In this document: positions 1-64,000 of the stretch, one piece after another
Layout: every line of letters starts with the position of its first letter
Position numbering within the stretch: position 1 is the stretch's first letter
NCBI GenBank assembly: GCA_964511945.1
Contig: CAZEHO010000004.1
Location: 41,193 to 105,192, forward strand
DNA length: 64,000 nucleotides
Source of the DNA: an uncultured Acidimicrobiia bacterium
GTDB lineage: Bacteria; Actinomycetota; Acidimicrobiia; Spongiisociales; UBA11373
Reading direction: 5' to 3'
Made by a program: the position numbers and the translations under genes
The notes under the pieces: model-generated
Told to the model about the DNA's origin: nothing
The model's database searches: none
What the model saw: only the letters and a program-made list of their open reading frames with translations

Positions 1-1029
1 GCCGAGGCTCGGGTCGAAATCCTCCACGCCCTAGACGATGAGCACGTGGACGAGATCCTCGCCCTGCTGGCGTATCCACCGGATGCCGCCGGCGGGTTGA
101 TGAAGCCGGATGTGGCCACGCTCCCCGCTGCACTCAGCGCCGGCGAGGCCATCGAGGCGCTCCGCCGGCTCCACGAGCACCTCGAGGATCTTGCATACGT
201 GTACGTCGTCGACGCGTCCAACCGGCTGCTCGGGGTCGTGTCGTTCCGGGAGCTGGTGTTCGCCAGGCCCGGCAGAGCCCTCGACGATGTGATGGTGCCG
301 AATCCGGTTGCGGTCCGGCCCGAGACCGACCGCGAAGACGTCGCCGAGATGATCCAGCGGTACAACCTGTTCGCCCTGCCGGTGGTCGACCATCGAGGAG
401 TGCTCCTCGGCATGGTGTCGATCGACGACGTCATCGTCGAGGTGCAGCGGGAAGCCACCGAGGACATCGCGGCGATGGTCGGTGCCGGCGCCGAGGAAAC
501 GATCTTCACGCCGGTGACTCGATCCATCCGGAGCCGCCTGCCGTGGACCGCGGTGAACCTGGCGACCGCTTTCCTGGTCGCCGCCGTGGTGAGCCAGTTC
601 GAACCGGTGATCGACCGGCTCGCAGTCCTCGCCGCCTACATGCCGGTGGTCGCCTCGGTCGGCGGCAACAGTGGTGCGCAGAGCCAGGCAGTGGTGATCC
701 GTGCGATGGCCGTCGACGGGGTGCCCCGCCAGAGGGTCAGGAGCGTTCTCGGGAAATCCACAATGATCGGCCTGATCAACGGGATCGCGATCGGCAGCCT
801 CTCCGGCGGTATCGCTGCGTTGTTCACTCAGGACGCCCGAATCGGCCTCGTCATCGGATTGGCGGCGCTCGCCAACCTGCTCGTCGCCAATCTGGTGGGG
901 AGTGGCATCCCGATCCTTCTGAAGACACTCGGGCAGGATCCGGCACTCGCCTCCAACATCTTCATGACGATGGTCACCGACCTCGTCGGGTTCGGAGGCT
1001 TCCTTGGGATTGCAGCCCTTATGTTGTAG
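1..1029 (+). CDS. mgtE: Magnesium transporter MgtE (5'-partial)
   Basis: Frame open from base 1; YPPDAAGGLM, tandem CBS pair, MgtE membrane domain with GGNSGAQ and DPALAS...TMVTD. Confidence 0.95.
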   Translation, partial: AEARVEILHALDDEHVDEILALLAYPPDAAGGLMKPDVATLPAALSAGEAIEALRRLHEHLEDLAYVYVVDASNRLLGVVSFRELVFARPGRALDDVMVPNPVAVRPETDREDVAEMIQRYNLFALPVVDHRGVLLGMVSIDDVIVEVQREATEDIAAMVGAGAEETIFTPVTRSIRSRLPWTAVNLATAFLVAAVVSQFEPVIDRLAVLAAYMPVVASVGGNSGAQSQAVVIRAMAVDGVPRQRVRSVLGKSTMIGLINGIAIGSLSGGIAALFTQDARIGLVIGLAALANLLVANLVGSGIPILLKTLGQDPALASNIFMTMVTDLVGFGGFLGIAALML

Positions 1030-1051
1030 GCCGGGAATCGGAAGCCAGAGA

Positions 1052-1480
1052 TCAGAGGTCAGACAGACCCTTCTCGACCCATTCCTCGAAGCTCACACCG
1101 TCCATCCACTCGGTGAAGTGGACCGCCCGGAACCAGTGCTTCACCGCGTCGAAGGCTTCCGGGGAGGGATCGGCCGCCAGTTCGGCCCGGGCCAGATCCA
1201 GGTGGGGCCGCCATCCGGCTCCGCCGAGCACCTCGTCGACCCCGTTGCGCCAGTCGGGAAGCCGCCCCGGGTCACGATCGTCGCCACCCCAGTATCGGGC
1301 AAGGCGCCGGGCATTCCGGGCCGCCTTGCGCAACGCCTTGGCGGTCACCTTGTCCACCCGACCCTCGATAAAAAAGGCAACGTCCTCGAGCCAGCGAGCC
1401 AGTTCTGCGTCATCGATCGATGCCGGATCGAACACCGCCATCTCGTAGAGCGCGTCGACGCTCGAGGTCAGGCCCGCCAT
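1052..1480 (-). CDS. Hypothetical protein (~142 aa)
   Basis: ATG at 1480, 8 nt after the aminotransferase stop; protein-like Trp-containing sequence; family not recognised. Confidence 0.7.
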   Translation of the reverse strand: MAGLTSSVDALYEMAVFDPASIDDAELARWLEDVAFFIEGRVDKVTAKALRKAARNARRLARYWGGDDRDPGRLPDWRNGVDEVLGGAGWRPHLDLARAELAADPSPEAFDAVKHWFRAVHFTEWMDGVSFEEWVEKGLSDL

Positions 1481-1487
1481 CCGGGAC

Positions 1488-2315
1488 TCAGCCCGTGCCG
1501 GTCTCGTCGGCGACGGTGGCCGCATAGGCCGCCCGCAACCGTTCGGTGACCGGCCCGCTCGGAATCTCGACGTCGCCGACGGCACCGATCCGGAGAACCT
1601 CCTTCAAGGTCGACAGGCCCATTGCCTCGTCGGCGGTTTCAAGCCGCTCGAGCGGGAAGCGGTCTTCACGGACTTCGAGGCCGATCGCCGCCGCCGCCTC
1701 GAGAACGACGTGTCTGGTGATCGACGCCAGGATCCCGAGATCCAGCGTCGGGGTCTCGAGTACACCGTCGTGCACCCAGGCCACGGTGAACGTTGGGCCC
1801 TCGATCACCCAGCCTTCACGGCACAGCAGCAGCGCATCGTCGAATCCGGCGGCCCGGGCGAGGTCGGAGGACGCCATGTTGGGTGCGTAGGAGAGCCACT
1901 TGACCGCCGAGAACGGTCCCGCCGAAGTCCCCGGATGCCACGGCGCCTCCATGGGCATCAGCCGCATCGGGTCGTTGACGCTGGGAAGCGGCTCCCACAT
2001 GACGATCGTCCTCGGGGCTGCCGTCACGTCGGGATCCCGGCCGCCGCCGGTCACCATCACCCGAACCTGGCTGTCACCTCCGGCTGCGGCGACGATTTTG
2101 ACCCAAGATTCGAGGGCAGCCCGATCGGGCGAATCGAGCCCGATGGCGGACGCCGACCGGTCGAGCCGGTCGAGGTGCTGGGCCATGCGGAACGGGTGGC
2201 CCCCATACGACCGGATGACCTCGAAGCAGCCGTATCCGCGCTGCACCGCCCAGTCGAACACCGAGATCGATGCCTCGCGTTCGGGAGCCGGCACACCGTC
2301 GATGAGTACACGCAT
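1488..2315 (-). CDS. Class IV PLP aminotransferase (branched-chain/D-amino-acid aminotransferase or ADC lyase family)
   Basis: ISVFDWAVQRGYGCFEVIR, HLDRL, catalytic K in VKWLSY, EGPT, ILASITR. Confidence 0.9.
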   Translation of the reverse strand: MRVLIDGVPAPEREASISVFDWAVQRGYGCFEVIRSYGGHPFRMAQHLDRLDRSASAIGLDSPDRAALESWVKIVAAAGGDSQVRVMVTGGGRDPDVTAAPRTIVMWEPLPSVNDPMRLMPMEAPWHPGTSAGPFSAVKWLSYAPNMASSDLARAAGFDDALLLCREGWVIEGPTFTVAWVHDGVLETPTLDLGILASITRHVVLEAAAAIGLEVREDRFPLERLETADEAMGLSTLKEVLRIGAVGDVEIPSGPVTERLRAAYAATVADETGTG

Positions 2316-2410
2316 CGGTGGCGAGGTTACTTCGACCCCGGAGGCCGCCGTCACCGTCGAGGTCGTGCCGCACGGGCCGCAGCCGGTCTCGGCCCTATAC
2401 CCTGCATCCC

Positions 2411-5278
2411 ATGAACGACGTCGGATCTCTGCTCGCGCTGACACCGCCGATCCGGGATGCCCTCGCATCCGCCGGCTGGTTTCGCGACGGTGATCCGACC
2501 CCCGCAGCAACATCGCTCCTCCGGGAGATCGTTCGCGGGCCGGATCCCGACGGAGCCGTTGATCGATTGCGGATGATCCTCGAGGAGCAGCCCGACCTGG
2601 GTCGCGACGCTCTCACCAACGAGGACCTGGGCCGAGCCCTGGTCGCAGTGATCGGAGCAACCCGGGCGCTCAGCACAACGACGGCAGCCGACCCCTCGGC
2701 GCTGCGAGCTGCAGCGGCCCCCGGCGAGCTCGATCTCGCCAAGGTGCTCGCCGCAGGAGATTCCGCCGAACTGGTCCAGGGTGTTCACGGGGCTCTGCTC
2801 ACTATCGCGGCCCGCGATTTGACCGGTACCGCAACGATGCCCGAGGTGGGCAGGCTGCTGTCCGACGTCGCCGATGCCGCGGCGGGAACCGCACTCGGCC
2901 TGGCACGGGAAGCCTCTGAGTTCCGCTTCGCCGTGATCGCCATGGGGAAGTGGGGTGGACGCGAGCTCAACTACGCATCCGACATCGACGTGCTCTTCGT
3001 CTACGACGCCACCGACGCGGACGATCCCGTTGCAGCCGCATCCGATGCCACCCGAATCGCTCAGCAGTTCCTGGCAATCCTCGGCGGCCGGGGTAACGCC
3101 GGTATTGCATTTCGGGTCGATGCCAACCTCCGCCCGGAGGGCCGGTCCGGTCCTCTCGCCAGAACAGTGGAGTCGTATTCGGCGTACTGGGAACGATGGG
3201 CCGACACGTGGGAAATGCAGGCGCTCATCAAGGCACGGGTTGCCGCCGGCGACTTGGAGCTCGGCACCAGGTTCCTGGCTGCAGCCGAACCGCACGTGTA
3301 TCCCGAAACCCTCGGGGCGGAGGCGGTCGAGTCGATCCGATCGATGAAGACCCGGGCCGAGGAGGCGGCTGCACGAGTTGCCGGAGACGAGATCAAACGC
3401 GGTGTCGGGGGGATTCGCGACATCGAGTTCTCGGTGCAGCTGCTGCAGCTGGTCCACGGCCGGGCCGATGCCGATCTACGGCACGCCAACACGCTCGCCG
3501 CCCTCGCGGTGCTCCACGATTCGGGGTACGTGCGACCCGAGGACGCCGAGATCCTCACCGAGGCCTACACCTGGCTGCGCGATGTCGAGCACCGGCTGCA
3601 GATGGTCGACCTGCGCCAGACCCACGAGCTACCGGCGGGGTCCGAAGAGCGTGACGCCATTGCCAAGGCGATGGGGTACCGCGACCATCCCGGCCAATCC
3701 GCACTCGGGCAATTCGACGACCATCTCGTCGCCCGGCGGGCGGAGATCCGCACCATTCACCAGCGGCTGTTCTACCGGCCGCTCCTCGAGGCCTTTGCCG
3801 AGTCTCCCACGGTCAAGCTGACAGAGGCGGGGGCGGCACGACAGCTGGCTGCACTCGGGTTCCTCGACGTCGAGGGAGCAAGGCGAGCGTTCTCCGACCT
3901 CACCGCAGGCCTAAGCCGCCGCAGCCGCCTCATGCAGCAACTCCTGCCGCTCATGCTGGATTGGCTGTCCAACGCCCCCGACCCGGACCTGGGCCTCGAG
4001 CAACTCCGGCTGCTGGTCACCTCAACCGCCGACAACGCACAACTGGTAGCCACGATGCGCGACAACCCGGTGGCCGCCGAGCGGCTGTGCACCTTGCTCG
4101 GGACGAGCCGGCTGCTCGGCCGGTTGCTCGACCGGATTCCCGGGTTCCTGGCGCGCCTCGGCGATGACTGGGCACTGTCCAACTTCCGCACCCGGGAGCA
4201 ATTGATCACCGAAGCCGAACGGCGGCTGACCGTCCGGGAGGATCCCACCGCTCGGCTGCGATCGGTCCGGCGACTGGTCGCAGCGACGATCCTGTGGATC
4301 GCCGGCCGGGACCTGACGGGCACGGCGGACCAGCGATGGGTCGGCAGAGCCCTGGCCGATCTGGCCGATGCAGCTGCGGCGGCTGCACTGCGCCATGCGC
4401 AGATGACGGTAGGTGCCAGCCCGCGTATGGCAGTGATCGCGATGGGCAAGTGGGGTGGCGGCGAGCTCAATTACGCCTCGGACCTCGATGCGATCCTGGT
4501 CTTCGAGCCCGGCGACGATCCGGAATCAGATGCCGAGACTGCACTGCGAGTTGCCACCGAGTTCGTCGGGGCCGTGCGAGCAGAAGGCCCGACCCCGGGG
4601 TTCCAAATAGACCTGGACCTGCGGCCCGAAGGGAAACGGGGTGCCCTGATCCGGTCGCTCGACTCCTATCGGGCCTATTACGAGCGGTGGGCGGACACCT
4701 GGGAGTTCCAGGCCCTGCTGCGAGCCCGGATTGCTGCGGGGGACGAGGAACTCGGTGCCCGGTTCCTGGAGATGGTCGAGCCGTTCCTTTACCGCGATGA
4801 CTTCAGCGTCGAGCGGGAACGGGAGGTCCGGCGGATGAAGGTGCGGATCGAACAGGAGCGCATCCCACCCGGCGAGGACGCGGCGTTCCACATGAAGCTG
4901 GGTCGAGGCAGCCTCTCCGATGTGGAGTGGACGGTGCAGCTGCTGCAACTCCGCCACGGCGCTGCTGATCCATCGGTTCGAACACCGAGCACGCTGGAGG
5001 GCCTCGAAGCGTTGCGGGATGCCGAATTGCTGACCGGAGTGGAAGCAGCGGTGCTGGCCGAGGCCTACGGATTCTGCGCCCGGGTGCGCAACCGGCTCTT
5101 CCTCCAGGCCGGGAAACAGCGCGACTCGCTTCCGGCCGACGCCACCGAGGTCGGACGGCTGGCGAGGTCGCTCGGCTACCTGCGCCATCCCCGGACCACC
5201 CTGCGAGAGCGCTATCGGCGGGTCACCAGGCGGGCGCGGCGGGTCACCGAGGAACGCTTCTACGGCGATCACGGTTGA
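2411..5278 (+). CDS. glnE: Bifunctional glutamine synthetase adenylyltransferase/deadenylase
   Basis: Two nucleotidyltransferase halves, each with AMGKWGGxELNYASD(I/L)D, LRPEG and WE(M/F)QAL; probably leaderless (TACCCT -10 just upstream of ATG 2411). Confidence 0.95.
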   Translation: MNDVGSLLALTPPIRDALASAGWFRDGDPTPAATSLLREIVRGPDPDGAVDRLRMILEEQPDLGRDALTNEDLGRALVAVIGATRALSTTTAADPSALRAAAAPGELDLAKVLAAGDSAELVQGVHGALLTIAARDLTGTATMPEVGRLLSDVADAAAGTALGLAREASEFRFAVIAMGKWGGRELNYASDIDVLFVYDATDADDPVAAASDATRIAQQFLAILGGRGNAGIAFRVDANLRPEGRSGPLARTVESYSAYWERWADTWEMQALIKARVAAGDLELGTRFLAAAEPHVYPETLGAEAVESIRSMKTRAEEAAARVAGDEIKRGVGGIRDIEFSVQLLQLVHGRADADLRHANTLAALAVLHDSGYVRPEDAEILTEAYTWLRDVEHRLQMVDLRQTHELPAGSEERDAIAKAMGYRDHPGQSALGQFDDHLVARRAEIRTIHQRLFYRPLLEAFAESPTVKLTEAGAARQLAALGFLDVEGARRAFSDLTAGLSRRSRLMQQLLPLMLDWLSNAPDPDLGLEQLRLLVTSTADNAQLVATMRDNPVAAERLCTLLGTSRLLGRLLDRIPGFLARLGDDWALSNFRTREQLITEAERRLTVREDPTARLRSVRRLVAATILWIAGRDLTGTADQRWVGRALADLADAAAAAALRHAQMTVGASPRMAVIAMGKWGGGELNYASDLDAILVFEPGDDPESDAETALRVATEFVGAVRAEGPTPGFQIDLDLRPEGKRGALIRSLDSYRAYYERWADTWEFQALLRARIAAGDEELGARFLEMVEPFLYRDDFSVEREREVRRMKVRIEQERIPPGEDAAFHMKLGRGSLSDVEWTVQLLQLRHGAADPSVRTPSTLEGLEALRDAELLTGVEAAVLAEAYGFCARVRNRLFLQAGKQRDSLPADATEVGRLARSLGYLRHPRTTLRERYRRVTRRARRVTEERFYGDHG

Positions 5279-6483
5279 CGGCGGAATACAATGCTCCGCC
5301 TCCTGACCACATGATGGACCCAACGCGCCTCCGTGCCCTCACCGATGAGCACACCGACACAGCGGTGTCGCTCCGGCGCGACCTCCATCGCCGGCCGGAG
5401 TTGTCATGGGAGGAACTCGAGACGACCTCAGCAATCGTGGACCGTCTCCGGGATGCGGGGCTCTCGCCGATGACGGTGTCGGATCAACCGGGCGTGGTGG
5501 TGGACGTTGGCCGGGGTGAGCCACTGATCGCGTTCCGGGCCGACCTCGACGCACTCCCGATCGACGAAGCGGTGCAATCGCCGTACACATCTGAGATCCC
5601 GGGAGTCATGCACGCCTGCGGTCACGACGCCCATAGCGCGATCGCGGTCGGGATCGCGCTGATGCTCGCCGAGGTAGATCTCCCCGGGCGAGTGCGCATC
5701 CTGTTCCAGCCCGCTGAGGAGGCGATGCCCGGTGGCGCACTCGAGATGCTCCGCCGCTCGGCACTCGACGGCGTGCAGGCACTCCTCGGATTCCACGTCG
5801 ACCCGTCGCTCCCCGCCGGAACGCTCGGGCTGCGGGCAGACGCCATCACCGGTGCCTCGGATCGCCTTGTCGTTGAAATCACCGGACCAGGGGGACATAC
5901 CTCACGTCCCCATCAGACGGTTGATGTCATCGGGGCGGCAGCCCGGGTCGCAACCGATCTCCCCGCGGTGCTGCAGCGAATCACCGATCCCCGCAAGCCA
6001 GTCGCGATCGTGTTCGGCCGAATCTCCGGCGGAATCACCGACAACGTGATCCCGACCCGGGTCGAGATGGGTGGCACAGTGCGCCTCTTCGACCTCGACT
6101 TGTGGCGAACGCTCCCCCCGATTGTCGAAGGACTGGTGCAGGACATCGTCGCTCCCCTCGGTGCCACCGCCAAGGTCAACTACGACCAGGGCCATCCACC
6201 GGTCGTCAACGACGCCGGGGTGATCGAAATCGTCCGCCGTACCGCGGCACCATTGCTCGAGCCGGGATCAGTGCGGACCACCGAGCAAAGCCTCGGCGCA
6301 GAAGATTTCTCGTGGTATCTGGAACACGTCCCGGGAGCACTGGTGCGGCTCGGAGCGGGGCTTCCCGGATCCGATGTCGATCTCCACTCGGCGACGTTCG
6401 ACATCGACGAGGCCTCCATCCCCACCGGGATGCTGATCGGGGCCTCCAGCCTGCTGGCCATGCTGGAGCAGGCCGCCGGCTGA
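5275..6483 (+). CDS. M20 family amidohydrolase
   Basis: [40 protein letters not shown]; start may be 5311/5314. Confidence 0.92.
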
Positions 6484-6519
6484 CCGAACCCGATGCAACT
6501 GCGGTGGGGGACCTTGGCC

Positions 6520-6745
6520 CCTGGCATGGCGCCGGCCCGCCGCTCATCCTTGGGCCCGACCTGATCTGGTCGACGGCAGCCATGAACACCACCTGGGTCA
6601 AGTCCTCCGCCGTCGCTCGCACTCCCCCGCACCGGTCGAACAGGTATCCGTAGACCTTGCCGACGGATTGCTCCTAGAACTCCCGAAAGCGCGCCGGGTC
6701 ATGAAGGTCGTGGCCGCTCGCTTGGGGTCCCGACGGGGCGTTCAT
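6520..6745 (-). pseudogene. ECF sigma factor remnant (region 2 only, in-frame TAG)
   Basis: From ATG 6745: [63 protein letters not shown]; TAG at 6674-6676 where Tyr is expected; no region 4; 3' boundary approximate. Confidence 0.7.
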
Positions 6746-6864
6746 CCCGGATCCTTTGCCGAGGAGTCGCTCCAGGGAACGAGAATCAATCGGTCAGATC
6801 GTCTCGAAGATGCCGAGGGCGAGCCAGAGGCGATCGACCCTGGCCGGGATGTATCCGAACGGCG

Positions 6865-7887
6865 CTACTCGCCGTCGAGTTCGATGTTCAGCACCGAGGC
6901 CAGCGCCCGCATCTGGTCCATCAGTTCGGTGAACTCCCACGGCAGGATGGCCTGGGCACCATCGACCTTGGCTTCTTCCGGATTCGGGTGGACGTCAACC
7001 ATGATCCCGTCGGCGCCGACGGCAATCGCCGCCCGGGCCAGTGGAGTCACCAGGGTGCGGCGTCCTCCGGAGTGGGACGGATCCACCACGATCGGAAGAT
7101 GAGACAGCGCCTTGACTACGGGAACCGCCGAGATGTCGAGCGTGTTGCGGGTCTGGCTCTCAAACGTCCGGATCCCTCGCTCGCAGAGGATGATCTCGTG
7201 GTTGCCCTCTTTGTAGATGTACTCCGCCGCGTTCAGCCACTCCTCGATCGTGGCGGTGAAGCCTCGCTTGAGCAGGACCGGCTTCGGCTGGCGGCCCAAT
7301 TCGGCCAGCAGCGTGAAGTTGGCCATGTTGCGAGTACCGATACGGATCAAGTCGGCATACGAAGCGACGAGTTCGACGTCGCGGGGATCGACCACCTCGC
7401 AGGTGAACGGCAGCCCGAATTCGGCACGAGCCTCGGACAGCATCTCCAGACCCTCCTTGCCGAGGCCCTGGAACGAGTAGGGCGAGGTGCGAGGCTTGAA
7501 GGCATCACCCCGAAGGATGACCGCGCCCGACTTTTTCACCGCTGCCGCGGTGGTCAGCAGTTGATCACGGGACTCGACCGCGCATGGTCCGGCGATCACG
7601 GCGAATGACCCGCCGCCGACCGGTACTCCCCCGACCGGCACCACCGAGTCGTTCGCCTGGAAGTCGCGACTGACGAACTTGAACGGCTTGAGGACCGGAA
7701 CCGCACGCTCGACCCCCGGGAACGCTTCGAACGGGAGTTGCTGGATCAGGCTGCGGTCGCCGATGGCCCCGATGACCGTCCGCAATTGACCGACGGAGAC
7801 GTGAGCGTCGGCGCCGATCGCGGTCAGACGCTCGACCACATGGTCGATGTCCTCCTGGGTGGCATCGGGCTGCATGACGATGATCAT
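6865..7887 (-). CDS. aroF: 3-deoxy-7-phosphoheptulonate (DAHP) synthase, type I-beta with N-terminal regulatory domain
   Basis: MIIVM start, [34 protein letters not shown]. Confidence 0.95.
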
Positions 7888-8012
7888 CGACTCGTCTCCT
7901 CGCGCTGCAGCATTCGGGGTCATGAAAGATTTGTCGGCGATCGGCGCGCCGACGATAGTCCGCAGCGGCAGCGAAGCCCTCATCCGGCCGGGCCAATCTC
8001 ACTCCCCTGGGT

Positions 8013-8044
8013 CTGCTTGCAATTGCAAGCAGCTGAGATACCAT
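8013..8044 (+). promoter_or_regulatory. Perfect 20-bp palindromic operator overlapping a TTGCAA-N16-TACCAT promoter
   Basis: CTGCTTGCAATTGCAAGCAG at 8013-8032, immediately upstream of the XRE regulator. Confidence 0.75.
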
Positions 8045-8045
8045 T

Positions 8046-8408
8046 GTGAGCACAATGGTTCACCAGGTACAGGAGCTCGGCGAGTTCATCCGCAACCAGC
8101 GCCAGCGCAGCGCCATGTCGCTGCGCAAGCTGTCAGAGATCGCCGGTGTCTCCAATCCCTATCTGAGTCAGATCGAACGCGGGATCCGCCGGCCGTCCGC
8201 CGACATCCTGAAGTCGATCGCACGAGCGCTGTCGATCAGCGCCGAGACGCTGTACGAACGGGCCGGCCTGCTCGACGGGGCATCCGACACACCCGGTCTG
8301 GAACAGGTGATCCGGGACGACCCGGCCCTCAGCCCCAAACAGAAGCAGGCACTCACCGAGATCTACCGCAGCTTCGTTCGCGAGACCGAAGCCGGAGAGG
8401 AGACATGA
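8046..8408 (+). CDS. XRE-family HTH transcriptional regulator (Rv0474-like)
   Basis: LGEFIRNQR...SLRKLSEIAGVSNPYLSQIERGIRRPSA...SAETLY; start 8046 or 8055. Confidence 0.92.
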   Translation: MSTMVHQVQELGEFIRNQRQRSAMSLRKLSEIAGVSNPYLSQIERGIRRPSADILKSIARALSISAETLYERAGLLDGASDTPGLEQVIRDDPALSPKQKQALTEIYRSFVRETEAGEET

Positions 8409-8899
8409 TGAAGGTTGCAGAGATTCGTGACACGGTCACCGAACGGGCCGGCGAATTGGTCGATGGTGCCCAGAAGGCCACCAAGGACCTCCTGAAGACC
8501 GCCGAGAAGGCCGCCTACGCCGCCGTCGGCGCCCCGGTCGTCGTCGGCCGCCAGATCGCCGACTACGGCACCAAGGTCGGGTCGAACCTCCGCAAGGAAA
8601 TCGATACGTACGTCGAGGAAGGCGAAGCCCTCGCTGCCAAGCTCCGCGACGGCAACCTCGTCGACGAGGTCAAGGACCGCATGGACATCGACCAGCTGCA
8701 GGATCGGGTCGAGCGTCTGCGCGACCAGCTAGAGGATGTGCTTGCCAACTGGCGCGATTCGTTCCGGCCGGAGGAAGAGGAAGCTCCCGCCGAGGAGAAG
8801 GCCGAGAAGAAGCCCGCTGCGGCGAAGAAGCCGGCCGCTAAGAAGACCACCGCGAAGAGCACGGCAGCCAAGAAGCCTGCCGCCAAGAGCACCAAGTAG
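8405..8899 (+). CDS. HBHA/phasin-like helical protein with Lys-Ala-Pro-rich tail
   Basis: ATGA overlap with the XRE gene, RBS GGAGAGGAG; YAAVGA motif, coiled coil, KKPAA repeats. Confidence 0.75.
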   Translation: MMKVAEIRDTVTERAGELVDGAQKATKDLLKTAEKAAYAAVGAPVVVGRQIADYGTKVGSNLRKEIDTYVEEGEALAAKLRDGNLVDEVKDRMDIDQLQDRVERLRDQLEDVLANWRDSFRPEEEEAPAEEKAEKKPAAAKKPAAKKTTAKSTAAKKPAAKSTK

Positions 8900-8924
8900 C
8901 ACTCAGCCACGAACAGATGAGAAA

Positions 8925-9329
8925 TCAGTAGGAGACGGCTTCGGGGAGTTCCTTGGCGTGCTCCACCCAGCGCTCCACCATCGCTGCGGTCGGGAGACGG
9001 CGAACGAGGCTCCTGCTCCCGTTGGTCTCGACGATCTTGGAGAGCAGGCTCGCCGGGTTGCGGCGCCGCAACTCCTTGACCGTGTCGATCCCTGCCGACT
9101 CCAACAGATCTGAGTACTCCTCACCGACACCCCGGACCCGCATCAGGTCGGCCCGGTTCACCCACTCGAGCACGAGCTTCTCACTGACCTTGATCTCTGC
9201 GGAAAGGTGTCGGCGCCCCTTGCGGGTCCCGGCACGCTTCAGCAACGCTTCGGTCGTCCGAATCCCGGCCTTGCGGAGCTTCCTAGCATTCTGAATGCCG
9301 ATTCCCTCGATGGTGTCGATGGAAGCCAT
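8925..9329 (-). CDS. DUF4332 helix-hairpin-helix protein
   Basis: IEGIG...KLRKAGIRTT..LL, WVNRADLMRVRGVGEEYSDLLESAGIDTVKEL. Confidence 0.88.
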   Translation of the reverse strand: MASIDTIEGIGIQNARKLRKAGIRTTEALLKRAGTRKGRRHLSAEIKVSEKLVLEWVNRADLMRVRGVGEEYSDLLESAGIDTVKELRRRNPASLLSKIVETNGSRSLVRRLPTAAMVERWVEHAKELPEAVSY

Positions 9330-9565
9330 CGCCGTCCTTTCCGTCCTCCGCCGGGCCTGCGCCCCGCCCGGCCTCCCGGCATCACCTTACCGTCCGTGAC
9401 CGAGACGTCGTCTAGGCACTGCGGGCCGGGCAATGAGCAATGCCCAGGCCTACCACCCAGAGCACACAGGAGCGCAACTCGGGCGCCACCACCTCGTGAC
9501 AAGGCGTGCAGCCAGTTCCCAGTTCCCGGTTGCCGCGACCGTGCGCATTGAGGGAGCTCCGCGAG

Positions 9566-10153
9566 CTACTCCAGCTCCGCCACATCGTGGCGGGTGTCGA
9601 TGTCCTTCGGTGGAAGGTGATCGACCCAGACCTCCTCGACCCATTCCGGGTGGGTCTGCAGCAGGCGGGACGCGCCATGGTCGCCCTCCAGGCTCATCAA
9701 CCGGGGCCACAGTGAGCGATGAATGAGGGCCGGATTGGATCGCTCGTAGCGGTACTTCGGAACCACCGCCGGGCGCCCGGAGATCTCCATCGCCTCGAGC
9801 AGCAGGTCGGGGACCTCATCGGGGATATGCGGTTGGTCGCCGAGAGCAATGAACGCACGATCGAACCGGGGCTCGCGAGTTAGGTAGTCGAGACCCACTC
9901 GAATCGAGGAGGCGATCCCCTCCTCCCAGTCGGGGTTCTCCACGACGACGGAATCGCCGAGGTCGACCTGTTCCATGATGTCCTCGGCGCCGGAGCCGAG
10001 CACCACCGCTACGTGATCGACCGGCCAGGCTGCGATGGCGGCCACGACGCCTTCGAGCAGAGGCCGGCCCCGCCATGTGACGAGTTGTTTGGGAGAGCCG
10101 AGACGGCGGGAGCCGCCGGCTGCGAGGACGAGGGCTGCTGGGACGTGGGCCAC
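9566..10153 (-). CDS. Nucleotidyltransferase, MocA-like molybdenum cofactor cytidylyltransferase
   Basis: LAAGGSRRLGSPKQL, NPDWEEGIASSI, LGDQP, GDHGA, DIDT; start GTG 10153 inferred. Confidence 0.88.
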   Translation of the reverse strand: MAHVPAALVLAAGGSRRLGSPKQLVTWRGRPLLEGVVAAIAAWPVDHVAVVLGSGAEDIMEQVDLGDSVVVENPDWEEGIASSIRVGLDYLTREPRFDRAFIALGDQPHIPDEVPDLLLEAMEISGRPAVVPKYRYERSNPALIHRSLWPRLMSLEGDHGASRLLQTHPEWVEEVWVDHLPPKDIDTRHDVAELE

Positions 10154-10230
10154 GATCCGATCCGGGGAGTCGGCGGCCGAGCATACCCGGGACGAGTCGA
10201 GGTTGGTCCGGCTCAGTGCTCGCCTTCCGA

Positions 10231-13200
10231 TCAGGCCTCTCGAAGGAGCCCGACGATGCTGAGGCCGTTGGGCGTCGAATCGAAGAACACCATCCAGCTC
10301 CGGCATTCCCCGCGACCTTCGGGCCGCGAGACCGCAAGGGAATGGAGGTTGACGAACTCAGCGGGAATCCGGGTCGAGCGCATCACCGGATGATCGGTGA
10401 CCAAGCTCCGTTCCGGATCGTCCAAGACCTCAACGATCTCTGGACCGATGATCTCCCGGAAGGTTCCGACCTTTGGTGAAACGGCCGGATTAGGTCCTGC
10501 CCACACCAGCTCCGGGGATCGGGATCGCCGCAGCTGTGGGGCGTAAATCGGCTCCCCGTGATGGAAGATCACGAGCCCGGCGTCCGACAGCAGATCATCG
10601 AGGTCTGTTCCCCGGCGGAGCCGGTCCGCGAACACCTCGAGGAGTTCGGCCGGACGGGGGTCGTCGGCGAACGCGGCCGCGTCGATTTCATCTGTCAGGA
10701 ATCGTGCGTCGACCCAGCCGAAACCGGATGGGGTCTCCACCTGCTCGAACCAACCCCGCAACCCGCGGCGGCGCCGGCCGGTTGCCTGGATCATCCCTTG
10801 GCCGGGCTCGAGCCGGTGCAGGACCTCGGGACGCAGCGGCGACCGCAGCACCGGCATCCGCTCCGATTCTTTGGTGAGCTTCACGGCAACCCGTCTCGCC
10901 CGACGGTGCATCCGCCGCCGCTTCCCGCCCAGCAGGACTCCGAGATTGAGGGCCCCGCCCAGCAGCATCGACACCAAGATGGCGCCGCCGAACAGCGACA
11001 GCGGCATCCGCAGCACGTATACCGATTGGACAAGTGAGCCGAGGAAGAGCGATGACCCGGGCGACCCCATGTCCAGGTCGCCGGTGGACAGTGCCGACGT
11101 GGGGAGCGATGGCTGCAGTGGCGCGATCCCAAGGTCGTCCGCAGGACGAGGCATCACGGTGAGCGTCACGGTACCGGTACCCTGCTGGCCGGAGGTGTCG
11201 GCGACAACGTAGGTGAAGGTCAACGTGCCCGCGTATCCGCCGGCCACGGACACCTGGATTCCACTGTCGGTCACAAGGAGGTGGCCCTCCGCGGGCGGAC
11301 TCACCGCGATGACTTCCAGGCCGCCACCCTCCGGATCACGATCGTTTGCCAAGACATCGACAACAACCGGACCCAGATCAGCATCGCTGCGCCGAACCTC
11401 GAATTCATCATCCGCAGCGATCGGAGGCAGGTCGGCATCCGGGGCCGTGATGATCCAAGAGATCTCGAGGAACCCCTCGGCACCAAACGGATCGGTGCCC
11501 ACAATCAGGCTGTCGAAGACTCCGGCCCCGGTCGGGGTTCCTTCGATGATCCCGGTCGTCGGGTCGATGGACAATCCCGGCGGGAGCCCGTCCGCCTGCC
11601 ACTGAACACCATCGCCTTCCGGATCATCACCCGTCACCCGGAGGCGAACCTCATCACCCACGGAGTACTCCTGGACCGGAACCGGGTCGATGACCGGCGG
11701 CAGTTGCTCGAGGATGGTCCAGACGAAGGTGGCATCGGCACTCTCCGACGGAACCCCGGAGTCATCGAGTCGCACGGCAACCGTGGAGACCCCAATCGTC
11801 GTCGCCGTTCCGGTGATCCTGCCGGACGCGGAGAGCTGCAGGCCGTCCGGCAGCCCGGTGGCCGACCACCGAATGCCGTCGCCATCGGGGTCGTAGCCGC
11901 TCACCTGAAGGTCGACCGGCACACCTTTGAGAGTTTGCTGATCGTTCGGAGCCGTGAGTACCGGGGGACGATTCGTGTTGGTCACCGTCCAAGCAACAGT
12001 GATCGTCGTCTCCCCGGTCGGATCACCATCGTCGGAGACGGTGATGGTTCCTTCCACGACGCCGGCGGCCGTATATGCCACGAAGCCGCTGATAGTGCCG
12101 GTTGTCGGATCGATGCTCAGGCCCGCCGGCAAATCGGACGCATCGAAGGTGATCGCGTCGCCGTCCGGATCGATCGCATCGACGACGACCGTCACTTGAT
12201 CTCCCTCATCGACTGCTTGGGCGGTGAGGGACGCGACCGGCGCCCGGTTCGTATCCGCGACCGTCCAGGGCACCGTCACCACCACGCTCAGGGCCGGTGT
12301 GCCGACTTCGGTGATGATGACTTCGGCACTGCCGGATCCGGCGGCCTCAAACCCGATCGTCCCCTCGACACTTCCGGTGGATGCGTCGATGGTGAGACCC
12401 GACGGCAATCCCGTGGCAGCCCACTGCAATCCGTCGCCATCGGGATCCACGGCTTCGACGAGGAGGGCTACCGCCTCTCCCTCTGACCAGTCCTGTGGTC
12501 CGACATCCGGTCCGGGAACAGGGGGCCGGTTGACGTCGGCAACCGTCCACCAGAAGGCAACCGTGTCCTCCAGTTGGGGCACACCGTCGTCTATGACGGT
12601 GACGATCACTGCGTGCTGCCCGGCGGCCTCGAAATCGATCACTCCGGAGATCGTTCCGGTCGCCGGAGTGATGCTGGTCCCCTCCGGGAGACCGTTCGCC
12701 GACCAGGTCAGGCCGTCACCGTCGGGATCAGACGTCGCGACCGCAAACGAGACGGTATCCCCTTCGAGGTCGGACCGATCCGCCGGCGTGACCATGATCG
12801 GAGACCGGTTGACGTCGTCAACCGTCCAGGACAACACCACCGAATCGCTCAATGCCGGGCTCCGGTCGTCGGTGACCTGCACGGTGACGGAGTGGGGCCC
12901 TGCCGCATCGTATGAGATCGTTCCCGTGATCTCCCCGGTTGCCGCGTCGATGCCCAGGCCGTCCGGCAGACCAGCAGCCGACCAGGTCAGACCGTCGCCG
13001 TCGGGATCGGATCCGGACACCGCCAGGACGACCGCCGCTCCCTCGAGCGACGACTGGGCCCCGGGATCGGCGATCGCCGGCGCCCGGTTGACGTCGTTCA
13101 CAGTCCAGGAGAAGACCACCGACGTAGCGCTGGTCGGGAATCCGTCGTCGGTCGCAGTCACAGTCACGGTGCTCAGGCCGGCGGATACGTAGCTGAGAGT

Positions 13201-16200
13201 GCCGGAGAGTTCACCCGTCACCGGATCGATCGAGATCCCGTCGGGCAGTCCGGTCGCCGACCAGGTGAGGGTGTCACCGTCGGGATCGGCCCCGGCGACG
13301 ACGAACGAAACCGCCTCACCTTCGGCATCCAGCCGATCACCCGGATCGGCAACGGCCGGCGGCCGGTTGACGTTGTCGACGGTCCAGGTCACGATCACGG
13401 TATCGGCTAGTACCGGCACGCCGTCGTCGGTCGCGGTGACGGTCACCGTGCTCAGGCCGGCCGATTCGTAGGTCAGGGTGCCGCTGATCACGCCTGTTCC
13501 CGGGTCGATGCCGAGCCCCTCGGGGAGGCCGGCCGCCGACCACACCAGAGCGTTGCCATCTGGATCCAGACCGGTGACCGGCAGGCTCACAGTGTCGCCC
13601 TCCGAGGCCGTCTGAGCGCCGGGGTCGTCAACGACCGGAGCCCGATTGGTTTCGGTCACGGTCCAGGTGAACGACACCGACGTCGCCAGAACCGGTACCC
13701 CGTCGTCGGTGGCCGTAGCGGTGACGAGGTGTGTTCCCGCCGAGTCGTAGGTCGGCGAACCGGAGATCACCCCGGTCACCGGGTCCATGCTGAGCCCAGG
13801 AGGCAATCCGGCCGCCGACCACACCAGGGTGTTGCCATCTGGATCCGAGCCCGTCACTGCGAGCGAGATCGACACAGCCTCTGCTGATGATTGGTCTCCT
13901 GGATCGATGACGATGGGTGCCCGGTTCGTCTCAGTCACCGTCCAGGTCAGGACCACGGAGCCCCACAGACTGGGCGTTCCATCATCGGTTGCCGTCACCG
14001 TCACCGAATGAACCCCGGCCGAGGCGTACGTCAGCGTTCCGGAGATCACGCCGGTCGCGGGGTCGATTGACAGCCCATCCGGCAGGCCGGCCGCCGACCA
14101 GGCAACTGAATCTCCGTCCGGATCAGTTGCCGTCATCGGGAGCGTGATGCTCTCGGCCTCGAGAGATGAGGGATCTCCCGGATCATCAACCACCGGTACC
14201 CGGTTGGTATCCGAAATGGTCCAGTCGACGAGCGCCGTTCCACCGGCACTTGGCGTCCCCTCGTCGGTCGCCCGGATCGTCGAGGCATAGGGAGATCCGG
14301 CCGCAGCGTCGAAGGAGATGGTGCCCGATACCTCACCGGTGATTGGATCGATGGACACACCGGGCGGGAGACCGGTCGCCGACCAGGTGAAGGCATCGCC
14401 GTCGGGATCGGTAGCAGCCATCGTGAACGAAACCGCGTCACCCTCGCTGAAGGCCTGGTCCCCCGGATGATCCACGATGGGTCCACGATTGACGTTGGCT
14501 ACGAACCAACTGAAGGTGACCGAGTCCGCCAGGGGAGGTAGGCCTCCATCATCAACTGTGATGGTGACCGAATGGGTACCTGCCGACTCGAATGACAACG
14601 TGCCCGAAACCACTCCGGTCGCCGGATCGATCGATAGCCCGTCCGGGAGACCTGCCGCCGACCAGGTCAGAACATCGCCGTCGGGGTCGGAACCGGAGAC
14701 CGCCAGCGAGATCGGGTCGTCCTCGACCGAACCCTGGTCGCCGGGATCGGTGACCGTCGGAGCCCGGTTCGTGTTCGTGATGTTCCACACGAAGGCATCC
14801 GTGGCGAACAGCCCCGAGGGGTCGTCGACCCGAATCGTCACCGCGTAGGGTGACGCCGCCGCGGCGTCGTAGGTGACGGTTCCCGAGATCGTCCCGGTGG
14901 CCGGGTCGATGTTCAGCCCATCCGGGAGCCCTGCCGCCGACCAGATCAACGGATCTCCGTCGGGGTCGGTGGCCGGTGCCGCCAGGATCACCGCCGCGGC
15001 TTCGGCGTCGGTGCGATCGCCGAGATCCTGATCAAAAACCGGCGCCTCGCTGGTATAGGTGATCTCGAGGTAGGGAGCGTTGCCGCTTTCCCGGGTCTCC
15101 AGACTGACGATCCCCGGGATGAGCGTCGGGCCCGGTCCTCCAATGAGGATCCCGTTGTTGTCGAACGTGCCGTCGAGCCAGCCCTGCACCAGGTCCGGAT
15201 CCAGCGGGATCTGCCGCCAACCGGTCTGATCGACATCGAAGGTGCCGACCAGCGGACCGACATACGCTCCCCACGGATCCACTCCATCGGGCGAATTCCA
15301 GGTGACGGCCCCCTCTACCCAGGGTTCCGTCACACGGTTCACTTCGACACCGAACCCTGCGGCGGTTGACTGTGAAACCACGAGGGTGACCGCAGCGATC
15401 GTCCTGCCGGCCGGGATGCCGCTGAGATCGAATTGGAAGAGGGCTCGCTCGATCGCGGGCACCGGGCCGTCACTGACCCGGGCTGTGGGATCCGATCCGA
15501 AATTCGTGTCGGGATCGTCGGAGGACAGCCCGGCATCCTGCACGATGCCGGCAACAACGGTGATCGAGCCTTCGGTCACCGTCCAGATGAACGACCGCTG
15601 ATGGTCGAGCGCGGGCGTCCCGTCATCGGTCCCGGTGATCGTGACGGCGAACGGCGAAGCGGCGCTCGTCCCCGCCGGAATGACTCCACTGATCTCCCCG
15701 GTCGCGGGATCAATCGACAGCCCCGTCGGCAGCCCCACCGCGGACCAGGTCACCGTGTCGCCATCCGGATCGGACGCCCGCACGAATGTCGAGACGGTGT
15801 CTCCTTCTCCGGAAGCCCGCTCTGCAGGCTGATCGACGACCGGTGGGCGGTTGGTGTTGGTGATCGTCCAGGTGAACAAGACCTGAGACGACAGCACCGG
15901 CACCCGATCATCTGTAGCCGTCACCGTCACCGCATACGGTGAAGCGGCCGACGCGTCATACGACACCGTCCCCGAGATCAACCCGCTCGCCGGATCAATC
16001 GACAACCCATCCGGCAACCCGGTCGCAGACCACGTCAGCGTGTCCGCATCAGGATCCGACCCCGACACCACCAACGAGACCACATCACCCTCAGCATCGG
16101 TCTGATCCCCCGGATTGGTCACCACCGGAGCACGATTCACATCAGCAACCGTCCAAGTGAACGACGCGATGCCGGATTGGGCCGGGATGCCGTCGTCGGT

Positions 16201-19200
16201 AGCCGTCACCGTCACCGCATACGGTGAAGCGGCCGACGCGTCATACGACACCGTCCCCGAGATCAACCCGCTCGCCGGATCAATCGACAACCCATCCGGC
16301 AACCCGGTCGCAGACCACGTCAGCGTGTCCGCATCAGGATCCGACCCCGACACCACCAACGAGACCACATCACCCTCAGCATCGGTCTGATCCCCCGGAT
16401 TGGTCACCACCGGAGCACGATTCACATCAGCAACCGTCCAAGTGAAGGCGTCGATATCGGTCAGGCCGCCTCCATCGGTCACCGTGACCGTCACCGCATA
16501 TGGCGAACCCGGCGACGCGTCATACGACACCGTCCCCGAGATCAACCCCGTCCCCGGATTGATACCGAGGCCTGAAGGCAGCCCCGTTACGGAGTAGACG
16601 AGACCGCCTTCGGGATCGGTGGCCGTCGACCACACCGATACCGCCGCTCCTTCGGCGTCGCTGCGGTCCCCGAGATCCTGATCGAAGACCGGCGCATCGT
16701 TGACGTCATCGGTCACCAGGGCAGTCGTGGCCACCGGTGCCTGGTCCGAGGTGACCGAAGCCACGTTGGCGACCGACGGCGTAGTTGCCGGATCGTCGAC
16801 GACCACGGAGAAGGTCACCGTCATGGTCTCGCCGTCGACGAGGTTGAATCCCGAGCCGAGCGACGGCGGCGAACCGCCGGCGATGTCGATGGTCTCCGAG
16901 GCCGTCACCGCGACGTTGTCGGCGAAGAGGTACCCCTCGGCCGTGCCGATGCCCCGGAACCGCAGCGCGAAGTCGGCCGCGACATACGCCGAGACGTCGA
17001 AACTCTCCGGCACCGCGATGGGATCGGTCGCCGTCAGCGGGTAGGTCGCCAGCGTGGTCCATCCCGATCCGTTCCCCATGACATCGACGGCGACACTCCC
17101 GCCCCCGGAATCGAACTCCTGGCGGCGTCGATCGAAGGTGAGGGTCGCTCCCGAGTAGCCCGACATGTCGGCACCGCGGGTGATGGTCTCACCGCCGATG
17201 TCCGTTTCGTCGCCACCGAAGCGAAAACAGGGCGAATCCGGGCAGTAGGAGGAGTAGACCACCTGGTCCTCACCAGCGTCGGCCGGACCTCCATCGCTCT
17301 CGACCCACACACCCCCCCAGGGAATCGTCCCGTCGTCACCGGCATAGGAGATGGCGCCGAAGAGGTCGCGGACCGCCGCGGGAATCGAAATCAGCGTTGA
17401 TCCTGGGACATAGGTCGTTCCCGCCGGCAGCGGATCGTCGACCGTGATGCCGTTCTGGGAAACACCCGATGTGTTCTCGACAGTGATGGTGTAGTCGATC
17501 TGCTCACCGGGGTTGACGGAGCCGGAGACACCGGACGTCTTCCCGATCGTGAGGTCCACCGGGGTATCGGCAACCGTCCACGTGAACGTGTCGGTATCGA
17601 ACAGCCCGCCGGGATCCTCGACCCGAACCGTGACCGCGAAGGGCGAAGAGGCGGCTGCCGTGTGGTTGATGCTTCCTGCGATCGTGCCGGTCTCCGGGTG
17701 AATTCCGACACCCGGCGGCAGACCGGTCGCCGAGTAGGTGAGGAGGTCCCCGTTGAGATCCGATGCGCCGGCATCGATCGATGCCGAATCGCCCTCGGCG
17801 TCGCTGCGGTCGCCGAGATCCTGGCCGAACACAGGTGGTTCGGCGATCTCGGCGTCGATCGCCACCTGATCAAACCAGATACTGGTCCCAGCCTTCTTCT
17901 GACTCACGAAGAAGCGGATCTGGGTGGTGAGGCCGGCGTACGCGGTGATGTCGAAACGTTGCGGGATCGCCACTGCATCGACCGTGTCGACGACGTATGA
18001 GGCCAGGGTGGTCCAGGTGACCCCATCCGGCGACACATCGACCGTTACCAGCCCGCCGCTGCCCGACTCCCGCTGGTAGGTGAAGCTCAGAACTGCGGTG
18101 GTTGCCCCACTGAGATCGGCTTCCCGCCACGCCCCATCACCGGCGTTCTTGATGTCGAGCATCAGGGCATTCGGCGGGATCGACGGCGACGACACCGTGC
18201 CCACCCGAACCTTGCCGGAAGTAGGTCCGTCGGCTTCACCGAGTTCCTGCCAGACGTTCGTCCATGGGCGGATCCCGTCGTCGCCGGCGTAGGAGATGGC
18301 GTCGAACCGGTCGAGAAAGGTCGCCGAGCCATCGCTGAACACGGTCCAGATGAAGGTGTCGTCGCTGCTGAGGCCGCCGGGGTCGGTGGCGGTCACCACC
18401 GTCGCATATGTCCCCGTGCCGGCGGCGTCGATCGTTCCCGAAATGAGACCCGTTGCCGGATCGATCGACACCCCCGGGGGCAACCCGGCCGCCGCATAGG
18501 TCGGGGCGTCGCCGTCGGGGTCGGTCGCCGTCGATGGAATCGAGACCCCGTCACCTTCGAGGTCGCTGCGATCGCCTAGATCTGCGTCGAAGACCGGCGC
18601 CCGATTCGGTGCGACCCCCCACAGGAACATGAACGGCTGGTTCTTGTTGAGGGTCTCGCCGGTATCGTCCGTGACCTCCTGCGGTGACGACCACCCCGAA
18701 CCGGTCCAGTGAACGTACGACAGGTCCTGATCGTCGTCCTGGACGCCCAGCATGATGTCGTTCCCTGAGGCCCGCCCGAACAAGACCATCGAGTTGGGAT
18801 GGTGGCCGAGATCGGGCCCGTTCACCTCACCCGACCAGCCCCCGGCCTGAGTCCAGGTCCGGTACCTGACCTCATTGGCACCCTCGCCGTAGGTGGCCAG
18901 CGCCTCCCCCGAGGAGCCCTCGAAGGCGACGGCAACGGCGGGGAAGATCTCCCCGGCGGTCCCGGTGCTCGCCTCAATCGGGGAGTCCCAAACAGCTCCG
19001 TTCCACATCCCCAGCCACACGTCACCGCCGCGGGTCAGAACCCCAAGGGCGATCCGATCGGACGACGGATCAGGCCCGAGGACCGTCCAACGGACATCCC
19101 CGAGTGCGGACGGCGGGGAAAGCGGCACTTCCGCCGCCCAGGTTCCGCTCCAGGTCCTGGAGTAGAGCACACTCGAGCTGCGCCCATAGACGACCAGGGC

Positions 19201-19980
19201 ATCACCGCTTCCCTGCTCATACTCGACGAACACGTCGGTTCGGTCGTCACCGACACCCGACGAATCGAGTGTCACAGAGTTCCCCCACGCCGAACCGTCC
19301 CACACCAGCGCGTAGTCCTGGCTGGCGGCATTGCTCACCACCAGCACCATCTCGTCACCGGTCGGATCAGCCGCGAGCTGCAACTGCTTGGGCTCACCGG
19401 CCAGCGGGGTGGTGATGGTCGACGCAGCGGACCAAGAAGTCCCGTCCCAGGTGCGGTAGGACAGCCCCGCGGTCCCCGACGTGCCGTTGCTCCACACCAC
19501 GACGGCGTCGCCGCTGGCGTGCTCGTAAGCGACCTCGGCGCTCCACCAGTCCGTCTCGCTCAGTGTTGCCATCGGCGCGAACGGAAGCTGAACCCAGGCG
19601 GTGCCATCCCAGATCATGCCGGTGACCTCGCCGCTCTGGGCGATGCCGACGACCGTTGCCTCCTCACGAGTCGGGGCCTGAGCCCCCTGGATGATCTGAA
19701 GCGAGCCGATGGAGGCTGTATCCGAGGCGGCGCCGACCGCTCCGGCGTCCCAAAGGCGGTGCTGAGGAATCGATGTCGTCGCTACTCGGTACACCGCCGA
19801 GCCGACACCAGGATTCCACTCCGGAGTCAGCGCCCCGACCAGGCCCGCCAGATACGGCGACGTGGCTCCCAGCAGCACCATGAACGCCCCAACGACCGCC
19901 CAGATCCGGTGGCGGTGGGCGCGCCGGAACCGCCGTCCATACGCGCGCGTCGCGCGCGCCGCTGTAGGGCGACGATGCAT
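10231..19980 (-). CDS. Giant (3249 aa) surface/adhesin-like protein with ~19 He_PIG Ig repeats
   Basis: N-terminal hydrophobic segment; Trp-rich WDG/WxG propeller-like repeats; ~19 NRxP..DPDGD..GLPxGLxIDPxTG repeats; DUF11-like and DNRLRE-like domains; cadherin-like domain; C-terminal TM followed by KRRR and an SH3-like segment (WFEQVETPSGFGWVDARFL). Confidence 0.92.
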   Translation of the reverse strand: MHRRPTAARATRAYGRRFRRAHRHRIWAVVGAFMVLLGATSPYLAGLVGALTPEWNPGVGSAVYRVATTSIPQHRLWDAGAVGAASDTASIGSLQIIQGAQAPTREEATVVGIAQSGEVTGMIWDGTAWVQLPFAPMATLSETDWWSAEVAYEHASGDAVVVWSNGTSGTAGLSYRTWDGTSWSAASTITTPLAGEPKQLQLAADPTGDEMVLVVSNAASQDYALVWDGSAWGNSVTLDSSGVGDDRTDVFVEYEQGSGDALVVYGRSSSVLYSRTWSGTWAAEVPLSPPSALGDVRWTVLGPDPSSDRIALGVLTRGGDVWLGMWNGAVWDSPIEASTGTAGEIFPAVAVAFEGSSGEALATYGEGANEVRYRTWTQAGGWSGEVNGPDLGHHPNSMVLFGRASGNDIMLGVQDDDQDLSYVHWTGSGWSSPQEVTDDTGETLNKNQPFMFLWGVAPNRAPVFDADLGDRSDLEGDGVSIPSTATDPDGDAPTYAAAGLPPGVSIDPATGLISGTIDAAGTGTYATVVTATDPGGLSSDDTFIWTVFSDGSATFLDRFDAISYAGDDGIRPWTNVWQELGEADGPTSGKVRVGTVSSPSIPPNALMLDIKNAGDGAWREADLSGATTAVLSFTYQRESGSGGLVTVDVSPDGVTWTTLASYVVDTVDAVAIPQRFDITAYAGLTTQIRFFVSQKKAGTSIWFDQVAIDAEIAEPPVFGQDLGDRSDAEGDSASIDAGASDLNGDLLTYSATGLPPGVGIHPETGTIAGSINHTAAASSPFAVTVRVEDPGGLFDTDTFTWTVADTPVDLTIGKTSGVSGSVNPGEQIDYTITVENTSGVSQNGITVDDPLPAGTTYVPGSTLISIPAAVRDLFGAISYAGDDGTIPWGGVWVESDGGPADAGEDQVVYSSYCPDSPCFRFGGDETDIGGETITRGADMSGYSGATLTFDRRRQEFDSGGGSVAVDVMGNGSGWTTLATYPLTATDPIAVPESFDVSAYVAADFALRFRGIGTAEGYLFADNVAVTASETIDIAGGSPPSLGSGFNLVDGETMTVTFSVVVDDPATTPSVANVASVTSDQAPVATTALVTDDVNDAPVFDQDLGDRSDAEGAAVSVWSTATDPEGGLVYSVTGLPSGLGINPGTGLISGTVSYDASPGSPYAVTVTVTDGGGLTDIDAFTWTVADVNRAPVVTNPGDQTDAEGDVVSLVVSGSDPDADTLTWSATGLPDGLSIDPASGLISGTVSYDASAASPYAVTVTATDDGIPAQSGIASFTWTVADVNRAPVVTNPGDQTDAEGDVVSLVVSGSDPDADTLTWSATGLPDGLSIDPASGLISGTVSYDASAASPYAVTVTATDDRVPVLSSQVLFTWTITNTNRPPVVDQPAERASGEGDTVSTFVRASDPDGDTVTWSAVGLPTGLSIDPATGEISGVIPAGTSAASPFAVTITGTDDGTPALDHQRSFIWTVTEGSITVVAGIVQDAGLSSDDPDTNFGSDPTARVSDGPVPAIERALFQFDLSGIPAGRTIAAVTLVVSQSTAAGFGVEVNRVTEPWVEGAVTWNSPDGVDPWGAYVGPLVGTFDVDQTGWRQIPLDPDLVQGWLDGTFDNNGILIGGPGPTLIPGIVSLETRESGNAPYLEITYTSEAPVFDQDLGDRTDAEAAAVILAAPATDPDGDPLIWSAAGLPDGLNIDPATGTISGTVTYDAAAASPYAVTIRVDDPSGLFATDAFVWNITNTNRAPTVTDPGDQGSVEDDPISLAVSGSDPDGDVLTWSAAGLPDGLSIDPATGVVSGTLSFESAGTHSVTITVDDGGLPPLADSVTFSWFVANVNRGPIVDHPGDQAFSEGDAVSFTMAATDPDGDAFTWSATGLPPGVSIDPITGEVSGTISFDAAAGSPYASTIRATDEGTPSAGGTALVDWTISDTNRVPVVDDPGDPSSLEAESITLPMTATDPDGDSVAWSAAGLPDGLSIDPATGVISGTLTYASAGVHSVTVTATDDGTPSLWGSVVLTWTVTETNRAPIVIDPGDQSSAEAVSISLAVTGSDPDGNTLVWSAAGLPPGLSMDPVTGVISGSPTYDSAGTHLVTATATDDGVPVLATSVSFTWTVTETNRAPVVDDPGAQTASEGDTVSLPVTGLDPDGNALVWSAAGLPEGLGIDPGTGVISGTLTYESAGLSTVTVTATDDGVPVLADTVIVTWTVDNVNRPPAVADPGDRLDAEGEAVSFVVAGADPDGDTLTWSATGLPDGISIDPVTGELSGTLSYVSAGLSTVTVTATDDGFPTSATSVVFSWTVNDVNRAPAIADPGAQSSLEGAAVVLAVSGSDPDGDGLTWSAAGLPDGLGIDAATGEITGTISYDAAGPHSVTVQVTDDRSPALSDSVVLSWTVDDVNRSPIMVTPADRSDLEGDTVSFAVATSDPDGDGLTWSANGLPEGTSITPATGTISGVIDFEAAGQHAVIVTVIDDGVPQLEDTVAFWWTVADVNRPPVPGPDVGPQDWSEGEAVALLVEAVDPDGDGLQWAATGLPSGLTIDASTGSVEGTIGFEAAGSGSAEVIITEVGTPALSVVVTVPWTVADTNRAPVASLTAQAVDEGDQVTVVVDAIDPDGDAITFDASDLPAGLSIDPTTGTISGFVAYTAAGVVEGTITVSDDGDPTGETTITVAWTVTNTNRPPVLTAPNDQQTLKGVPVDLQVSGYDPDGDGIRWSATGLPDGLQLSASGRITGTATTIGVSTVAVRLDDSGVPSESADATFVWTILEQLPPVIDPVPVQEYSVGDEVRLRVTGDDPEGDGVQWQADGLPPGLSIDPTTGIIEGTPTGAGVFDSLIVGTDPFGAEGFLEISWIITAPDADLPPIAADDEFEVRRSDADLGPVVVDVLANDRDPEGGGLEVIAVSPPAEGHLLVTDSGIQVSVAGGYAGTLTFTYVVADTSGQQGTGTVTLTVMPRPADDLGIAPLQPSLPTSALSTGDLDMGSPGSSLFLGSLVQSVYVLRMPLSLFGGAILVSMLLGGALNLGVLLGGKRRRMHRRARRVAVKLTKESERMPVLRSPLRPEVLHRLEPGQGMIQATGRRRRGLRGWFEQVETPSGFGWVDARFLTDEIDAAAFADDPRPAELLEVFADRLRRGTDLDDLLSDAGLVIFHHGEPIYAPQLRRSRSPELVWAGPNPAVSPKVGTFREIIGPEIVEVLDDPERSLVTDHPVMRSTRIPAEFVNLHSLAVSRPEGRGECRSWMVFFDSTPNGLSIVGLLREA
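15914..16446. repeat. Intragenic tandem duplication, 285-bp period
   Basis: 15914-16161 reads identical to 16199-16446 (248 bp; same 73-aa ORF at 15939 and 16224 in the track); partial diverged third copy near 16485-16550. Confidence 0.9.
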
Positions 19981-19987
19981 AGGGATT

Positions 19988-20015
19988 TCTTCGGCACGAA
20001 ATCGCCTTTCCCGTA
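19988..20015 (-). promoter_or_regulatory. Putative sigma28/WhiG-type promoter of the giant surface protein (likely leaderless)
   Basis: Minus strand TACG-N16-GCCGAAGA, 7 nt before ATG 19980. Confidence 0.6.
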
Positions 20016-20052
20016 TAGGTTTCCAAGGGATTCGAGACCGGACCGAACCGGC

Positions 20053-21567
20053 TCAGCTGCGCCGGATCGCAGCGTCGTCCGGCGAGAAGGGAGGCGGGGG
20101 TACCAGCAGTGCCTCTGATGGGTCGATCGCCGGAAGCTCGTTCTCGATCACCGCGGGCTGCTCGGGGCGTTGCTTCCCGGTCAGGATCGGGGACTCGCGG
20201 TACTGCACAACCGGCTCGGATTGGTCGCCGAGCGGCACTTCGACGACGAACGAGGTCCATCCCTTGACGCGCTCGTAACGGACCGACCCGCCCATGCCCT
20301 CCGACAGCGCCTGAACAATCGACAGGCCGAGCCCAACGGAGCCAAGGACCAGCGGCATGGTGCCCTCGTGGAGGAACCGCTCGAACAGGCGGGCCTCCAA
20401 CTCGGCAGGAATCCCATCCCCATCGTCCCGAACCCGGAGTTCGTACCAGCCCTTGGTCGGCCGGCCGATCACCTGGATCGTCGGCCCCCCGTACTTGGCG
20501 GCGTTGGACAGCAGATTACGCACCACCTGGCGGAGGCGGAGCCGGTCGGCGTGGACCAGTGCCGGATGGCAGTCCACGTCAATCTCGACGCCGTTGCGAC
20601 GCAACGGTTCGATGGTCTCCCGAACCTCGTCGAGCACGCCCAGGTTCTCCACCTGGAAGTGGAGGGCACCGGCATCGAGGCGGGCCGTCGTCAGGAGGTC
20701 GTCGACCATGCGGTTCAGGTCGTGCGCCTCCCCGATGATCAAGCTCACCATCTCCGCCGCGGGCGGCGACGACATGACGATCTCGTCCTCTTCGAGGATG
20801 TGGGCCAGTCCGATGATCGAGGTGAGTGGTGTCCGCAGTTCGTGTGATGCATTTGCGACGAACTCGTCCCGGGCCTTGCCGATCTCCTGCTCACTCTCCA
20901 GCCTCACCTCCAGCTCGGCCTGACGAGTACGGCGCCGGGAGAGCTCGTGATACACCAGGATCACGCTGGTCGGCACGAGGAAGGCAACCAGGAACCGGGC
21001 GATGTCACCAATCCGGCCCATCACATCGCTCGAGGCGGCGATCGACGCCGCCCGCTCGTTCCGCTCGGCGATGATGGAGCTGACGGCGCTCCGGTAGCGC
21101 TCCTCGAGTGATCCGGCAGCGGTGGCTGCTGCGGTTTCCGAATCGCCCTCGGCGGCGGAGCCAAGCACGAGGGTCGCAGAGTCGATAAACCATCGAGAGG
21201 TGTCGGCGACCGCAGGGCGATCCTCCAGGTCCTGCAGCGCAGCCTCCAGGTCCTTGATCGCGGTCACCGCTTCGCCGACCGCCGCAGCCAGGGCGTCATC
21301 GGTATCAACCCCGAATTGGTCCCGGAGTGAGGCCAGGTGGGCGGCCAGGCCCGTTTGGAACCGGGCGGTCGAGATCGCCCGCAGTGCCTCGTCGGCATTG
21401 TGCAGGGCTTCAGCTTCCCGGGCGACGCCCTGGGAACCGAACGCAATCGAGAACACCAGCGCAAATACCAGGATGACGGCAACGCCGATCCCGACGGCGA
21501 GCGCGCCAAAGCGAGCGGCCCGTCGCGAACCGCGCCGCGAGCGCGTGGAGCGGAATGCCTTCGGCAT
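20053..21567 (-). CDS. Membrane sensor histidine kinase (no adjacent response regulator)
   Basis: Two TM segments, H-box FVANASHELRTPLTSI, N-box NLLSNAAKY, DDGDGI, GLGLSIV. Confidence 0.95.
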   Translation of the reverse strand: MPKAFRSTRSRRGSRRAARFGALAVGIGVAVILVFALVFSIAFGSQGVAREAEALHNADEALRAISTARFQTGLAAHLASLRDQFGVDTDDALAAAVGEAVTAIKDLEAALQDLEDRPAVADTSRWFIDSATLVLGSAAEGDSETAAATAAGSLEERYRSAVSSIIAERNERAASIAASSDVMGRIGDIARFLVAFLVPTSVILVYHELSRRRTRQAELEVRLESEQEIGKARDEFVANASHELRTPLTSIIGLAHILEEDEIVMSSPPAAEMVSLIIGEAHDLNRMVDDLLTTARLDAGALHFQVENLGVLDEVRETIEPLRRNGVEIDVDCHPALVHADRLRLRQVVRNLLSNAAKYGGPTIQVIGRPTKGWYELRVRDDGDGIPAELEARLFERFLHEGTMPLVLGSVGLGLSIVQALSEGMGGSVRYERVKGWTSFVVEVPLGDQSEPVVQYRESPILTGKQRPEQPAVIENELPAIDPSEALLVPPPPFSPDDAAIRRS

Positions 21568-21577
21568 ATCCCCATAT

Positions 21578-21605
21578 CCGTCGGTCCGCAGGCTGCTCGG
21601 GTTGA
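21578..21605 (-). promoter_or_regulatory. Putative sigma28/WhiG-type promoter of the histidine kinase
   Basis: Minus strand TCAA-N16-ACCGACGG, 10 nt before ATG 21567. Confidence 0.6.
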
Positions 21606-21609
21606 GGAA

Positions 21610-22734
21610 TCAGCTTCCCGGCTTGGCCACGGGGAATCGGAGCATTGCGCCGACGCGTTGCGGAGCCAGCTTGGTATCGGCCGTCAGATAGCGAACCGTC
21701 CCGCCATCACTCCTGGTCGCCTCGGCGAGCGCATCGGCCAGATCGGGGACGACACGCATGTCGCTCCCGCAGGCCGCGCACGCCCCGGCCTTGTCGTCGA
21801 GCAGGCCACACTCCGGGCACCGCGCCCCCGGGGTAAGGTCGATGACGTCGAGCAGCAGCGTGTCGATGCCTCGTTGGTTGGCGGCCCGGAGGCAATGGTC
21901 GAAACCGAGAGCGGCCCGGCCACCGGCGCCTGCCGCGTCGAGCAGGTCGGCCACCATCTCCTCGTCGATATTCTGCTCGTACTCGGCGACGAGCGCCCGG
22001 CACGTCGACCTGATGTCCGAGGGTCCGGCGGTGCCGGGATCCACGACGAAAGTCCCCGCCAATGCTGCCTCCAGATCGGACGGCAGCTCGTTGGCCAGCC
22101 CCGCAACGTTCGATTGCTGGCCGCCGATGATGAGCAGCTCGAACCCTCCACTCCGGTAGAGATCGGCGAGCCGAGCCGTGACCGAACGGAAGAGACGCTG
22201 GGCGACGGCCTCGGCGTGACCCCGGGTCCGCTGCTCGTCGTACCCGGCGAATCCGCCGTAGTTGTCCTTGCGGACCTCCTCCTCGCCGATCTGCTCCCAG
22301 GTCTCGAGTTCGCCCATGTAGAACCGGTAGATCCAGGCATTGCGCCGATCGACCACCACGGAACAGAAGCGGTGGAACTGCGCCAGCATCGCCTCCATGG
22401 GGCCCAGGTACGGGCTGGTGTCCACGATCGCCCGATCACGCACCCCGGTGGGAAGGCTGACGTGTTCCTCCATGCCCGACTCGGATCCGACAAAAAGCGC
22501 CAGACCACGTCCGAGGTCACCGCCGGCACGTTCGGCGAGCGCGACCACACGGTCGAGGTCGTTCCGCAGCCGCCGGCTCGTAGCCTCCTCGCGCAAGGGC
22601 TGGACGATGGCCTTGACCCGGGTGCCGATCGTCCGCAACTGATCAAGGTCGGGACGAAGACCCAGGTAGACCGAGACCACAGGACCGGCGGCGGGCGCGT
22701 TCCGGAGACGATCTACCACGCTTCGATCGAGCAC
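21610..22734 (-). CDS. Bacterial eRF1/Vms1-like release factor homologue (baeRF10-like) with Zn ribbon
   Basis: VVSVYL, GRGLALF, VVVDRRNAWIY, LIIGG, eRF1 domain-3-like region containing CPECG...CAACG; RBS GGAGG before GTG. Confidence 0.8.
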   Translation of the reverse strand: MLDRSVVDRLRNAPAAGPVVSVYLGLRPDLDQLRTIGTRVKAIVQPLREEATSRRLRNDLDRVVALAERAGGDLGRGLALFVGSESGMEEHVSLPTGVRDRAIVDTSPYLGPMEAMLAQFHRFCSVVVDRRNAWIYRFYMGELETWEQIGEEEVRKDNYGGFAGYDEQRTRGHAEAVAQRLFRSVTARLADLYRSGGFELLIIGGQQSNVAGLANELPSDLEAALAGTFVVDPGTAGPSDIRSTCRALVAEYEQNIDEEMVADLLDAAGAGGRAALGFDHCLRAANQRGIDTLLLDVIDLTPGARCPECGLLDDKAGACAACGSDMRVVPDLADALAEATRSDGGTVRYLTADTKLAPQRVGAMLRFPVAKPGS

Positions 22735-22763
22735 GGCACCTCCCTCTGTGCTGCATACTCAGC

Positions 22764-23684
22764 CTACGCGGGTGGCTCCGGGTTGGGACCGCTGCCCCGG
22801 CGGCGGCGCAGGATCACCCACCCACCGGCTCCGAGCAGACCGAGGAGCAGGGGAATGTGAAGGTTCGACCCGAGGACCAGCGCACCGGCCCTGCGGAGTG
22901 AGGGCGCGGCGGCAGCACCACCTCCACCGGGATCGAGCGCCCAGGCGCCGAGCCGGAACATCGCGGCAAAGCCCAACCCTCCGAGAGCAGTGCGAACGGC
23001 CAGGCTGCGAGCGATCCGCCGTCGATCGGACGCCAGCAGGAGTGCGGCTCCGGCCAGCCCCGCGGCGGAGACCGCTGCGACCACGGCGGCCGTCCGGAGC
23101 GCAGACCCGGCACCCACCAGGCCACTCCCCACCGGGGAAGCCTCACCAGTCTCGAGTTCGATGGGGCGTGCAGCCTCCACTCCCACCCGGATCACCTCTG
23201 CCACTTCCTGCTCACCGATGCGTTCGGCGGCCGCTTCAAGCTCGGGCAGCACCGCCCGCAGGTGCGCTTCGAGGTCGATGACGACGATCTCCCCGGGCGG
23301 AGCGAGTGCCGCTGCGACCAGATCGCCGACGACACGTTCGATGAGCTCCAGCGCCGCCGGCTCGGCGAGCACGGCCTGCAGCGGTGCCCGAACGTCGGCG
23401 GGGACGGATCCGAGGTCGTCGCCGGCCGCCTCGAGGAGCCAGTCGACCACCCGGTCGGAAACCGCAGCAGCCCCGGCGGCTTCGGTGGCCGCCTCCTCGA
23501 CGACCGGTTGATCGACCGTCACCGCCCGGCCCCAGAGTCCGACCAGCATCACTGTGATCGAGAGCCCATACAGCCACAGCATGACGCTGAGCGAGCCCGT
23601 TCGCAGGGCGCGTCTCCAGGCCGCCGACGGCGGCGGTGCGGCGGCGTCTGGATCCAGACGCGGCTGATCGAACGTGGCAACCAC
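22764..23684 (-). CDS. Hypothetical membrane protein
   Basis: One N-terminal and about three C-terminal TM segments flanking a helical acidic domain; start inferred. Confidence 0.65.
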   Translation of the reverse strand: MVATFDQPRLDPDAAAPPPSAAWRRALRTGSLSVMLWLYGLSITVMLVGLWGRAVTVDQPVVEEAATEAAGAAAVSDRVVDWLLEAAGDDLGSVPADVRAPLQAVLAEPAALELIERVVGDLVAAALAPPGEIVVIDLEAHLRAVLPELEAAAERIGEQEVAEVIRVGVEAARPIELETGEASPVGSGLVGAGSALRTAAVVAAVSAAGLAGAALLLASDRRRIARSLAVRTALGGLGFAAMFRLGAWALDPGGGGAAAAPSLRRAGALVLGSNLHIPLLLGLLGAGGWVILRRRRGSGPNPEPPA

Positions 23685-23816
23685 ACGACTCCGATGCTTT
23701 GGCCCAACCCCATGGTTCCCGGAACCGGCCGCAACGCCCACAGGAACCTGACAGTGCTCTCAGACTGAGTGACCCGATTCAGTTTTTTGGACCCGGCGCG
23801 CGAAGCTGGAAGCCTC

Positions 23817-24809
23817 ATGCAGACACCACGACTCTTCTCCATCCTTCCTGAGTACTGCGTCACCCCCGACGGCATGGCCATCGAGCCGGAGAGTGGTGAC
23901 CTCATCGTCTCCGCGCCCAATTTCGCCGATCCCAGCTGGCCGGGCTGCCTGCTGCGGTTCGACCAGGATCGCAACGTTCGCAAGTGGGTCGACGTCCCCA
24001 CTCACCCCGGGACCGGCCTCGCCCATCCCATGGGGATTGAATTCGGTCCCGACGGTGACCTCTACGTATGTGACAACCAGGGCTGGTCGGGCAAGCCCGA
24101 ACTGCAGTTCAAGAGCCGCATGCTCCGGCTCCGGATTCGTAACGACGAGGTCGTGAATTGCACCGTGGTGGCCGAGGGGATGGAGCATCCGAACGGCATC
24201 CGGATCCGGGACGAGTACATGTACGTCACCCAGAGCTTCCTCACCAAGGTCGACCACCCGAGCGGGCTGCTGACGAGCTGCGTGTACCGCTTCGGCCTCG
24301 ACGAAGAGGGCGTGCAGGTGACCAACACGCTGGCGGATCCCCACATCCTGGCGACCTTCGTGACCTGGAACGAGGACGATCAGTACGGCGCCGACGGCAT
24401 CGTGTTCGACGCCAACGGGGACCTGCTGGTGGGGAATTTCGGCGACGGAGCCGTTCACAAGATCGTGATGGACGACGACGGCAACGTTCTGTCCAACGAG
24501 GTCTGGGCCAAGGACCTCGACCAGATGCAGGTGACAGACGGGATGATCCTCGACCCGGACACCGGCAACGTGTACGTGGCCGACTTCTCACCGAATGCCA
24601 TTGCGATGCTGTCGCCGGACGGCACCGTCACCCGGATTGCGCAGAGCCCAGACTCAGACGGCACGAACGGCGAACTCGACCAACCCGGCGAGCCGATCAT
24701 CTGGCAGGGCAAGCTGGTCATTACCTGCTTCGACCTGGTGACCGGGCCGTCGAAGGTCAACACCGGCCACCAACTGCCGGCAACGATGTCCGAGCTGGAT
24801 CTGGAGTAG
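23817..24809 (+). CDS. SMP-30/gluconolactonase/LRE-family beta-propeller protein
   Basis: Repeated PDGMAI, PMGIEFGPDGDLYVCD, PNGI, ADGIVFD..GDLLV, TDGM..D...GNVYVAD. Confidence 0.85.
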   Translation: MQTPRLFSILPEYCVTPDGMAIEPESGDLIVSAPNFADPSWPGCLLRFDQDRNVRKWVDVPTHPGTGLAHPMGIEFGPDGDLYVCDNQGWSGKPELQFKSRMLRLRIRNDEVVNCTVVAEGMEHPNGIRIRDEYMYVTQSFLTKVDHPSGLLTSCVYRFGLDEEGVQVTNTLADPHILATFVTWNEDDQYGADGIVFDANGDLLVGNFGDGAVHKIVMDDDGNVLSNEVWAKDLDQMQVTDGMILDPDTGNVYVADFSPNAIAMLSPDGTVTRIAQSPDSDGTNGELDQPGEPIIWQGKLVITCFDLVTGPSKVNTGHQLPATMSELDLE

Positions 24810-24908
24810 GAACCACCGACGGGCCCAATCGGGACTGACGGCCCTAGACCCGCGCCCTTCACATCGGTTTGATGGATCCGACACGGATTCCCATCAGGGG
24901 GGAACACG

Positions 24909-25394
24909 ATGGTGTCCAGTGACGCCGCCGGGACCGGCGGGTTCATTCCCCGCACGGTGCTGCCGACGCACAATCTGACCCGGTACCTGCGCCTCAAGAT
25001 GGAGGTCAACGACGGAGTCCTGCGGTGGGAGGTGCCGCGGGCCCTGTTCGGGATCATCCCGATCGGCACCCACCGGTTGGCACTGCCGGTGGCCGAGGTC
25101 GAGTCGGCCACGATCGGACGGGCGGCCCGCCCCCTGCTGCTCGTGCTCGGCCTCGCCGCCATCGCAGTCCCGCCGTTCTTCACGCCGTGGTGGGTGATGG
25201 TCCCGATGATCCTCCTCGGCGTCTGGCTGACCCTGGTGTCGCTCGGGCCCCGGCTCGAGGTCTGGACGGTGACGGGCGAAAGACACAGGGCCCCGGTGTG
25301 TTTCGGACACCAGTTCGATGCCGACCTGTTTGCCGAAGCGGTGGTGCTCACTGCGCAGGAGGCGCGCGCCGGGGTGCAGCCCGACGACGGCTGA
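24909..25394 (+). CDS. Hypothetical membrane protein
   Basis: 161 aa, central TM hairpin, typical codon usage. Confidence 0.65.
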   Translation: MVSSDAAGTGGFIPRTVLPTHNLTRYLRLKMEVNDGVLRWEVPRALFGIIPIGTHRLALPVAEVESATIGRAARPLLLVLGLAAIAVPPFFTPWWVMVPMILLGVWLTLVSLGPRLEVWTVTGERHRAPVCFGHQFDADLFAEAVVLTAQEARAGVQPDDG

Positions 25395-25430
25395 ACCACC
25401 GTCGCCCCACTCCGGCGGTTGGGAGCCAGC

Positions 25431-25870
25431 GTGGACATGTCGACCAGCACCGTGATCGCTCGGACACCCGAGGACGTCTTCGCCTACGTGATGAAGACTG
25501 CTCATGACGCCGAATGACGCACCGGCGTCGTGGAGGCGGCATTGACGTCGGAGGGACTCATGGCCGTCGGCTCCACCGGATTCAACCGGGCCGAATCGGG
25601 CAACCCCTCGATCACTTCGCACTGGTGGGTCACCGAGCCCCGCGAGGGTGAGCTGGTCCGGTGGGAGCTGGTGGATGGCCCATTTGTCGGGACCGGTGGA
25701 TACCGCTGCGAGCCGCTGGACGGCGGCACCCGATTCACCCTCGAATCCGCGGTCGGCCCGACCGGCGTCTACCGGTTGGTCGGCCCCCTCTTCCGCATCA
25801 TGGGCCGGCGGCAGAACCGGTAGGACGTCGCGAAGCTCAAGGCGCTCCTCGAGCGGCAGCGGCCCGAGTC
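25431..25870 (+). pseudogene. SRPBCC (polyketide cyclase-like) pseudogene
   Basis: MDMSTSTVIARTPEDVFAYV..HDAE*RTGV...GGTRFT...RQNR*DVAKLKALLE; in-frame TGA at 25515-25517 (conserved Trp position) and TAG at 25821-25823; 3' end approximate. Confidence 0.75.
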
Positions 25871-25879
25871 GGCCTACGG

Positions 25880-26275
25880 AATCCCGGTGAAGCGGACGGC
25901 ATATTCATCCCAGCCGAGACCGGTGGACCGGGAAGATCTGCGAGGAGTTGCGGCAATATCCCGGCGTACTTGAGGATGGCCCGGGCCGCAATCCGGTGCC
26001 TCAGGAGCGGTCCGTCCGCCACCTCGCCGTAGCCGCTCCAGAAGTCCTCGAGATCAATCGTCCTGACCGCGGAACTGGTGCATGAACAGTGAAATGAACT
26101 CGTGGTCGGCGGGCCCGGTGCCGGCGTCATTCCAGTCGATCAGCGACCACGCCCCGCCGGGTGACCGGAGGAGTTTGATCGACGAGAGATCTCCGTGGAG
26201 GGTGGTGTCGCCGGCGGCGAGGTCTCCGACCGCCTCGACGCACGCCGCGGCGCCGGCGGTGAGATCCACGACGGC
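25880..26275 (-). pseudogene. Aminoglycoside/choline phosphotransferase-family remnant
   Basis: LHGDL...LIDW.DA..GP...EF motifs, frame change near 26055 into DFWSGYG; N-terminal lobe missing; boundaries approximate. Confidence 0.6.
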
Positions 26276-26279
26276 GGTG

Positions 26280-26738
26280 CTACCCGATGAGGGCGTGGAC
26301 GAGGCCGTCCTGTACCTGGCCGAGCACGTGCAGGAGCAGCATCTGCGGTGGAGCGCCCTCGGGTTCGACGTCGGTTTCCCACCCGTCCTCGGTGATGTTC
26401 AACCGCGACGCCAGTACCAGCCTCGCCTCACCGATGACCCGCGTCCACGCCTCGGCCTCCTCGAAGTCGAGCAGGTCCTTGCGCAGCGTGTCGGCAAAGC
26501 GCCTCCTGTCCTCGGCCCGGGCTTCCTCCAGCAGACCGGCGGTGAGGCTGCGGAACCGGTCGTCTGCCTCCGGATCGTCGGGATGAGCCCGATAGGACAG
26601 CCGCTCGACGGCGGGGTCGTCCGAGCGATCGATGTCCAGATCCTCCAGGATCTGCAGGGCCAGTGCCGCTACCCGGCGCTCCTGCTCACCAAGGAGCACT
26701 TCGATCCCGCCGGCGCGGCGGATGAATCCGAGTGTCAC
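26280..26738 (-). CDS. DUF2017 family protein
   Basis: GTGA overlap with clpS; DPAVERL..AHPDD...FRSLT, AEAW..IGEARLVLASRL. Confidence 0.85.
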   Translation of the reverse strand: MTLGFIRRAGGIEVLLGEQERRVAALALQILEDLDIDRSDDPAVERLSYRAHPDDPEADDRFRSLTAGLLEEARAEDRRRFADTLRKDLLDFEEAEAWTRVIGEARLVLASRLNITEDGWETDVEPEGAPPQMLLLHVLGQVQDGLVHALIG

Positions 26739-27025
26739 GCCTTCTCCAGTGTTGCCCAGAGCCCGTAGTGGTGGAGCCGGTGGCAATCCGATTCGACCTT
26801 CTCGAGGGTCCCGCTGGCCACTACCGCCCGGCCTTCGTGATGGACCTGGAGCATCAGCTCCGTCGCCTTCTCCATCGAGTACCCAAAGAGCTTGCGAAAC
26901 ACGAACACCACATACGTCATCAGGTTGACCGGGTCGTTCCAGACCACGACTTGCCAGGGGCGCAACGCATCCGGGAGTTCCCCGGTTTCGGGGAGATCGA
27001 CCCGGTCGGGCGCAGACGTCGTCAC
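26735..27025 (-). CDS. clpS: ATP-dependent Clp protease adaptor ClpS
   Basis: WQVVVWNDPVNLMTYVVFVFRKLFG, MLQVHHEGRAVV, LHHYGLWATL. Confidence 0.95.
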   Translation of the reverse strand: MTTSAPDRVDLPETGELPDALRPWQVVVWNDPVNLMTYVVFVFRKLFGYSMEKATELMLQVHHEGRAVVASGTLEKVESDCHRLHHYGLWATLEKA

Positions 27026-27246
27026 AGAATGGGGTCGCGCCGGCGCACCGACGCCCCAAAGCGCTGTGCATTCAGCCAGTCCTCGAAGTCCTGGCGGGCG
27101 ACGCGCCACTCCCGGCCCATCTTGATCCCGGGCAGCTCTCCCGAGCGCAATACCCGGGTGACGACAAAAGTCGAGACATCCATGTACTCACAGATATCGG
27201 CGACGGACAGCCAGTCCTTGCTGAGATCGACCGTGATCCGCTCCAT
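27022..27246 (-). CDS. Excisionase-like (HTH_17/MerR-type) small DNA-binding protein
   Basis: WLSVADICEYMDVSTFVVTRVLRSGELPGIKMGREWRV; stop overlaps the clpS start. Confidence 0.88.
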   Translation of the reverse strand: MERITVDLSKDWLSVADICEYMDVSTFVVTRVLRSGELPGIKMGREWRVARQDFEDWLNAQRFGASVRRRDPIL

Positions 27247-27308
27247 GCCGACAGGGTATGGGACCGGAGGCCACCCCGGCAAGGGCGTCGCGTACACTGG
27301 CCACTCGT

Positions 27309-27944
27309 ATGGCCCAATCCAAGAAACGCAAGCCGAGCAAGCCGTCGTCCGCCGAAGCTCAACAGCAGCGTGAGGAGGCCCGCCGTAAGGCGGCCGCCGA
27401 GAGGCGCTCTCGGGAGGCGGCCGAGAAGAAGCGCAAGGAGCGGATCGAGCGGGTCCGCAAGCTGATCACGCCGACCCTGGCCGTGATCGCCGTGTTCGTT
27501 CTGTCGATCATGATCATCCGGCCGGCTCCCGAGGTACGGGGTATTGCCACCGCCGACGAGGTCGAGGGCAGGGCCCTGGCCGCCGATGAGACCCACGACT
27601 ACGGCACCGCCACCCCGACCAGCGGGCCGTACTCGCCGGACCCGCCGGTGTGCGGAGTCTTCGCCGAGCAGGTAGCCGCCGAGGATGCCGTTGCCGCGCA
27701 ACGAGTCGGAGCGGTAGTGCTGTGGTACTCCGATCCCGCCGTCGCCGACGAGCTCACCGAGTACGCCGGCGGTTTCGAGTCGCACGTGATCGTCTCCCCC
27801 AACGCCGGGATCGAGGATCCGATCGTGGCCACGGCATGGATCCGCCGGAAGGCTTACGACACGGTGGCCGAGGTCATCGACGACGATTTTGCCGGGGTGT
27901 ACCGCCTGCAGAGAGACGTCGAGGGCGACTGCCCCTTCCAGTAG
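27309..27944 (+). CDS. DUF3105-like membrane-anchored protein
   Basis: Basic helical N-terminus, one TM, PTSGP..P..CG, GAVVLWY, IVSP, IVATAW. Confidence 0.75.
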   Translation: MAQSKKRKPSKPSSAEAQQQREEARRKAAAERRSREAAEKKRKERIERVRKLITPTLAVIAVFVLSIMIIRPAPEVRGIATADEVEGRALAADETHDYGTATPTSGPYSPDPPVCGVFAEQVAAEDAVAAQRVGAVVLWYSDPAVADELTEYAGGFESHVIVSPNAGIEDPIVATAWIRRKAYDTVAEVIDDDFAGVYRLQRDVEGDCPFQ

Positions 27945-28119
27945 GGGATCCGATCAGCCGGCCGGGAGCAGTGCGACCGGGGTGCTAGTGGCGGCGCGGT
28001 CGGCACCATCGCCGCCGCCGGCAGCAGGGCTCCCCCAGCAACTACGGAGAGGTCGTGCATTCCCACCGCGCGTAGTGATCCTGCTGCAACGCCTCCGGGC
28101 CGAGAGCGCGAAAAACGAT

Positions 28120-28156
28120 TCAAGTTTCGAGTGACTAGTGCCGAAGGACTAGTCAC
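28120..28156 (+). promoter_or_regulatory. Putative sigma28/WhiG-type promoter, -10 enclosed by a 9-bp inverted repeat
   Basis: TCAA(GTTT)-N16-GCCGAAGG; GTGACTAGT (28131-28139) and ACTAGTCAC (28148-28156). Confidence 0.65.
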
Positions 28157-28165
28157 AAGAACAAC

Positions 28166-29137
28166 ATGCTTGAGATTCCCACCCGAATGAGCGCCCGGGT
28201 GCCGGACCGGACACCGGTCCGTCTGCCCATTCCGGCCGGATGGCTTCCGTGGCTGACGCCACTGCTCGGCATCGCCGCGGTCACGCTGATCGCCGTCGCC
28301 GATTGGTTCACCGGCCCCACCGTGTCGCTGGAGATGCTCTATGCGATCGCGGTAATGGCTGCTGCCTGGCTCGGCGGTGCCCGCCAGGGGATTCTGGCGG
28401 CGGGCGTTGCCGGCGCCGACAGCCTCGCGGCGCACGCCCTTCGGCTCGAACCGATCATGGTCACCCCCGGGACCCTGTGGAACGCCGGGACCCGGTTTAC
28501 TGCCCTGGCTCTGATCGCCGCGGTCGTCGGACGGCTGCGGGCGGTCCTGCTCGAACAGCGGCACCACGCGATGACTGACCCCCTGACCGGTGCGCTGAAT
28601 CGGCGGGCCTTCCAGATGGCAGCCGAGCGGGAGCGCCAACGCTCACGGCGGGAACACACTCCCCTGACACTCGCCTATCTGGACCTGGATGGGTTCAAGT
28701 CGGTGAACGACCGGCTCGGGCACGCGGTGGGCGATGCGATGCTCACCCGCTTTGCCGACACGATCACCCGGACGATTCGCGGCAGCGACCTGCTGTGCCG
28801 CATCGGCGGAGATGAATTTACCGTGCTGCTCCCGGCGACCGATGCCCGCAGTGCGGTGGTCGTGCTCAACCGGATTCGCAGCGTCCTCGCCGAGCGCTGT
28901 GCCAGTTGCCCGGATCAGACGATGACGGCTTCGATCGGCATCGCCACGTTCCATGAGGCCCCCGAGACGGTCGGAGAGATGGTCGCCCAGGCCGACCGGC
29001 TCATGTACCGGGCGAAGGCCAACGGCAAGGATCGGATCGTCGGATCGGTGATCTCGGGAAGTTGGCGTCGCTGGGGTGACCGGACCCGCGCCGATGCCGC
29101 AGGTGTCAGCGCCGATTTCCGGGCGATCTCCGGCTAG
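28166..29137 (+). CDS. Membrane diguanylate cyclase (GGDEF)
   Basis: ~4 TM helices, DPLTGALNRR, DLDGFKSVND, RGSD I-site five residues before an intact GGDEF. Confidence 0.93.
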   Translation: MLEIPTRMSARVPDRTPVRLPIPAGWLPWLTPLLGIAAVTLIAVADWFTGPTVSLEMLYAIAVMAAAWLGGARQGILAAGVAGADSLAAHALRLEPIMVTPGTLWNAGTRFTALALIAAVVGRLRAVLLEQRHHAMTDPLTGALNRRAFQMAAERERQRSRREHTPLTLAYLDLDGFKSVNDRLGHAVGDAMLTRFADTITRTIRGSDLLCRIGGDEFTVLLPATDARSAVVVLNRIRSVLAERCASCPDQTMTASIGIATFHEAPETVGEMVAQADRLMYRAKANGKDRIVGSVISGSWRRWGDRTRADAAGVSADFRAISG

Positions 29138-29598
29138 CCGGCGGCGCGTCGCCGCCGCACCACTCCCACCACGAAAGCCACCAACGCCGCCACCAATGCG
29201 GCGGCCTTCACCGAGGCAAAAACGGTGGTGATGGCAGCCACCGCTCCGGACGGGTTCGTTGAATCCGAGAGCAGCACAAGGATGCCGACGTTCTCGAGCG
29301 CATCGCACAGCGCCGCCAGTGGGGCCAACCAGACCAGCACGGATCCTGACCCGAGCGCCCAGCGAAGTGCGCCGGTAACCCCGAGGCCGAGCACCGCGAT
29401 GAAGAGGTAGTCGACCGCCGTCTGGGCGCGAGCCGCCCCGAGGTCCCATCCGGCCATGGCTGCTGCAGCATTCTCGGAGCTGCCGGCGAACTCGAGGTCG
29501 AGAATCTCGGACCCCGGTGCGATCAACCCGAGCACGATGAATACCGCCACCGCAGCGGCCAGCAGGTACGGCCAGAACCGATCAACCCGATCGAGCAT
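29134..29598 (-). CDS. Hypothetical membrane protein
   Basis: 4 TM segments, DYLFI..., AALCDALEN, FASVK. Confidence 0.7.
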   Translation of the reverse strand: MLDRVDRFWPYLLAAAVAVFIVLGLIAPGSEILDLEFAGSSENAAAAMAGWDLGAARAQTAVDYLFIAVLGLGVTGALRWALGSGSVLVWLAPLAALCDALENVGILVLLSDSTNPSGAVAAITTVFASVKAAALVAALVAFVVGVVRRRRAAG

Positions 29599-29754
29599 GC
29601 CTGGAGTCTCGCGTGTTCGGGCCGGCCGTGCCCGGTGTCGCGAAATCCTCCGCTGACGGACCTCTTGAGACGCGGTGGCCGGAGTGATACGACGGTGCCA
29701 TCCACCTGCCGCGGCGGCAGCGACTTCCCGTGGTGGACCCGGAGGAGGGAGACG

Positions 29755-30054
29755 CTGGACCCACTGCGGCACCCCGACCTGCAGCGGCTCGGCCGTGAGC
29801 TGCGGCGCCAGATGGACGACACACTCGACGCGGAACTCAACGCCGCCCGGGCGGCGGCCCGTCGCCGCCTGACGTTGCGAGATGCATTGCTGACCGCCGA
29901 GGACCGGCGGGAGGAGGTGGCGGTCTCGGCCACTGACGGCCAGGTGTACCGGGGCAACGTGATCGCAGTCGGCACCGACCACTGCGAACTCGAGGACGGA
30001 CGGGTGACCCGCCTCATCGCCATCGACCACATCGTCATGGTGAGGATCCGGTGA
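29755..30054 (+). CDS. Small protein heading the Tad operon (helix plus Sm-like beta barrel); probable CTG start
   Basis: GGAGGAGG RBS then CTG GAC CCA CTG; GTGA overlap with the next gene. Confidence 0.6.
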   Translation: MDPLRHPDLQRLGRELRRQMDDTLDAELNAARAAARRRLTLRDALLTAEDRREEVAVSATDGQVYRGNVIAVGTDHCELEDGRVTRLIAIDHIVMVRIR

Positions 30055-30635
30055 ACCGGTTCTCCCTGAACCGCCGAACCTTCCTGGGTGCCGGGCTGGC
30101 CGTCCTCGCCGCCGTCATGGTGATCGTCGTCACCAGGCCTCCGAGCACTGCGACGGTGCTGGTGGCAGGTGAGGACCTCGGCGCCGGGACATCGCTGGAG
30201 GTGGGATCGCTGGCCCTTCGCAACGTGTCCGACCTGGAAGGGCTGGTCGAGGCATCCGATCCGGCCGACTTCGCAGGGTGGTCCCTTGCCGCTCCGCTCA
30301 GCAAAGGGGAGCCGGTTCCACGATCACTCCTTAGAGTCGGGTCCCGCCGGTCGCACCCCGACGTGGTCGCACTGGCTCTCGATGAGGATCACGCTGTGCT
30401 CGGCGTGCTCGTCGCCGGCGATCTGGTCGACATCTACGTCACCACCACCGGAGAGGAAGTGTCGACCTCGCTCATCGCCACCCAGGTCTATGTGGTCGAC
30501 GTCATCGCAGGAGACGACGGGTTCGGATCCAACCGCTCGGCCCGCCTACTGCTCGCCGCCGACAGGGAACTGGCCGCAACGATCATCGCCGCACTGCATG
30601 CCGGCAACATCGATCTGGTGCGGGTGGCCCGTTGA
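30051..30635 (+). CDS. Flp pilus assembly protein CpaB/RcpC-like (SAF domain)
   Basis: N-terminal TM, VLVAGEDLGAG, LSKGEPV, LVAGDLVDIYVT. Confidence 0.85.
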   Translation: MNRFSLNRRTFLGAGLAVLAAVMVIVVTRPPSTATVLVAGEDLGAGTSLEVGSLALRNVSDLEGLVEASDPADFAGWSLAAPLSKGEPVPRSLLRVGSRRSHPDVVALALDEDHAVLGVLVAGDLVDIYVTTTGEEVSTSLIATQVYVVDVIAGDDGFGSNRSARLLLAADRELAATIIAALHAGNIDLVRVAR

Positions 30636-31675
30636 CTCCGGCCGTCGCCACCGTGCTGTCCGCCCGGGACTGGGAACACGAACTCGTCGCACTCGCCCGG
30701 GATAGCGCCGCCGTCCGGCTCGTGTTGCGGGCCTACCGGCCAGAAGAGGTCGACCAGGAGGCCGGGCAGATCGACGTCCTGGTGGCCGGAGCGGAGACCG
30801 CCTGGGTCACACCGGCCAAGGTCGCTGCCTGGCGGCGCACCGGGCTGCGCATCGTCGGGGTGTATCCCCGCGGCGATCTCCCGGCACGCGACCGCCTGGC
30901 AGCCGGTGGAGCCGACGAGGTCATCCCCGACGACACTCCGGTCTCCGCCATCGTCCAGATGATCCGCCTCCTCAGGCCGAAGGCCGCCGCCCCGAGCAGA
31001 TCGGCGGCCGCCCCCCCGGTCACAGTGGTGACCGGACCGCGCGGGGCCCCGGGCTGCACCGAGGTGGCGCTGAGCGTGGCCTGGACCTGGGCCCTCGAGG
31101 ACGACGTGGTGCTCATCGACCTCGATGTGACGGCTCCATCCCTGGCCGTTCGACTGGGCCGGCCGCCCCGGCCCGACGTCACCGACGCCGCCGATGCCGT
31201 CCACACCGACGGGAGGATCCCGGATGACATCGTGCAGCGTGCAGGTCCGCTGCGCCTGATCGTCGGATCCCACCGGCCGGGTGATGGGGTTCCGGCCGAT
31301 CTGCTCCACGACGTCGTCGTTGCGGCAACGGCGACCGGCCGGCGGGTAGTCATCGACGCCGGTCCCCGAGCCGCCGACGACCCGATCCTCAAGCACGCTC
31401 CCGACATCCTCCTGGTCGCCGAAGGGTCGCCGGTCGGGCTGGTTCGGGCTGCAGAACTGGTCGCAGGTTGGGTGGGGCCCCGGCCCCGCCTCATCCTGAA
31501 CCGGGTACACGACCGGACCCGCGAGGACGTCACCGCCGCCGCCCGCCGCTGGACCGGCCTGGAGCCCTCGGTCGTGCTCCCGAACTTGCGGTCGGTCCCG
31601 TCTGCCGCCCGGCGCGCCATGGCACCGCACCGGAGCATGCGGCACCGGCTGCTCGCCATCGAGGCTCCGGCATGA
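30632..31675 (+). CDS. CpaE/TadZ-like protein (receiver-like plus degenerate MinD/ParA domain)
   Basis: VTGPRGAPGCTEVA deviant P-loop, VLIDLD, VVIDAG, LILNRV. Confidence 0.8.
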   Translation: MTPAVATVLSARDWEHELVALARDSAAVRLVLRAYRPEEVDQEAGQIDVLVAGAETAWVTPAKVAAWRRTGLRIVGVYPRGDLPARDRLAAGGADEVIPDDTPVSAIVQMIRLLRPKAAAPSRSAAAPPVTVVTGPRGAPGCTEVALSVAWTWALEDDVVLIDLDVTAPSLAVRLGRPPRPDVTDAADAVHTDGRIPDDIVQRAGPLRLIVGSHRPGDGVPADLLHDVVVAATATGRRVVIDAGPRAADDPILKHAPDILLVAEGSPVGLVRAAELVAGWVGPRPRLILNRVHDRTREDVTAAARRWTGLEPSVVLPNLRSVPSAARRAMAPHRSMRHRLLAIEAPA

Positions 31676-32685
31676 GCGACGACCGCCTCGGGTTCGTCGG
31701 CCCGCTCCTCGAGGACCCCACAGTCGAGGAGATCATCCTCCTCGGCGGGGGCCGCACATTCGTCGTCCGCAACGGATGCAAAACGCTGCTGCCCGAGGTC
31801 GCCGATCGGGCCACGATCAGGCGAATCGCCGACCAGCTCCTCAGTGGGACCGGCCGACGGGTCGATCTGGCGAACCCGATCGTTTCCGCTCAACTCCCCG
31901 ACGGCAGCCGGGTGCACATCACCGGCCCCCCGGTGACCCACCCGGATCTGCTCAACATCCAGATCCGCAAATTCGTCCTCCGCGCGGTGGGACTCGACCA
32001 CCTCATCGAGCAGGGCTCACTCACGGAACCGGCCGCCCAGGTGCTGCGCGATGCGGTGGCGTCGGAACAAACGATTCTGGTCGCCGGTGCTCCGGGTGCC
32101 GGGAAGACCACACTCGTCAACTGCCTGCTCAACGAGGTTGCCCCGGATCGCCGCGTCGTCACCTGCGAAGAGGTCTTCGAAGTCCGCTCCGATCTGCCCG
32201 ACATGACCCAGATGCAGACACGCCAGGCCGGCCTTGACGGTGGTGGCGAGATCACGCTGCGTGACCTGGTGAGGGAGTCACTGCGCCAGCGCCCGGATCG
32301 CATCGTCGTCGGCGAAGTGAGGGGTCCCGAGGCGCTCGACATGCTGATGGCGCTCAATGCAGGCTGCTCGGGGCTCGCCACACTCCATGCGAACTCGGCG
32401 GCCGATTCACTGGAGAAGTTGGTCGGGTACTGCGTGCTGGCCGGGCAGAACATCTCGATGCCCTTCGTACGCCGAACCGTCGCCGCGGTCACCGATCTCG
32501 TCGTCTTCCTGCGACGCAACCCCCAGGGCCGGCTCATCGACGAGATAGCGGCCGTGGACGGTTCACCGAACGGCGAGGGGTTCTCCACCCGGCCGCTGTT
32601 CCGCCGCACCGAGGGGCGGCTCCGCTGGACCGGAATCCGCCCCGAACCGTCCTCGCCGGCGCAGCGTCTGGAGCGGCCTGCGTGA
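31672..32685 (+). CDS. tadA: Tad pilus secretion ATPase CpaF/TadA
   Basis: LLEDPTVEEI, LPDGSRV, Walker A GAPGAGKTT, LRQRPDRIVVGEVRG, TLHANS. Confidence 0.93.
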   Translation: MSDDRLGFVGPLLEDPTVEEIILLGGGRTFVVRNGCKTLLPEVADRATIRRIADQLLSGTGRRVDLANPIVSAQLPDGSRVHITGPPVTHPDLLNIQIRKFVLRAVGLDHLIEQGSLTEPAAQVLRDAVASEQTILVAGAPGAGKTTLVNCLLNEVAPDRRVVTCEEVFEVRSDLPDMTQMQTRQAGLDGGGEITLRDLVRESLRQRPDRIVVGEVRGPEALDMLMALNAGCSGLATLHANSAADSLEKLVGYCVLAGQNISMPFVRRTVAAVTDLVVFLRRNPQGRLIDEIAAVDGSPNGEGFSTRPLFRRTEGRLRWTGIRPEPSSPAQRLERPA

Positions 32686-33488
32686 GATCGATCGCCGTGG
32701 TGGCGGCGGCATGTGCCGCGTGGACCCTCGCCGGCGGTGTTCTCCCACCGGCACCACATGTCACGATCGACCGTGGCCGCATGCACGAACTCCCGGTGGC
32801 TCTCGCAGCCGGGGTCATCGGCTTCGCCGCCTCCTTCGGTCTGAGCGGTGACCCGGTGATCGGACTCGCCGTCGGGTTCCTGGCGGCGGCGATTCCCCCG
32901 GTCGTCGTCGGATCCCGCCGGCGAGCCCGGGCACAGCGGACGGCCGACCGCTGGCCCGATTTCCTGGGCATCATGCAGGGGCACCTCGCCGGCGGCGCCA
33001 CCGTCCCCGAGGCGACGATCGCCGCCGGCCGCCAGGTCAGCTCGGAGTTCGCCGTCCTCAGCAACCAGCTGGCCGAGGCCATGGCCGTGGGCCAGCCCTT
33101 CGCCGAAGCGCTGAACGAAGCGCGCCGCACTTGGGAGGATCCGCTCGCCGATCGTGTCCTCATGACCCTGGCGGCGGCCGCCGCAACCGGCGGACGAAAC
33201 GTCGCCTCCACTCTCGGTGCCCTGGCCGCGTCGGTCTCCGACGAGCTGCGGCTCCGCCACACCCACGAAGCTTCACTCACCCAGCAACGACTGACGGCCT
33301 CGGTGGCGCTCTTCGCACCCTGGGTGCTGCTCATCCTGACCACGTCGACCAACCCGCAGGCCGCCGCCGCCCTGGCGCGGCCGACCGGCCGGCTCATCGT
33401 CCTCGGCGGCCTGGCGGCGACGTCCCTCGGCTACGTCCTTGCTCGCAGAACCGCCCGCCTGAGCGAACCACCCAGGGTGTTTCGATGA
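32682..33488 (+). CDS. TadB-like type II secretion F-family protein
   Basis: TM segments, WPDFL...LAGGATV.EA, follows tadA. Confidence 0.85.
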   Translation: MRSIAVVAAACAAWTLAGGVLPPAPHVTIDRGRMHELPVALAAGVIGFAASFGLSGDPVIGLAVGFLAAAIPPVVVGSRRRARAQRTADRWPDFLGIMQGHLAGGATVPEATIAAGRQVSSEFAVLSNQLAEAMAVGQPFAEALNEARRTWEDPLADRVLMTLAAAAATGGRNVASTLGALAASVSDELRLRHTHEASLTQQRLTASVALFAPWVLLILTTSTNPQAAAALARPTGRLIVLGGLAATSLGYVLARRTARLSEPPRVFR

Positions 33489-34270
33489 CCTTGCTCCTGG
33501 CAGGCATCACCGCCGTCGCGGTGTACCTGCTGGCGACCAGGCGCTCCGATGGCCGTCTTGGAGACCGGCTCGCCTCTTACGTCATGGCGGAACGCAGTCC
33601 CGGACCCGCCGAACCCGGGACAGGGCCACGGATACCGGGCGACATCGTGCGTCGTGTCACCGCGGCAGGAGCCGGCGCGGTGATCGGCGCCCTGATCGGT
33701 CTCACCACTCCGGCGGCCGGCGGTGCCCGCCCGGTGCTGGGGATGGCGCTCGCCGGGGCGGGGTCCGGATTCCTCGCAGTGAAGGTGGCCGCCACCCAGC
33801 GAGCCGAGGCCCGCCGCCGCACCCTCCGCCAGGAGCTACCGACGGTCGCCGACGCCCTCGCCCTCCACATCCAGGCGGGCGACCCGATCCCGACGGCCAT
33901 CGCCCGATTGTGTGCAGAGGCGGGAGGGGTCGTCGTCTCCGACCTCGAGCGGGTCCTCGTACGGCATCGATCCGGCACCGGGCTCGCCGAGGCCCTCGGC
34001 CGCTCTGCTCGGGCCGCGGAGCATCCCGACGCGGCGCGCCTCTATGAGGCGCTCGCCCACGCTCATCACACCGGGGGCCGCCTGGCAGATCGGCTCACCG
34101 CCCTGGCGCAGGACTTCCGGTCTGCGATCTCCCGCGATCTGGTGGCCGAAGGTGGCCGCCGCGCCCTCGCCACCTACGGCCCGATCCTGGCCCTGCAGAT
34201 CCCGGTGACCCTGCTCTTCCTCGTGTACCCGACGCTCGTCAGCCTCGGCGAGCTCTCTGCAACCCCATGA
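33485..34270 (+). CDS. TadC-like type II secretion F-family protein
   Basis: ELPTVADALALHIQAG, IPVTLLFLVYP; ATGA overlap. Confidence 0.85.
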   Translation: MTLLLAGITAVAVYLLATRRSDGRLGDRLASYVMAERSPGPAEPGTGPRIPGDIVRRVTAAGAGAVIGALIGLTTPAAGGARPVLGMALAGAGSGFLAVKVAATQRAEARRRTLRQELPTVADALALHIQAGDPIPTAIARLCAEAGGVVVSDLERVLVRHRSGTGLAEALGRSARAAEHPDAARLYEALAHAHHTGGRLADRLTALAQDFRSAISRDLVAEGGRRALATYGPILALQIPVTLLFLVYPTLVSLGELSATP

Positions 34271-34285
34271 CGAAAGGAGACGACG

Positions 34286-34474
34286 ATGCTCGAAGCGCTG
34301 GTGCGTTTCACGATCTGGCTCGACGACGACGACCGCGGGGTCACCACAGTCGAGTGGCTGGGCATGGCGGCGATTGCGGTGCTCGTGATTGCGATGCTGC
34401 TGCCGCAGGTGAGGTCCGCATCAGGCAACCTGTGGAACACGATCGTGAACCAGCTCACCGGGTTCTTCAACTAG
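34286..34474 (+). CDS. Flp-type major pilin
   Basis: RBS AAAGGAG; DDRG|VTTVEW followed by a hydrophobic helix; 62 aa. Confidence 0.85.
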   Translation: MLEALVRFTIWLDDDDRGVTTVEWLGMAAIAVLVIAMLLPQVRSASGNLWNTIVNQLTGFFN

Positions 34475-34848
34475 CCGCCGGAGGGGACCGCCAGGTCGGA
34501 TCTGCGATCGTCGATGGTGTCGCCGCCCTCGGAGTTGCTTTCCTCCTTCTGGTGCTCCTGCTGCAGATCGGCGTGGCAATGGCCGCTCGGGAATCCGCCC
34601 AAGCGGCCGTTGCCGGCGCCGCGAGGACTGCGGCCCGGCCCGGAGCGGACCTGGACGATATCGACCGCTCCCTCACCGCGCTGCTGGGCCGCACGGTTCC
34701 CGGGGCGCGCGACATCGCGGCGCAGGTGCGCCACCGCGACGAGCAGGCGGTCGCCGTCGCACAGATCAGGGTGACACCACCGGGTCCCGATTGGATGCCG
34801 ATCGTCATCCGGGTGAGCGCTCGAGCGGCTCTGGTGGTGCCGCCGTGA
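34432..34848 (+). CDS. TadE-like minor pilin (start uncertain)
   Basis: G|SAIVD plus hydrophobic helix, AQAAVAGAARTAAR; nearest canonical start is GTG 34432 inside flp. Confidence 0.65.
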   Translation: MEHDREPAHRVLQLAAGGDRQVGSAIVDGVAALGVAFLLLVLLLQIGVAMAARESAQAAVAGAARTAARPGADLDDIDRSLTALLGRTVPGARDIAAQVRHRDEQAVAVAQIRVTPPGPDWMPIVIRVSARAALVVPP

Positions 34849-35198
34849 GCCGTGGGAGCGCACTGCTCGAAGTACTCGTCATCGGAGCACTGATCGCCCT
34901 GGCGGTCGCTCAGGCTGCACTGGCGGCCGGCCGGCTCCACGCTGCAGGGGATCAAGCAACGGAAGCCGCGCAAGTTGCAGCCGCATGGGCCGCCAGGCAT
35001 GGGAGCACCGCCGACGCCGAGCGGGTCGCACGCGAGCTCGCCCCCGACGCCCGCCGGGTGCAGGCAACCCTCTCCGGCAACGAGATCACCGTCGTCGTGA
35101 AGATGGAAGTCGGTCTCATCGGCGGCGTGTGGCCGTCCCGTCTGGTCGCAGGGCGGGCAACCGCCCGCATCAGCACCTATCGGAGCAACCGTGAATGA
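34845..35198 (+). CDS. TadE/F-like minor pilin
   Basis: RG|SALLEVLVI..., AAQVAAAWAAR, STYRS end. Confidence 0.78.
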   Translation: MSRGSALLEVLVIGALIALAVAQAALAAGRLHAAGDQATEAAQVAAAWAARHGSTADAERVARELAPDARRVQATLSGNEITVVVKMEVGLIGGVWPSRLVAGRATARISTYRSNRE

Positions 35199-35589
35199 AC
35201 GAGGCACCGTGAGCCCCGTCCTGGTGCTCCTGCTCGCGGCCGGAGTCGCCGCGCTTGCCCTCGCCGTCGACCTGGGCCGGTTCGCCGCCGTCAACCGCGA
35301 GGTGGCATACGCCGCCGATGCCGGTGCCGAAGCCGGGGCCGGCCGGATCGACCAGGCGGCCGCCTACCGGGGAGAGATCGTCCTGGATCTCAGGGACGCG
35401 GAGCGGGTTGCCCGGCGCACCGTCCGGCGAGCCCGGGGCAGGTATGGACGCAACGTCGACGTGGGGGTCACACCCGACGTGATCTGTGTCACCGTGCACC
35501 GGATGTTCGAGCCCGGCCTGCTCCGCGCCTTTGGTGTCGGACCTCGGGAAGTGACGGCAACCTCGTGCGCCGCCCCTCGCGCCGGATAG
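35191..35589 (+). CDS. TadG-like pilus protein
   Basis: ERG|TVSPV...LAVDLGR...AADAGAEAGA. Confidence 0.8.
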   Translation: MNERGTVSPVLVLLLAAGVAALALAVDLGRFAAVNREVAYAADAGAEAGAGRIDQAAAYRGEIVLDLRDAERVARRTVRRARGRYGRNVDVGVTPDVICVTVHRMFEPGLLRAFGVGPREVTATSCAAPRAG

Positions 35590-35689
35590 AGGTGATAACC
35601 GGGGAGGTTGTCCCTGGCGGGATGGTGTGATCGGCTGATGTGGTGAGCCCTCCGACGAGACACGTCCCCGGCCGGCGTGAACCCAGCCG

Positions 35690-36694
35690 CTAGGCGGGAG
35701 GAGCCGTGGTCTTGCGAACGACGAGTTCGAGCGGCATCTCGATCGAAGCAGGACCGTTGTGGTCGTCGCCCGAAACCGCACCCATCAGCAGTTCCGCACC
35801 CCTGCAGCCGGAGTCGTAGAGCGGTTGGGCCACCGTGGTGAGGCCGAGGTATGGAGACACCTCGATGTCGTCGAAGCCCACGACCGACAGATCGTCCGGA
35901 ATCCGCAAACCGGCGGACCTGACTGCTTCGAGGACCCCAAAGGCCTGGAGATCGGACGCGGCGAAGATGGCCGTCGGTGGATCGGGAAGCTGCAGCAGCT
36001 CGGCGGTGATCGCGGTTGCCGCCTCGCGGCCGTGCTCGGCGAGACGGAAGTAATCGGGACGGACCTCCCCGCCGGCGTCCTTGAGGGCCTTGCAGTAGCC
36101 GACGCCGCGGTCGGCGCTGGAGGTGAACCCGAAACTCTCATCGAATTCGTCGCCGATGAAGGCGATCCGCTCATGGCCCAGCTCGATGAGATGGTTGGTG
36201 GCGATCCGTCCCCCCTCCGCGTCCTCGACGAAGACGTGGGGCAGACCCGACACCTTGCGATCAATGAAGACGACCGGGGCATCGACCCGCTGCAGCCTGG
36301 AAAGGATCGCCTCGTCGACCGCCAGTGACATGACGACCACCCCGGCAAAACGATCCGACCCGCTGGCGAGCGCCAGACGTTCGTCGCGCTGCGCCGGCGT
36401 CTCCACGGCGTAGAGAACCAGGTCGTAGTCGCTCTGGTTGATCGCCTCGGCGAGTCCTCGCAGGCGCAGGACCGCAGACGGACGGGTGAAGAAGGGGGCA
36501 ATGACCGCCATCGTCGACGTCCGGCCGAGTGACAGGGCGCGCGCCACGGTGCTCGGGCGATATCCCAGATCCTCGATGACCTGCTGGACGCGCTCGCGGG
36601 TCGCATCGCTCACCAGCGGGCTGTCGTTGAGCACCCGCGACACGGTGCCGACACCGACGCCGGCCGCCTTGGCCACATCATGGATGGTGGACAG
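35690..36694 (-). CDS. LacI-family transcriptional regulator (probable CTG start)
   Basis: GGGAGG-N6-CTG gives [23 protein letters not shown]; LGYRPS..ARAL; [11 protein letters not shown]; LTTVAQP. Confidence 0.93.
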
Positions 36695-36719
36695 AATCTG
36701 CCTCCCGGGACTTCTCCGC

Positions 36720-36739
36720 TGGAACCGGTTCCGGTTCCA
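36720..36739. promoter_or_regulatory. LacI-type operator palindrome
   Basis: GGAACCGGTTCC at 36721-36732 with an extra GGTTCC half-site, just upstream of the LacI gene. Confidence 0.7.
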
Positions 36740-36827
36740 AGCGGACGGTACCGGACAAACTGCCGACCGACAATGCCGGACGGCCCTTCCGAACGGCGAG
36801 AGGTCCCGAACTGCCGAGGGGTACCGG

Positions 36828-38006
36828 CTACTCGAGGGGATCCGGCTGCCGTGCCACCGGCAGCGGTGGCAGCAGCGCCCGGAACACGATCGGCGCCAGG
36901 GTGGCCGTCAGGATCGCCAGCACGATGATGCTGGCCTCGTCCACCCGCTCAATCACACCGAGCCGCACACCGAGTTCGGCCACCGCGATGATCAGGCTGA
37001 GCCGGGCCGACAGCAGGAACCCGGCCGCCGCCGATTCCCGCAGACTGTGCTGGCGGAACACCAGCAGCAGCGACGGGACCAGCTTCACGCCCACCGCAGC
37101 GGCCAGCAGCACGAGGACGCCGCCGATCGCACCCGGTTCCCGCAGTGCATCGAGGTCGAAGTTGATCCCGACATCCACGAAGAACACCGGGATCAGGAAT
37201 CCGTAGGAGAATCCGCTGAGCTGCTGGCCCAGGGTGCCCCGGTTGCGGAACACCAGTGCGAAACCGGTACCTGCGATGAAGGCACCGAGAATCGGCTCGA
37301 TGCCGAAGGCGATCGCGATGCCGACGAACACCAGCATGATCGCCAGCGAGGCGCGGGTCCCGAACTCCTCGGGATCGTCGATCTCGAACATGCGGTCGAA
37401 CCATTCCGGCTTCCACCACACCAGGCGCCGCATTCCCAGCAACCCGACCGTGACCGCCGCCAGGAACCCGGGGATCAGGAGCAGGCGCAGCCCGCCACCG
37501 TGTTCCTCCACCAATGCAAACAGCGCGACGCCGAGCAGCGTGAGGAAATCGGCGAGGATCGCCGCCACCAGGATCACCTGGCCGAGCCGGGTCCCCGCCC
37601 GTCGAGTGGATCGCAGAGTCGGCACGACGAGGCCCACCGACGTCGTGGCAAGCACGAACGTCATGAAGAACCCATAGCCCATTGCCCTGCTGACGAAGTA
37701 GGCCCCGGCAAACGTCATACCAAAGATCCCGAGGGCGGTCAGCAGCTGCCCGATGCCGCGACGGCTGAAGGTGCGCACATCGACCTCGAATCCGGCCAGG
37801 AACATCAGCAGCAGGAAGCCGAAGTCGGCCAGCCGATCGAGGAACTCGGCAGGCTCGACGATGCCGAACACGGGCCCGACCAAGATCCCGAAGAGGATCT
37901 CGAGCACCACTGCAGGGACCCGGGCCCACTTCGCCACCACCGGCAGCAGAAACGCCGCGATGACGATGACGATGAGGTCGACTGCTGCCTGCTCGCCGGG
38001 CTCCAT
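36828..38006 (-). CDS. CPA2-family cation:proton antiporter
   Basis: ~12 TM, EILFGILVGP, FLAGFEVD, TTSVG, FLIPVFFV.VG. Confidence 0.9.
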   Translation of the reverse strand: MEPGEQAAVDLIVIVIAAFLLPVVAKWARVPAVVLEILFGILVGPVFGIVEPAEFLDRLADFGFLLLMFLAGFEVDVRTFSRRGIGQLLTALGIFGMTFAGAYFVSRAMGYGFFMTFVLATTSVGLVVPTLRSTRRAGTRLGQVILVAAILADFLTLLGVALFALVEEHGGGLRLLLIPGFLAAVTVGLLGMRRLVWWKPEWFDRMFEIDDPEEFGTRASLAIMLVFVGIAIAFGIEPILGAFIAGTGFALVFRNRGTLGQQLSGFSYGFLIPVFFVDVGINFDLDALREPGAIGGVLVLLAAAVGVKLVPSLLLVFRQHSLRESAAAGFLLSARLSLIIAVAELGVRLGVIERVDEASIIVLAILTATLAPIVFRALLPPLPVARQPDPLE

Positions 38007-38010
38007 GTGG

Positions 38011-39453
38011 CTACCGACGATACGGGACGACAATGACCGATGAGTCGAGCCGTGACACCACCAGTCCGGCGACTCCCGGCGTGATCACCGACGGGTTACG
38101 GCGCCGCTGCCCCAGCACGACCAGCGACGATCGATCCGCCCAGGATGCGATCAGCCGGACCTCGTTGCCCTGCTCGACCACCCGGCGCACATCGACTCCC
38201 TGCACCGCCGCCTCCTGCTGCACCATGGCGGCGGTCCGCAATGCCTCCTCGCGGGCATCATCCCCGGCCATAAACAGCGGCGGGATCACCGAGATCGCGA
38301 CCATCGCGGCGTCCTCGTATGCGGCGACATCCATCGCTGCAGCGGCGGCGGCCCGGCCGGCCGGGGTGTCGCGCGCCGGAACCACGACACGGTGATACGG
38401 GTACGACCCGCGGGAGATCAGCACCGGCCGCTGCCGGCGGGCAACCGACCGCAGCAGGCGCGCCACGCGGAACCGCCACCGGAACAGCCCGACCCGGGGC
38501 GGCGCCACCACGATCAGGCCGGGGTCGAGCGCCAACTCCCCGCTGAGCGCCGCCTTCTCCGGATCGCCGTCCACCGAAACGGTCTTGACCTCACAGCCCT
38601 CGGCCAGGCGAAGCGCCGCATCCACCATCTGTTCGATCCGTTCGCCTTGCGCTCCTCGAGCTGAGGCGGGATCGCGATGCACGAAGATGATTCCGGAGGC
38701 CCGGCTTCCCCGGGCCACATGCACGGCCTCTCTCACGAGTCCGTCGATGTCGCCCGGGGTCCGCAGCGGAACGACCACGGAACTCCCGAAATCGGTCGGG
38801 AACCGTGCCACCCGAGCGGTGAAGGTGTCGACCATCGAGACGAAATCGGCGGCGCTGCCGACCACGGTGACGACGTCCTCCTCCTCGAACACCGTGTCGC
38901 CGTGAGGAATGATCAACTCGCCGCGTCGCAGGATCGCAACCACAACCCATCCTTCGCCGGGAACGTCGCGCAGTGCCATACCGCACACCGGGGACCGGGA
39001 CACGATGCGGAAGTCGAACCCCTCAGCGCGGCCGTCGGCGAAACCGGCCGAAAACACCCTCCTCGGCTCCAACAGGGACACGAACCGCCGGGCGACGAGC
39101 CGGTCCGGCGAGAACGCCGGGACACCAAGATCGCGGTACGCCGGCAGCCGCTCCGGATCGGCCGCCAGGGCGACACAGCGGCCACCGGCAACCTGCACGT
39201 GCCGGGCGACCGCGAGGTTCACACCGTCGTCGTCGGCCGCCGCCACGAGCAGCGAGCCCTCCTCGAGTCCGGCAACCCGCAGCACGTCGGGGTCGGTCGG
39301 GCTGCCGAGGACGGGACGCATCGGCCTGATCGGTTCGACCTCCTCGAGACCGGTGGCGTCGTCATCGACCACCACGACGTCCCAACGTTTGCGAGCCAGG
39401 CGGCGGAGCAGAGCCCGGGCGGCATTGCCCGTCCCCACCACGATGACCTCCAT
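38011..39453 (-). CDS. TrkA-like RCK_N/RCK_C protein fused to universal-stress-protein domains
   Basis: VIVVGTG Rossmann start, AILRRGELIIPHGDT, C-terminal USP-like repeats. Confidence 0.8.
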   Translation of the reverse strand: MEVIVVGTGNAARALLRRLARKRWDVVVVDDDATGLEEVEPIRPMRPVLGSPTDPDVLRVAGLEEGSLLVAAADDDGVNLAVARHVQVAGGRCVALAADPERLPAYRDLGVPAFSPDRLVARRFVSLLEPRRVFSAGFADGRAEGFDFRIVSRSPVCGMALRDVPGEGWVVVAILRRGELIIPHGDTVFEEEDVVTVVGSAADFVSMVDTFTARVARFPTDFGSSVVVPLRTPGDIDGLVREAVHVARGSRASGIIFVHRDPASARGAQGERIEQMVDAALRLAEGCEVKTVSVDGDPEKAALSGELALDPGLIVVAPPRVGLFRWRFRVARLLRSVARRQRPVLISRGSYPYHRVVVPARDTPAGRAAAAAAMDVAAYEDAAMVAISVIPPLFMAGDDAREEALRTAAMVQQEAAVQGVDVRRVVEQGNEVRLIASWADRSSLVVLGQRRRNPSVITPGVAGLVVSRLDSSVIVVPYRR

Positions 39454-39583
39454 CGGTCCTCCTCGGCGCGTTCGGGATTGGCGCCGGGTTGGGGGAATTA
39501 TGTCAGCCGAAACCCCCAGGATGTGTGGTTCGTGGGTTGCGGATTCGGGAAGCGGCGTCCACTTCCGGGGGTTGCAGGACACG

Positions 39584-40360
39584 ATGGACGGACCGAATCC
39601 TCTTCGGGCGCTGCTCTCGATGCTCAGGGCGCGGCGCCTTCGCAGGCCCGATTTCGCAGGCTCGGATCGGGTCGATCACGGCAAGCTCGATCCCATCCTC
39701 GACCTCGTGGCGAGGGGTGGCGTGGCGGCGCTCGACGGCGCGGCGGCAGACCTCTCGGCGTACATCACAGCTCTCGGCCTGGTGGATCCGGACACCCTCA
39801 GCCGCGCCGAAGGCATGGCGTACTGGCTCAACCTTTACAACGCCGGGGCGCTCGACCTCACCCGGCGGAGCCACCAGGCAGACACCGGCACCGTCCTTCG
39901 GGTCCCGGGGGCATTCGACCGGCCCTTCGTTCAGGTCGCCGGCGAGGATCTGTCGCTCGACGGAATCGAACACGGCAAGATCCGCCGCCTCGGGAGCCCC
40001 CGCATCCACGCGGCGCTCGTCTGCGGATCGGCTTCATGTCCGACCCTGCGCTTCGAGGCCTATCGAGGGCCCGACGTGGACGGCCAACTCGAGGATCAAT
40101 TGGTCTCCTGGCTGCGGGCAGGTGCAGCCGACGCCGACCGGCAGGCCGGGGTCCTCAGGCTGTCCCGAGTATTCCTCTGGTACGGCTCCGACTTCGTTCG
40201 GCCCCATCGCATGCCCACGCTCATCCCGGCGTCGAAGCGGTCGATCCGGAAGGCCGTGGAGCCCTGGCTCTCAGAGCAGGACCGGGAATGGGTGGCGGCG
40301 GTGGAACCGGCCGTCGAATTCCAGTCCTACGACTGGTCACTGGCCTGCACCGTCCGCTGA
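39584..40360 (+). CDS. DUF547 domain protein
   Basis: AYWLNLYNA, SLDGIEH, PRIHAALVCGSASCP, LSRVFLWYGSDF, YDWSL. Confidence 0.9.
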   Translation: MDGPNPLRALLSMLRARRLRRPDFAGSDRVDHGKLDPILDLVARGGVAALDGAAADLSAYITALGLVDPDTLSRAEGMAYWLNLYNAGALDLTRRSHQADTGTVLRVPGAFDRPFVQVAGEDLSLDGIEHGKIRRLGSPRIHAALVCGSASCPTLRFEAYRGPDVDGQLEDQLVSWLRAGAADADRQAGVLRLSRVFLWYGSDFVRPHRMPTLIPASKRSIRKAVEPWLSEQDREWVAAVEPAVEFQSYDWSLACTVR

Positions 40361-40366
40361 GCCGCC

Positions 40367-40606
40367 CTACTCCTCGCTCGACCCACCCCGCAGCGCGGCG
40401 TAGATCTCTTTGCAGGTCGGACAGACCGGGTAGCGGTCCGGGTCCCGGTTCGGAATCCAGCGCTTGCCACACAGTGCGGTGACGGGAACCCCCTCGACGT
40501 TGCTCCGCACGATGTCCTCTTTCCGGACGTAGTGCGCAAAGCGGTCGTGATCACCTTCATCGGTGATGACCGGCTTGACCTTGGTCTCGGTGGTTCGCTG
40601 CGTCAT
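40367..40606 (-). CDS. DUF3039 family protein
   Basis: GDHDRFAHYV, ALCGKRWIP..P..YPVCPTCKEIY. Confidence 0.9.
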   Translation of the reverse strand: MTQRTTETKVKPVITDEGDHDRFAHYVRKEDIVRSNVEGVPVTALCGKRWIPNRDPDRYPVCPTCKEIYAALRGGSSEE

Positions 40607-40630
40607 ACCGCCATTGTGGCACTGCGGCGG

Positions 40631-40822
40631 TCAGTCTCCCCTGAGCTGAACGATCCGCTCGTCGAGCACCGTGATGCCGAGATCGAGAGGCTGCCATGTG
40701 TCACTCGCCTGCTCGTAGATCATCAGAACGTGGCCGTCGAGAGCCGAATCGAAGGCCTTGATCAGGAGAAGACCGTCGTCGACATCGATCACCGCGATGC
40801 CCTCGAAGCTCGTGGCCGTCAT
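40631..40822 (-). CDS. Small hypothetical protein or gene fragment
   Basis: 63-aa ORF with protein-like composition. Confidence 0.4.
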   Translation of the reverse strand: MTATSFEGIAVIDVDDGLLLIKAFDSALDGHVLMIYEQASDTWQPLDLGITVLDERIVQLRGD

Positions 40823-40852
40823 CGTGGCTACCAGATCCGGTATTTCTCCGCC

Positions 40853-41580
40853 ATGGAACGACCAGAGAGCGAGGTCGCCGGTGTCCGCCCGGAGGCTGGT
40901 CCAGTAGACGGCGCCGTTGTCGCGGGATCGGCGCCGGCGATCAGCCCACGGTTCGCGTGGTCACCCGGCGGTTCCGTCCTGGCGGTGGCGAGTGGGTTCC
41001 TCGATGTCTATCCGGTTGGAGGCGAGCCGATTCACATCCAGGATCAGACCGTCGGAATCGCCTGGCGCCCTCACGGAGGCCAGGTGGCGACCCTGGAAGG
41101 ACCGATGTTCGCCACCCTTGAGCTGTGGGACCCGGTCACCTGGGAATCGACAGGTTGGCTCGGGCGCAGTTGGGAGAGCCACGGCAATGAGTACTTCGGT
41201 CCTCCGGGCGATTGAGAAACCCCGTGTACCGAGGGTCCCAACGACGGCGCCCAGGGCGGCGGGCCGTACTACTCCACCGCGGGCACGTACATCGTGCTCC
41301 ACAGCGACGGAGAGGGACTGACCCACGTATGGGAGACCGCCACCGGGAGCTACCTGTTCGGCCTGGCGACACCCGACGGAGGAGACATCGAATTCACGGA
41401 CGACACCACCATGTTTGTCGGCGGTACCACTATCACGATGTGGAACCTGATCACCGGGGAGATGTTCTTCGAGTTCCCACCGAGTCTCGGGCGACATGGC
41501 ACGACATCTCACCCGACGGGCGATACCTGGCCGTCGGTGACCTGGACGGACGGGTCCTCTTCTACGCGATCGAGGCGTAG
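40853..41580 (+). pseudogene. WD40-repeat protein remnant
   Basis: AWSPGG..LA, AWRPHG..VAT..LELWD, HVWET, ISPDGRYLAVGD.DG; in-frame TGA at 41213-41215 and a frameshift near 41480. Confidence 0.65.
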
Positions 41581-41619
41581 CCGGTTGCTCCCGAGTCGCG
41601 ACCGACAAACGGGGGAGCG

Positions 41620-42258
41620 CTACGGGGCCGCCCCGAGCTCGCCGTTGCGAACCGTCCGTCCGACACCTATCGAAAAGGCGGTGATCGCCAGCACCGCCGC
41701 CATCACGTCGAAAGGCAGGATCAGCGTGGCGATCTTGCCCCCATCCACGAGCCAGCCCCCGTCGGCTGTGAAGCCGACGATGTCGAGATAGCGCCAGATC
41801 GACCAGACGCACACCACACCCATCATCACCGCGCCGGCGACGGCAAGGCGGGATCCACCGATCCAGCGCAGGCCGAGGGCGAACGCAGCCACCACCCAGG
41901 CGATGTCCATTGCGGAGATCAGTTGCAGAAACTGGAGCGAAGCGTCGTAGCGAAGGGCCGCCGACGTTGCCAGGGTCACCAGCCCAACCGCCCCAGTGAC
42001 GAACACAACGATCACGATCCCCGCCAACGCGGTGCGTACCCGGCCGCTGAGGGAACTCCTCTCGAACCACCCGGCGTCGGCGAGCGACCACAAGTGGAAC
42101 ACCAGTGCGGTCCCGAACACAACGATGGCGACCAGGTGAACCACGGCGGTCAGCAGGGGGTCGCCGGGGGCGGGGACAACCAGCAGCGGGATGGCGGCGG
42201 CGGCGCCGACCGTCATCCACAGTATCGAGCGGGTGATGGCGCGTTCTGCAGGACTCAT
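41620..42258 (-). CDS. Hypothetical multi-pass membrane protein
   Basis: ~6 TM, 212 aa, directly downstream of the rhodanese gene. Confidence 0.75.
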   Translation of the reverse strand: MSPAERAITRSILWMTVGAAAAIPLLVVPAPGDPLLTAVVHLVAIVVFGTALVFHLWSLADAGWFERSSLSGRVRTALAGIVIVVFVTGAVGLVTLATSAALRYDASLQFLQLISAMDIAWVVAAFALGLRWIGGSRLAVAGAVMMGVVCVWSIWRYLDIVGFTADGGWLVDGGKIATLILPFDVMAAVLAITAFSIGVGRTVRNGELGAAP

Positions 42259-42261
42259 CGG

Positions 42262-42684
42262 TCAGTTGAGCGGCAGGCCGGTCTCGTACCAGCGTGCGAT
42301 GCCACCGTCGATCTCGTAGATCCGCTGGAAGCCGAGATCCTGCATGATCTGGACCGCGCTGGCGCTCCGTCTGCCGGTTCGGCAGTACACCACGTAGGTC
42401 GTTTCGGGGTCGAGTTCGCCGAGCTTCCGCCCGAAATCGGCGGCGTAGTAGTCGATGTTCACTGCACCCGCGAGCCTGGCCTGGGCAAACTCCTCGGGGG
42501 TCCGGATATCCAGCAGCACCATGTCCTCCGGCCCGTCGGATAGCACCTCGGACGCAGCCTCCGGGTCGATCAGTTGGAGAAACGGGGCCTCGGGCTCCGA
42601 AGCGGAGTCGGAACAGGCGACCGCCACGAGGGCGACGGCCAGGGTCATGGCGAGCAAGCGAACGAGTCGCATCACGAACCTCAT
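42262..42684 (-). CDS. Rhodanese-like lipoprotein
   Basis: Lipobox VAVAC; LDIRTPEEF, YCRTGRRS, GGIARW. Confidence 0.88.
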   Translation of the reverse strand: MRFVMRLVRLLAMTLAVALVAVACSDSASEPEAPFLQLIDPEAASEVLSDGPEDMVLLDIRTPEEFAQARLAGAVNIDYYAADFGRKLGELDPETTYVVYCRTGRRSASAVQIMQDLGFQRIYEIDGGIARWYETGLPLN

Positions 42685-42742
42685 CGGCGACTCGGCGATC
42701 GTACCGCCCGCCCGGGAGAATCCGGCGCCGGGTTGGGGGTGG

Positions 42743-43618
42743 CTAATCGCCCGCCGACGCGATTCCCCGCGCCTCCGCCACCCGGGCTCGCGCGATCTCC
42801 AGATAGGACGCATCGACGTCGTAGCCGACGAAGTGGCGTCCGGTCTCGACGGCGGCCACCGCGGTGGTCCCCGAACCGATGAACGGATCCAGGACGAGGT
42901 CGCCGCTGAAGGTGTAGAGCTCGATCAGCCGGCGGGGCAGCTCGACCGGGAAGGGGGCGGGGTGTCCGATCCGCCGGGCCGAGGCGGGGGCTATCGGCCA
43001 GACCGACACGGTGGCCTCAAGGAACTCCTCCCGGCCGATGGTGTCCTCACCAATGCGGGACCTGCGAAAGCTTCCCTTGCTCGCCACCAGGACGTACTCG
43101 TGGACGTCGCGCAGCGTCGGGTTCTTGGCCGAGCGCCACGACCCCCACGCGCACGAGCCGCCGGCGCCCTGGGCCTTCTGCCACACGATCTCGCCGCGCA
43201 TCAGGAACCCGAGTTCCTCGAGCATCGAGGCCACCCGGTGGTTCAGGGCCAGATACGGCTTGCGGCCGAGGTTCGCCACGTTGACCGCCACCCGGCCGCC
43301 CGGTTCGAGCACCCGGAACGTCTCTGCCAGGACCGTTCGCAGCAACTGGAGGTACTCATCCAGGCTTAGGTCGGCGTCGTAGTCCTTGCCGACGTTGTAC
43401 GGCGGTGAGGTGACCATCAGGGCGACGCAGTTGTCCGGCAGGTCCTCCATCGATTCCGACGAGGCGCAGATCAGCCGGTCGATGACCTCGGGGGGCGGGG
43501 CCACCGGTTCGGTGGCGGTCGGGGTCACGACGCGCTCGACCATACGGCGCTGATAGAACGCCGATGCATCATGACTCTCGCGTTTGCCCGCGCCGAAACT
43601 GGCGGTTTCCGTCGCCAA
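42743..43618 (-). CDS. Orphan beta-class amino DNA methyltransferase (SPPY, likely m4C)
   Basis: TSPPYN before HPAPFP and DPFIGSGTT; AGGAGG RBS before TTG. Confidence 0.92.
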   Translation of the reverse strand: MATETASFGAGKRESHDASAFYQRRMVERVVTPTATEPVAPPPEVIDRLICASSESMEDLPDNCVALMVTSPPYNVGKDYDADLSLDEYLQLLRTVLAETFRVLEPGGRVAVNVANLGRKPYLALNHRVASMLEELGFLMRGEIVWQKAQGAGGSCAWGSWRSAKNPTLRDVHEYVLVASKGSFRRSRIGEDTIGREEFLEATVSVWPIAPASARRIGHPAPFPVELPRRLIELYTFSGDLVLDPFIGSGTTAVAAVETGRHFVGYDVDASYLEIARARVAEARGIASAGD

Positions 43619-43639
43619 CAGGCCTCCTGACTTGGGGTC

Positions 43640-43659
43640 ACGCTAGCGAGTTATCCACA
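43640..43659. promoter_or_regulatory. Perfect DnaA box next to the putative -10 of the methyltransferase
   Basis: TTATCCACA at 43651-43659; minus-strand TAGCGT at 43640-43645. Confidence 0.55.
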
Positions 43660-43740
43660 GCCGCCGGTGATTTTGGATGGCCCGGAGAATCACACGCGTG
43701 TCAGTACCATCGGCCTGCCGGCAGCCTCACTGGAGCGTTC

Positions 43741-46700
43741 ATGCACAGCGGTCACGACCTCTCCAACGAGTGGCTCGTCGCCGAAATGCGGGATCGCTTC
43801 GTCGAGGACCCGCGCTCGGTCAGCGAAGCCTGGCGCCGGTTCTTTTCCGGAGAGGAAGTCCCGGCGGAGCCCGCCGCTACCACCGAGCCGCTGCCGCTCC
43901 CGGCGGAATCCAGGCCCGAACCATCCTCCGCCCCGGCGCCACCACCACCAGCGGCCGCCCCGGAATCCGACACTCCGGAACCGGCACCTGATGACGATGG
44001 TGCCGACGTCGAGCGCATGATCGGCGCCCCGGCTCGCATCGTCGAGGCGATGGAAACGAGCCGGGAGATCCCGACCGCCACCTCGGTGCGTTCGATTCCG
44101 GCGAGGCTGCTCGAGGTCAATCGGGCGGTGATCAACAACCAACTGAAGCGCCTCGACGATCCCCGCAAGGTGAGCTTCACCCACGTCATCGGATGGGCGG
44201 TGGTTCGAGCGCTCGCCGAACGGTCTGCGATGAACACCGCCTACCGGGAGATCGGCGGCGACCCGCACGCGGTGCGCTACCGGCATGTCAACTTGGGCCT
44301 GGCGATGGACATGCCGGCACGCGACGGCGGCCGCACCCTGCTCGTCCCGAACATCAAGGCCGCCGAGGAGATGGACTTCCGCGGCTTTTGGGAGGCCTAC
44401 GAGGAGATGGTCGGCCGGGTGCGAGCCGGGAGAATCACCCCCGACGATTTTGCCGGGACCACGGCGACCCTCACCAACCCCGGCACGGTGGGCACCGTGC
44501 AATCGGTCCCCCGTCTCATGGTCGGCCAGGGCGTGATCATCGGGGTTGGGGCCATCGGCTATCCGCCCGAGTATCAGGGCGCCGATCCCGCCTACCTGGC
44601 ACGCTCCGGAACCGGGCGGTCGATCACGATGACCTCCACCTACGACCACCGGGTGATCCAGGGAGCGGAGAGCGGCCTCTTCCTGGCCCGGATCCACCAG
44701 CTCCTGCTCGGCGAGGACGGGTTCTACGACGAGGTCTTCTCGTCCATGGGCATCCCGTACCTCCCGGCCCGCTGGGCGATCGACCGGCACCCGCCACCGG
44801 GGAGCAACGAATGGGCCGAGAAGCAGGCCCGGGTATTCCAGCTCATCAACATGTTCCGGGTCCGGGGGCATCTCATCGCCGATCTCGATCCGCTCCGCCT
44901 CGGCGGTCCCACGGTCCACTCGGAACTCGACCCCCTTACGTACGGGCTCACCATCTGGGACCTCGACCGGACATTCGCCACCGGCGGCTTCGGCGGCGAG
45001 CAGAGCTCGACGCTGGGCAAGATTCTGGCCCGGCTGCGAGACGCGTACTGCCGAACCATCGGCATCGAGTACATGCACATCCAGATTCCGGAGCAGAAGA
45101 ACTGGATCCAGCAGGCCGCCGAGGCCGATCCCGAGGAACTCACCCGGGCCGAGAAGCAGCGGATCCTCTCCAAGCTCGCCGAAGCCGAAACGTTCGAGCG
45201 CTTCGTGCACACCAAGTACCTGGGTCACAAGCGGTTCAGCCTGGAGGGATCGGAGACCTTGATCCCGATGCTCGATTCGCTGCTCACCAAAGCGGCCGGA
45301 GCCGGCATGCACGAGGTTTCCATCGGCATGGCGCATCGGGGCAGGCTCAACGTGCTCGTCAACGTGATCGGGAAACCCTTTGCCCGGGTCTTCCGCGAGT
45401 TCGAGGGCGAGGTCGACCCCCGCACCCTGTACGGGTCGGGCGACGTGAAGTACCACGTTGGGGAGGAAGGCGTGCACGAGGCCCCGGACGGCACACGGGT
45501 GACCGTCGAGGTGGTCTCCAACCCGAGCCATCTCGAGGCGGTCGATCCGGTGCTCGAGGGGATCGTCCGGGCCAAGCAGGACGCACTCGGCCCGGGAGCA
45601 GAAGATCTGATACTTCCGGTCCTCATCCACGGTGATGCGGCCTTTGCAGGCCAGGGGGTCGTGGCAGAGACCCTCAACCTCTCGCAGTTGGAGGGGTACT
45701 CAACGGGCGGCACGGTGCACATCGTGGTGAACAACCAGGTCGGCTTCACCACCGATGCCGCCGACGCTCGATCCAGCTTCTACGCCACCGATATCGCCAA
45801 GGCGATCCAGGCCCCGATCTTCCATGTGAACGGTGACGATCCGGAGGCGGCGGTCCGGGTGATCCGGCTGGCGTTCGCCTACCGGCAGGCGTTCCACCGC
45901 GACATCGTGATCGACCTGGTGTGTTACCGCCGCCTCGGCCACAACGAGGGAGATGATCCCTCGCTCACCCAGCCGTCGATGTACCGGGCCATCGATGAAC
46001 ACCCGCCGCTCACCAAGGTGTACGGGAGCCGGTTGGTAGGCCGTGAAGAGATGACCGACGCAGACGTCGCCGGGATCGAGGGGCACATCAGGTCCCGGCT
46101 CGACGCCGCCCTGGCGGAGACCCGGGAGCGGCCGGCGGTGCTCGAGTTCGATGCGGCACCGGCTCCCGCGCCGGCGCCGGTCGACACCACGGTGCCGGCC
46201 GCCGCCCTCACCGATCTCGAAGCACAGCTCGCAGCGATCCCCGACGGATTCACCGTGCACCCCCGGCTGGCAAAGGTGCTTGCGGACCGCTCGGAGCTGT
46301 TTGCGTCGGGCTGGGTCGACTGGGCGCTCGGGGAAGCCCTCGCCTTTGCGTCACTGGCCGAGGATGGGATCCGGGTTCGCCTGGCCGGTGAGGACAGCCG
46401 CCGCGGGACGTTCAGCCATCGCCATGCGGTCCTGGTCGATCACCGGACCGAGGAGGAACACTCCCCGATCGAGACCCTCGAGACTGCGGATGCCCAGGTG
46501 CAGCTGGTCGACAGCTTGCTTTCCGAGTTCGCCGCCATGGGCTTCGAGTACGGCTACTCGGTTGTGGCGCCGGATGCACTGGTCATGTGGGAGGCACAGT
46601 TCGGAGATTTCGTCAACGGCGCCCAGGTCATCATCGACCAGTTCCTCTCCGCCGGAGAGGACAAGTGGGGACAGCCGAGCAGTCTGGTGCTGCTCCTCCC

Positions 46701-47334
46701 CCACGGCTTCGAGGGGCAGGGGCCGGAGCACTCGAGCGCCCGCATCGAGCGTTTCCTCCAGCTCAGTGCGGAGGACAACTGGCGGGTCGTGGTGCCGTCG
46801 ACCCCGGGCCAGTACTTCCACGCCCTGCGGCGCCAGGTGCTCGACCCGGTGCGCAAGCCGCTGGTCATGTTCACCCCGAAGTCGCTCCTGCGGACCAGGG
46901 CCTCGTACAGCCCGGCACCCGAGCTGAGCTCGGGTGGATTCCACGCAGTGCTGCCGGATCCGGCTCCGGCGGCGCAGATCCACCGGGCGGTGCTGTGTTC
47001 CGGGAAGCTCTATTACGACCTGCTCCGGGCCCGGCCCGAAGGCAGTGATGTCGCCCTGATCCGCGTCGAGCAGCTCTACCCCTTCCCGGTCGAAGAGATC
47101 GCCGCCGTCCTCCCCGACGACTCCGAGGTGGTGTGGGCACAGGAGGAGCCGGCGAACATGGGTGCAGCAGCGTTCGTGGAGCACCATCTGACGGCTGCGG
47201 GCCGTCCGCCCACCGTCATCAGCCGCGAGGAGAGCGCCAGCCCGGCCACCGGGAGCGCCGCGGTGCACGCCGAGGAGCAGGCTGAGTTGATTCGGCAGGT
47301 GTACGCAACCCGAGATCAGAGATCAGAGGTTTGA
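43741..47334 (+). CDS. sucA: Multifunctional 2-oxoglutarate decarboxylase/dehydrogenase (E2-E1 fusion, Kgd/OdhA type)
   Basis: TSTYDHRVIQGAESG acyltransferase domain, KRFSLEG, GDVKYH, HGDAAFAGQG, WEAQFGDF, GQGPEHSS. Confidence 0.96.
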   Translation: MHSGHDLSNEWLVAEMRDRFVEDPRSVSEAWRRFFSGEEVPAEPAATTEPLPLPAESRPEPSSAPAPPPPAAAPESDTPEPAPDDDGADVERMIGAPARIVEAMETSREIPTATSVRSIPARLLEVNRAVINNQLKRLDDPRKVSFTHVIGWAVVRALAERSAMNTAYREIGGDPHAVRYRHVNLGLAMDMPARDGGRTLLVPNIKAAEEMDFRGFWEAYEEMVGRVRAGRITPDDFAGTTATLTNPGTVGTVQSVPRLMVGQGVIIGVGAIGYPPEYQGADPAYLARSGTGRSITMTSTYDHRVIQGAESGLFLARIHQLLLGEDGFYDEVFSSMGIPYLPARWAIDRHPPPGSNEWAEKQARVFQLINMFRVRGHLIADLDPLRLGGPTVHSELDPLTYGLTIWDLDRTFATGGFGGEQSSTLGKILARLRDAYCRTIGIEYMHIQIPEQKNWIQQAAEADPEELTRAEKQRILSKLAEAETFERFVHTKYLGHKRFSLEGSETLIPMLDSLLTKAAGAGMHEVSIGMAHRGRLNVLVNVIGKPFARVFREFEGEVDPRTLYGSGDVKYHVGEEGVHEAPDGTRVTVEVVSNPSHLEAVDPVLEGIVRAKQDALGPGAEDLILPVLIHGDAAFAGQGVVAETLNLSQLEGYSTGGTVHIVVNNQVGFTTDAADARSSFYATDIAKAIQAPIFHVNGDDPEAAVRVIRLAFAYRQAFHRDIVIDLVCYRRLGHNEGDDPSLTQPSMYRAIDEHPPLTKVYGSRLVGREEMTDADVAGIEGHIRSRLDAALAETRERPAVLEFDAAPAPAPAPVDTTVPAAALTDLEAQLAAIPDGFTVHPRLAKVLADRSELFASGWVDWALGEALAFASLAEDGIRVRLAGEDSRRGTFSHRHAVLVDHRTEEEHSPIETLETADAQVQLVDSLLSEFAAMGFEYGYSVVAPDALVMWEAQFGDFVNGAQVIIDQFLSAGEDKWGQPSSLVLLLPHGFEGQGPEHSSARIERFLQLSAEDNWRVVVPSTPGQYFHALRRQVLDPVRKPLVMFTPKSLLRTRASYSPAPELSSGGFHAVLPDPAPAAQIHRAVLCSGKLYYDLLRARPEGSDVALIRVEQLYPFPVEEIAAVLPDDSEVVWAQEEPANMGAAAFVEHHLTAAGRPPTVISREESASPATGSAAVHAEEQAELIRQVYATRDQRSEV

Positions 47335-47844
47335 GCCCGGCAGCCGGTGCCGCCCCAACGCGACCAGCACCAGGTTCTTCCCCCAGGCCGGGATCTCTCG
47401 CCCGTAGCCGTTGACCAGCCACCGGAGGAACGAGGCATCGCCCCGCTGCCGAACCGGGTCACCGGTGACGGAGAGGCCGAATCGGCGGAACAGAAACCGG
47501 GCCCGCGGCAGGTGGTAGCGGTCGGTGACCAAACACAACGTCCTCCACCCGGCTTGTCCTGCCATGGCGGAGACGAAGCGGGCGTGCTCCAGCGTCGAGG
47601 TCGAGCGGTCCTCGAGCACGATCCGCTCGTCGGGGAACCCGGCATCGATCGCAATCCGGCGCATCGCCTCCGCCTCTGAGATCGGAGCATCGCCGGAGCC
47701 GCCCGAGGCCACCAGCACCGAGTCGGGGAAACGCCGGGCAACCTCGACAGCATGCTCCGCCCTCCTTCGCAGCGACGGAGACGGCCGGCCCGAGGGATAG
47801 ACCTGGGCACCGAGGATCACGACGGCTTCGGGAGCATCTGTCAC
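47323..47844 (-). CDS. YdcF/ElyC (DUF218) family protein
   Basis: VILGA, SGG, SEAEAM, EDRSTSTLE, VTDRYHLPRA; start inferred. Confidence 0.88.
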   Translation of the reverse strand: MTDAPEAVVILGAQVYPSGRPSPSLRRRAEHAVEVARRFPDSVLVASGGSGDAPISEAEAMRRIAIDAGFPDERIVLEDRSTSTLEHARFVSAMAGQAGWRTLCLVTDRYHLPRARFLFRRFGLSVTGDPVRQRGDASFLRWLVNGYGREIPAWGKNLVLVALGRHRLPGSNL

Positions 47845-47918
47845 GCGGTAGAAGATTACGAGGCAGGCCCGGCCCGTCCGTGATACGGTTTCGTCCGAAC
47901 TTCTGGGAAGGAGGACCC

Positions 47919-48005
47919 GTGCATACCCAAGTTGCCATCGCGGCATTGCCGCGTTCCGGTACCCCAGCACATCGGGTGCTCCGGACCGATTCCATTCCTG
48001 CGTAA
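47919..48005 (+). CDS. Putative leader peptide of rsgA (28 aa)
   Basis: AAGGAGG RBS, GTG...TAA: MHTQVAIAALPRSGTPAHRVLRTDSIPA; TG-n-TACGGT extended -10 upstream. Confidence 0.55.
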   Translation: MHTQVAIAALPRSGTPAHRVLRTDSIPA

Positions 48006-48046
48006 GCAGGCGTCGTCCCGAGCACCCCTGCACCGAGGAGTGCTCA
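47960..48046 (+). promoter_or_regulatory. Putative translational attenuator of rsgA
   Basis: AGCAC (47966-70), GGGTGCTC (47974-81), GAGCACCC (48020-27) and GTGCTC (48040-45) allow 1:2+3:4 or 2:3 pairing; 3:4 sequesters the GAGGAG RBS. Confidence 0.55.
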
Positions 48047-48049
48047 ACG

Positions 48050-49165
48050 TTGCATCACCCCATCCCGGCGTCGCGTCCTGAGACGCCCGGCGCCGAACTG
48101 ATCGAATACGGCTGGAACGATGACGTCGCGTCCGGCCTCCACCGCTTCGAGACTCCAGAACCCATCAACGGCCGTGTGATCCGAGTCGATCGCGGCGGCT
48201 TCATCGCGATCACATCGAACGGCGTCGTGGCATGCACACCAACCGGTGGTGCGCTTCCCGACGAATCCGAGCAAGGACCGGTCGCCACCGGCGACTGGGT
48301 GGTCCTGCGCACCGTGCCGGGGTACGGCCTCGATCTGGCCGGCATCCTCGCCAGGCACACCGCCATTCGCAGAGCCGATCCGAGTGCGACCGGCTACCAG
48401 GTACTCGCTGCCAACGTCGACGTCGTGTTCGTGGTGGTGTCCATGGACCGGCCCCTCAAACCGGGACGGATCGAGCGGTTGCTCGTCGTGGCCTGGGAGA
48501 GTGCGGCCACACCGGTGGTCGCCGTCACCAAAACCGACCTGGCCGAATCAGGAGCGATCGCCGTCGACCCGGAGGCCTTCCTCACCGGGGTCGCCACAGC
48601 AGCAACCGGAGTCGATGTCCTGGCCGTCAGCGGCGCGACCGGCGATGGCATCGATCTGCTGGAGCCACACCTGTTGCCGGGTGCCACCGTTGCGCTCATC
48701 GGGGAGTCGGGGGTGGGCAAGTCGACCCTCGCCAATGCCGTAATCGGAGCAGAACGATTCGACACCGGCCCTACCCGGACAGGTGACTCCATGGGTCGCC
48801 ACACCACGACGTCGCGGGAACTGGTCGTCCTGCCCTCCGGCGCCCTGCTCATCGACACGCCCGGCCTGCGAGCTGTCGCGCTGGCAGACGGGGGCGGCGG
48901 AGTCGCCCAGGCGTTTCCCGAAATCGAGGGATTGGCACAGACCTGCCGTTTCCGGGATTGCGGCCACGACCACGAACCCGGCTGCGCGGTGACGGGCGCG
49001 ATCGCCGACGGGACCCTGAACGAACGGCGGCTGCAGAGCTATCGGAAGCTGCAGCGGGAGGCGGCCCACGAAGCGCGCCGGGCCGACATCAGGACGAGAC
49101 AGGCCGCAACCAGGGAGCATCGCCGGCGCTACAACCGGATGCGAGACAGGGACCGGGAGTGGTGA
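48050..49165 (+). CDS. rsgA: Ribosome small subunit-dependent GTPase A
   Basis: OB fold (TGDWV), circularly permuted TKTD, GESGVGKS, GRHTT, DTPG; Zn site CRFRDCGH..EPGC. Confidence 0.93.
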   Translation: MHHPIPASRPETPGAELIEYGWNDDVASGLHRFETPEPINGRVIRVDRGGFIAITSNGVVACTPTGGALPDESEQGPVATGDWVVLRTVPGYGLDLAGILARHTAIRRADPSATGYQVLAANVDVVFVVVSMDRPLKPGRIERLLVVAWESAATPVVAVTKTDLAESGAIAVDPEAFLTGVATAATGVDVLAVSGATGDGIDLLEPHLLPGATVALIGESGVGKSTLANAVIGAERFDTGPTRTGDSMGRHTTTSRELVVLPSGALLIDTPGLRAVALADGGGGVAQAFPEIEGLAQTCRFRDCGHDHEPGCAVTGAIADGTLNERRLQSYRKLQREAAHEARRADIRTRQAATREHRRRYNRMRDRDREW

Positions 49166-49169
49166 CCGG

Positions 49170-49349
49170 CTAGGCCGTGCGGGCCAGCGAGTCGGCCGAT
49201 TCGCCGTTGCCGGCAACCGGGGTCTCGATGTGTGCGTCCTGGATCGTGTTGATGATCGCCCGCCAGTCGCGGGTCAGAGCACACTTCCCGCAGTAGTACC
49301 CCTCGTCGCGTTTGACGACGGCCGGGTCGCCGCATGTGGTGCAGTTCAT
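49170..49349 (-). CDS. 59-aa CxxC-CxxC zinc-finger microprotein
   Basis: AGGAG RBS, MNCTTCGDPAVVKRDEGYYCGKCALTRDW... Confidence 0.72.
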   Translation of the reverse strand: MNCTTCGDPAVVKRDEGYYCGKCALTRDWRAIINTIQDAHIETPVAGNGESADSLARTA

Positions 49350-49377
49350 GGCGCGGGCTCCTGTTCTGACACAGTGA

Positions 49378-49405
49378 AGGTCGGCAGCAAGCCCACCGGA
49401 CTTGA
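49378..49405 (-). promoter_or_regulatory. Putative sigma28/WhiG-type promoter of the Zn-finger microprotein
   Basis: Minus strand TCAA(G)-N16-GCCGACCT. Confidence 0.65.
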
Positions 49406-49408
49406 GGA

Positions 49409-49503
49409 GCGAGCTGGGAACTGGGAACCGGCAGCGCAGCACTGCTCTTTGCGGCGCTCCGTCCCGCTCCCGAGTCCCGATACCCGGTTCCGGCAACCAG
49501 CCG
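49409..49503. repeat. Degenerate heptamer tandem repeats (related arrays at ~1033-1066, ~9512-9535, ~47311-47331)
   Basis: GGGAACT GGGAACC GGCAGCG opposed to CCCGAGT CCCGATA CCCGGTT CCGGCAA. Confidence 0.55.
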
Positions 49504-49516
49504 ACGGGAGGGGGCC

Positions 49517-51655
49517 TCACTCCCCCAGGGTGCGGTCGGCGAGCAGCATCGCCAGGTCCTGGACCACGACCTCTTCGTCCTTGCCCAGGTCCTTGACGGC
49601 GTCATCGACCATCACGTAACAGAACGGGCACCCGGTGGCGATGGCGTCGGCGCCGGTGGCAACGGCCTCCTCGGTGCGTTCGAGGTTGACCTTCTTGCCG
49701 GTGGACTCTTCCATCCACATCTGGGCGCCGCCCGCTCCACAGCAGAACGCCTTGGTCCCGTTGCGGGGCATCTCGACCAGATCGCCGACCGACCCGACCA
49801 CCTCACGCGGTGCCATGAAGATGTCGTTGTGGCGGCCCAGGTAGCACGGATCGTGATAGGTGATCTTGCGGTCGTCCCCGTTCTTCGGGGTGATGCGCTC
49901 CTCACGAATCAGCTGCAGCAGCAGTTCGCTGTGGTGGACCACTTCGTAGTCGCCGCCGAACTGCGGGTACTCGTTGGCAAGGGTGTTGAAACAGTGGGGA
50001 CACTGCGTGATCACCTTGGTGATCCCGAGGTCGTTCAAGGTTTCGATGTTCTGCAGAGCCAGCTGCTGGAAAACGAACTCGTTGCCTGCCCGCCGCGCAG
50101 GATCACCGGTACAGAGTTCGTTGGCCCCGAGGATGGCGAAGTCGACCCCGGCCTCGTTGAGCAGCTTGGCCGTGGCGACGGTGACCTTGCGGTTGCGGTC
50201 GTCGAACGAACCGGCACAGCCAACCCAGTAGAGGTACTCGGCGGTCTCGGCGTTCTCGCCGAGGATCTTCACCTCGAACTCCAGCTCCTTGGTCCAGTCG
50301 GCCCGGTTCTGTTGGCTCATTCCGTAGGGATTGGAGGAGTTCTCCATGCTGATGAAGGCGTTCCCCAGCTGTGACGGGAAGTCACTCTCCATCAGGGACA
50401 GATAGCGGCGCATGTCGAGGATCTTGTCGAGGATTTCGATGTCCACCGGGCAGATGTCGTCGCATGCCCGGCAGGTCGTGCACGACCAGAGCTCTTCGCC
50501 GGTGATGCGTTCGAAGACCGAATCGCTCGACACGGTGATCTCGGCGTCGACCCCGACCGGGGACGACACTGCCGGCGAGCCGGTACGAGCCGCGACCTCG
50601 CCCAGCTTGAGGACGATCTCGCGTGGGTCGAGCGGCTTGCCCGTCTGGTTGGCCGGGCACACCGAGGTGCAGCGCCCGCAGATGGTGCAAGCGTCGGTGT
50701 CGAGGAGCTGCTTCCAGGTGAAGTCCTTGATCTCCGAGGCGCCTACCGTCTCGATGTCCTCGACCTCCATGAGGTTGGGCATCTCACGCATCGCCCCGAC
50801 CGGGCGCTCCCGAGCGGAGAGCAGCATGTTCGCCGGTGAGGTGACCATGTGGCGCAGCTTCGTGGTAGGCAGGGCAATGAGGAAAGCCACGAACGTGAGG
50901 GCATGAGCGACCCACAGCGCCTGGTGAATGAATGATGCCGACGATGCCGGCACCAGGTACGACAGGCCGTATCCGGCGAACGACCAGATCTCGAAGTCGG
51001 GCCGCCCCATCTCGGCGATCCGGGCCGCCTCGACGGCGATTCCGGTGATACCGATGAGCAGGAGGAGGCTCAGCATCCAGCCGTCCTCGGGACGGGTCTT
51101 GGAGCGGATCCGCCACGGTGGGGCGCCGTAGCGACGGATGATTGCGAACAGCACCCCGAACGTGAAGACGATGGCGGCGATGTCGAGGACGAAGGAGAAG
51201 CCCTGGTAGAAGCCGCCCTCGATGAATTTCAGGTTGTTCGGGGCAAGGTGATTGATCTCGACGATCGCGGTCCCGGCAGCCAGCACCAGAAACCCGAAGT
51301 AGATCATGGAGTGAATGGTCCCGGCGACCGGATCCTCCATCACCGTCCGCATCGAGATGCCTCGCCAGAACTCGATGAACCGCTTGCCCCAGTTGCCGGA
51401 CCTGGATTCAGAGGCACCGCGCTCCCAGTTCCTCGCCCGGACTGCGAAGAGGTACGCCATCACGCCGATGGCGGCGGCGACTCCGATGTAGAAGAGGGCA
51501 ACAACGGCATCGGGGACGTTGCCGAAGTCCTCACGGCCGATCTCCGGGTGGGCATGGTCGGGCAGGGTGCCCAGCCACCACAGGACAAGCGTCGCAATGG
51601 GGCCGATCACGACCAGTGCCAGCAGAACCCGGGTGGCGGTGATACGACGCAGCAT
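49517..51655 (-). CDS. Membrane Fe-S oxidoreductase (FadF/heterodisulfide-reductase-related)
   Basis: TM domain, CTICGRCTSVCP, CTTCRACDDICP, two CCG domains (CTGDPARR; HDPCYLGR...CCGAGG). Confidence 0.92.
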   Translation of the reverse strand: MLRRITATRVLLALVVIGPIATLVLWWLGTLPDHAHPEIGREDFGNVPDAVVALFYIGVAAAIGVMAYLFAVRARNWERGASESRSGNWGKRFIEFWRGISMRTVMEDPVAGTIHSMIYFGFLVLAAGTAIVEINHLAPNNLKFIEGGFYQGFSFVLDIAAIVFTFGVLFAIIRRYGAPPWRIRSKTRPEDGWMLSLLLLIGITGIAVEAARIAEMGRPDFEIWSFAGYGLSYLVPASSASFIHQALWVAHALTFVAFLIALPTTKLRHMVTSPANMLLSARERPVGAMREMPNLMEVEDIETVGASEIKDFTWKQLLDTDACTICGRCTSVCPANQTGKPLDPREIVLKLGEVAARTGSPAVSSPVGVDAEITVSSDSVFERITGEELWSCTTCRACDDICPVDIEILDKILDMRRYLSLMESDFPSQLGNAFISMENSSNPYGMSQQNRADWTKELEFEVKILGENAETAEYLYWVGCAGSFDDRNRKVTVATAKLLNEAGVDFAILGANELCTGDPARRAGNEFVFQQLALQNIETLNDLGITKVITQCPHCFNTLANEYPQFGGDYEVVHHSELLLQLIREERITPKNGDDRKITYHDPCYLGRHNDIFMAPREVVGSVGDLVEMPRNGTKAFCCGAGGAQMWMEESTGKKVNLERTEEAVATGADAIATGCPFCYVMVDDAVKDLGKDEEVVVQDLAMLLADRTLGE

Positions 51656-51763
51656 GCCTCTCCTCGAGCCGGTATCGAGTCATGCTAACCCTGGGGGTCG
51701 ACGGCTCGACTAGGGCGCAAAGGCCCCATCACCCCGGGGAGAAAGCGCTTCCACCTCCGTGGT

Positions 51764-52888
51764 TCACTCCAACTTGGGCAGTTCGAGGTGGCCGAGATGA
51801 ATCATGTAGTGATGAGGCGTGCATACCAGTCGCATCTCGTCGATGTCGGTGGCGCCGCCCTCAATCCAGGGGATTTCATGGTGAGCGTCGCACCACTCGG
51901 GTGGGCGATCGCATCCGGGGATGACGCATCCGCCGTCACGGATGGCGAGAGCCCGGCGCTGGGCCGGGGTGGCGGTACGAACCTTGCGACCCATCTCGAG
52001 GATTTCGTGAGATCCCTTCATCAGGACACCGCACACGGTTGCATCGCAAGCGAGGAACTCGCGGGCTGCAGGGCCGAGCAGCTTGTGGTGACCTATCTCG
52101 CTGCGCGAAGTGACCCCGCCGGTGAGCGCATCCACGTCGACGATCACATTGAGGTGGGGGCGGTTCCCACCGACGATGGGGGCCTTGTCGGAATCGAGGT
52201 GATGGCGGCAGATCTCGGTGAGGGCATCGACCCTGCGTTGGGTGGGTGTGCGGCCGTCATCGCCGTCGCGGTTGGCGGGGCCGGCCAGTGACTCGATGGC
52301 GGCACCAATGGTTTCGGCGGAGACCCGATCGAGCTCGGCGCCGAGCCGGACCGTGCCCTCAAGCGTCTCGGACAGGGTGAGCCGACGACGCCGATGCTGC
52401 TCCCGTTCCTCCACACGGCTGTGTTCTCGTGCCTGGTTCTGCCGCCAGATGCCCACCGTGTTGGCGAACGTGGCCGCATCCTGCGAACCGGCACGATCCA
52501 ACAATTCGGTCTCGTCCCGCGAGAACGGTTCGGGTGCGGCCTCCCGAGCATCCATGAGGCGGCGCACTCGCCCGGCATCGATGTCGCCGTCGGCGAACGC
52601 CCTGGCGGTGGCCGGCATCTCCTGCAGTTGGCGGGCCATCCGGACACGCCCTGCCGCCGCCTGCTGCGAGTCACCCGTCCGGAAGGCGACGAAAGCCTGC
52701 AGGGAAAGGAACCGCTCAGTCACGTGTGAACGCCGACGGTCGATTTCCGCCAGTGCCGCGGCGGCCTCGGCAGCAGCCATGACTTCCCGACGCCGGCACT
52801 CGACGTAGTGATCGTGGAGGTCGGCATCCGACATCTCCGAGAACCCGGGATCAGAACCGACCGGAGGGGCAGGCAACACCTCCAACAT
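51764..52888 (-). CDS. DUF222 / HNH endonuclease (REP13E12-like)
   Basis: QRRVDAL, RPHLNVIVD, LACDA, QRRALAIRDGGCVIPGC..PPEWCDAHH..W..GG.T.....LVCTPHH. Confidence 0.92.
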   Translation of the reverse strand: MLEVLPAPPVGSDPGFSEMSDADLHDHYVECRRREVMAAAEAAAALAEIDRRRSHVTERFLSLQAFVAFRTGDSQQAAAGRVRMARQLQEMPATARAFADGDIDAGRVRRLMDAREAAPEPFSRDETELLDRAGSQDAATFANTVGIWRQNQAREHSRVEEREQHRRRRLTLSETLEGTVRLGAELDRVSAETIGAAIESLAGPANRDGDDGRTPTQRRVDALTEICRHHLDSDKAPIVGGNRPHLNVIVDVDALTGGVTSRSEIGHHKLLGPAAREFLACDATVCGVLMKGSHEILEMGRKVRTATPAQRRALAIRDGGCVIPGCDRPPEWCDAHHEIPWIEGGATDIDEMRLVCTPHHYMIHLGHLELPKLE

Positions 52889-52894
52889 GAAGAC

Positions 52895-52916
52895 AAGGTA
52901 TCGATCGGGTGTGACA
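52895..52916 (-). promoter_or_regulatory. PafBC/RecA-NDp-like DNA-damage promoter, leaderless
   Basis: Minus strand TGTCAC-N10-TACCTT, 6 nt before ATG 52888. Confidence 0.65.
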
Positions 52917-52966
52917 CAAAACCCGGCGGTGAGAGTGAAGCTGCGATCGGCGGTCGCGAGCGGTCG

Positions 52967-53797
52967 TCAACCCCCCGCCACCAAGCCCACCGCGACCAGC
53001 GCCAACACATGGCCCAGCTGCCGCCTCCTCGTCAACCGCTCACCGAATACCACCCAGGCCAACAGCACAGTCGCCGCCGGGAACATCGCCGCCACCACCG
53101 AGACCACCGCCAGCGAACCGCGGGTCGTTCCCAGGACGAACAAGCCGTTACCGAGTGTCACCAGGAATCCGGCGCCGATGCTGGACACCACTGCTCCACC
53201 GGCGGGGCGGGGTTCGCGACGCGTCACCAGAACGGCGGTCAGAATCGTCAATGATCCGGCCACCCGCGCCGGCAGCAGCGACCAGATCCCCGCCGTGTCG
53301 GAACCCAGGCTCAGAGGATCAGCAGGCCGCCAAAGCCCAGGCCCGCAAGTATTCCGAAGATCACGCCCGCCCGCACATCGTCGGCCTCACTGATCCGGCC
53401 CGTGCTGCTCAGGATCCAGATCGCCACGACACCCATCGCCAGCCCGGCGACGACCACGGGTCCCGGGACATCCCCTTGCGCGACCTCGAACAGGGCGGCC
53501 ATACCGCCGCCCCAACGGCAGCGATCGCGACACCACCGCCATGGCACTCCGGCTGAATCCCGTGTAGAGCGAGATGACCGCTCCGGCACCGCAGGTGCCG
53601 GCGATGGCTCCCCAAAAGACCGTTGGGCGATCGAGGCTGCCGCCGAAGAGCGGCCCGAGGACGAGCATCACGGCAACGCCGGCCAGGTGGTTGGTGAGCA
53701 CAACTCCCATCACCCGTCCACGGCGCGATGCCAGACCGCTGAAGAAGTCACCCGACCCCGAGAGGGCCGCGGCGCCGAGCGCAAGCAGCAGGGCCAG
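52967..53797 (-). pseudogene. EamA/DMT transporter split by at least three frameshifts
   Basis: GSGDFFSGLASRR, MAVVS, IAAVGAAVWP, GERLTRRRQLG found in different frames. Confidence 0.75.
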
Positions 53798-53804
53798 GGC
53801 GGCT

Positions 53805-54530
53805 CTACACCCGGTCGGGGGGCCGCATCGCCAGCAGGAGGCCGCGGCCCATCGGCCCCTCCGGATCGAAGCTGGCATCGAGCCCTGCGGCCTGCGCCGA
53901 CTCGAGGTACTGCTCCTCGGTGAACAGGCCGAGTTCGTGGACCTCTGAGTAGGTCTCGGCCCGCTCCGGCGTCGCCACCAGGTAGTCGAAGACGAGCTTC
54001 GAGACACCCTCCTCGGACGGCAGCGAACGAGAGGTGCGGGCGATCTTGAGATCGAACTCATCAACGGTGTGGAGCACCACCCTCCCCTCCTCCCAGCGGT
54101 CCGGCGTGAACCAGGGCTCCACCGCGAGCACGCCCCCGAAGTTCAGATGGCGCGCCATCGCGGCGATCGCAGCATGGAGCCGCTCCTCGGTCCTCACGTA
54201 GCCGATCGAGCTGAACAGGCAGGTCACCGCATCGAATCGCTGCTCGAGGTCGAAGTCCGTCATGTCCGCGTGATGGATATCGATGTCCGGATTCCGCTCA
54301 CGTGCGATCTCGATCAGCGCCGGATCGATGTCCACACCGGCGACGACGTCGTAGCGATTGCGGAACACCGCGAGGTGGCGGCCGGTGCCGCAAGCCACAT
54401 CCAGCAACGACCGGGCATCGAGGCGGTTGGCGCGGATCGCAGCATCGACAGCCTTGGCGTGGGCGCTGTAATCGAGGTGGCCGTAGACGGTGTCGTAGAA
54501 CCGTGCGGTGTCGTGGAACGGGCCGGGCAT
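53805..54530 (-). CDS. Class I SAM-dependent methyltransferase (TylM1/DesVI-like family)
   Basis: LLDVACGTGRH, ADM, FDAVTCLFSSIGY, VEPW. Confidence 0.88.
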   Translation of the reverse strand: MPGPFHDTARFYDTVYGHLDYSAHAKAVDAAIRANRLDARSLLDVACGTGRHLAVFRNRYDVVAGVDIDPALIEIARERNPDIDIHHADMTDFDLEQRFDAVTCLFSSIGYVRTEERLHAAIAAMARHLNFGGVLAVEPWFTPDRWEEGRVVLHTVDEFDLKIARTSRSLPSEEGVSKLVFDYLVATPERAETYSEVHELGLFTEEQYLESAQAAGLDASFDPEGPMGRGLLLAMRPPDRV

Positions 54531-54590
54531 TGTGCAGGCCAGGCTATTCAGGGCGATGGCCCTTCCCCGGGATTCAACCTGCGATCAGAA

Positions 54591-55037
54591 TCAGTCAGGG
54601 CGGCCGGGTGGCCAGGCGTCCCGGTCTGCCGTGCTGATCTCGACTGTGTTGCCCATCGGGTCAATGACCGGGAAGCTCCAGTACCTAACCCACACCGGCT
54701 CGGTGTGCCTGGTCTCGACCCCGGCGGATCTGGCCGCCTCGACTGCACGTCCGAAGTCGTGAGGTGGGCACTCGAATCCCCAAGAGGGGGCCGCACTCGA
54801 TCCCGCCTCCCAACCCGGCTGCTGTGTCCAGCCCTCCACGTGGATGGGGCTCGGGTGGGTAGAGATGGCGATCTGGAGCTCTCCCACGAGGTAGCCCACC
54901 GCTCGTTCCTCGGCTGAGAAGTAGATCTCCGACAGCCCCAACACGTCCGTGTAGAAGCTCCGAGCGAGTTCCAGGTCAGCACAGTGGAGGTAGAGGAAGG
55001 TCCGGATGCGCTGATGTATCCAGGTGGCCAGGATCAA
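54591..55037 (-). CDS. VOC/glyoxalase family protein (start uncertain)
   Basis: DLELARSFYTDVLGL, DPMGNTVEI. Confidence 0.8.
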   Translation of the reverse strand: MILATWIHQRIRTFLYLHCADLELARSFYTDVLGLSEIYFSAEERAVGYLVGELQIAISTHPSPIHVEGWTQQPGWEAGSSAAPSWGFECPPHDFGRAVEAARSAGVETRHTEPVWVRYWSFPVIDPMGNTVEISTADRDAWPPGRPD

Positions 55038-55192
55038 AGCGATCCCCAGGCTCTCCCGTGGACTTCCGGTGCCTCCCTGCGGTGTCTCACGGCGATCAAC
55101 ACCGTCAGCGCCGTAGCTGTCATCGACCCCTGATCCCCAACGCGACAACGCCGCCCCGGAGGGCGGCGCCGTCAGATCTCGTCGGACCGAAC

Positions 55193-55921
55193 CTAGAGCT
55201 CGATGCCCAGTTCCGCCTTGAGTTCGGCGAGCTTCGTGTCGGCCTGCGCCAGTGACACGGCTTCGCGCAGCTCGGCCTCGGCTCCTTCCGGAGTTGCTTC
55301 GCGCAGCTCAGCCCGGGCCATCGCCTCGGCCTTGCGCTTCTCGATCTTCTCCTCGACCTTGTCCAGGCTGACCGCCTCGGTGTCCATGTTTGCCGACATG
55401 GACTCGATGGCCTTGTTGACCGACTCCTGCATCTTGGCCTGCTGCAGGGCGCCGACCAGCTCCATCCGCTTCGCCGCCAGTTCCTGGAGGCGCATGGCGT
55501 TTTGCTGCACGGCCCGCTTGGCGCTGTCGGCCTGGGTCTGAGCCGTCTCGTACTGACCCTTGAGCCCATTGAGGTTGTTCTCAGAGGCTTGCAGCTTCAT
55601 GGCGAGGCTCTGCGCCGTCTTAGTCCACTTGTCGGTTGCGGCAGCGTCGCCGGCGTTGGATGACTCCTGCGCCTTCAGCAGGGCCTGCTTTGCCATCTCG
55701 CGGGCCTCACCGACGTTGTCGGCGGCTCGCTCGATCTGGCTCTCGAGCTGGGTGCGATGTGCCACGACCTTTGCGGCCTGGTTGCGCAGCTCCTGATCGC
55801 GCTTGCGCGCCTCCTGGATCGCCTGCTCGATCTCGATCTCCGGATCCATCATCGCTTCCGTCTTGGTGCGGAAGAGCGCCTTGATGTATCCCCACAGCCG
55901 CTTCAAGAAACCCATGTCCAT
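55193..55921 (-). CDS. pspA: PspA/IM30 family protein
   Basis: N-terminal amphipathic helix GFLKRLW, DPEIEIEQAI, long coiled coil, LAELKAEL. Confidence 0.92.
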   Translation of the reverse strand: MDMGFLKRLWGYIKALFRTKTEAMMDPEIEIEQAIQEARKRDQELRNQAAKVVAHRTQLESQIERAADNVGEAREMAKQALLKAQESSNAGDAAATDKWTKTAQSLAMKLQASENNLNGLKGQYETAQTQADSAKRAVQQNAMRLQELAAKRMELVGALQQAKMQESVNKAIESMSANMDTEAVSLDKVEEKIEKRKAEAMARAELREATPEGAEAELREAVSLAQADTKLAELKAELGIEL

Positions 55922-55972
55922 CCTTCGTGTGCTCGGGGTCGTTCAATGATAGGAGCCGGGGCTCCCGACGCG

Positions 55973-57241
55973 TCAGCCCCGGCGGCGCTTCCGCCCCGCC
56001 GAACCCCCGGTCTTGCGGGTCCGGCTCCGGCCGGCCGACGAGCCCGAGGAGGGTCCCCGGACGATCTGCCGCGACCTGCGTCGCGGCGGCGCCTGGCTTG
56101 CCCCCCAATCGAGAGAGCGGCCACCACCACTCGCTCCTCCAACCAGGATCGAGAAGATACCGCCGAGGTCGATTCCGCCACCACCGTGCGACCGGGGTGC
56201 CGACGGCGCCGGCACCGGGCGACCCTCGACCTCGATCATGCGGGGTTCCGGATCCCTTCCGCGCCGCAGCCGCTCGGCGTCCCTTACGCAGACCTTGACG
56301 GTCTTGTCCCCGGCCGCGGTCCGGATGTCGGCATCCTCGAACGGTCCCGGGTGGATCGGATCAAAGAAGCACGCATGGCGTTCCTCGGGTTTCGGCTTCT
56401 CGGGAATGGTCCGGCCCGCCACCAGAGCTTCGGCGGCATCAAGCTGCCAGCGGGCCTCGTCGAGCCGATCCGACAGGCTTTCGAGCTGGCCGAGATCGGT
56501 TGCGGTCTCGAACTGCTCCGACACTTCGGTGAACGTGACCGAGGCCTGCTCCAGATACGTGTTGTCCTCGCGAGTGTCGGACACCTTGACCGAATCGGTG
56601 ATGTCGAGGATCACGTTGGCCATGGCGTCGAGCTGCCCCTTGATCTCCGCCCGAGCTTCGTTGATCGACTGCTGGAGCCGATCCTCATTGCGTTTCTTCC
56701 CCCGCCGGATGGCCCACCACGCGAGGAGGATCAGCCCACCAATGATGGCAAGGAAGACGATGAGCCCGGCACCCCCTCCGCCGCCGTCGTCCGACGATGA
56801 AGCGGCGACCGTGGTTGCCGGGGACGCGAAGGACGCCAGCTCATCCACCACCGCATCGGTGATCGCTTCATCGTTGCCGGCCGACAGCCCCCGATCGAGG
56901 GCTCGTGACACCTCTGCATCGCTGAAGTCGACGCTGGCGAGGCCGGCACCAGAGGCCGACAGCACCAGCACGGTGCCCCGCCCGACTTCATCTCGGACCG
57001 ACAGGGCGAACCCCTCGGAACCACCCGACGGCTCCTCGTCGAGAATGACGACGGCAAAGGTGAAGTCGGCGCGGTCGACGGCACTGCGCAGCCGGGATTC
57101 GTCGGCCGAGACACCCGATTCGACGTAGACCCCGTCCCCGAGCCCGGACACAACCTGATCGACCGTGGCGGCGCCGGCAGGCGCGGAAATGGCCAGAAGC
57201 AACAGCAGGAGCAGCGTGATGAAGGAGGAGCGGCGGAACAT
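55973..57241 (-). CDS. TPM-like membrane protein with cytoplasmic CFFDPxH...C motif
   Basis: Signal peptide, extracellular alpha/beta domain, TM, coiled coil, CFFDPIHPG...VKVC, Gly/Arg-rich tail. Confidence 0.72.
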   Translation of the reverse strand: MFRRSSFITLLLLLLLAISAPAGAATVDQVVSGLGDGVYVESGVSADESRLRSAVDRADFTFAVVILDEEPSGGSEGFALSVRDEVGRGTVLVLSASGAGLASVDFSDAEVSRALDRGLSAGNDEAITDAVVDELASFASPATTVAASSSDDGGGGGAGLIVFLAIIGGLILLAWWAIRRGKKRNEDRLQQSINEARAEIKGQLDAMANVILDITDSVKVSDTREDNTYLEQASVTFTEVSEQFETATDLGQLESLSDRLDEARWQLDAAEALVAGRTIPEKPKPEERHACFFDPIHPGPFEDADIRTAAGDKTVKVCVRDAERLRRGRDPEPRMIEVEGRPVPAPSAPRSHGGGGIDLGGIFSILVGGASGGGRSLDWGASQAPPRRRSRQIVRGPSSGSSAGRSRTRKTGGSAGRKRRRG

Positions 57242-57273
57242 GGGGCGGATGGTAGGCCCGCCGGATCGTGCGA

Positions 57274-58185
57274 TCACTTCCCGACCAGCGCCCGGAGGAA
57301 GAACCAGAGGTTGGCGGGACGCTCGGCGAGACGCCGGGTCAAGTAGGGGTACCAGGAATCCCCGTACGGGACGTACACCCGGACGCTGTGACCGTCGGCA
57401 AGGAGTTGCTCCTGGAGCCGCCCGCGGATCCCGTGGAGCATCTGGAACTCGAACGGGCCCGTCCGCCGTCCGGCGAACCGTTTGGTGAGTTCGATGCGGT
57501 CGTCGTCGTGGGTAGCGATCGCCGGGAGCAGGTTCTCGGCACGCATCAGCTCGTCCAGCAACTGATCAAACGAAGCATCCACCTCACCGGGGTGACGCCA
57601 CGCCACGGAATCCGGCTCGTCGTAGGCACCCTTACACAACCGGATGTGTCCACCGATTGGTGCGATGCGGGCAAAGTCGTCGGCGGTGCGGTACAGATAG
57701 GCCTGGATTGCGAGCCCGAGATTCCGATGTTCTCGCTGCACTCCGGTGTAGAGGTTGATCGTCGTCTCCGTGTGCGCCGACCCCTCCATGTCGATCGTGA
57801 TCGTCAGGGCCAACTCGGCCGCCCGGGCCGCAAGGGCCATGAGCGATTCGGCGGCAAGGTGATCGTCGAACCCCATGCCGAGCTGGGTCAGCTTGATCGA
57901 GATGTTGGCGTCGAGTTGCTCCGCTGCGATGGACTCGAGGCACTCCAGGTAGTCGTCGCGGGCTCGCAATGCCAGGTCTCGATCGGTCACATGTTCGCCG
58001 AGGTGGTCGAGCGAGACCTGGAAGCCCCGCTCGTTGAGCCGGCGGGTGACGGCCACGGCCTCGTCCAGTGTCTCTCCGGCCACGAAGCGCATCGCAACCC
58101 TGCGGCCGAAGCGGAAACGGGTGAACAGGGCCCTGACCGCCCCGAGTCTGGTGAGGAACATGACCAGGCGACCGAGCAGGCTCAA
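57274..58185 (-). CDS. Monofunctional proline dehydrogenase
   Basis: RFVAGETL, SLDHLGE, SIKLTQLG, IDME, QAYLYR, RLCKGAY, IATHD, YVPYG, RRLAERPAN; GGAGG before TTG 58185. Confidence 0.95.
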   Translation of the reverse strand: MSLLGRLVMFLTRLGAVRALFTRFRFGRRVAMRFVAGETLDEAVAVTRRLNERGFQVSLDHLGEHVTDRDLALRARDDYLECLESIAAEQLDANISIKLTQLGMGFDDHLAAESLMALAARAAELALTITIDMEGSAHTETTINLYTGVQREHRNLGLAIQAYLYRTADDFARIAPIGGHIRLCKGAYDEPDSVAWRHPGEVDASFDQLLDELMRAENLLPAIATHDDDRIELTKRFAGRRTGPFEFQMLHGIRGRLQEQLLADGHSVRVYVPYGDSWYPYLTRRLAERPANLWFFLRALVGK

Positions 58186-58201
58186 CTGGCAGTTCCTCCG
58201 A

Positions 58202-59023
58202 TCACTGGGACATCCCCTTGGCACGCTCGCCGAGTTCACGCGACCGCTGAGCGGCAGCCTGGACGGCGTCTTCGACCAATGCCCGGAAGCCGCCCTGTTC
58301 GAGGATGTGGACGGCGGCGGCGGTGGTCCCACCCGGCGAGGTGACCTGAGCGCGCAGCGTTTCGGGCCCGTGATCCGATCCCCGCAGCAGGACGCCGGCG
58401 CCTTTCATCGTCTGCTCGACGAGGCGCTCGGCGGCGTGGCGGGGCAGGCCCTCGCGAATGGCGGCTTCGGTGAGCGCCTCGGCCAGAAGGAAGATGTATG
58501 CGGGCCCGGTACCGGACACCGCGGTGACGGCATCAAGGAGATCCTCGTCGAGTTCGATGGTCTCCCCGACCGCACCCATCACCGCTTCGGCGAGTTCGAC
58601 CGCGTCGGGCCCGGCGTGCTCACCACCGCACAGCGCAGTGATGGCCTCATCGAACTGAGCCGGCGTGTTGGGCATCACCCGAACCACCGGCACGTCGACT
58701 AGTGAACTCTCCAGCAAGGCGGTCGGCACACCTGCGGCGAGCGACACGACGACCTGCTCGGTCGTGATTGCTCCCTCCACCTGGGTGAGCAGCTTCGGGA
58801 CATCTCCCGGTTTCACCGCGATCACCACGACCTGCTTGCCGGCAACACCGGAGACCGGGTCGACCAGAACCTGCAGTCCGGTGTTGGCGGCCACCTCTTC
58901 GCACCGCTCCTCGTGGCGGTCGACGAGCACGATGTCGTCGGGCTCCCATCCGGCGCGCAGCAAGCCGCCGGCGAGGACCTCGCCCATGGCTCCGGCACCG
59001 AGGATGGCAACGCTTGGATGCAT
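58202..59023 (-). CDS. proC: Pyrroline-5-carboxylate reductase
   Basis: GAGAMG, AVKP, RVMPNTP, TAVSGTGPAY, VTSPGGTT. Confidence 0.96.
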   Translation of the reverse strand: MHPSVAILGAGAMGEVLAGGLLRAGWEPDDIVLVDRHEERCEEVAANTGLQVLVDPVSGVAGKQVVVIAVKPGDVPKLLTQVEGAITTEQVVVSLAAGVPTALLESSLVDVPVVRVMPNTPAQFDEAITALCGGEHAGPDAVELAEAVMGAVGETIELDEDLLDAVTAVSGTGPAYIFLLAEALTEAAIREGLPRHAAERLVEQTMKGAGVLLRGSDHGPETLRAQVTSPGGTTAAAVHILEQGGFRALVEDAVQAAAQRSRELGERAKGMSQ

Positions 59024-59090
59024 GAGCGCTGAGTGTAGGAGTCGGCGGGGCGCGTAGCGGATTGCGTCTGCCGCGTAGGCTTGCCCTGCG

Positions 59091-60400
59091 ATGTCACCGC
59101 GGATTCGCAACTGGTCGGGCGAGCACACCTGGCGTCCCAACGCGGTTCACCACCCTGCAGATGAGGATCAGGTAGCGGCTTCGATTCGCCGTGCCGCAGA
59201 CCGCGGTGGCCGGTTGAAGCCGATCGGGGCGGCGCTCTCGTGGTCGAACACAGCCGAACCGATCACCGACGCTGTCCGATTCGACCGGATGGACCGAGTG
59301 CTGTCGGTCGATCGCGAACGCCTCGAGGTCAGACTGCAAGCCGGTGCCCGACTCGACAAGGTGAACGAAGTACTCGCCACCGAAGGAATAGCGCTAGACA
59401 ACTTCGGATCGATTGTCACGCAAACGGTCGCCGGGTATCTGGGGACCGCTAGCCACGGAACAGGGGCACGCACCAACTGCTCTCGGCCGAGGTCCGCGCA
59501 ATGCGCCTGGTGGACGGCCGCGGGAACCTCCACGAGCTGAGCCCCGACCGCGAGCCGGGGTTGTTCCGAGCTGGATGCGTTCATCTCGGGTGTCTCGGGA
59601 TCGTTTCGGAGGTCACCTTGGCGTGCGTCGAGGCATTCGATCTTGAGGAGGACCTGGACACGGTCGACTTCGACACTGTCCTCGAGGATCTGCCTCGCAT
59701 GCTGGCCGACAATGACCATCTGAAGCTGTGGTGGCTACCTCCGAGTGACCGCTTCCTCGTCTACCGCTTCAATCGGTCGACCGCCCCGCGCACCAAGCCG
59801 GGCATCAAGGGCTTCATCGATCGCAGCGGACTGTCGGGCTTCGGCTTTGCCGGGCTCATCGGCTTGACCCGAGCCTTCCCGAGGATCACACCGGTTGTGA
59901 CCAGGACGGTAGAGCGGGTCGGGTTCACCCCTGGGGTTCGAGTTGATCGCAGCGATCGAATCATTCCCTATGCGGGCTCGATCCCAAGGCACTATGAGAC
60001 CGAGTACGCCATCCCAATCGATCGGGCGTCGCAGGCTCTCGACGCCATTCGCCGTACGGTCCTCAAGGCACGTCACTATCGCGTGAACTTCCCGTTCGAG
60101 GTGCGATTCGTTGCCGCCGACGACATCCCGATGAGCCCGGCGTACGGACGCGACGTCTGCTTCCTCGGCGCCTACGTCGCCAGCCGGAAGTGGGCCGGCG
60201 GATACTTCTCTGATTTCGAGGCACTGATCGCCGGCTTCGAGGGCCGTCCTCACTGGGGGAAGACGTTCAGTCGTACCGCATCAGAGCTGCGCTCGCTGTA
60301 TCCCGAGTACGACGAGTTCGATTCGCAGCGCAGGACCTGCGATCCGGCAGGCGTGTTCCGCAATCCCTTCGTAGACCGGGTGTTCGACCTGCAGGGTTGA
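59091..60400 (+). pseudogene. FAD-linked sugar-lactone oxidase (ALO/GULO-like) with one frameshift near 59475
   Basis: NWSG, FAD-binding region, TASHGTG, then frame change to LLSAEVRAMRLVDG...EVRF...GRPHWGK...DPAGVFRN; may be a sequencing indel. Confidence 0.8.
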
Positions 60401-60415
60401 CCCAAGCGGGCGGGA

Positions 60416-60665
60416 CTAACGGCTTGCGGATCGCTCCCACACCAGGTGCTCGATTCCGCTCCGTTCGATCGGATCGAGCCGCGGCGACATCCCGAGGCGC
60501 CGGGCAAGCGCCTCGGAGCGCTCGTTATGGACAGCAATGTCGGCGATCAGCGGGTCCAGCTCGAGATCGTCGAACCCGTGCTCCATCACCCGAGAGGCAG
60601 CCTCGGTGGCGGAGCCCCGACCCCAGTGGGTGCGGACGAAGTGCCACCCCATCTCGATTTCGAGC
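60416..60665 (-). pseudogene. RimJ-type GNAT acetyltransferase, C-terminal half only
   Basis: EIEMGWHF..HWGRGSATEAA...NERSEALARRLGM; no N-terminus. Confidence 0.65.
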
Positions 60666-60906
60666 AGTATTCAGTAACTCGCGGAAGATGGCCCTCCTCG
60701 AGCATGTAGTGCCTTCGGTCGGAGAATCGCCTAGCTAAGCGTTGGGACCACAATCACACGTCGAATCAGGATCACCGACAGTAGGCCCTACGGGGTCGAA
60801 CAGGTCAAGTGGAAAGAGACGGTTGGAAGGTTTCTGTAGGGGTCCCGAGAAACCGGATCACCTCTCCATGCCTACTGAGGCTCCGGCAAGGGGCCCGGGG
60901 CGACAC

Positions 60907-61221
60907 TCAGCCGGATTCACCGAAACGTTGATATGCCTCGGCGCAGGCTCGGTCCCAGCCAGCTTCTCCGGTCCAGTAGAACTCAAACGATCTGAACTCG
61001 AAGTCGTCGGGGGAGAACAGTTCTGAGCCAACACCCGGTTGCCCGGCCTCACCGAGCTCGATGCCTACCTGCCCGTGCAGATCTCTGTTCCTATTGCACC
61101 AATCCTCCGCATCCTCGGAGAGGGACGGGAGCGTCTGCTCATCGGACGGAGATGAGTCACCGCTGCTGCATGCAGCAGCGAAGACGATCAGGGTCGCGAT
61201 GACGACAATGGCACGGTTCAC
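60907..61221 (-). CDS. Putative small lipoprotein
   Basis: GGGAG RBS, GTG start, lipobox FAAAC, two further Cys. Confidence 0.65.
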   Translation of the reverse strand: MNRAIVVIATLIVFAAACSSGDSSPSDEQTLPSLSEDAEDWCNRNRDLHGQVGIELGEAGQPGVGSELFSPDDFEFRSFEFYWTGEAGWDRACAEAYQRFGESG

Positions 61222-61576
61222 GGTCTCCCTCCCGAGTGCGGCTCGCGCCATCCTGTCATGTCGAACCGGAGACTCCAAGGCCACCGGTTGCGTTCCTCCA
61301 ACTGCCAACTGCAACCTCGGTATCGGCTGCGGCCTGTCGCAACAGGTGGTGATCTGGTGGCACGCCGGCACCATCGGTCCAGCGCCAACTCACAGGATCG
61401 ATCCGAGATGAAACCGAGTCGCAGCGAAGTCCTGACAGGATTCTGAGGGGCTTGACTTGTCGTTTGGTGCTCGCATACCGCGATTGCGCCGACTGTCTAC
61501 GGGCTGAGGGGACAGTCCGCCAGACTTGATCTGGGCTTGTTTCACCCGGCGCAGGCGGGCACCAGGAATCAGTGAG

Positions 61577-61748
61577 CTAGTGCCACGTCACAAAACGTTT
61601 GGCGGGTTCAGGTGCGGCTCAGGACGCCTCCGGCTGTGTCCTCGCCCTTGACGCACGCATCCGAGTGCGCCTGCGGGACTGCGTCCTTGCCGGGCGACGC
61701 CCTGAGCTCGCCCTGAAACCTCGCCAACGTTATGAGACACGGCACTAG
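61577..61748. mobile_element. 172-bp palindromic non-autonomous element (MITE/REP-like)
   Basis: Ends CTAGTGCC...GGCACTAG with imperfect self-complementarity throughout (AACGTT, TGGCG/CGCCA, TTCAGG/CCTGAA, CTCAGG/CCTGAG, CCGGC/GCCGG). Confidence 0.75.
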
Positions 61749-62029
61749 GCGTACGCTTCGCGTCGATTCACAGCTTCAGTCGGCTGCTACTCAACCCGAG
61801 AGCTTCGCCAGCCTGAACGGAAGCACAGCGAACTTCTGAAAGGGGTGCTGAGGCACTACACCCGCGGCCCATCGACCTCGCCATCGAGCTCGGCCGATCC
61901 TGATCCTCTCGCGGGTCGGCTGTGCCGGAGAAGGGGTCGATCGCGCACTGGCTCAACCTGAGATGGCTGAGCGGTGTCTCAACGGGATCGGTGCCAAGCC
62001 GAAGCGAATCGCAGCGAAGTCCTGACAGG

Positions 62030-62164
62030 GGTCCCGACATTGCCCTCGGAGTCGATCCCAACCTGACCGGAGATGTGAACCAGGTATTGAGAGGACGATC
62101 TCACAACGTGGTGATAGAGAGGCCGAGCTGCCAAACCCGCTGGGTTCATCCTTTGGATTTCCAT
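62030..62164 (-). pseudogene. RidA-family N-terminal fragment
   Basis: MEIQRMNPAGL...YHHVV...VHISGQVGIDSEGNVG; homology ends at the IS-end-like repeat. Confidence 0.65.
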
Positions 62165-62362
62165 GAAGGGACGGTAGTCAGGGATGAGCCTCTCGGTGGC
62201 GCAACCTTCCCTCCGACAAGCCATCGTGGGATGGCCAGCGTTCGGAATGTGCCCGGAGCCCGGTTCGATACGTGGTGCCCGGGAAATCAACTCGCGCAAC
62301 CACCGGATTCGGCTTCGGGCCCCGTAACCCGCTGACGACCAATCACCCGGGGCGGCGACCAC

Positions 62363-64000
62363 TCAGCCGTGGTCGCGGATCACCGTGATGAACTGGTCGC
62401 CGTACCGTTCCAGCTTGGTAGGACCCACCCCAGACACGGCCAGCAGTTCGGCGTCTGTCTTCGGCCGCGCCGCCGTCATCTCCAGGAGGGTGGCATCGCT
62501 GAACACCACGTACGCCGGCACACCGCGTTCATCGGCCAGCCGTTTGCGCAGGTCGCGCAGGGCCTCGAACAGCGGTGTGCCACGGAGATCATCGGTTGCC
62601 GGGCGGGTTCCCGGGATCGACAGGCCGAGGGTGTCCGCCGCCCGGGGCCGGGCCAGACCTTCGAGTACATCGGCGTCGGTGCAAACGTCACAGGAGGTCG
62701 CGCAGCGATCGATCTGCTCCCCGAAGTGCGCGGCGACCGTCTGGTGGCGGCAGGAGGACCCGTCGGCCCAATGGAACATCGCCCGAATCTGGCGGCTGTG
62801 GAACTCTGCGGTTTCCTCGCCGGACATCATCCGGTCCAGGTTGATCACGTCGGCCCATGAGTAGAAGAGAATGCAGTCGCTGTCGACACCGTCGCGGCCG
62901 GCCCTGCCGATCTCCTGGTAGTAGCCCTCGATCGATTTCGGCATGTCGCGGTGGATGACGAACCGTACGTTCGACTTGTCGATCCCCATGCCGAAGGCGA
63001 CGGTGGCACACACGACCTCCACGTCATCTCGGATGAAGGCGTCTTGCACCGCGGTGCGCTCCTCGGCCCCCATCCCGGCGTGATAGGCAGCCGCAGGGAT
63101 CCCGAGACTCCGAAGGTATTCCGCGGTCGATTCGGCGGCCTTGCGCGACAGCGTGTACACGATCCCGCTGTCACCTCTCCGAGCCAGGCAGAGCCTGCCG
63201 ATGGAGTCCTTCACTCGAACCCTGCGGCCGCCGTGCTCGCCCTTCTTGATCGCCGAGATCCGGAGGCCGGGGCGGAAGAAGGTCCCCCGGAATCCCACCG
63301 GATCGACGAGGCCGAGCTGGCCTTCGATATCCCGGGTCACCTCAGGGGTGGCGGTGGCCGTCAGTGCCAGGACCGGAACGCCGAACCGGGGCTTGAGACC
63401 GCGCAGGTTCCGATACGCAGGTCGGAAGTCATGACCCCACTGAGAGATGCAATGCGCCTCGTCGACGGCGATGAGCCGCAGATCCACATCGTCGAGAGCC
63501 CACCCGACCGAGGCCTCGAGCCCTTCCGGAGCGGCGTACACGATCTCGTACTCCCCGCGCCGCAGCGCGGCGACCCGACGGCTGCGCTCGTCCGGTTCGA
63601 TGCTCGAGTTGAGGAAGGTCGCCCGCATGCCCATCTCATCGAGGGCGTCTACCTGGTCCTTCATGAGCGCAATTAGCGGTGAGACGACGAGGGTCGTGCC
63701 CCCCAGGATCCGGGCCGCCATTTGAAAGGTGAGTGACTTCCCGGCACCGGTCGGCATGATCCCCACGGTGTCGCGCCCGGCCAGGACCGCCTCGACGATC
63801 TCGCGCTGTCCGGGCCGGAACGACGAGAACCCGAAGACATCGCGCAGGGACGGTTCCACAGCGGCCAGACGTCGCTCGACCAGAGCGTCGGCGAGATACC
63901 TGATCTCGGCAACCACGTCCTGCGAGAACAGGTCGGGCTCCTCCGGCCACCGCCGGCGCAACGCGGTGAGGACGGCCCCCGCAGCATGGAGGTCGTCCTC
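62363..64000 (-). CDS. recQ: ATP-dependent DNA helicase RecQ (5' end at or beyond the window edge)
   Basis: [42 protein letters not shown], Zn-binding Cys, HRDC ([12 protein letters not shown]); frame open to 64000. Confidence 0.95.

Follow-up and report, generated by a model that had tools for sequence, protein, structure and literature searches.

Within the class-3 regulon of enterobacterial FliA, sigma-28 also transcribes the gene for its own anti-sigma factor, flgM, as well as c-di-GMP genes. The locus described here resembles this arrangement in that a sigma-28-type factor appears to link surface appendage genes, c-di-GMP turnover, and self-feedback. It differs in that the predicted anti-sigma factor is RsiG, not FlgM, and in that neither FHIPEP (flagellar export gate) nor FliG_C was found in this genome.

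The WhiG–RsiG–c-di-GMP switch has so far been studied in Streptomyces, in connection with sporulation, and in Rubrobacter, in connection with type IV pili. In the former genus, the genes driven by WhiG are those of sporulation regulators (Denis et al., bioRxiv 10.64898/2026.01.14.699351). In Rubrobacter radiotolerans, a non-sporulating unicellular actinobacterium with both WhiG and RsiG, the switch takes the form (RsiG)2-(c-di-GMP)2-WhiG, and the regulon consists of type IV pilus operons and DGC/PDE genes; twin-motif RsiG is reported in three of four Acidimicrobiales species (PMC8325347). A phylum-wide prediction of WhiG1 and WhiG2 regulons identified c-di-GMP metabolism as the most widespread target class, WhiG2 being the form that is unlinked to a flagellar cluster and accompanies RsiG (Denis et al., bioRxiv 10.64898/2026.01.14.699351). 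Predictions that place cyclase genes under WhiG already exist (PMC8325347; Denis et al. 2026 preprint), and this part is not new. Since WhiG control of c-di-GMP enzymes and of surface appendages is already published, the gain lies in breadth and in new parts, not in a new principle.

The present analysis concerns a window of 64,000 nt from an uncultured marine Acidimicrobiia-type genome, and its results suggest that the known c-di-GMP-controlled sigma switch extends to this actinobacterial lineage. A sigma-28-type consensus, as well as type IV pilus and GGDEF genes among the targets, are shared with R. radiotolerans (PMC8325347). However, RsiG of R. radiotolerans is a single-motif homodimer, whereas the protein found here carries twin motifs with H replacing Q; twelve promoters were confirmed there by start-site mapping, whereas those described here are predicted from sequence (PMC8325347). 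A giant repeat protein, an orphan kinase, and a zinc-finger microprotein are also among the targets predicted here, unlike in R. radiotolerans (PMC8325347). In contrast to the sporulation regulators targeted by WhiG in Streptomyces, the predicted targets here are surface and signalling proteins. The main text of Denis et al. does not contain the terms 'Acidimicrobi', 'adhesin', 'histidine kinase', 'leaderless', or 'zinc', and its supplementary tables may list such targets.

Promoter sites, enrichment, and conservation

The initial annotation had placed one bipartite motif upstream of four genes of the window. Direct reading of the window sequence confirmed all four strings at their coordinates and on their strands (Table 1). 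The published WhiG queries are T(A/C)AA-N16-GCCGA and CTCA-N16-17-GCCGA (Denis et al.; PMC8325347). The motif found here is identical to them, and the same search motif was used in the regulon prediction of Denis et al. (bioRxiv 10.64898/2026.01.14.699351). The methods of that study define a -10 element as GCCGA in which CGA is invariant and positions 1-2 tolerate no more than one mismatch, the spacer being 15-17 nt long. All four sites, each with N16, carry such an element, which reads GCCGA everywhere except at site 2, where it is ACCGA. For the -35 element, defined as T(A/C)AA or, one base upstream, CTCA, sites 2, 3, and 4 have TCAA. Site 1 reads TACG (ATAC in the CTCA frame), which matches at two of four positions and falls outside the published definition. 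All sites are intergenic and less than 200 nt upstream of a start codon, the gene starts being predictions of a simple gene caller. Site 2, located within a 42-nt gap behind an upstream baeRF-family gene, deviates in that its -10 begins with A and its start codon follows the octamer after 10 nt, not 7 nt.

Table 1. Features of the window, with positions counted from its first nucleotide
Feature	Position	Strand	Sequence or domains	Distance to start codon or location
Site 1 (candidate, giant protein gene)	20015-19988	-	TACG-N16-GCCGAAGA	octamer ends 7 nt before ATG 19980
Site 2 (sensor kinase)	21605-21578	-	TCAA-N16-ACCGACGG, as cTCAAc-N15-ACCGACGG	octamer ends 10 nt before ATG 21567
Site 3 (diguanylate cyclase)	28120-28147	+	TCAA-N16-GCCGAAGG, as TCAAG-N15-GCCGAAGG	octamer ends 18 nt before ATG 28166
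Site 4 (zinc-finger microprotein)	49405-49378	-	TCAA-N16-GCCGACCT, as cTCAAG-N15-GCCGACCT	octamer ends 28 nt before ATG 49349
Giant surface-repeat protein, 3249 aa	10231..19980	-	Arg-rich N-terminus + TM/signal segment	
Membrane histidine kinase, 504 aa	20053..21567	-	HisKA + HATPase_c (Pfam)	
Membrane-anchored GGDEF diguanylate cyclase, 323 aa	28166..29137	+	Pfam GGDEF (PF00990), 140.6 bits; TM segments	
Inverted repeat	28131..28156		GTGACTAGT-GCCGAAGG-ACTAGTCAC	straddles cyclase -10
Zinc-finger protein, 59 aa	49170..49349	-	CxxC-N13-CxxC + helix after it	

In the 3.4-Mb genome, the strict pattern T[AC]AA-Nk-GCCGA was counted in intergenic sequence wherever it pointed at a gene no more than 300 nt away. 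Matches numbered 12 at k=15, 16 at k=16, and 3 at k=17, compared with 0-3 each (mean 0.91) at eleven other spacings (Poisson P ~3e-10 for k=15 and ~4e-15 for k=16). Enrichment upstream of genes is present at the correct spacing only, and the strict set includes sites 3 and 4. The class of site 2, TCAA-N16-ACCGA, gave 4 matches against a mean of 0.6 (P ~0.004). The class of site 1 is not enriched genome-wide, either as TACG-N16-GCCGA (3 against ~1.5) or in the broader form T[AC][not A][not A]-N16-GCCGA (43 against ~50, no excess). Positions of the strict set that were not part of the search are also biased, with C before TCAA in 20 of 28 matches and G after it in 21 of 28. The shifted frame CTCA-N17 occurs 16 times, against 0-4 at other spacings, and TCAG-N16 occurs 9 times, against 1-5. 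The consensus in this genome is cTCA(A/G)G, 14-15 nt, (G/n)CCGA(T/A/C).

Conservation was assessed by footprinting in the 90 nt immediately preceding the start codon. Upstream of orthologues in other genera, a relaxed motif is present in 17 of 19 cyclase loci, 16 of 19 zinc-finger loci, and 16 of 19 kinase loci, these related genomes not being independent samples. Elsewhere in the same loci it was found 55 times in 391,078 strand positions, a background of ~0.009 per footprinting window. The expectation that the motif would be conserved upstream of orthologues is therefore borne out for the kinase, the cyclase, and the microprotein. The position of the start codon is also regular. Among promoter-bearing kinase loci, the first in-frame start lies 6-8 nt past the -10 octamer in 12 of 18, while zinc-finger loci are bimodal, with the start 6-7 nt past the octamer in 8 of 18 and 24-34 nt past it in 10 of 18. 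This geometry is what a fixed transcription start ~7-8 nt past the -10, where WhiG-RNA polymerase would begin transcription, predicts.

The four sites might instead be without function, a short degenerate pattern having been matched by chance in a genome rich in GC. In the window, TCAA-N16-RCCGA occurs 8 times (1.11 expected from shuffles), and the union pattern of the initial annotation also 8 times (2.68 expected). That five of the eight TCAA-N16-RCCGA matches lie inside genes would fit this explanation, as would the background level of the site 1 class and the whole-genome count without gene masking, in which N16 shows no excess (89 matches against 79-109 at in-phase spacings). The missing excess is attributable to codon periodicity. 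The spacing-specific intergenic enrichment, the cross-genus conservation against a background of ~0.009, and the leaderless geometry all speak against chance, which is already contradicted for sites 2-4 and is extremely improbable for the set. Judged on this evidence, it is quite likely that the motif represents a genuine conserved WhiG-type promoter before the kinase, cyclase, and zinc-finger genes, and probably before the giant gene.

Sigma factor, anti-sigma factor, and predicted regulon

A search for a sigma-28 gene returned a protein encoded at C1:48630-49424 that scores as WhiG (349.7 bits for NF004935, cut-off 343; 275.9 bits for TIGR02479, cut-off 189.6) in the context dprA-xerC-whiG-rpsB-tsf. 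Its closest solved relative is S. venezuelae WhiG (PDB 6pfj, 6pfv; E 2e-87), and the WhiG–RsiG–c-di-GMP structures of this species are the best solved relatives of both proteins. A twin-motif RsiG was likewise found, at C12:12562-13104 (Pfam PF22802), and can be aligned from end to end with 6pfj_T, the RsiG of S. venezuelae (E 2e-15). Its first motif (C12:12613-12801) scores 51.2 bits against a PF22802 cut-off of 27, and its second (C12:12913-13095) scores 26.1 bits, slightly below that cut-off. The first motif is D(X)3S(X)2R(X)3H(X)3D and the second is E(X)3S(X)2R(X)3H(X)3D; relative to the c-di-GMP motif, E(X)3S(X)2R(X)3Q(X)3D, both have H for Q, and the first also has D for E. An H variant is reported to bind c-di-GMP (PMC8325347). 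In the proposed mechanism, c-di-GMP-loaded RsiG would set the activity of WhiG.

WhiG and RsiG are co-distributed: of 41 related genomes, 40 have both. The remaining one, G033 (97% complete), has neither, and it gave no match to the cyclase or zinc-finger queries either. Each of the 24 other family genomes has exactly one sigma-28 match (WhiG identity 76-90%) and keeps the promoters, and no flagellin match was obtained in any of them. Consequently, WhiG is the sole candidate reader of the motif in those genomes. In the present genome a second, weaker sigma-28-like gene (C42:11028-12122) could be the reader in place of WhiG. Its product belongs to the FliA/WhiG subfamily by profile (TIGR02479, 182-183 bits, under the 189.6 cut-off). 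The gene lies behind a TCAAG-N15-GCCGA promoter of its own and adjoins a flagellin-like gene with TAAAG-N14-GCCGA; since the sigma gene itself stands behind a matching promoter, cross-recognition is possible in this genome. However, the 24 other family genomes have the WhiG-type match alone and still keep the kinase, cyclase, and zinc-finger promoters, and the failure to find FHIPEP and FliG_C here means that there would be no flagellar system for this second factor to serve. Its replacing WhiG at these promoters is accordingly improbable.

With WhiG as the presumed reader, the four window genes would be part of a regulon of roughly 30-45 promoters. Other predicted targets in this genome are PilB, a pilin, and a PilT-like ATPase of the type IV pilus, two further GGDEF genes (three in all), two further histidine kinases, and additional secreted repeat proteins of large size. 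The computational checks that the initial annotation had called for all came out in favour. Its reading of a WhiG regulon is supported computationally by WhiG, RsiG, enrichment, and orthologue conservation; one reservation concerns site 1, with its misfit -35 and unenriched class. According to comparative genomics, uncultured marine Acidimicrobiia-type genomes have kept the switch, together with a coherent set of targets, throughout a whole family. The new candidate targets are an orphan sensor kinase with a predicted leaderless mRNA, a giant surface protein with cadherin/He_PIG repeats, a cyclase that bears an I-site, and a 59-aa zinc-finger family.

Diguanylate cyclase and a candidate operator

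The cyclase contains the motifs RGSD-X5-GGDEF (RGSDLLCRIGGDEF, residues 205-218), with GGDEF intact and an RxxD I-site 5 residues upstream. Owing to these features, the predicted enzyme could feed c-di-GMP back to RsiG. A WhiG-dependent, active-looking cyclase, whose mRNA would have a very short leader, would close a negative feedback loop, and we infer such feedback within an attachment programme.

The inverted repeat at this promoter has the form ACTAGT-N8-ACTAGT, and ACTAGT-N6-10-ACTAGT is equally placed in 14 of 19 orthologues. Related elements are present at other WhiG-type promoters of this genome. The repeat across the cyclase -10 is new in this analysis, and the text of Denis et al. 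(bioRxiv 10.64898/2026.01.14.699351) describes no operator across a -10. It is a candidate operator of some DNA-binding protein, and could illustrate the way in which a second regulator is added to a sigma-28 promoter. It must also be considered whether the cyclase GCCGA is the mere centre of this operator and not a -10 element, as the arms are sequence-conserved in the 14 of 19 orthologues and enclose GCCGAnnn exactly. This is very unlikely: a cTCA(A/G)G -35 is conserved too, at the correct spacing, orthologues that do not have the repeat (e.g. L046, L056) retain TCAA-N16-(G/A)CCGA, and the same -10 occurs at promoters without a repeat.

With GCCGA taken as a true -10, the cyclase promoter would additionally be gated by the protein that binds across it; because the site encloses the -10, this protein would compete directly with WhiG-RNA polymerase. 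A tentative extension, which we consider somewhat doubtful, is that a DNA-binding protein recognising GTGACTAGTCAC / ACTAGT-N8-ACTAGT acts as a second gate on part of the WhiG regulon. Candidate members of this subset in the present genome are the cyclase, a 1744-aa DUF11/SdrD-type surface protein, an RTX/M23 protein, and a ParA-like protein, and in two relatives the giant-protein orthologues. The locus would work as a switch with two inputs if the operator protein senses c-di-GMP or partners the orphan kinase, with RsiG–c-di-GMP acting on the sigma factor and the operator acting on the promoter. Such a switch, if true, would decide whether these abundant uncultured marine Acidimicrobiia move by pili or attach by adhesins.

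Zinc-finger microprotein, sensor kinase, and giant surface protein

The zinc-finger microprotein matches no Pfam or NCBIfam family. It nevertheless belongs to a conserved family present in 22 of 24 family genomes, with C3, C6, C20, C23, R14, D28, W29, and Q37 invariant among 20 sequences and an AlphaFold2 pLDDT of 97 for residues 1-30. Its mRNA is predicted to have an SD-bearing leader of ~28 nt. A conserved WhiG-dependent microprotein of this type, if true, would be a further undescribed regulatory part.

Hydropathy predicts for the kinase two TM segments, with ~150 aa looping to the outside, and there is no response regulator gene adjacent to it. Its orthologues show 56-62% identity across 12 family genomes. 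The giant protein contains the Pfam domains He_PIG (x19), Big_9 (x6), cadherin-like, PKD, CBM96, and DUF11. For the kinase, and probably for the giant protein, transcription would start at or beside the start codon, resulting in leaderless mRNAs.

The -10 of site 1 is a good one, but support for the site as a promoter comes solely from -10 conservation in orthologues of the giant gene. In G018, G007, and G008, the sequence CTCA-N17-GCCGAT(A/G)(G/A) is followed by 7 nt and then GTG or ATG, so that the -10 and the 7-nt start distance are kept in 3/3 orthologues, these being only three and from two genera. The giant gene may alternatively or additionally be read through from the kinase promoter. 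In its stronger form, this explanation holds that site 1 does not work as a promoter here, GCCGAAGA being a decaying remnant, and that kinase and adhesin form an operon read from site 2. The TACG -35 and the background frequency of its class are consistent with this. The kinase stop is only 72 nt from the giant ATG, with no terminator-like site in the gap, and all three relatives likewise have the giant gene immediately behind their kinase orthologue. However, the -10 octamer and the exact 7-nt start distance are common to all four genomes, and the orthologues carry a good CTCA -35. A non-working site 1 is thus a plausible but not the expected outcome, and site 1 is retained as a probable promoter. 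Either route would place the giant gene under WhiG.

Motif sites in the window and their genes

The initial annotation proposed that four genes share a promoter of the sigma28/WhiG type, linked to the anti-sigma factor RsiG and c-di-GMP. The four bipartite strings lie exactly where it placed them, and the Pfam content of the genes behind them matches its description (table). Computationally, a shared WhiG promoter is supported for three predicted targets, the genes of the kinase, the cyclase and the microprotein, while at the giant gene it is probable, the -35 element there being poor. The motif is the published WhiG/FliA consensus: Denis et al. (bioRxiv 2026) use the queries T(A/C)AA-N16-GCCGA and CTCA-N16-17-GCCGA with the CGA core required, and PMC8325347 uses TAAA/GCCGATAA. 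The principle itself is not new, given Rubrobacter and the 2026 phylum-wide prediction, and the present genome extends a known kind of system. The new parts worth testing are a leaderless orphan kinase, a giant repeat protein, a zinc-finger microprotein family and a candidate operator across a -10 element. No title in the literature naming both 'Acidimicrobi' and 'WhiG' concerns such a regulon, and the supplementary tables of the two WhiG papers may list targets that affect the claim of novelty; of that literature only PMC8325347 is relevant, noting RsiG in Acidimicrobiales.

Coordinates of the features (C-numbers, contigs of the genome; other positions, the window)
Feature	Position	Strand	Description
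Site 1	19988-20015	-	giant protein, 3249 aa; He_PIG x19, Big_9 x6, cadherin-like, PKD, CBM96 and DUF11 stretches (Pfam)
Site 2	21578-21605	-	sensor kinase, 504 aa; HisKA/HATPase_c (Pfam), two TM segments
Site 3	28120-28147	+	GGDEF cyclase, 323 aa; RGSD-X5-GGDEF
Site 4	49378-49405	-	zinc-finger microprotein, 59 aa; CxxC...CxxC, without family name
Gene directly upstream of kinase	21610-22734	-	bacterial eRF1-like; baeRF_family10, 64.9 bits; weak zinc-ribbon match
Inverted repeat	28131-28156		GTGACTAGT-GCCGAAGG-ACTAGTCAC, cyclase -10 central
whiG	C1:48630-49424		context dprA-xerC-whiG-rpsB-tsf
rsiG	C12:12562-13104		PF22802, twin-motif
Region before rsiG	C12:12440-12561		CCGATA(A/G)G-like string
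RsiG-like paralogue	C11:61357-62034		225 aa (L036:3004-3678:-, fetched locus)
BldD homologue	C10:26948-27427		c-di-GMP motif RQD-X8-RRDD
Insert between rplL and rpoB	C42:11028-13839		sigma-28-like gene (364 aa), flagellin-like gene (191 aa), GGDEF fragment (185 aa); locus L037
Palindrome GTGACTAGTCAC	C2:187716, C2:346912, C3:155411, C18:54455		perfect or near-perfect, intergenic

The cyclase and zinc-finger genes have convergent neighbours and look monocistronic. A window scan matched no Rfam family. The baeRF-family gene that precedes the kinase gene is itself preceded by one for a 306-aa protein without a family. Between 77 and 84% of the sampled words of 19500-29400 occur in three seawater/marine metagenome runs from two studies, leaving a possible source run aside. 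The microprotein matches only unnamed clusters in the protein atlas (at 0.91), and its AlphaFold2 model has no Foldseek match in the PDB at E <= 0.001; the best match (E 0.89) is to generic zinc-finger-plus-helix folds. A predicted complex of WhiG, the microprotein and Zn scored 0.25, below the mark of 0.32, in a run without controls, and speaks neither for nor against such a complex.

Motif enrichment and predicted regulon

The assembly comprises 3.41 Mb in 65 contigs at 66% GC, with the window at C4:41193-105192. When genes are disregarded, the whole-genome count of T[AC]AA-N16-GCCGA is unremarkable: 89 matches versus 79-109 at spacings of the same codon phase. Consequently, intergenic matches were counted using a simple codon-usage gene caller of our own (3269 genes, 90% coding). 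Spacer length (k) in T[AC]AA-Nk-GCCGA served as the internal control, and matches had to be at least 80% intergenic and oriented to a gene within 300 nt. The enrichment upstream of genes expected under the proposal was found in this way: there are 12 matches at k=15, 16 at k=16 and 3 at k=17, versus 0-3 at each of 11 other spacings (mean 0.91), with Poisson probabilities of about 3e-10 (k=15) and 4e-15 (k=16). Positions outside the selected pattern are biased as well, C preceding TCAA in 20 of 28 matches and G following it in 21 of 28, which gives the local consensus cTCAAG-N14/15-GCCGA(T/C/A). The shifted frame CTCA-N17-GCCGA yields 16 matches versus 0-4 at control spacings, and the variant TCAG-N16-GCCGA 9 versus 1-5. 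With a relaxed pattern the counts rise to 39 and 47, versus about 21 at other spacings, an excess that suggests about 45 real sites. Sites 3 and 4 belong to the strict list, the class of site 2 (TCAA-N16-ACCGA) has 4 matches versus 0.6, and that of site 1 is at background level. Within the window, sites 2, 3 and 4 are the only intergenic matches to the relaxed pattern.

The predicted regulon was characterised from the genes behind the 31 strict matches (k=15-17), described by their Pfam families. It includes PilB, a pilin and a PilT-like ATPase, three GGDEF proteins (that of the window among them), two further histidine kinases, a 1744-aa DUF11/SdrD_B surface protein, an RTX-repeat/M23 protein, a ParA-like protein of 922 aa, a camelysin-like protein, a MerR regulator, and a second sigma factor with a flagellin-like gene. 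Ten of the 31 genes lack a Pfam family. Because seemingly unrelated genes also occur (GMC oxidoreductase, alpha-amylase, MFS transporter, TPP enzyme, cytochrome c), part of the strict matches are probably false. The core of pili plus cyclases agrees with the WhiG regulon of R. radiotolerans, whose start sites have been mapped.

WhiG, RsiG and the choice of sigma factor

Both regulators invoked by the proposal are encoded in the genome. WhiG scores above both curated cut-offs, and among solved structures it is closest to S. venezuelae WhiG (E 2e-87). The RsiG homologue aligns over its full length with 6pfj_T (E 2e-15), with H replacing Q in its c-di-GMP motifs. According to PMC8325347, H is frequent in the first RsiG motif, and one H-type RsiG binds c-di-GMP. 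Because of the Q-to-H change, the exact RsiG motif expression missed the true protein, matching nothing among all proteins and six frames of the genome; RsiG was recovered by family search. The relaxed expression picked up a protein on C11, which was rejected as RsiG: with 33.2 bits to Pfam RsiG and a PDB E of ~0.09, it is no more than an RsiG-like paralogue. This paralogue has one recognisable motif and metagenome homologues of 48-86% identity, and may act as partner of the second sigma-28-like protein. No clear WhiG-type promoter was recognised upstream of whiG, rsiG or bldD. The string before rsiG recurs in about 6 of 20 relatives (L180-L199) and has no recognisable -35 element; WhiG control of its own anti-sigma gene is possible. 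The BldD homologue contains both domains (PDB 2ewt, E 3e-16; 4oay, E 6e-11) as well as the c-di-GMP motif, so the genome probably encodes a second regulator that responds to c-di-GMP.

The second sigma-28-like protein, encoded on C42, scores 182-183 bits, below the cut-off. Its gene is preceded by a matching promoter of its own, and two of the three genes of the insert carry WhiG-type promoters, so cross-talk of this factor at the promoters of the genome has to be considered. Each of 24 other family genomes has one sigma-28 match and no flagellin match, and the promoters are still conserved there, which makes WhiG (76-90% identical among family genomes) their likely reader. Searches of the genome for FHIPEP and FliG_C gave no match. 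The C42 sigma shows a weak FlgM-like match at its N-terminus, and its contig agrees in composition with the other contigs (tetranucleotide r 0.985).

Conservation, the giant gene and candidate operators

The comparison covered 40 relatives, which represent other genera of the family as well as further families of the order. WhiG and RsiG each occur in the same 40 of 41 genomes, a tally that includes the present genome and the unpublished genomes G028 and G039. The remaining genome, G033 (97% complete), has no match to WhiG, RsiG, the cyclase query or the zinc-finger query. Orthologues of the cyclase (42-54% identity) were found in 19 genomes, those of the zinc-finger protein in 22 of 24 family genomes, and those of the kinase in 12 family genomes at 56-62% identity and more weakly outside the family. 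Conservation of the motif upstream of orthologues was confirmed: within 90 nt of the start codon, the relaxed form precedes 17/19 cyclase, 16/19 zinc-finger and 16/19 kinase loci. One locus of G028 (L095), where no motif was found, counts in the kinase figures here and in those for the start-codon distance; G028 and G039 also enter the other tallies over 41 genomes, and no further result depends on them. Elsewhere in these loci it occurs 55 times per 391,078 strand positions, or about 0.009 per 90-nt window. The intergenic DNA around the motif is otherwise not alignable by eye, and the relatives are non-independent samples.

In 12 of 18 promoter-bearing kinase loci, the first start codon in frame is 6-8 nt past the -10 octamer; this distance is at most 12 nt in 15 of 19 cyclase loci, and it is bimodal in the zinc-finger loci (6-7 nt in 8/18, 24-34 nt in 10/18). 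This geometry fits a fixed transcription start about 7-8 nt past the octamer, which would give leaderless or SD-led mRNAs. Leaderless transcripts occur commonly in Actinobacteria.

For the giant protein, full N-terminal orthologues were detected in three genomes only, G018 and G007 (one genus) and G008 (another genus), each directly downstream of a kinase orthologue; a search with the N-terminal alignment across 185,579 species genomes added no start-site orthologues. All three have CTCA-N17-GCCGAT(A/G)(G/A), exactly 7 nt and the first possible start codon, behind which an Arg-rich region and then a TM segment are encoded. In the window, the protein likewise begins with an Arg-rich part and then a hydrophobic segment, and site 1 preserves the octamer GCCGAAGA, the 7-nt distance and the ATG, with TACG/ATAC where the orthologues have CTCA. 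Judged by this comparison, site 1 is a probable, weakened promoter. Transcription of the giant gene by read-through from site 2 is a realistic alternative, given that the gap between the two genes, 72 nt by our gene calls, has no terminator-like site; the only one in 19800-23900 lies within the baeRF-family gene. The same scan found no sigma-70-type promoter-like site. The N-terminal scan returned 53 loci, most of which belong to other phyla and have the domain as part of a larger protein; the nearest records bear Acidimicrobiia MAG titles. L110, L112, L116 and L117 are homologues of this domain from MAGs that are labelled with several other phyla; most of these records have it within a longer protein, and a few have sigma-28-like strings upstream, e.g. 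TAAT-N16-GCCGATAA.

The inverted repeat over the cyclase -10 element is present in the form ACTAGT-N6-10-ACTAGT at the same place in 14 of 19 cyclase orthologues. The sequence of its arms is itself kept, beyond mere complementarity, which favours a candidate protein-binding operator over an RNA hairpin. Only 15 loci in the genome contain 8-mers from this palindrome, and three of these loci have WhiG-type promoters (cyclase, RTX/M23 and ParA-like genes). A copy of ACTAGT-N8-ACTAGT is also found immediately upstream of the promoter of the DUF11 surface protein, that of a paralogous kinase is overlapped by a related palindrome, and ACTAGTCAC lies upstream of the giant-gene promoter in G018 and G007. 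In the relatives' loci, 38 of 52 ACTAGT copies, most of them the cyclase promoters themselves, fall within 50 nt of a WhiG-type motif, in zones making up 9% of bases. BldD was rejected as reader of the element: the homologue exists, and its published box TNAC-N5-GTNA (PMC4151990) does not fit. The palindrome GTGACTAGTCAC, which recurs in intergenic DNA of the genome, is also found near the kinase locus in many relatives (L080-L092) and looks like a family-wide candidate operator.
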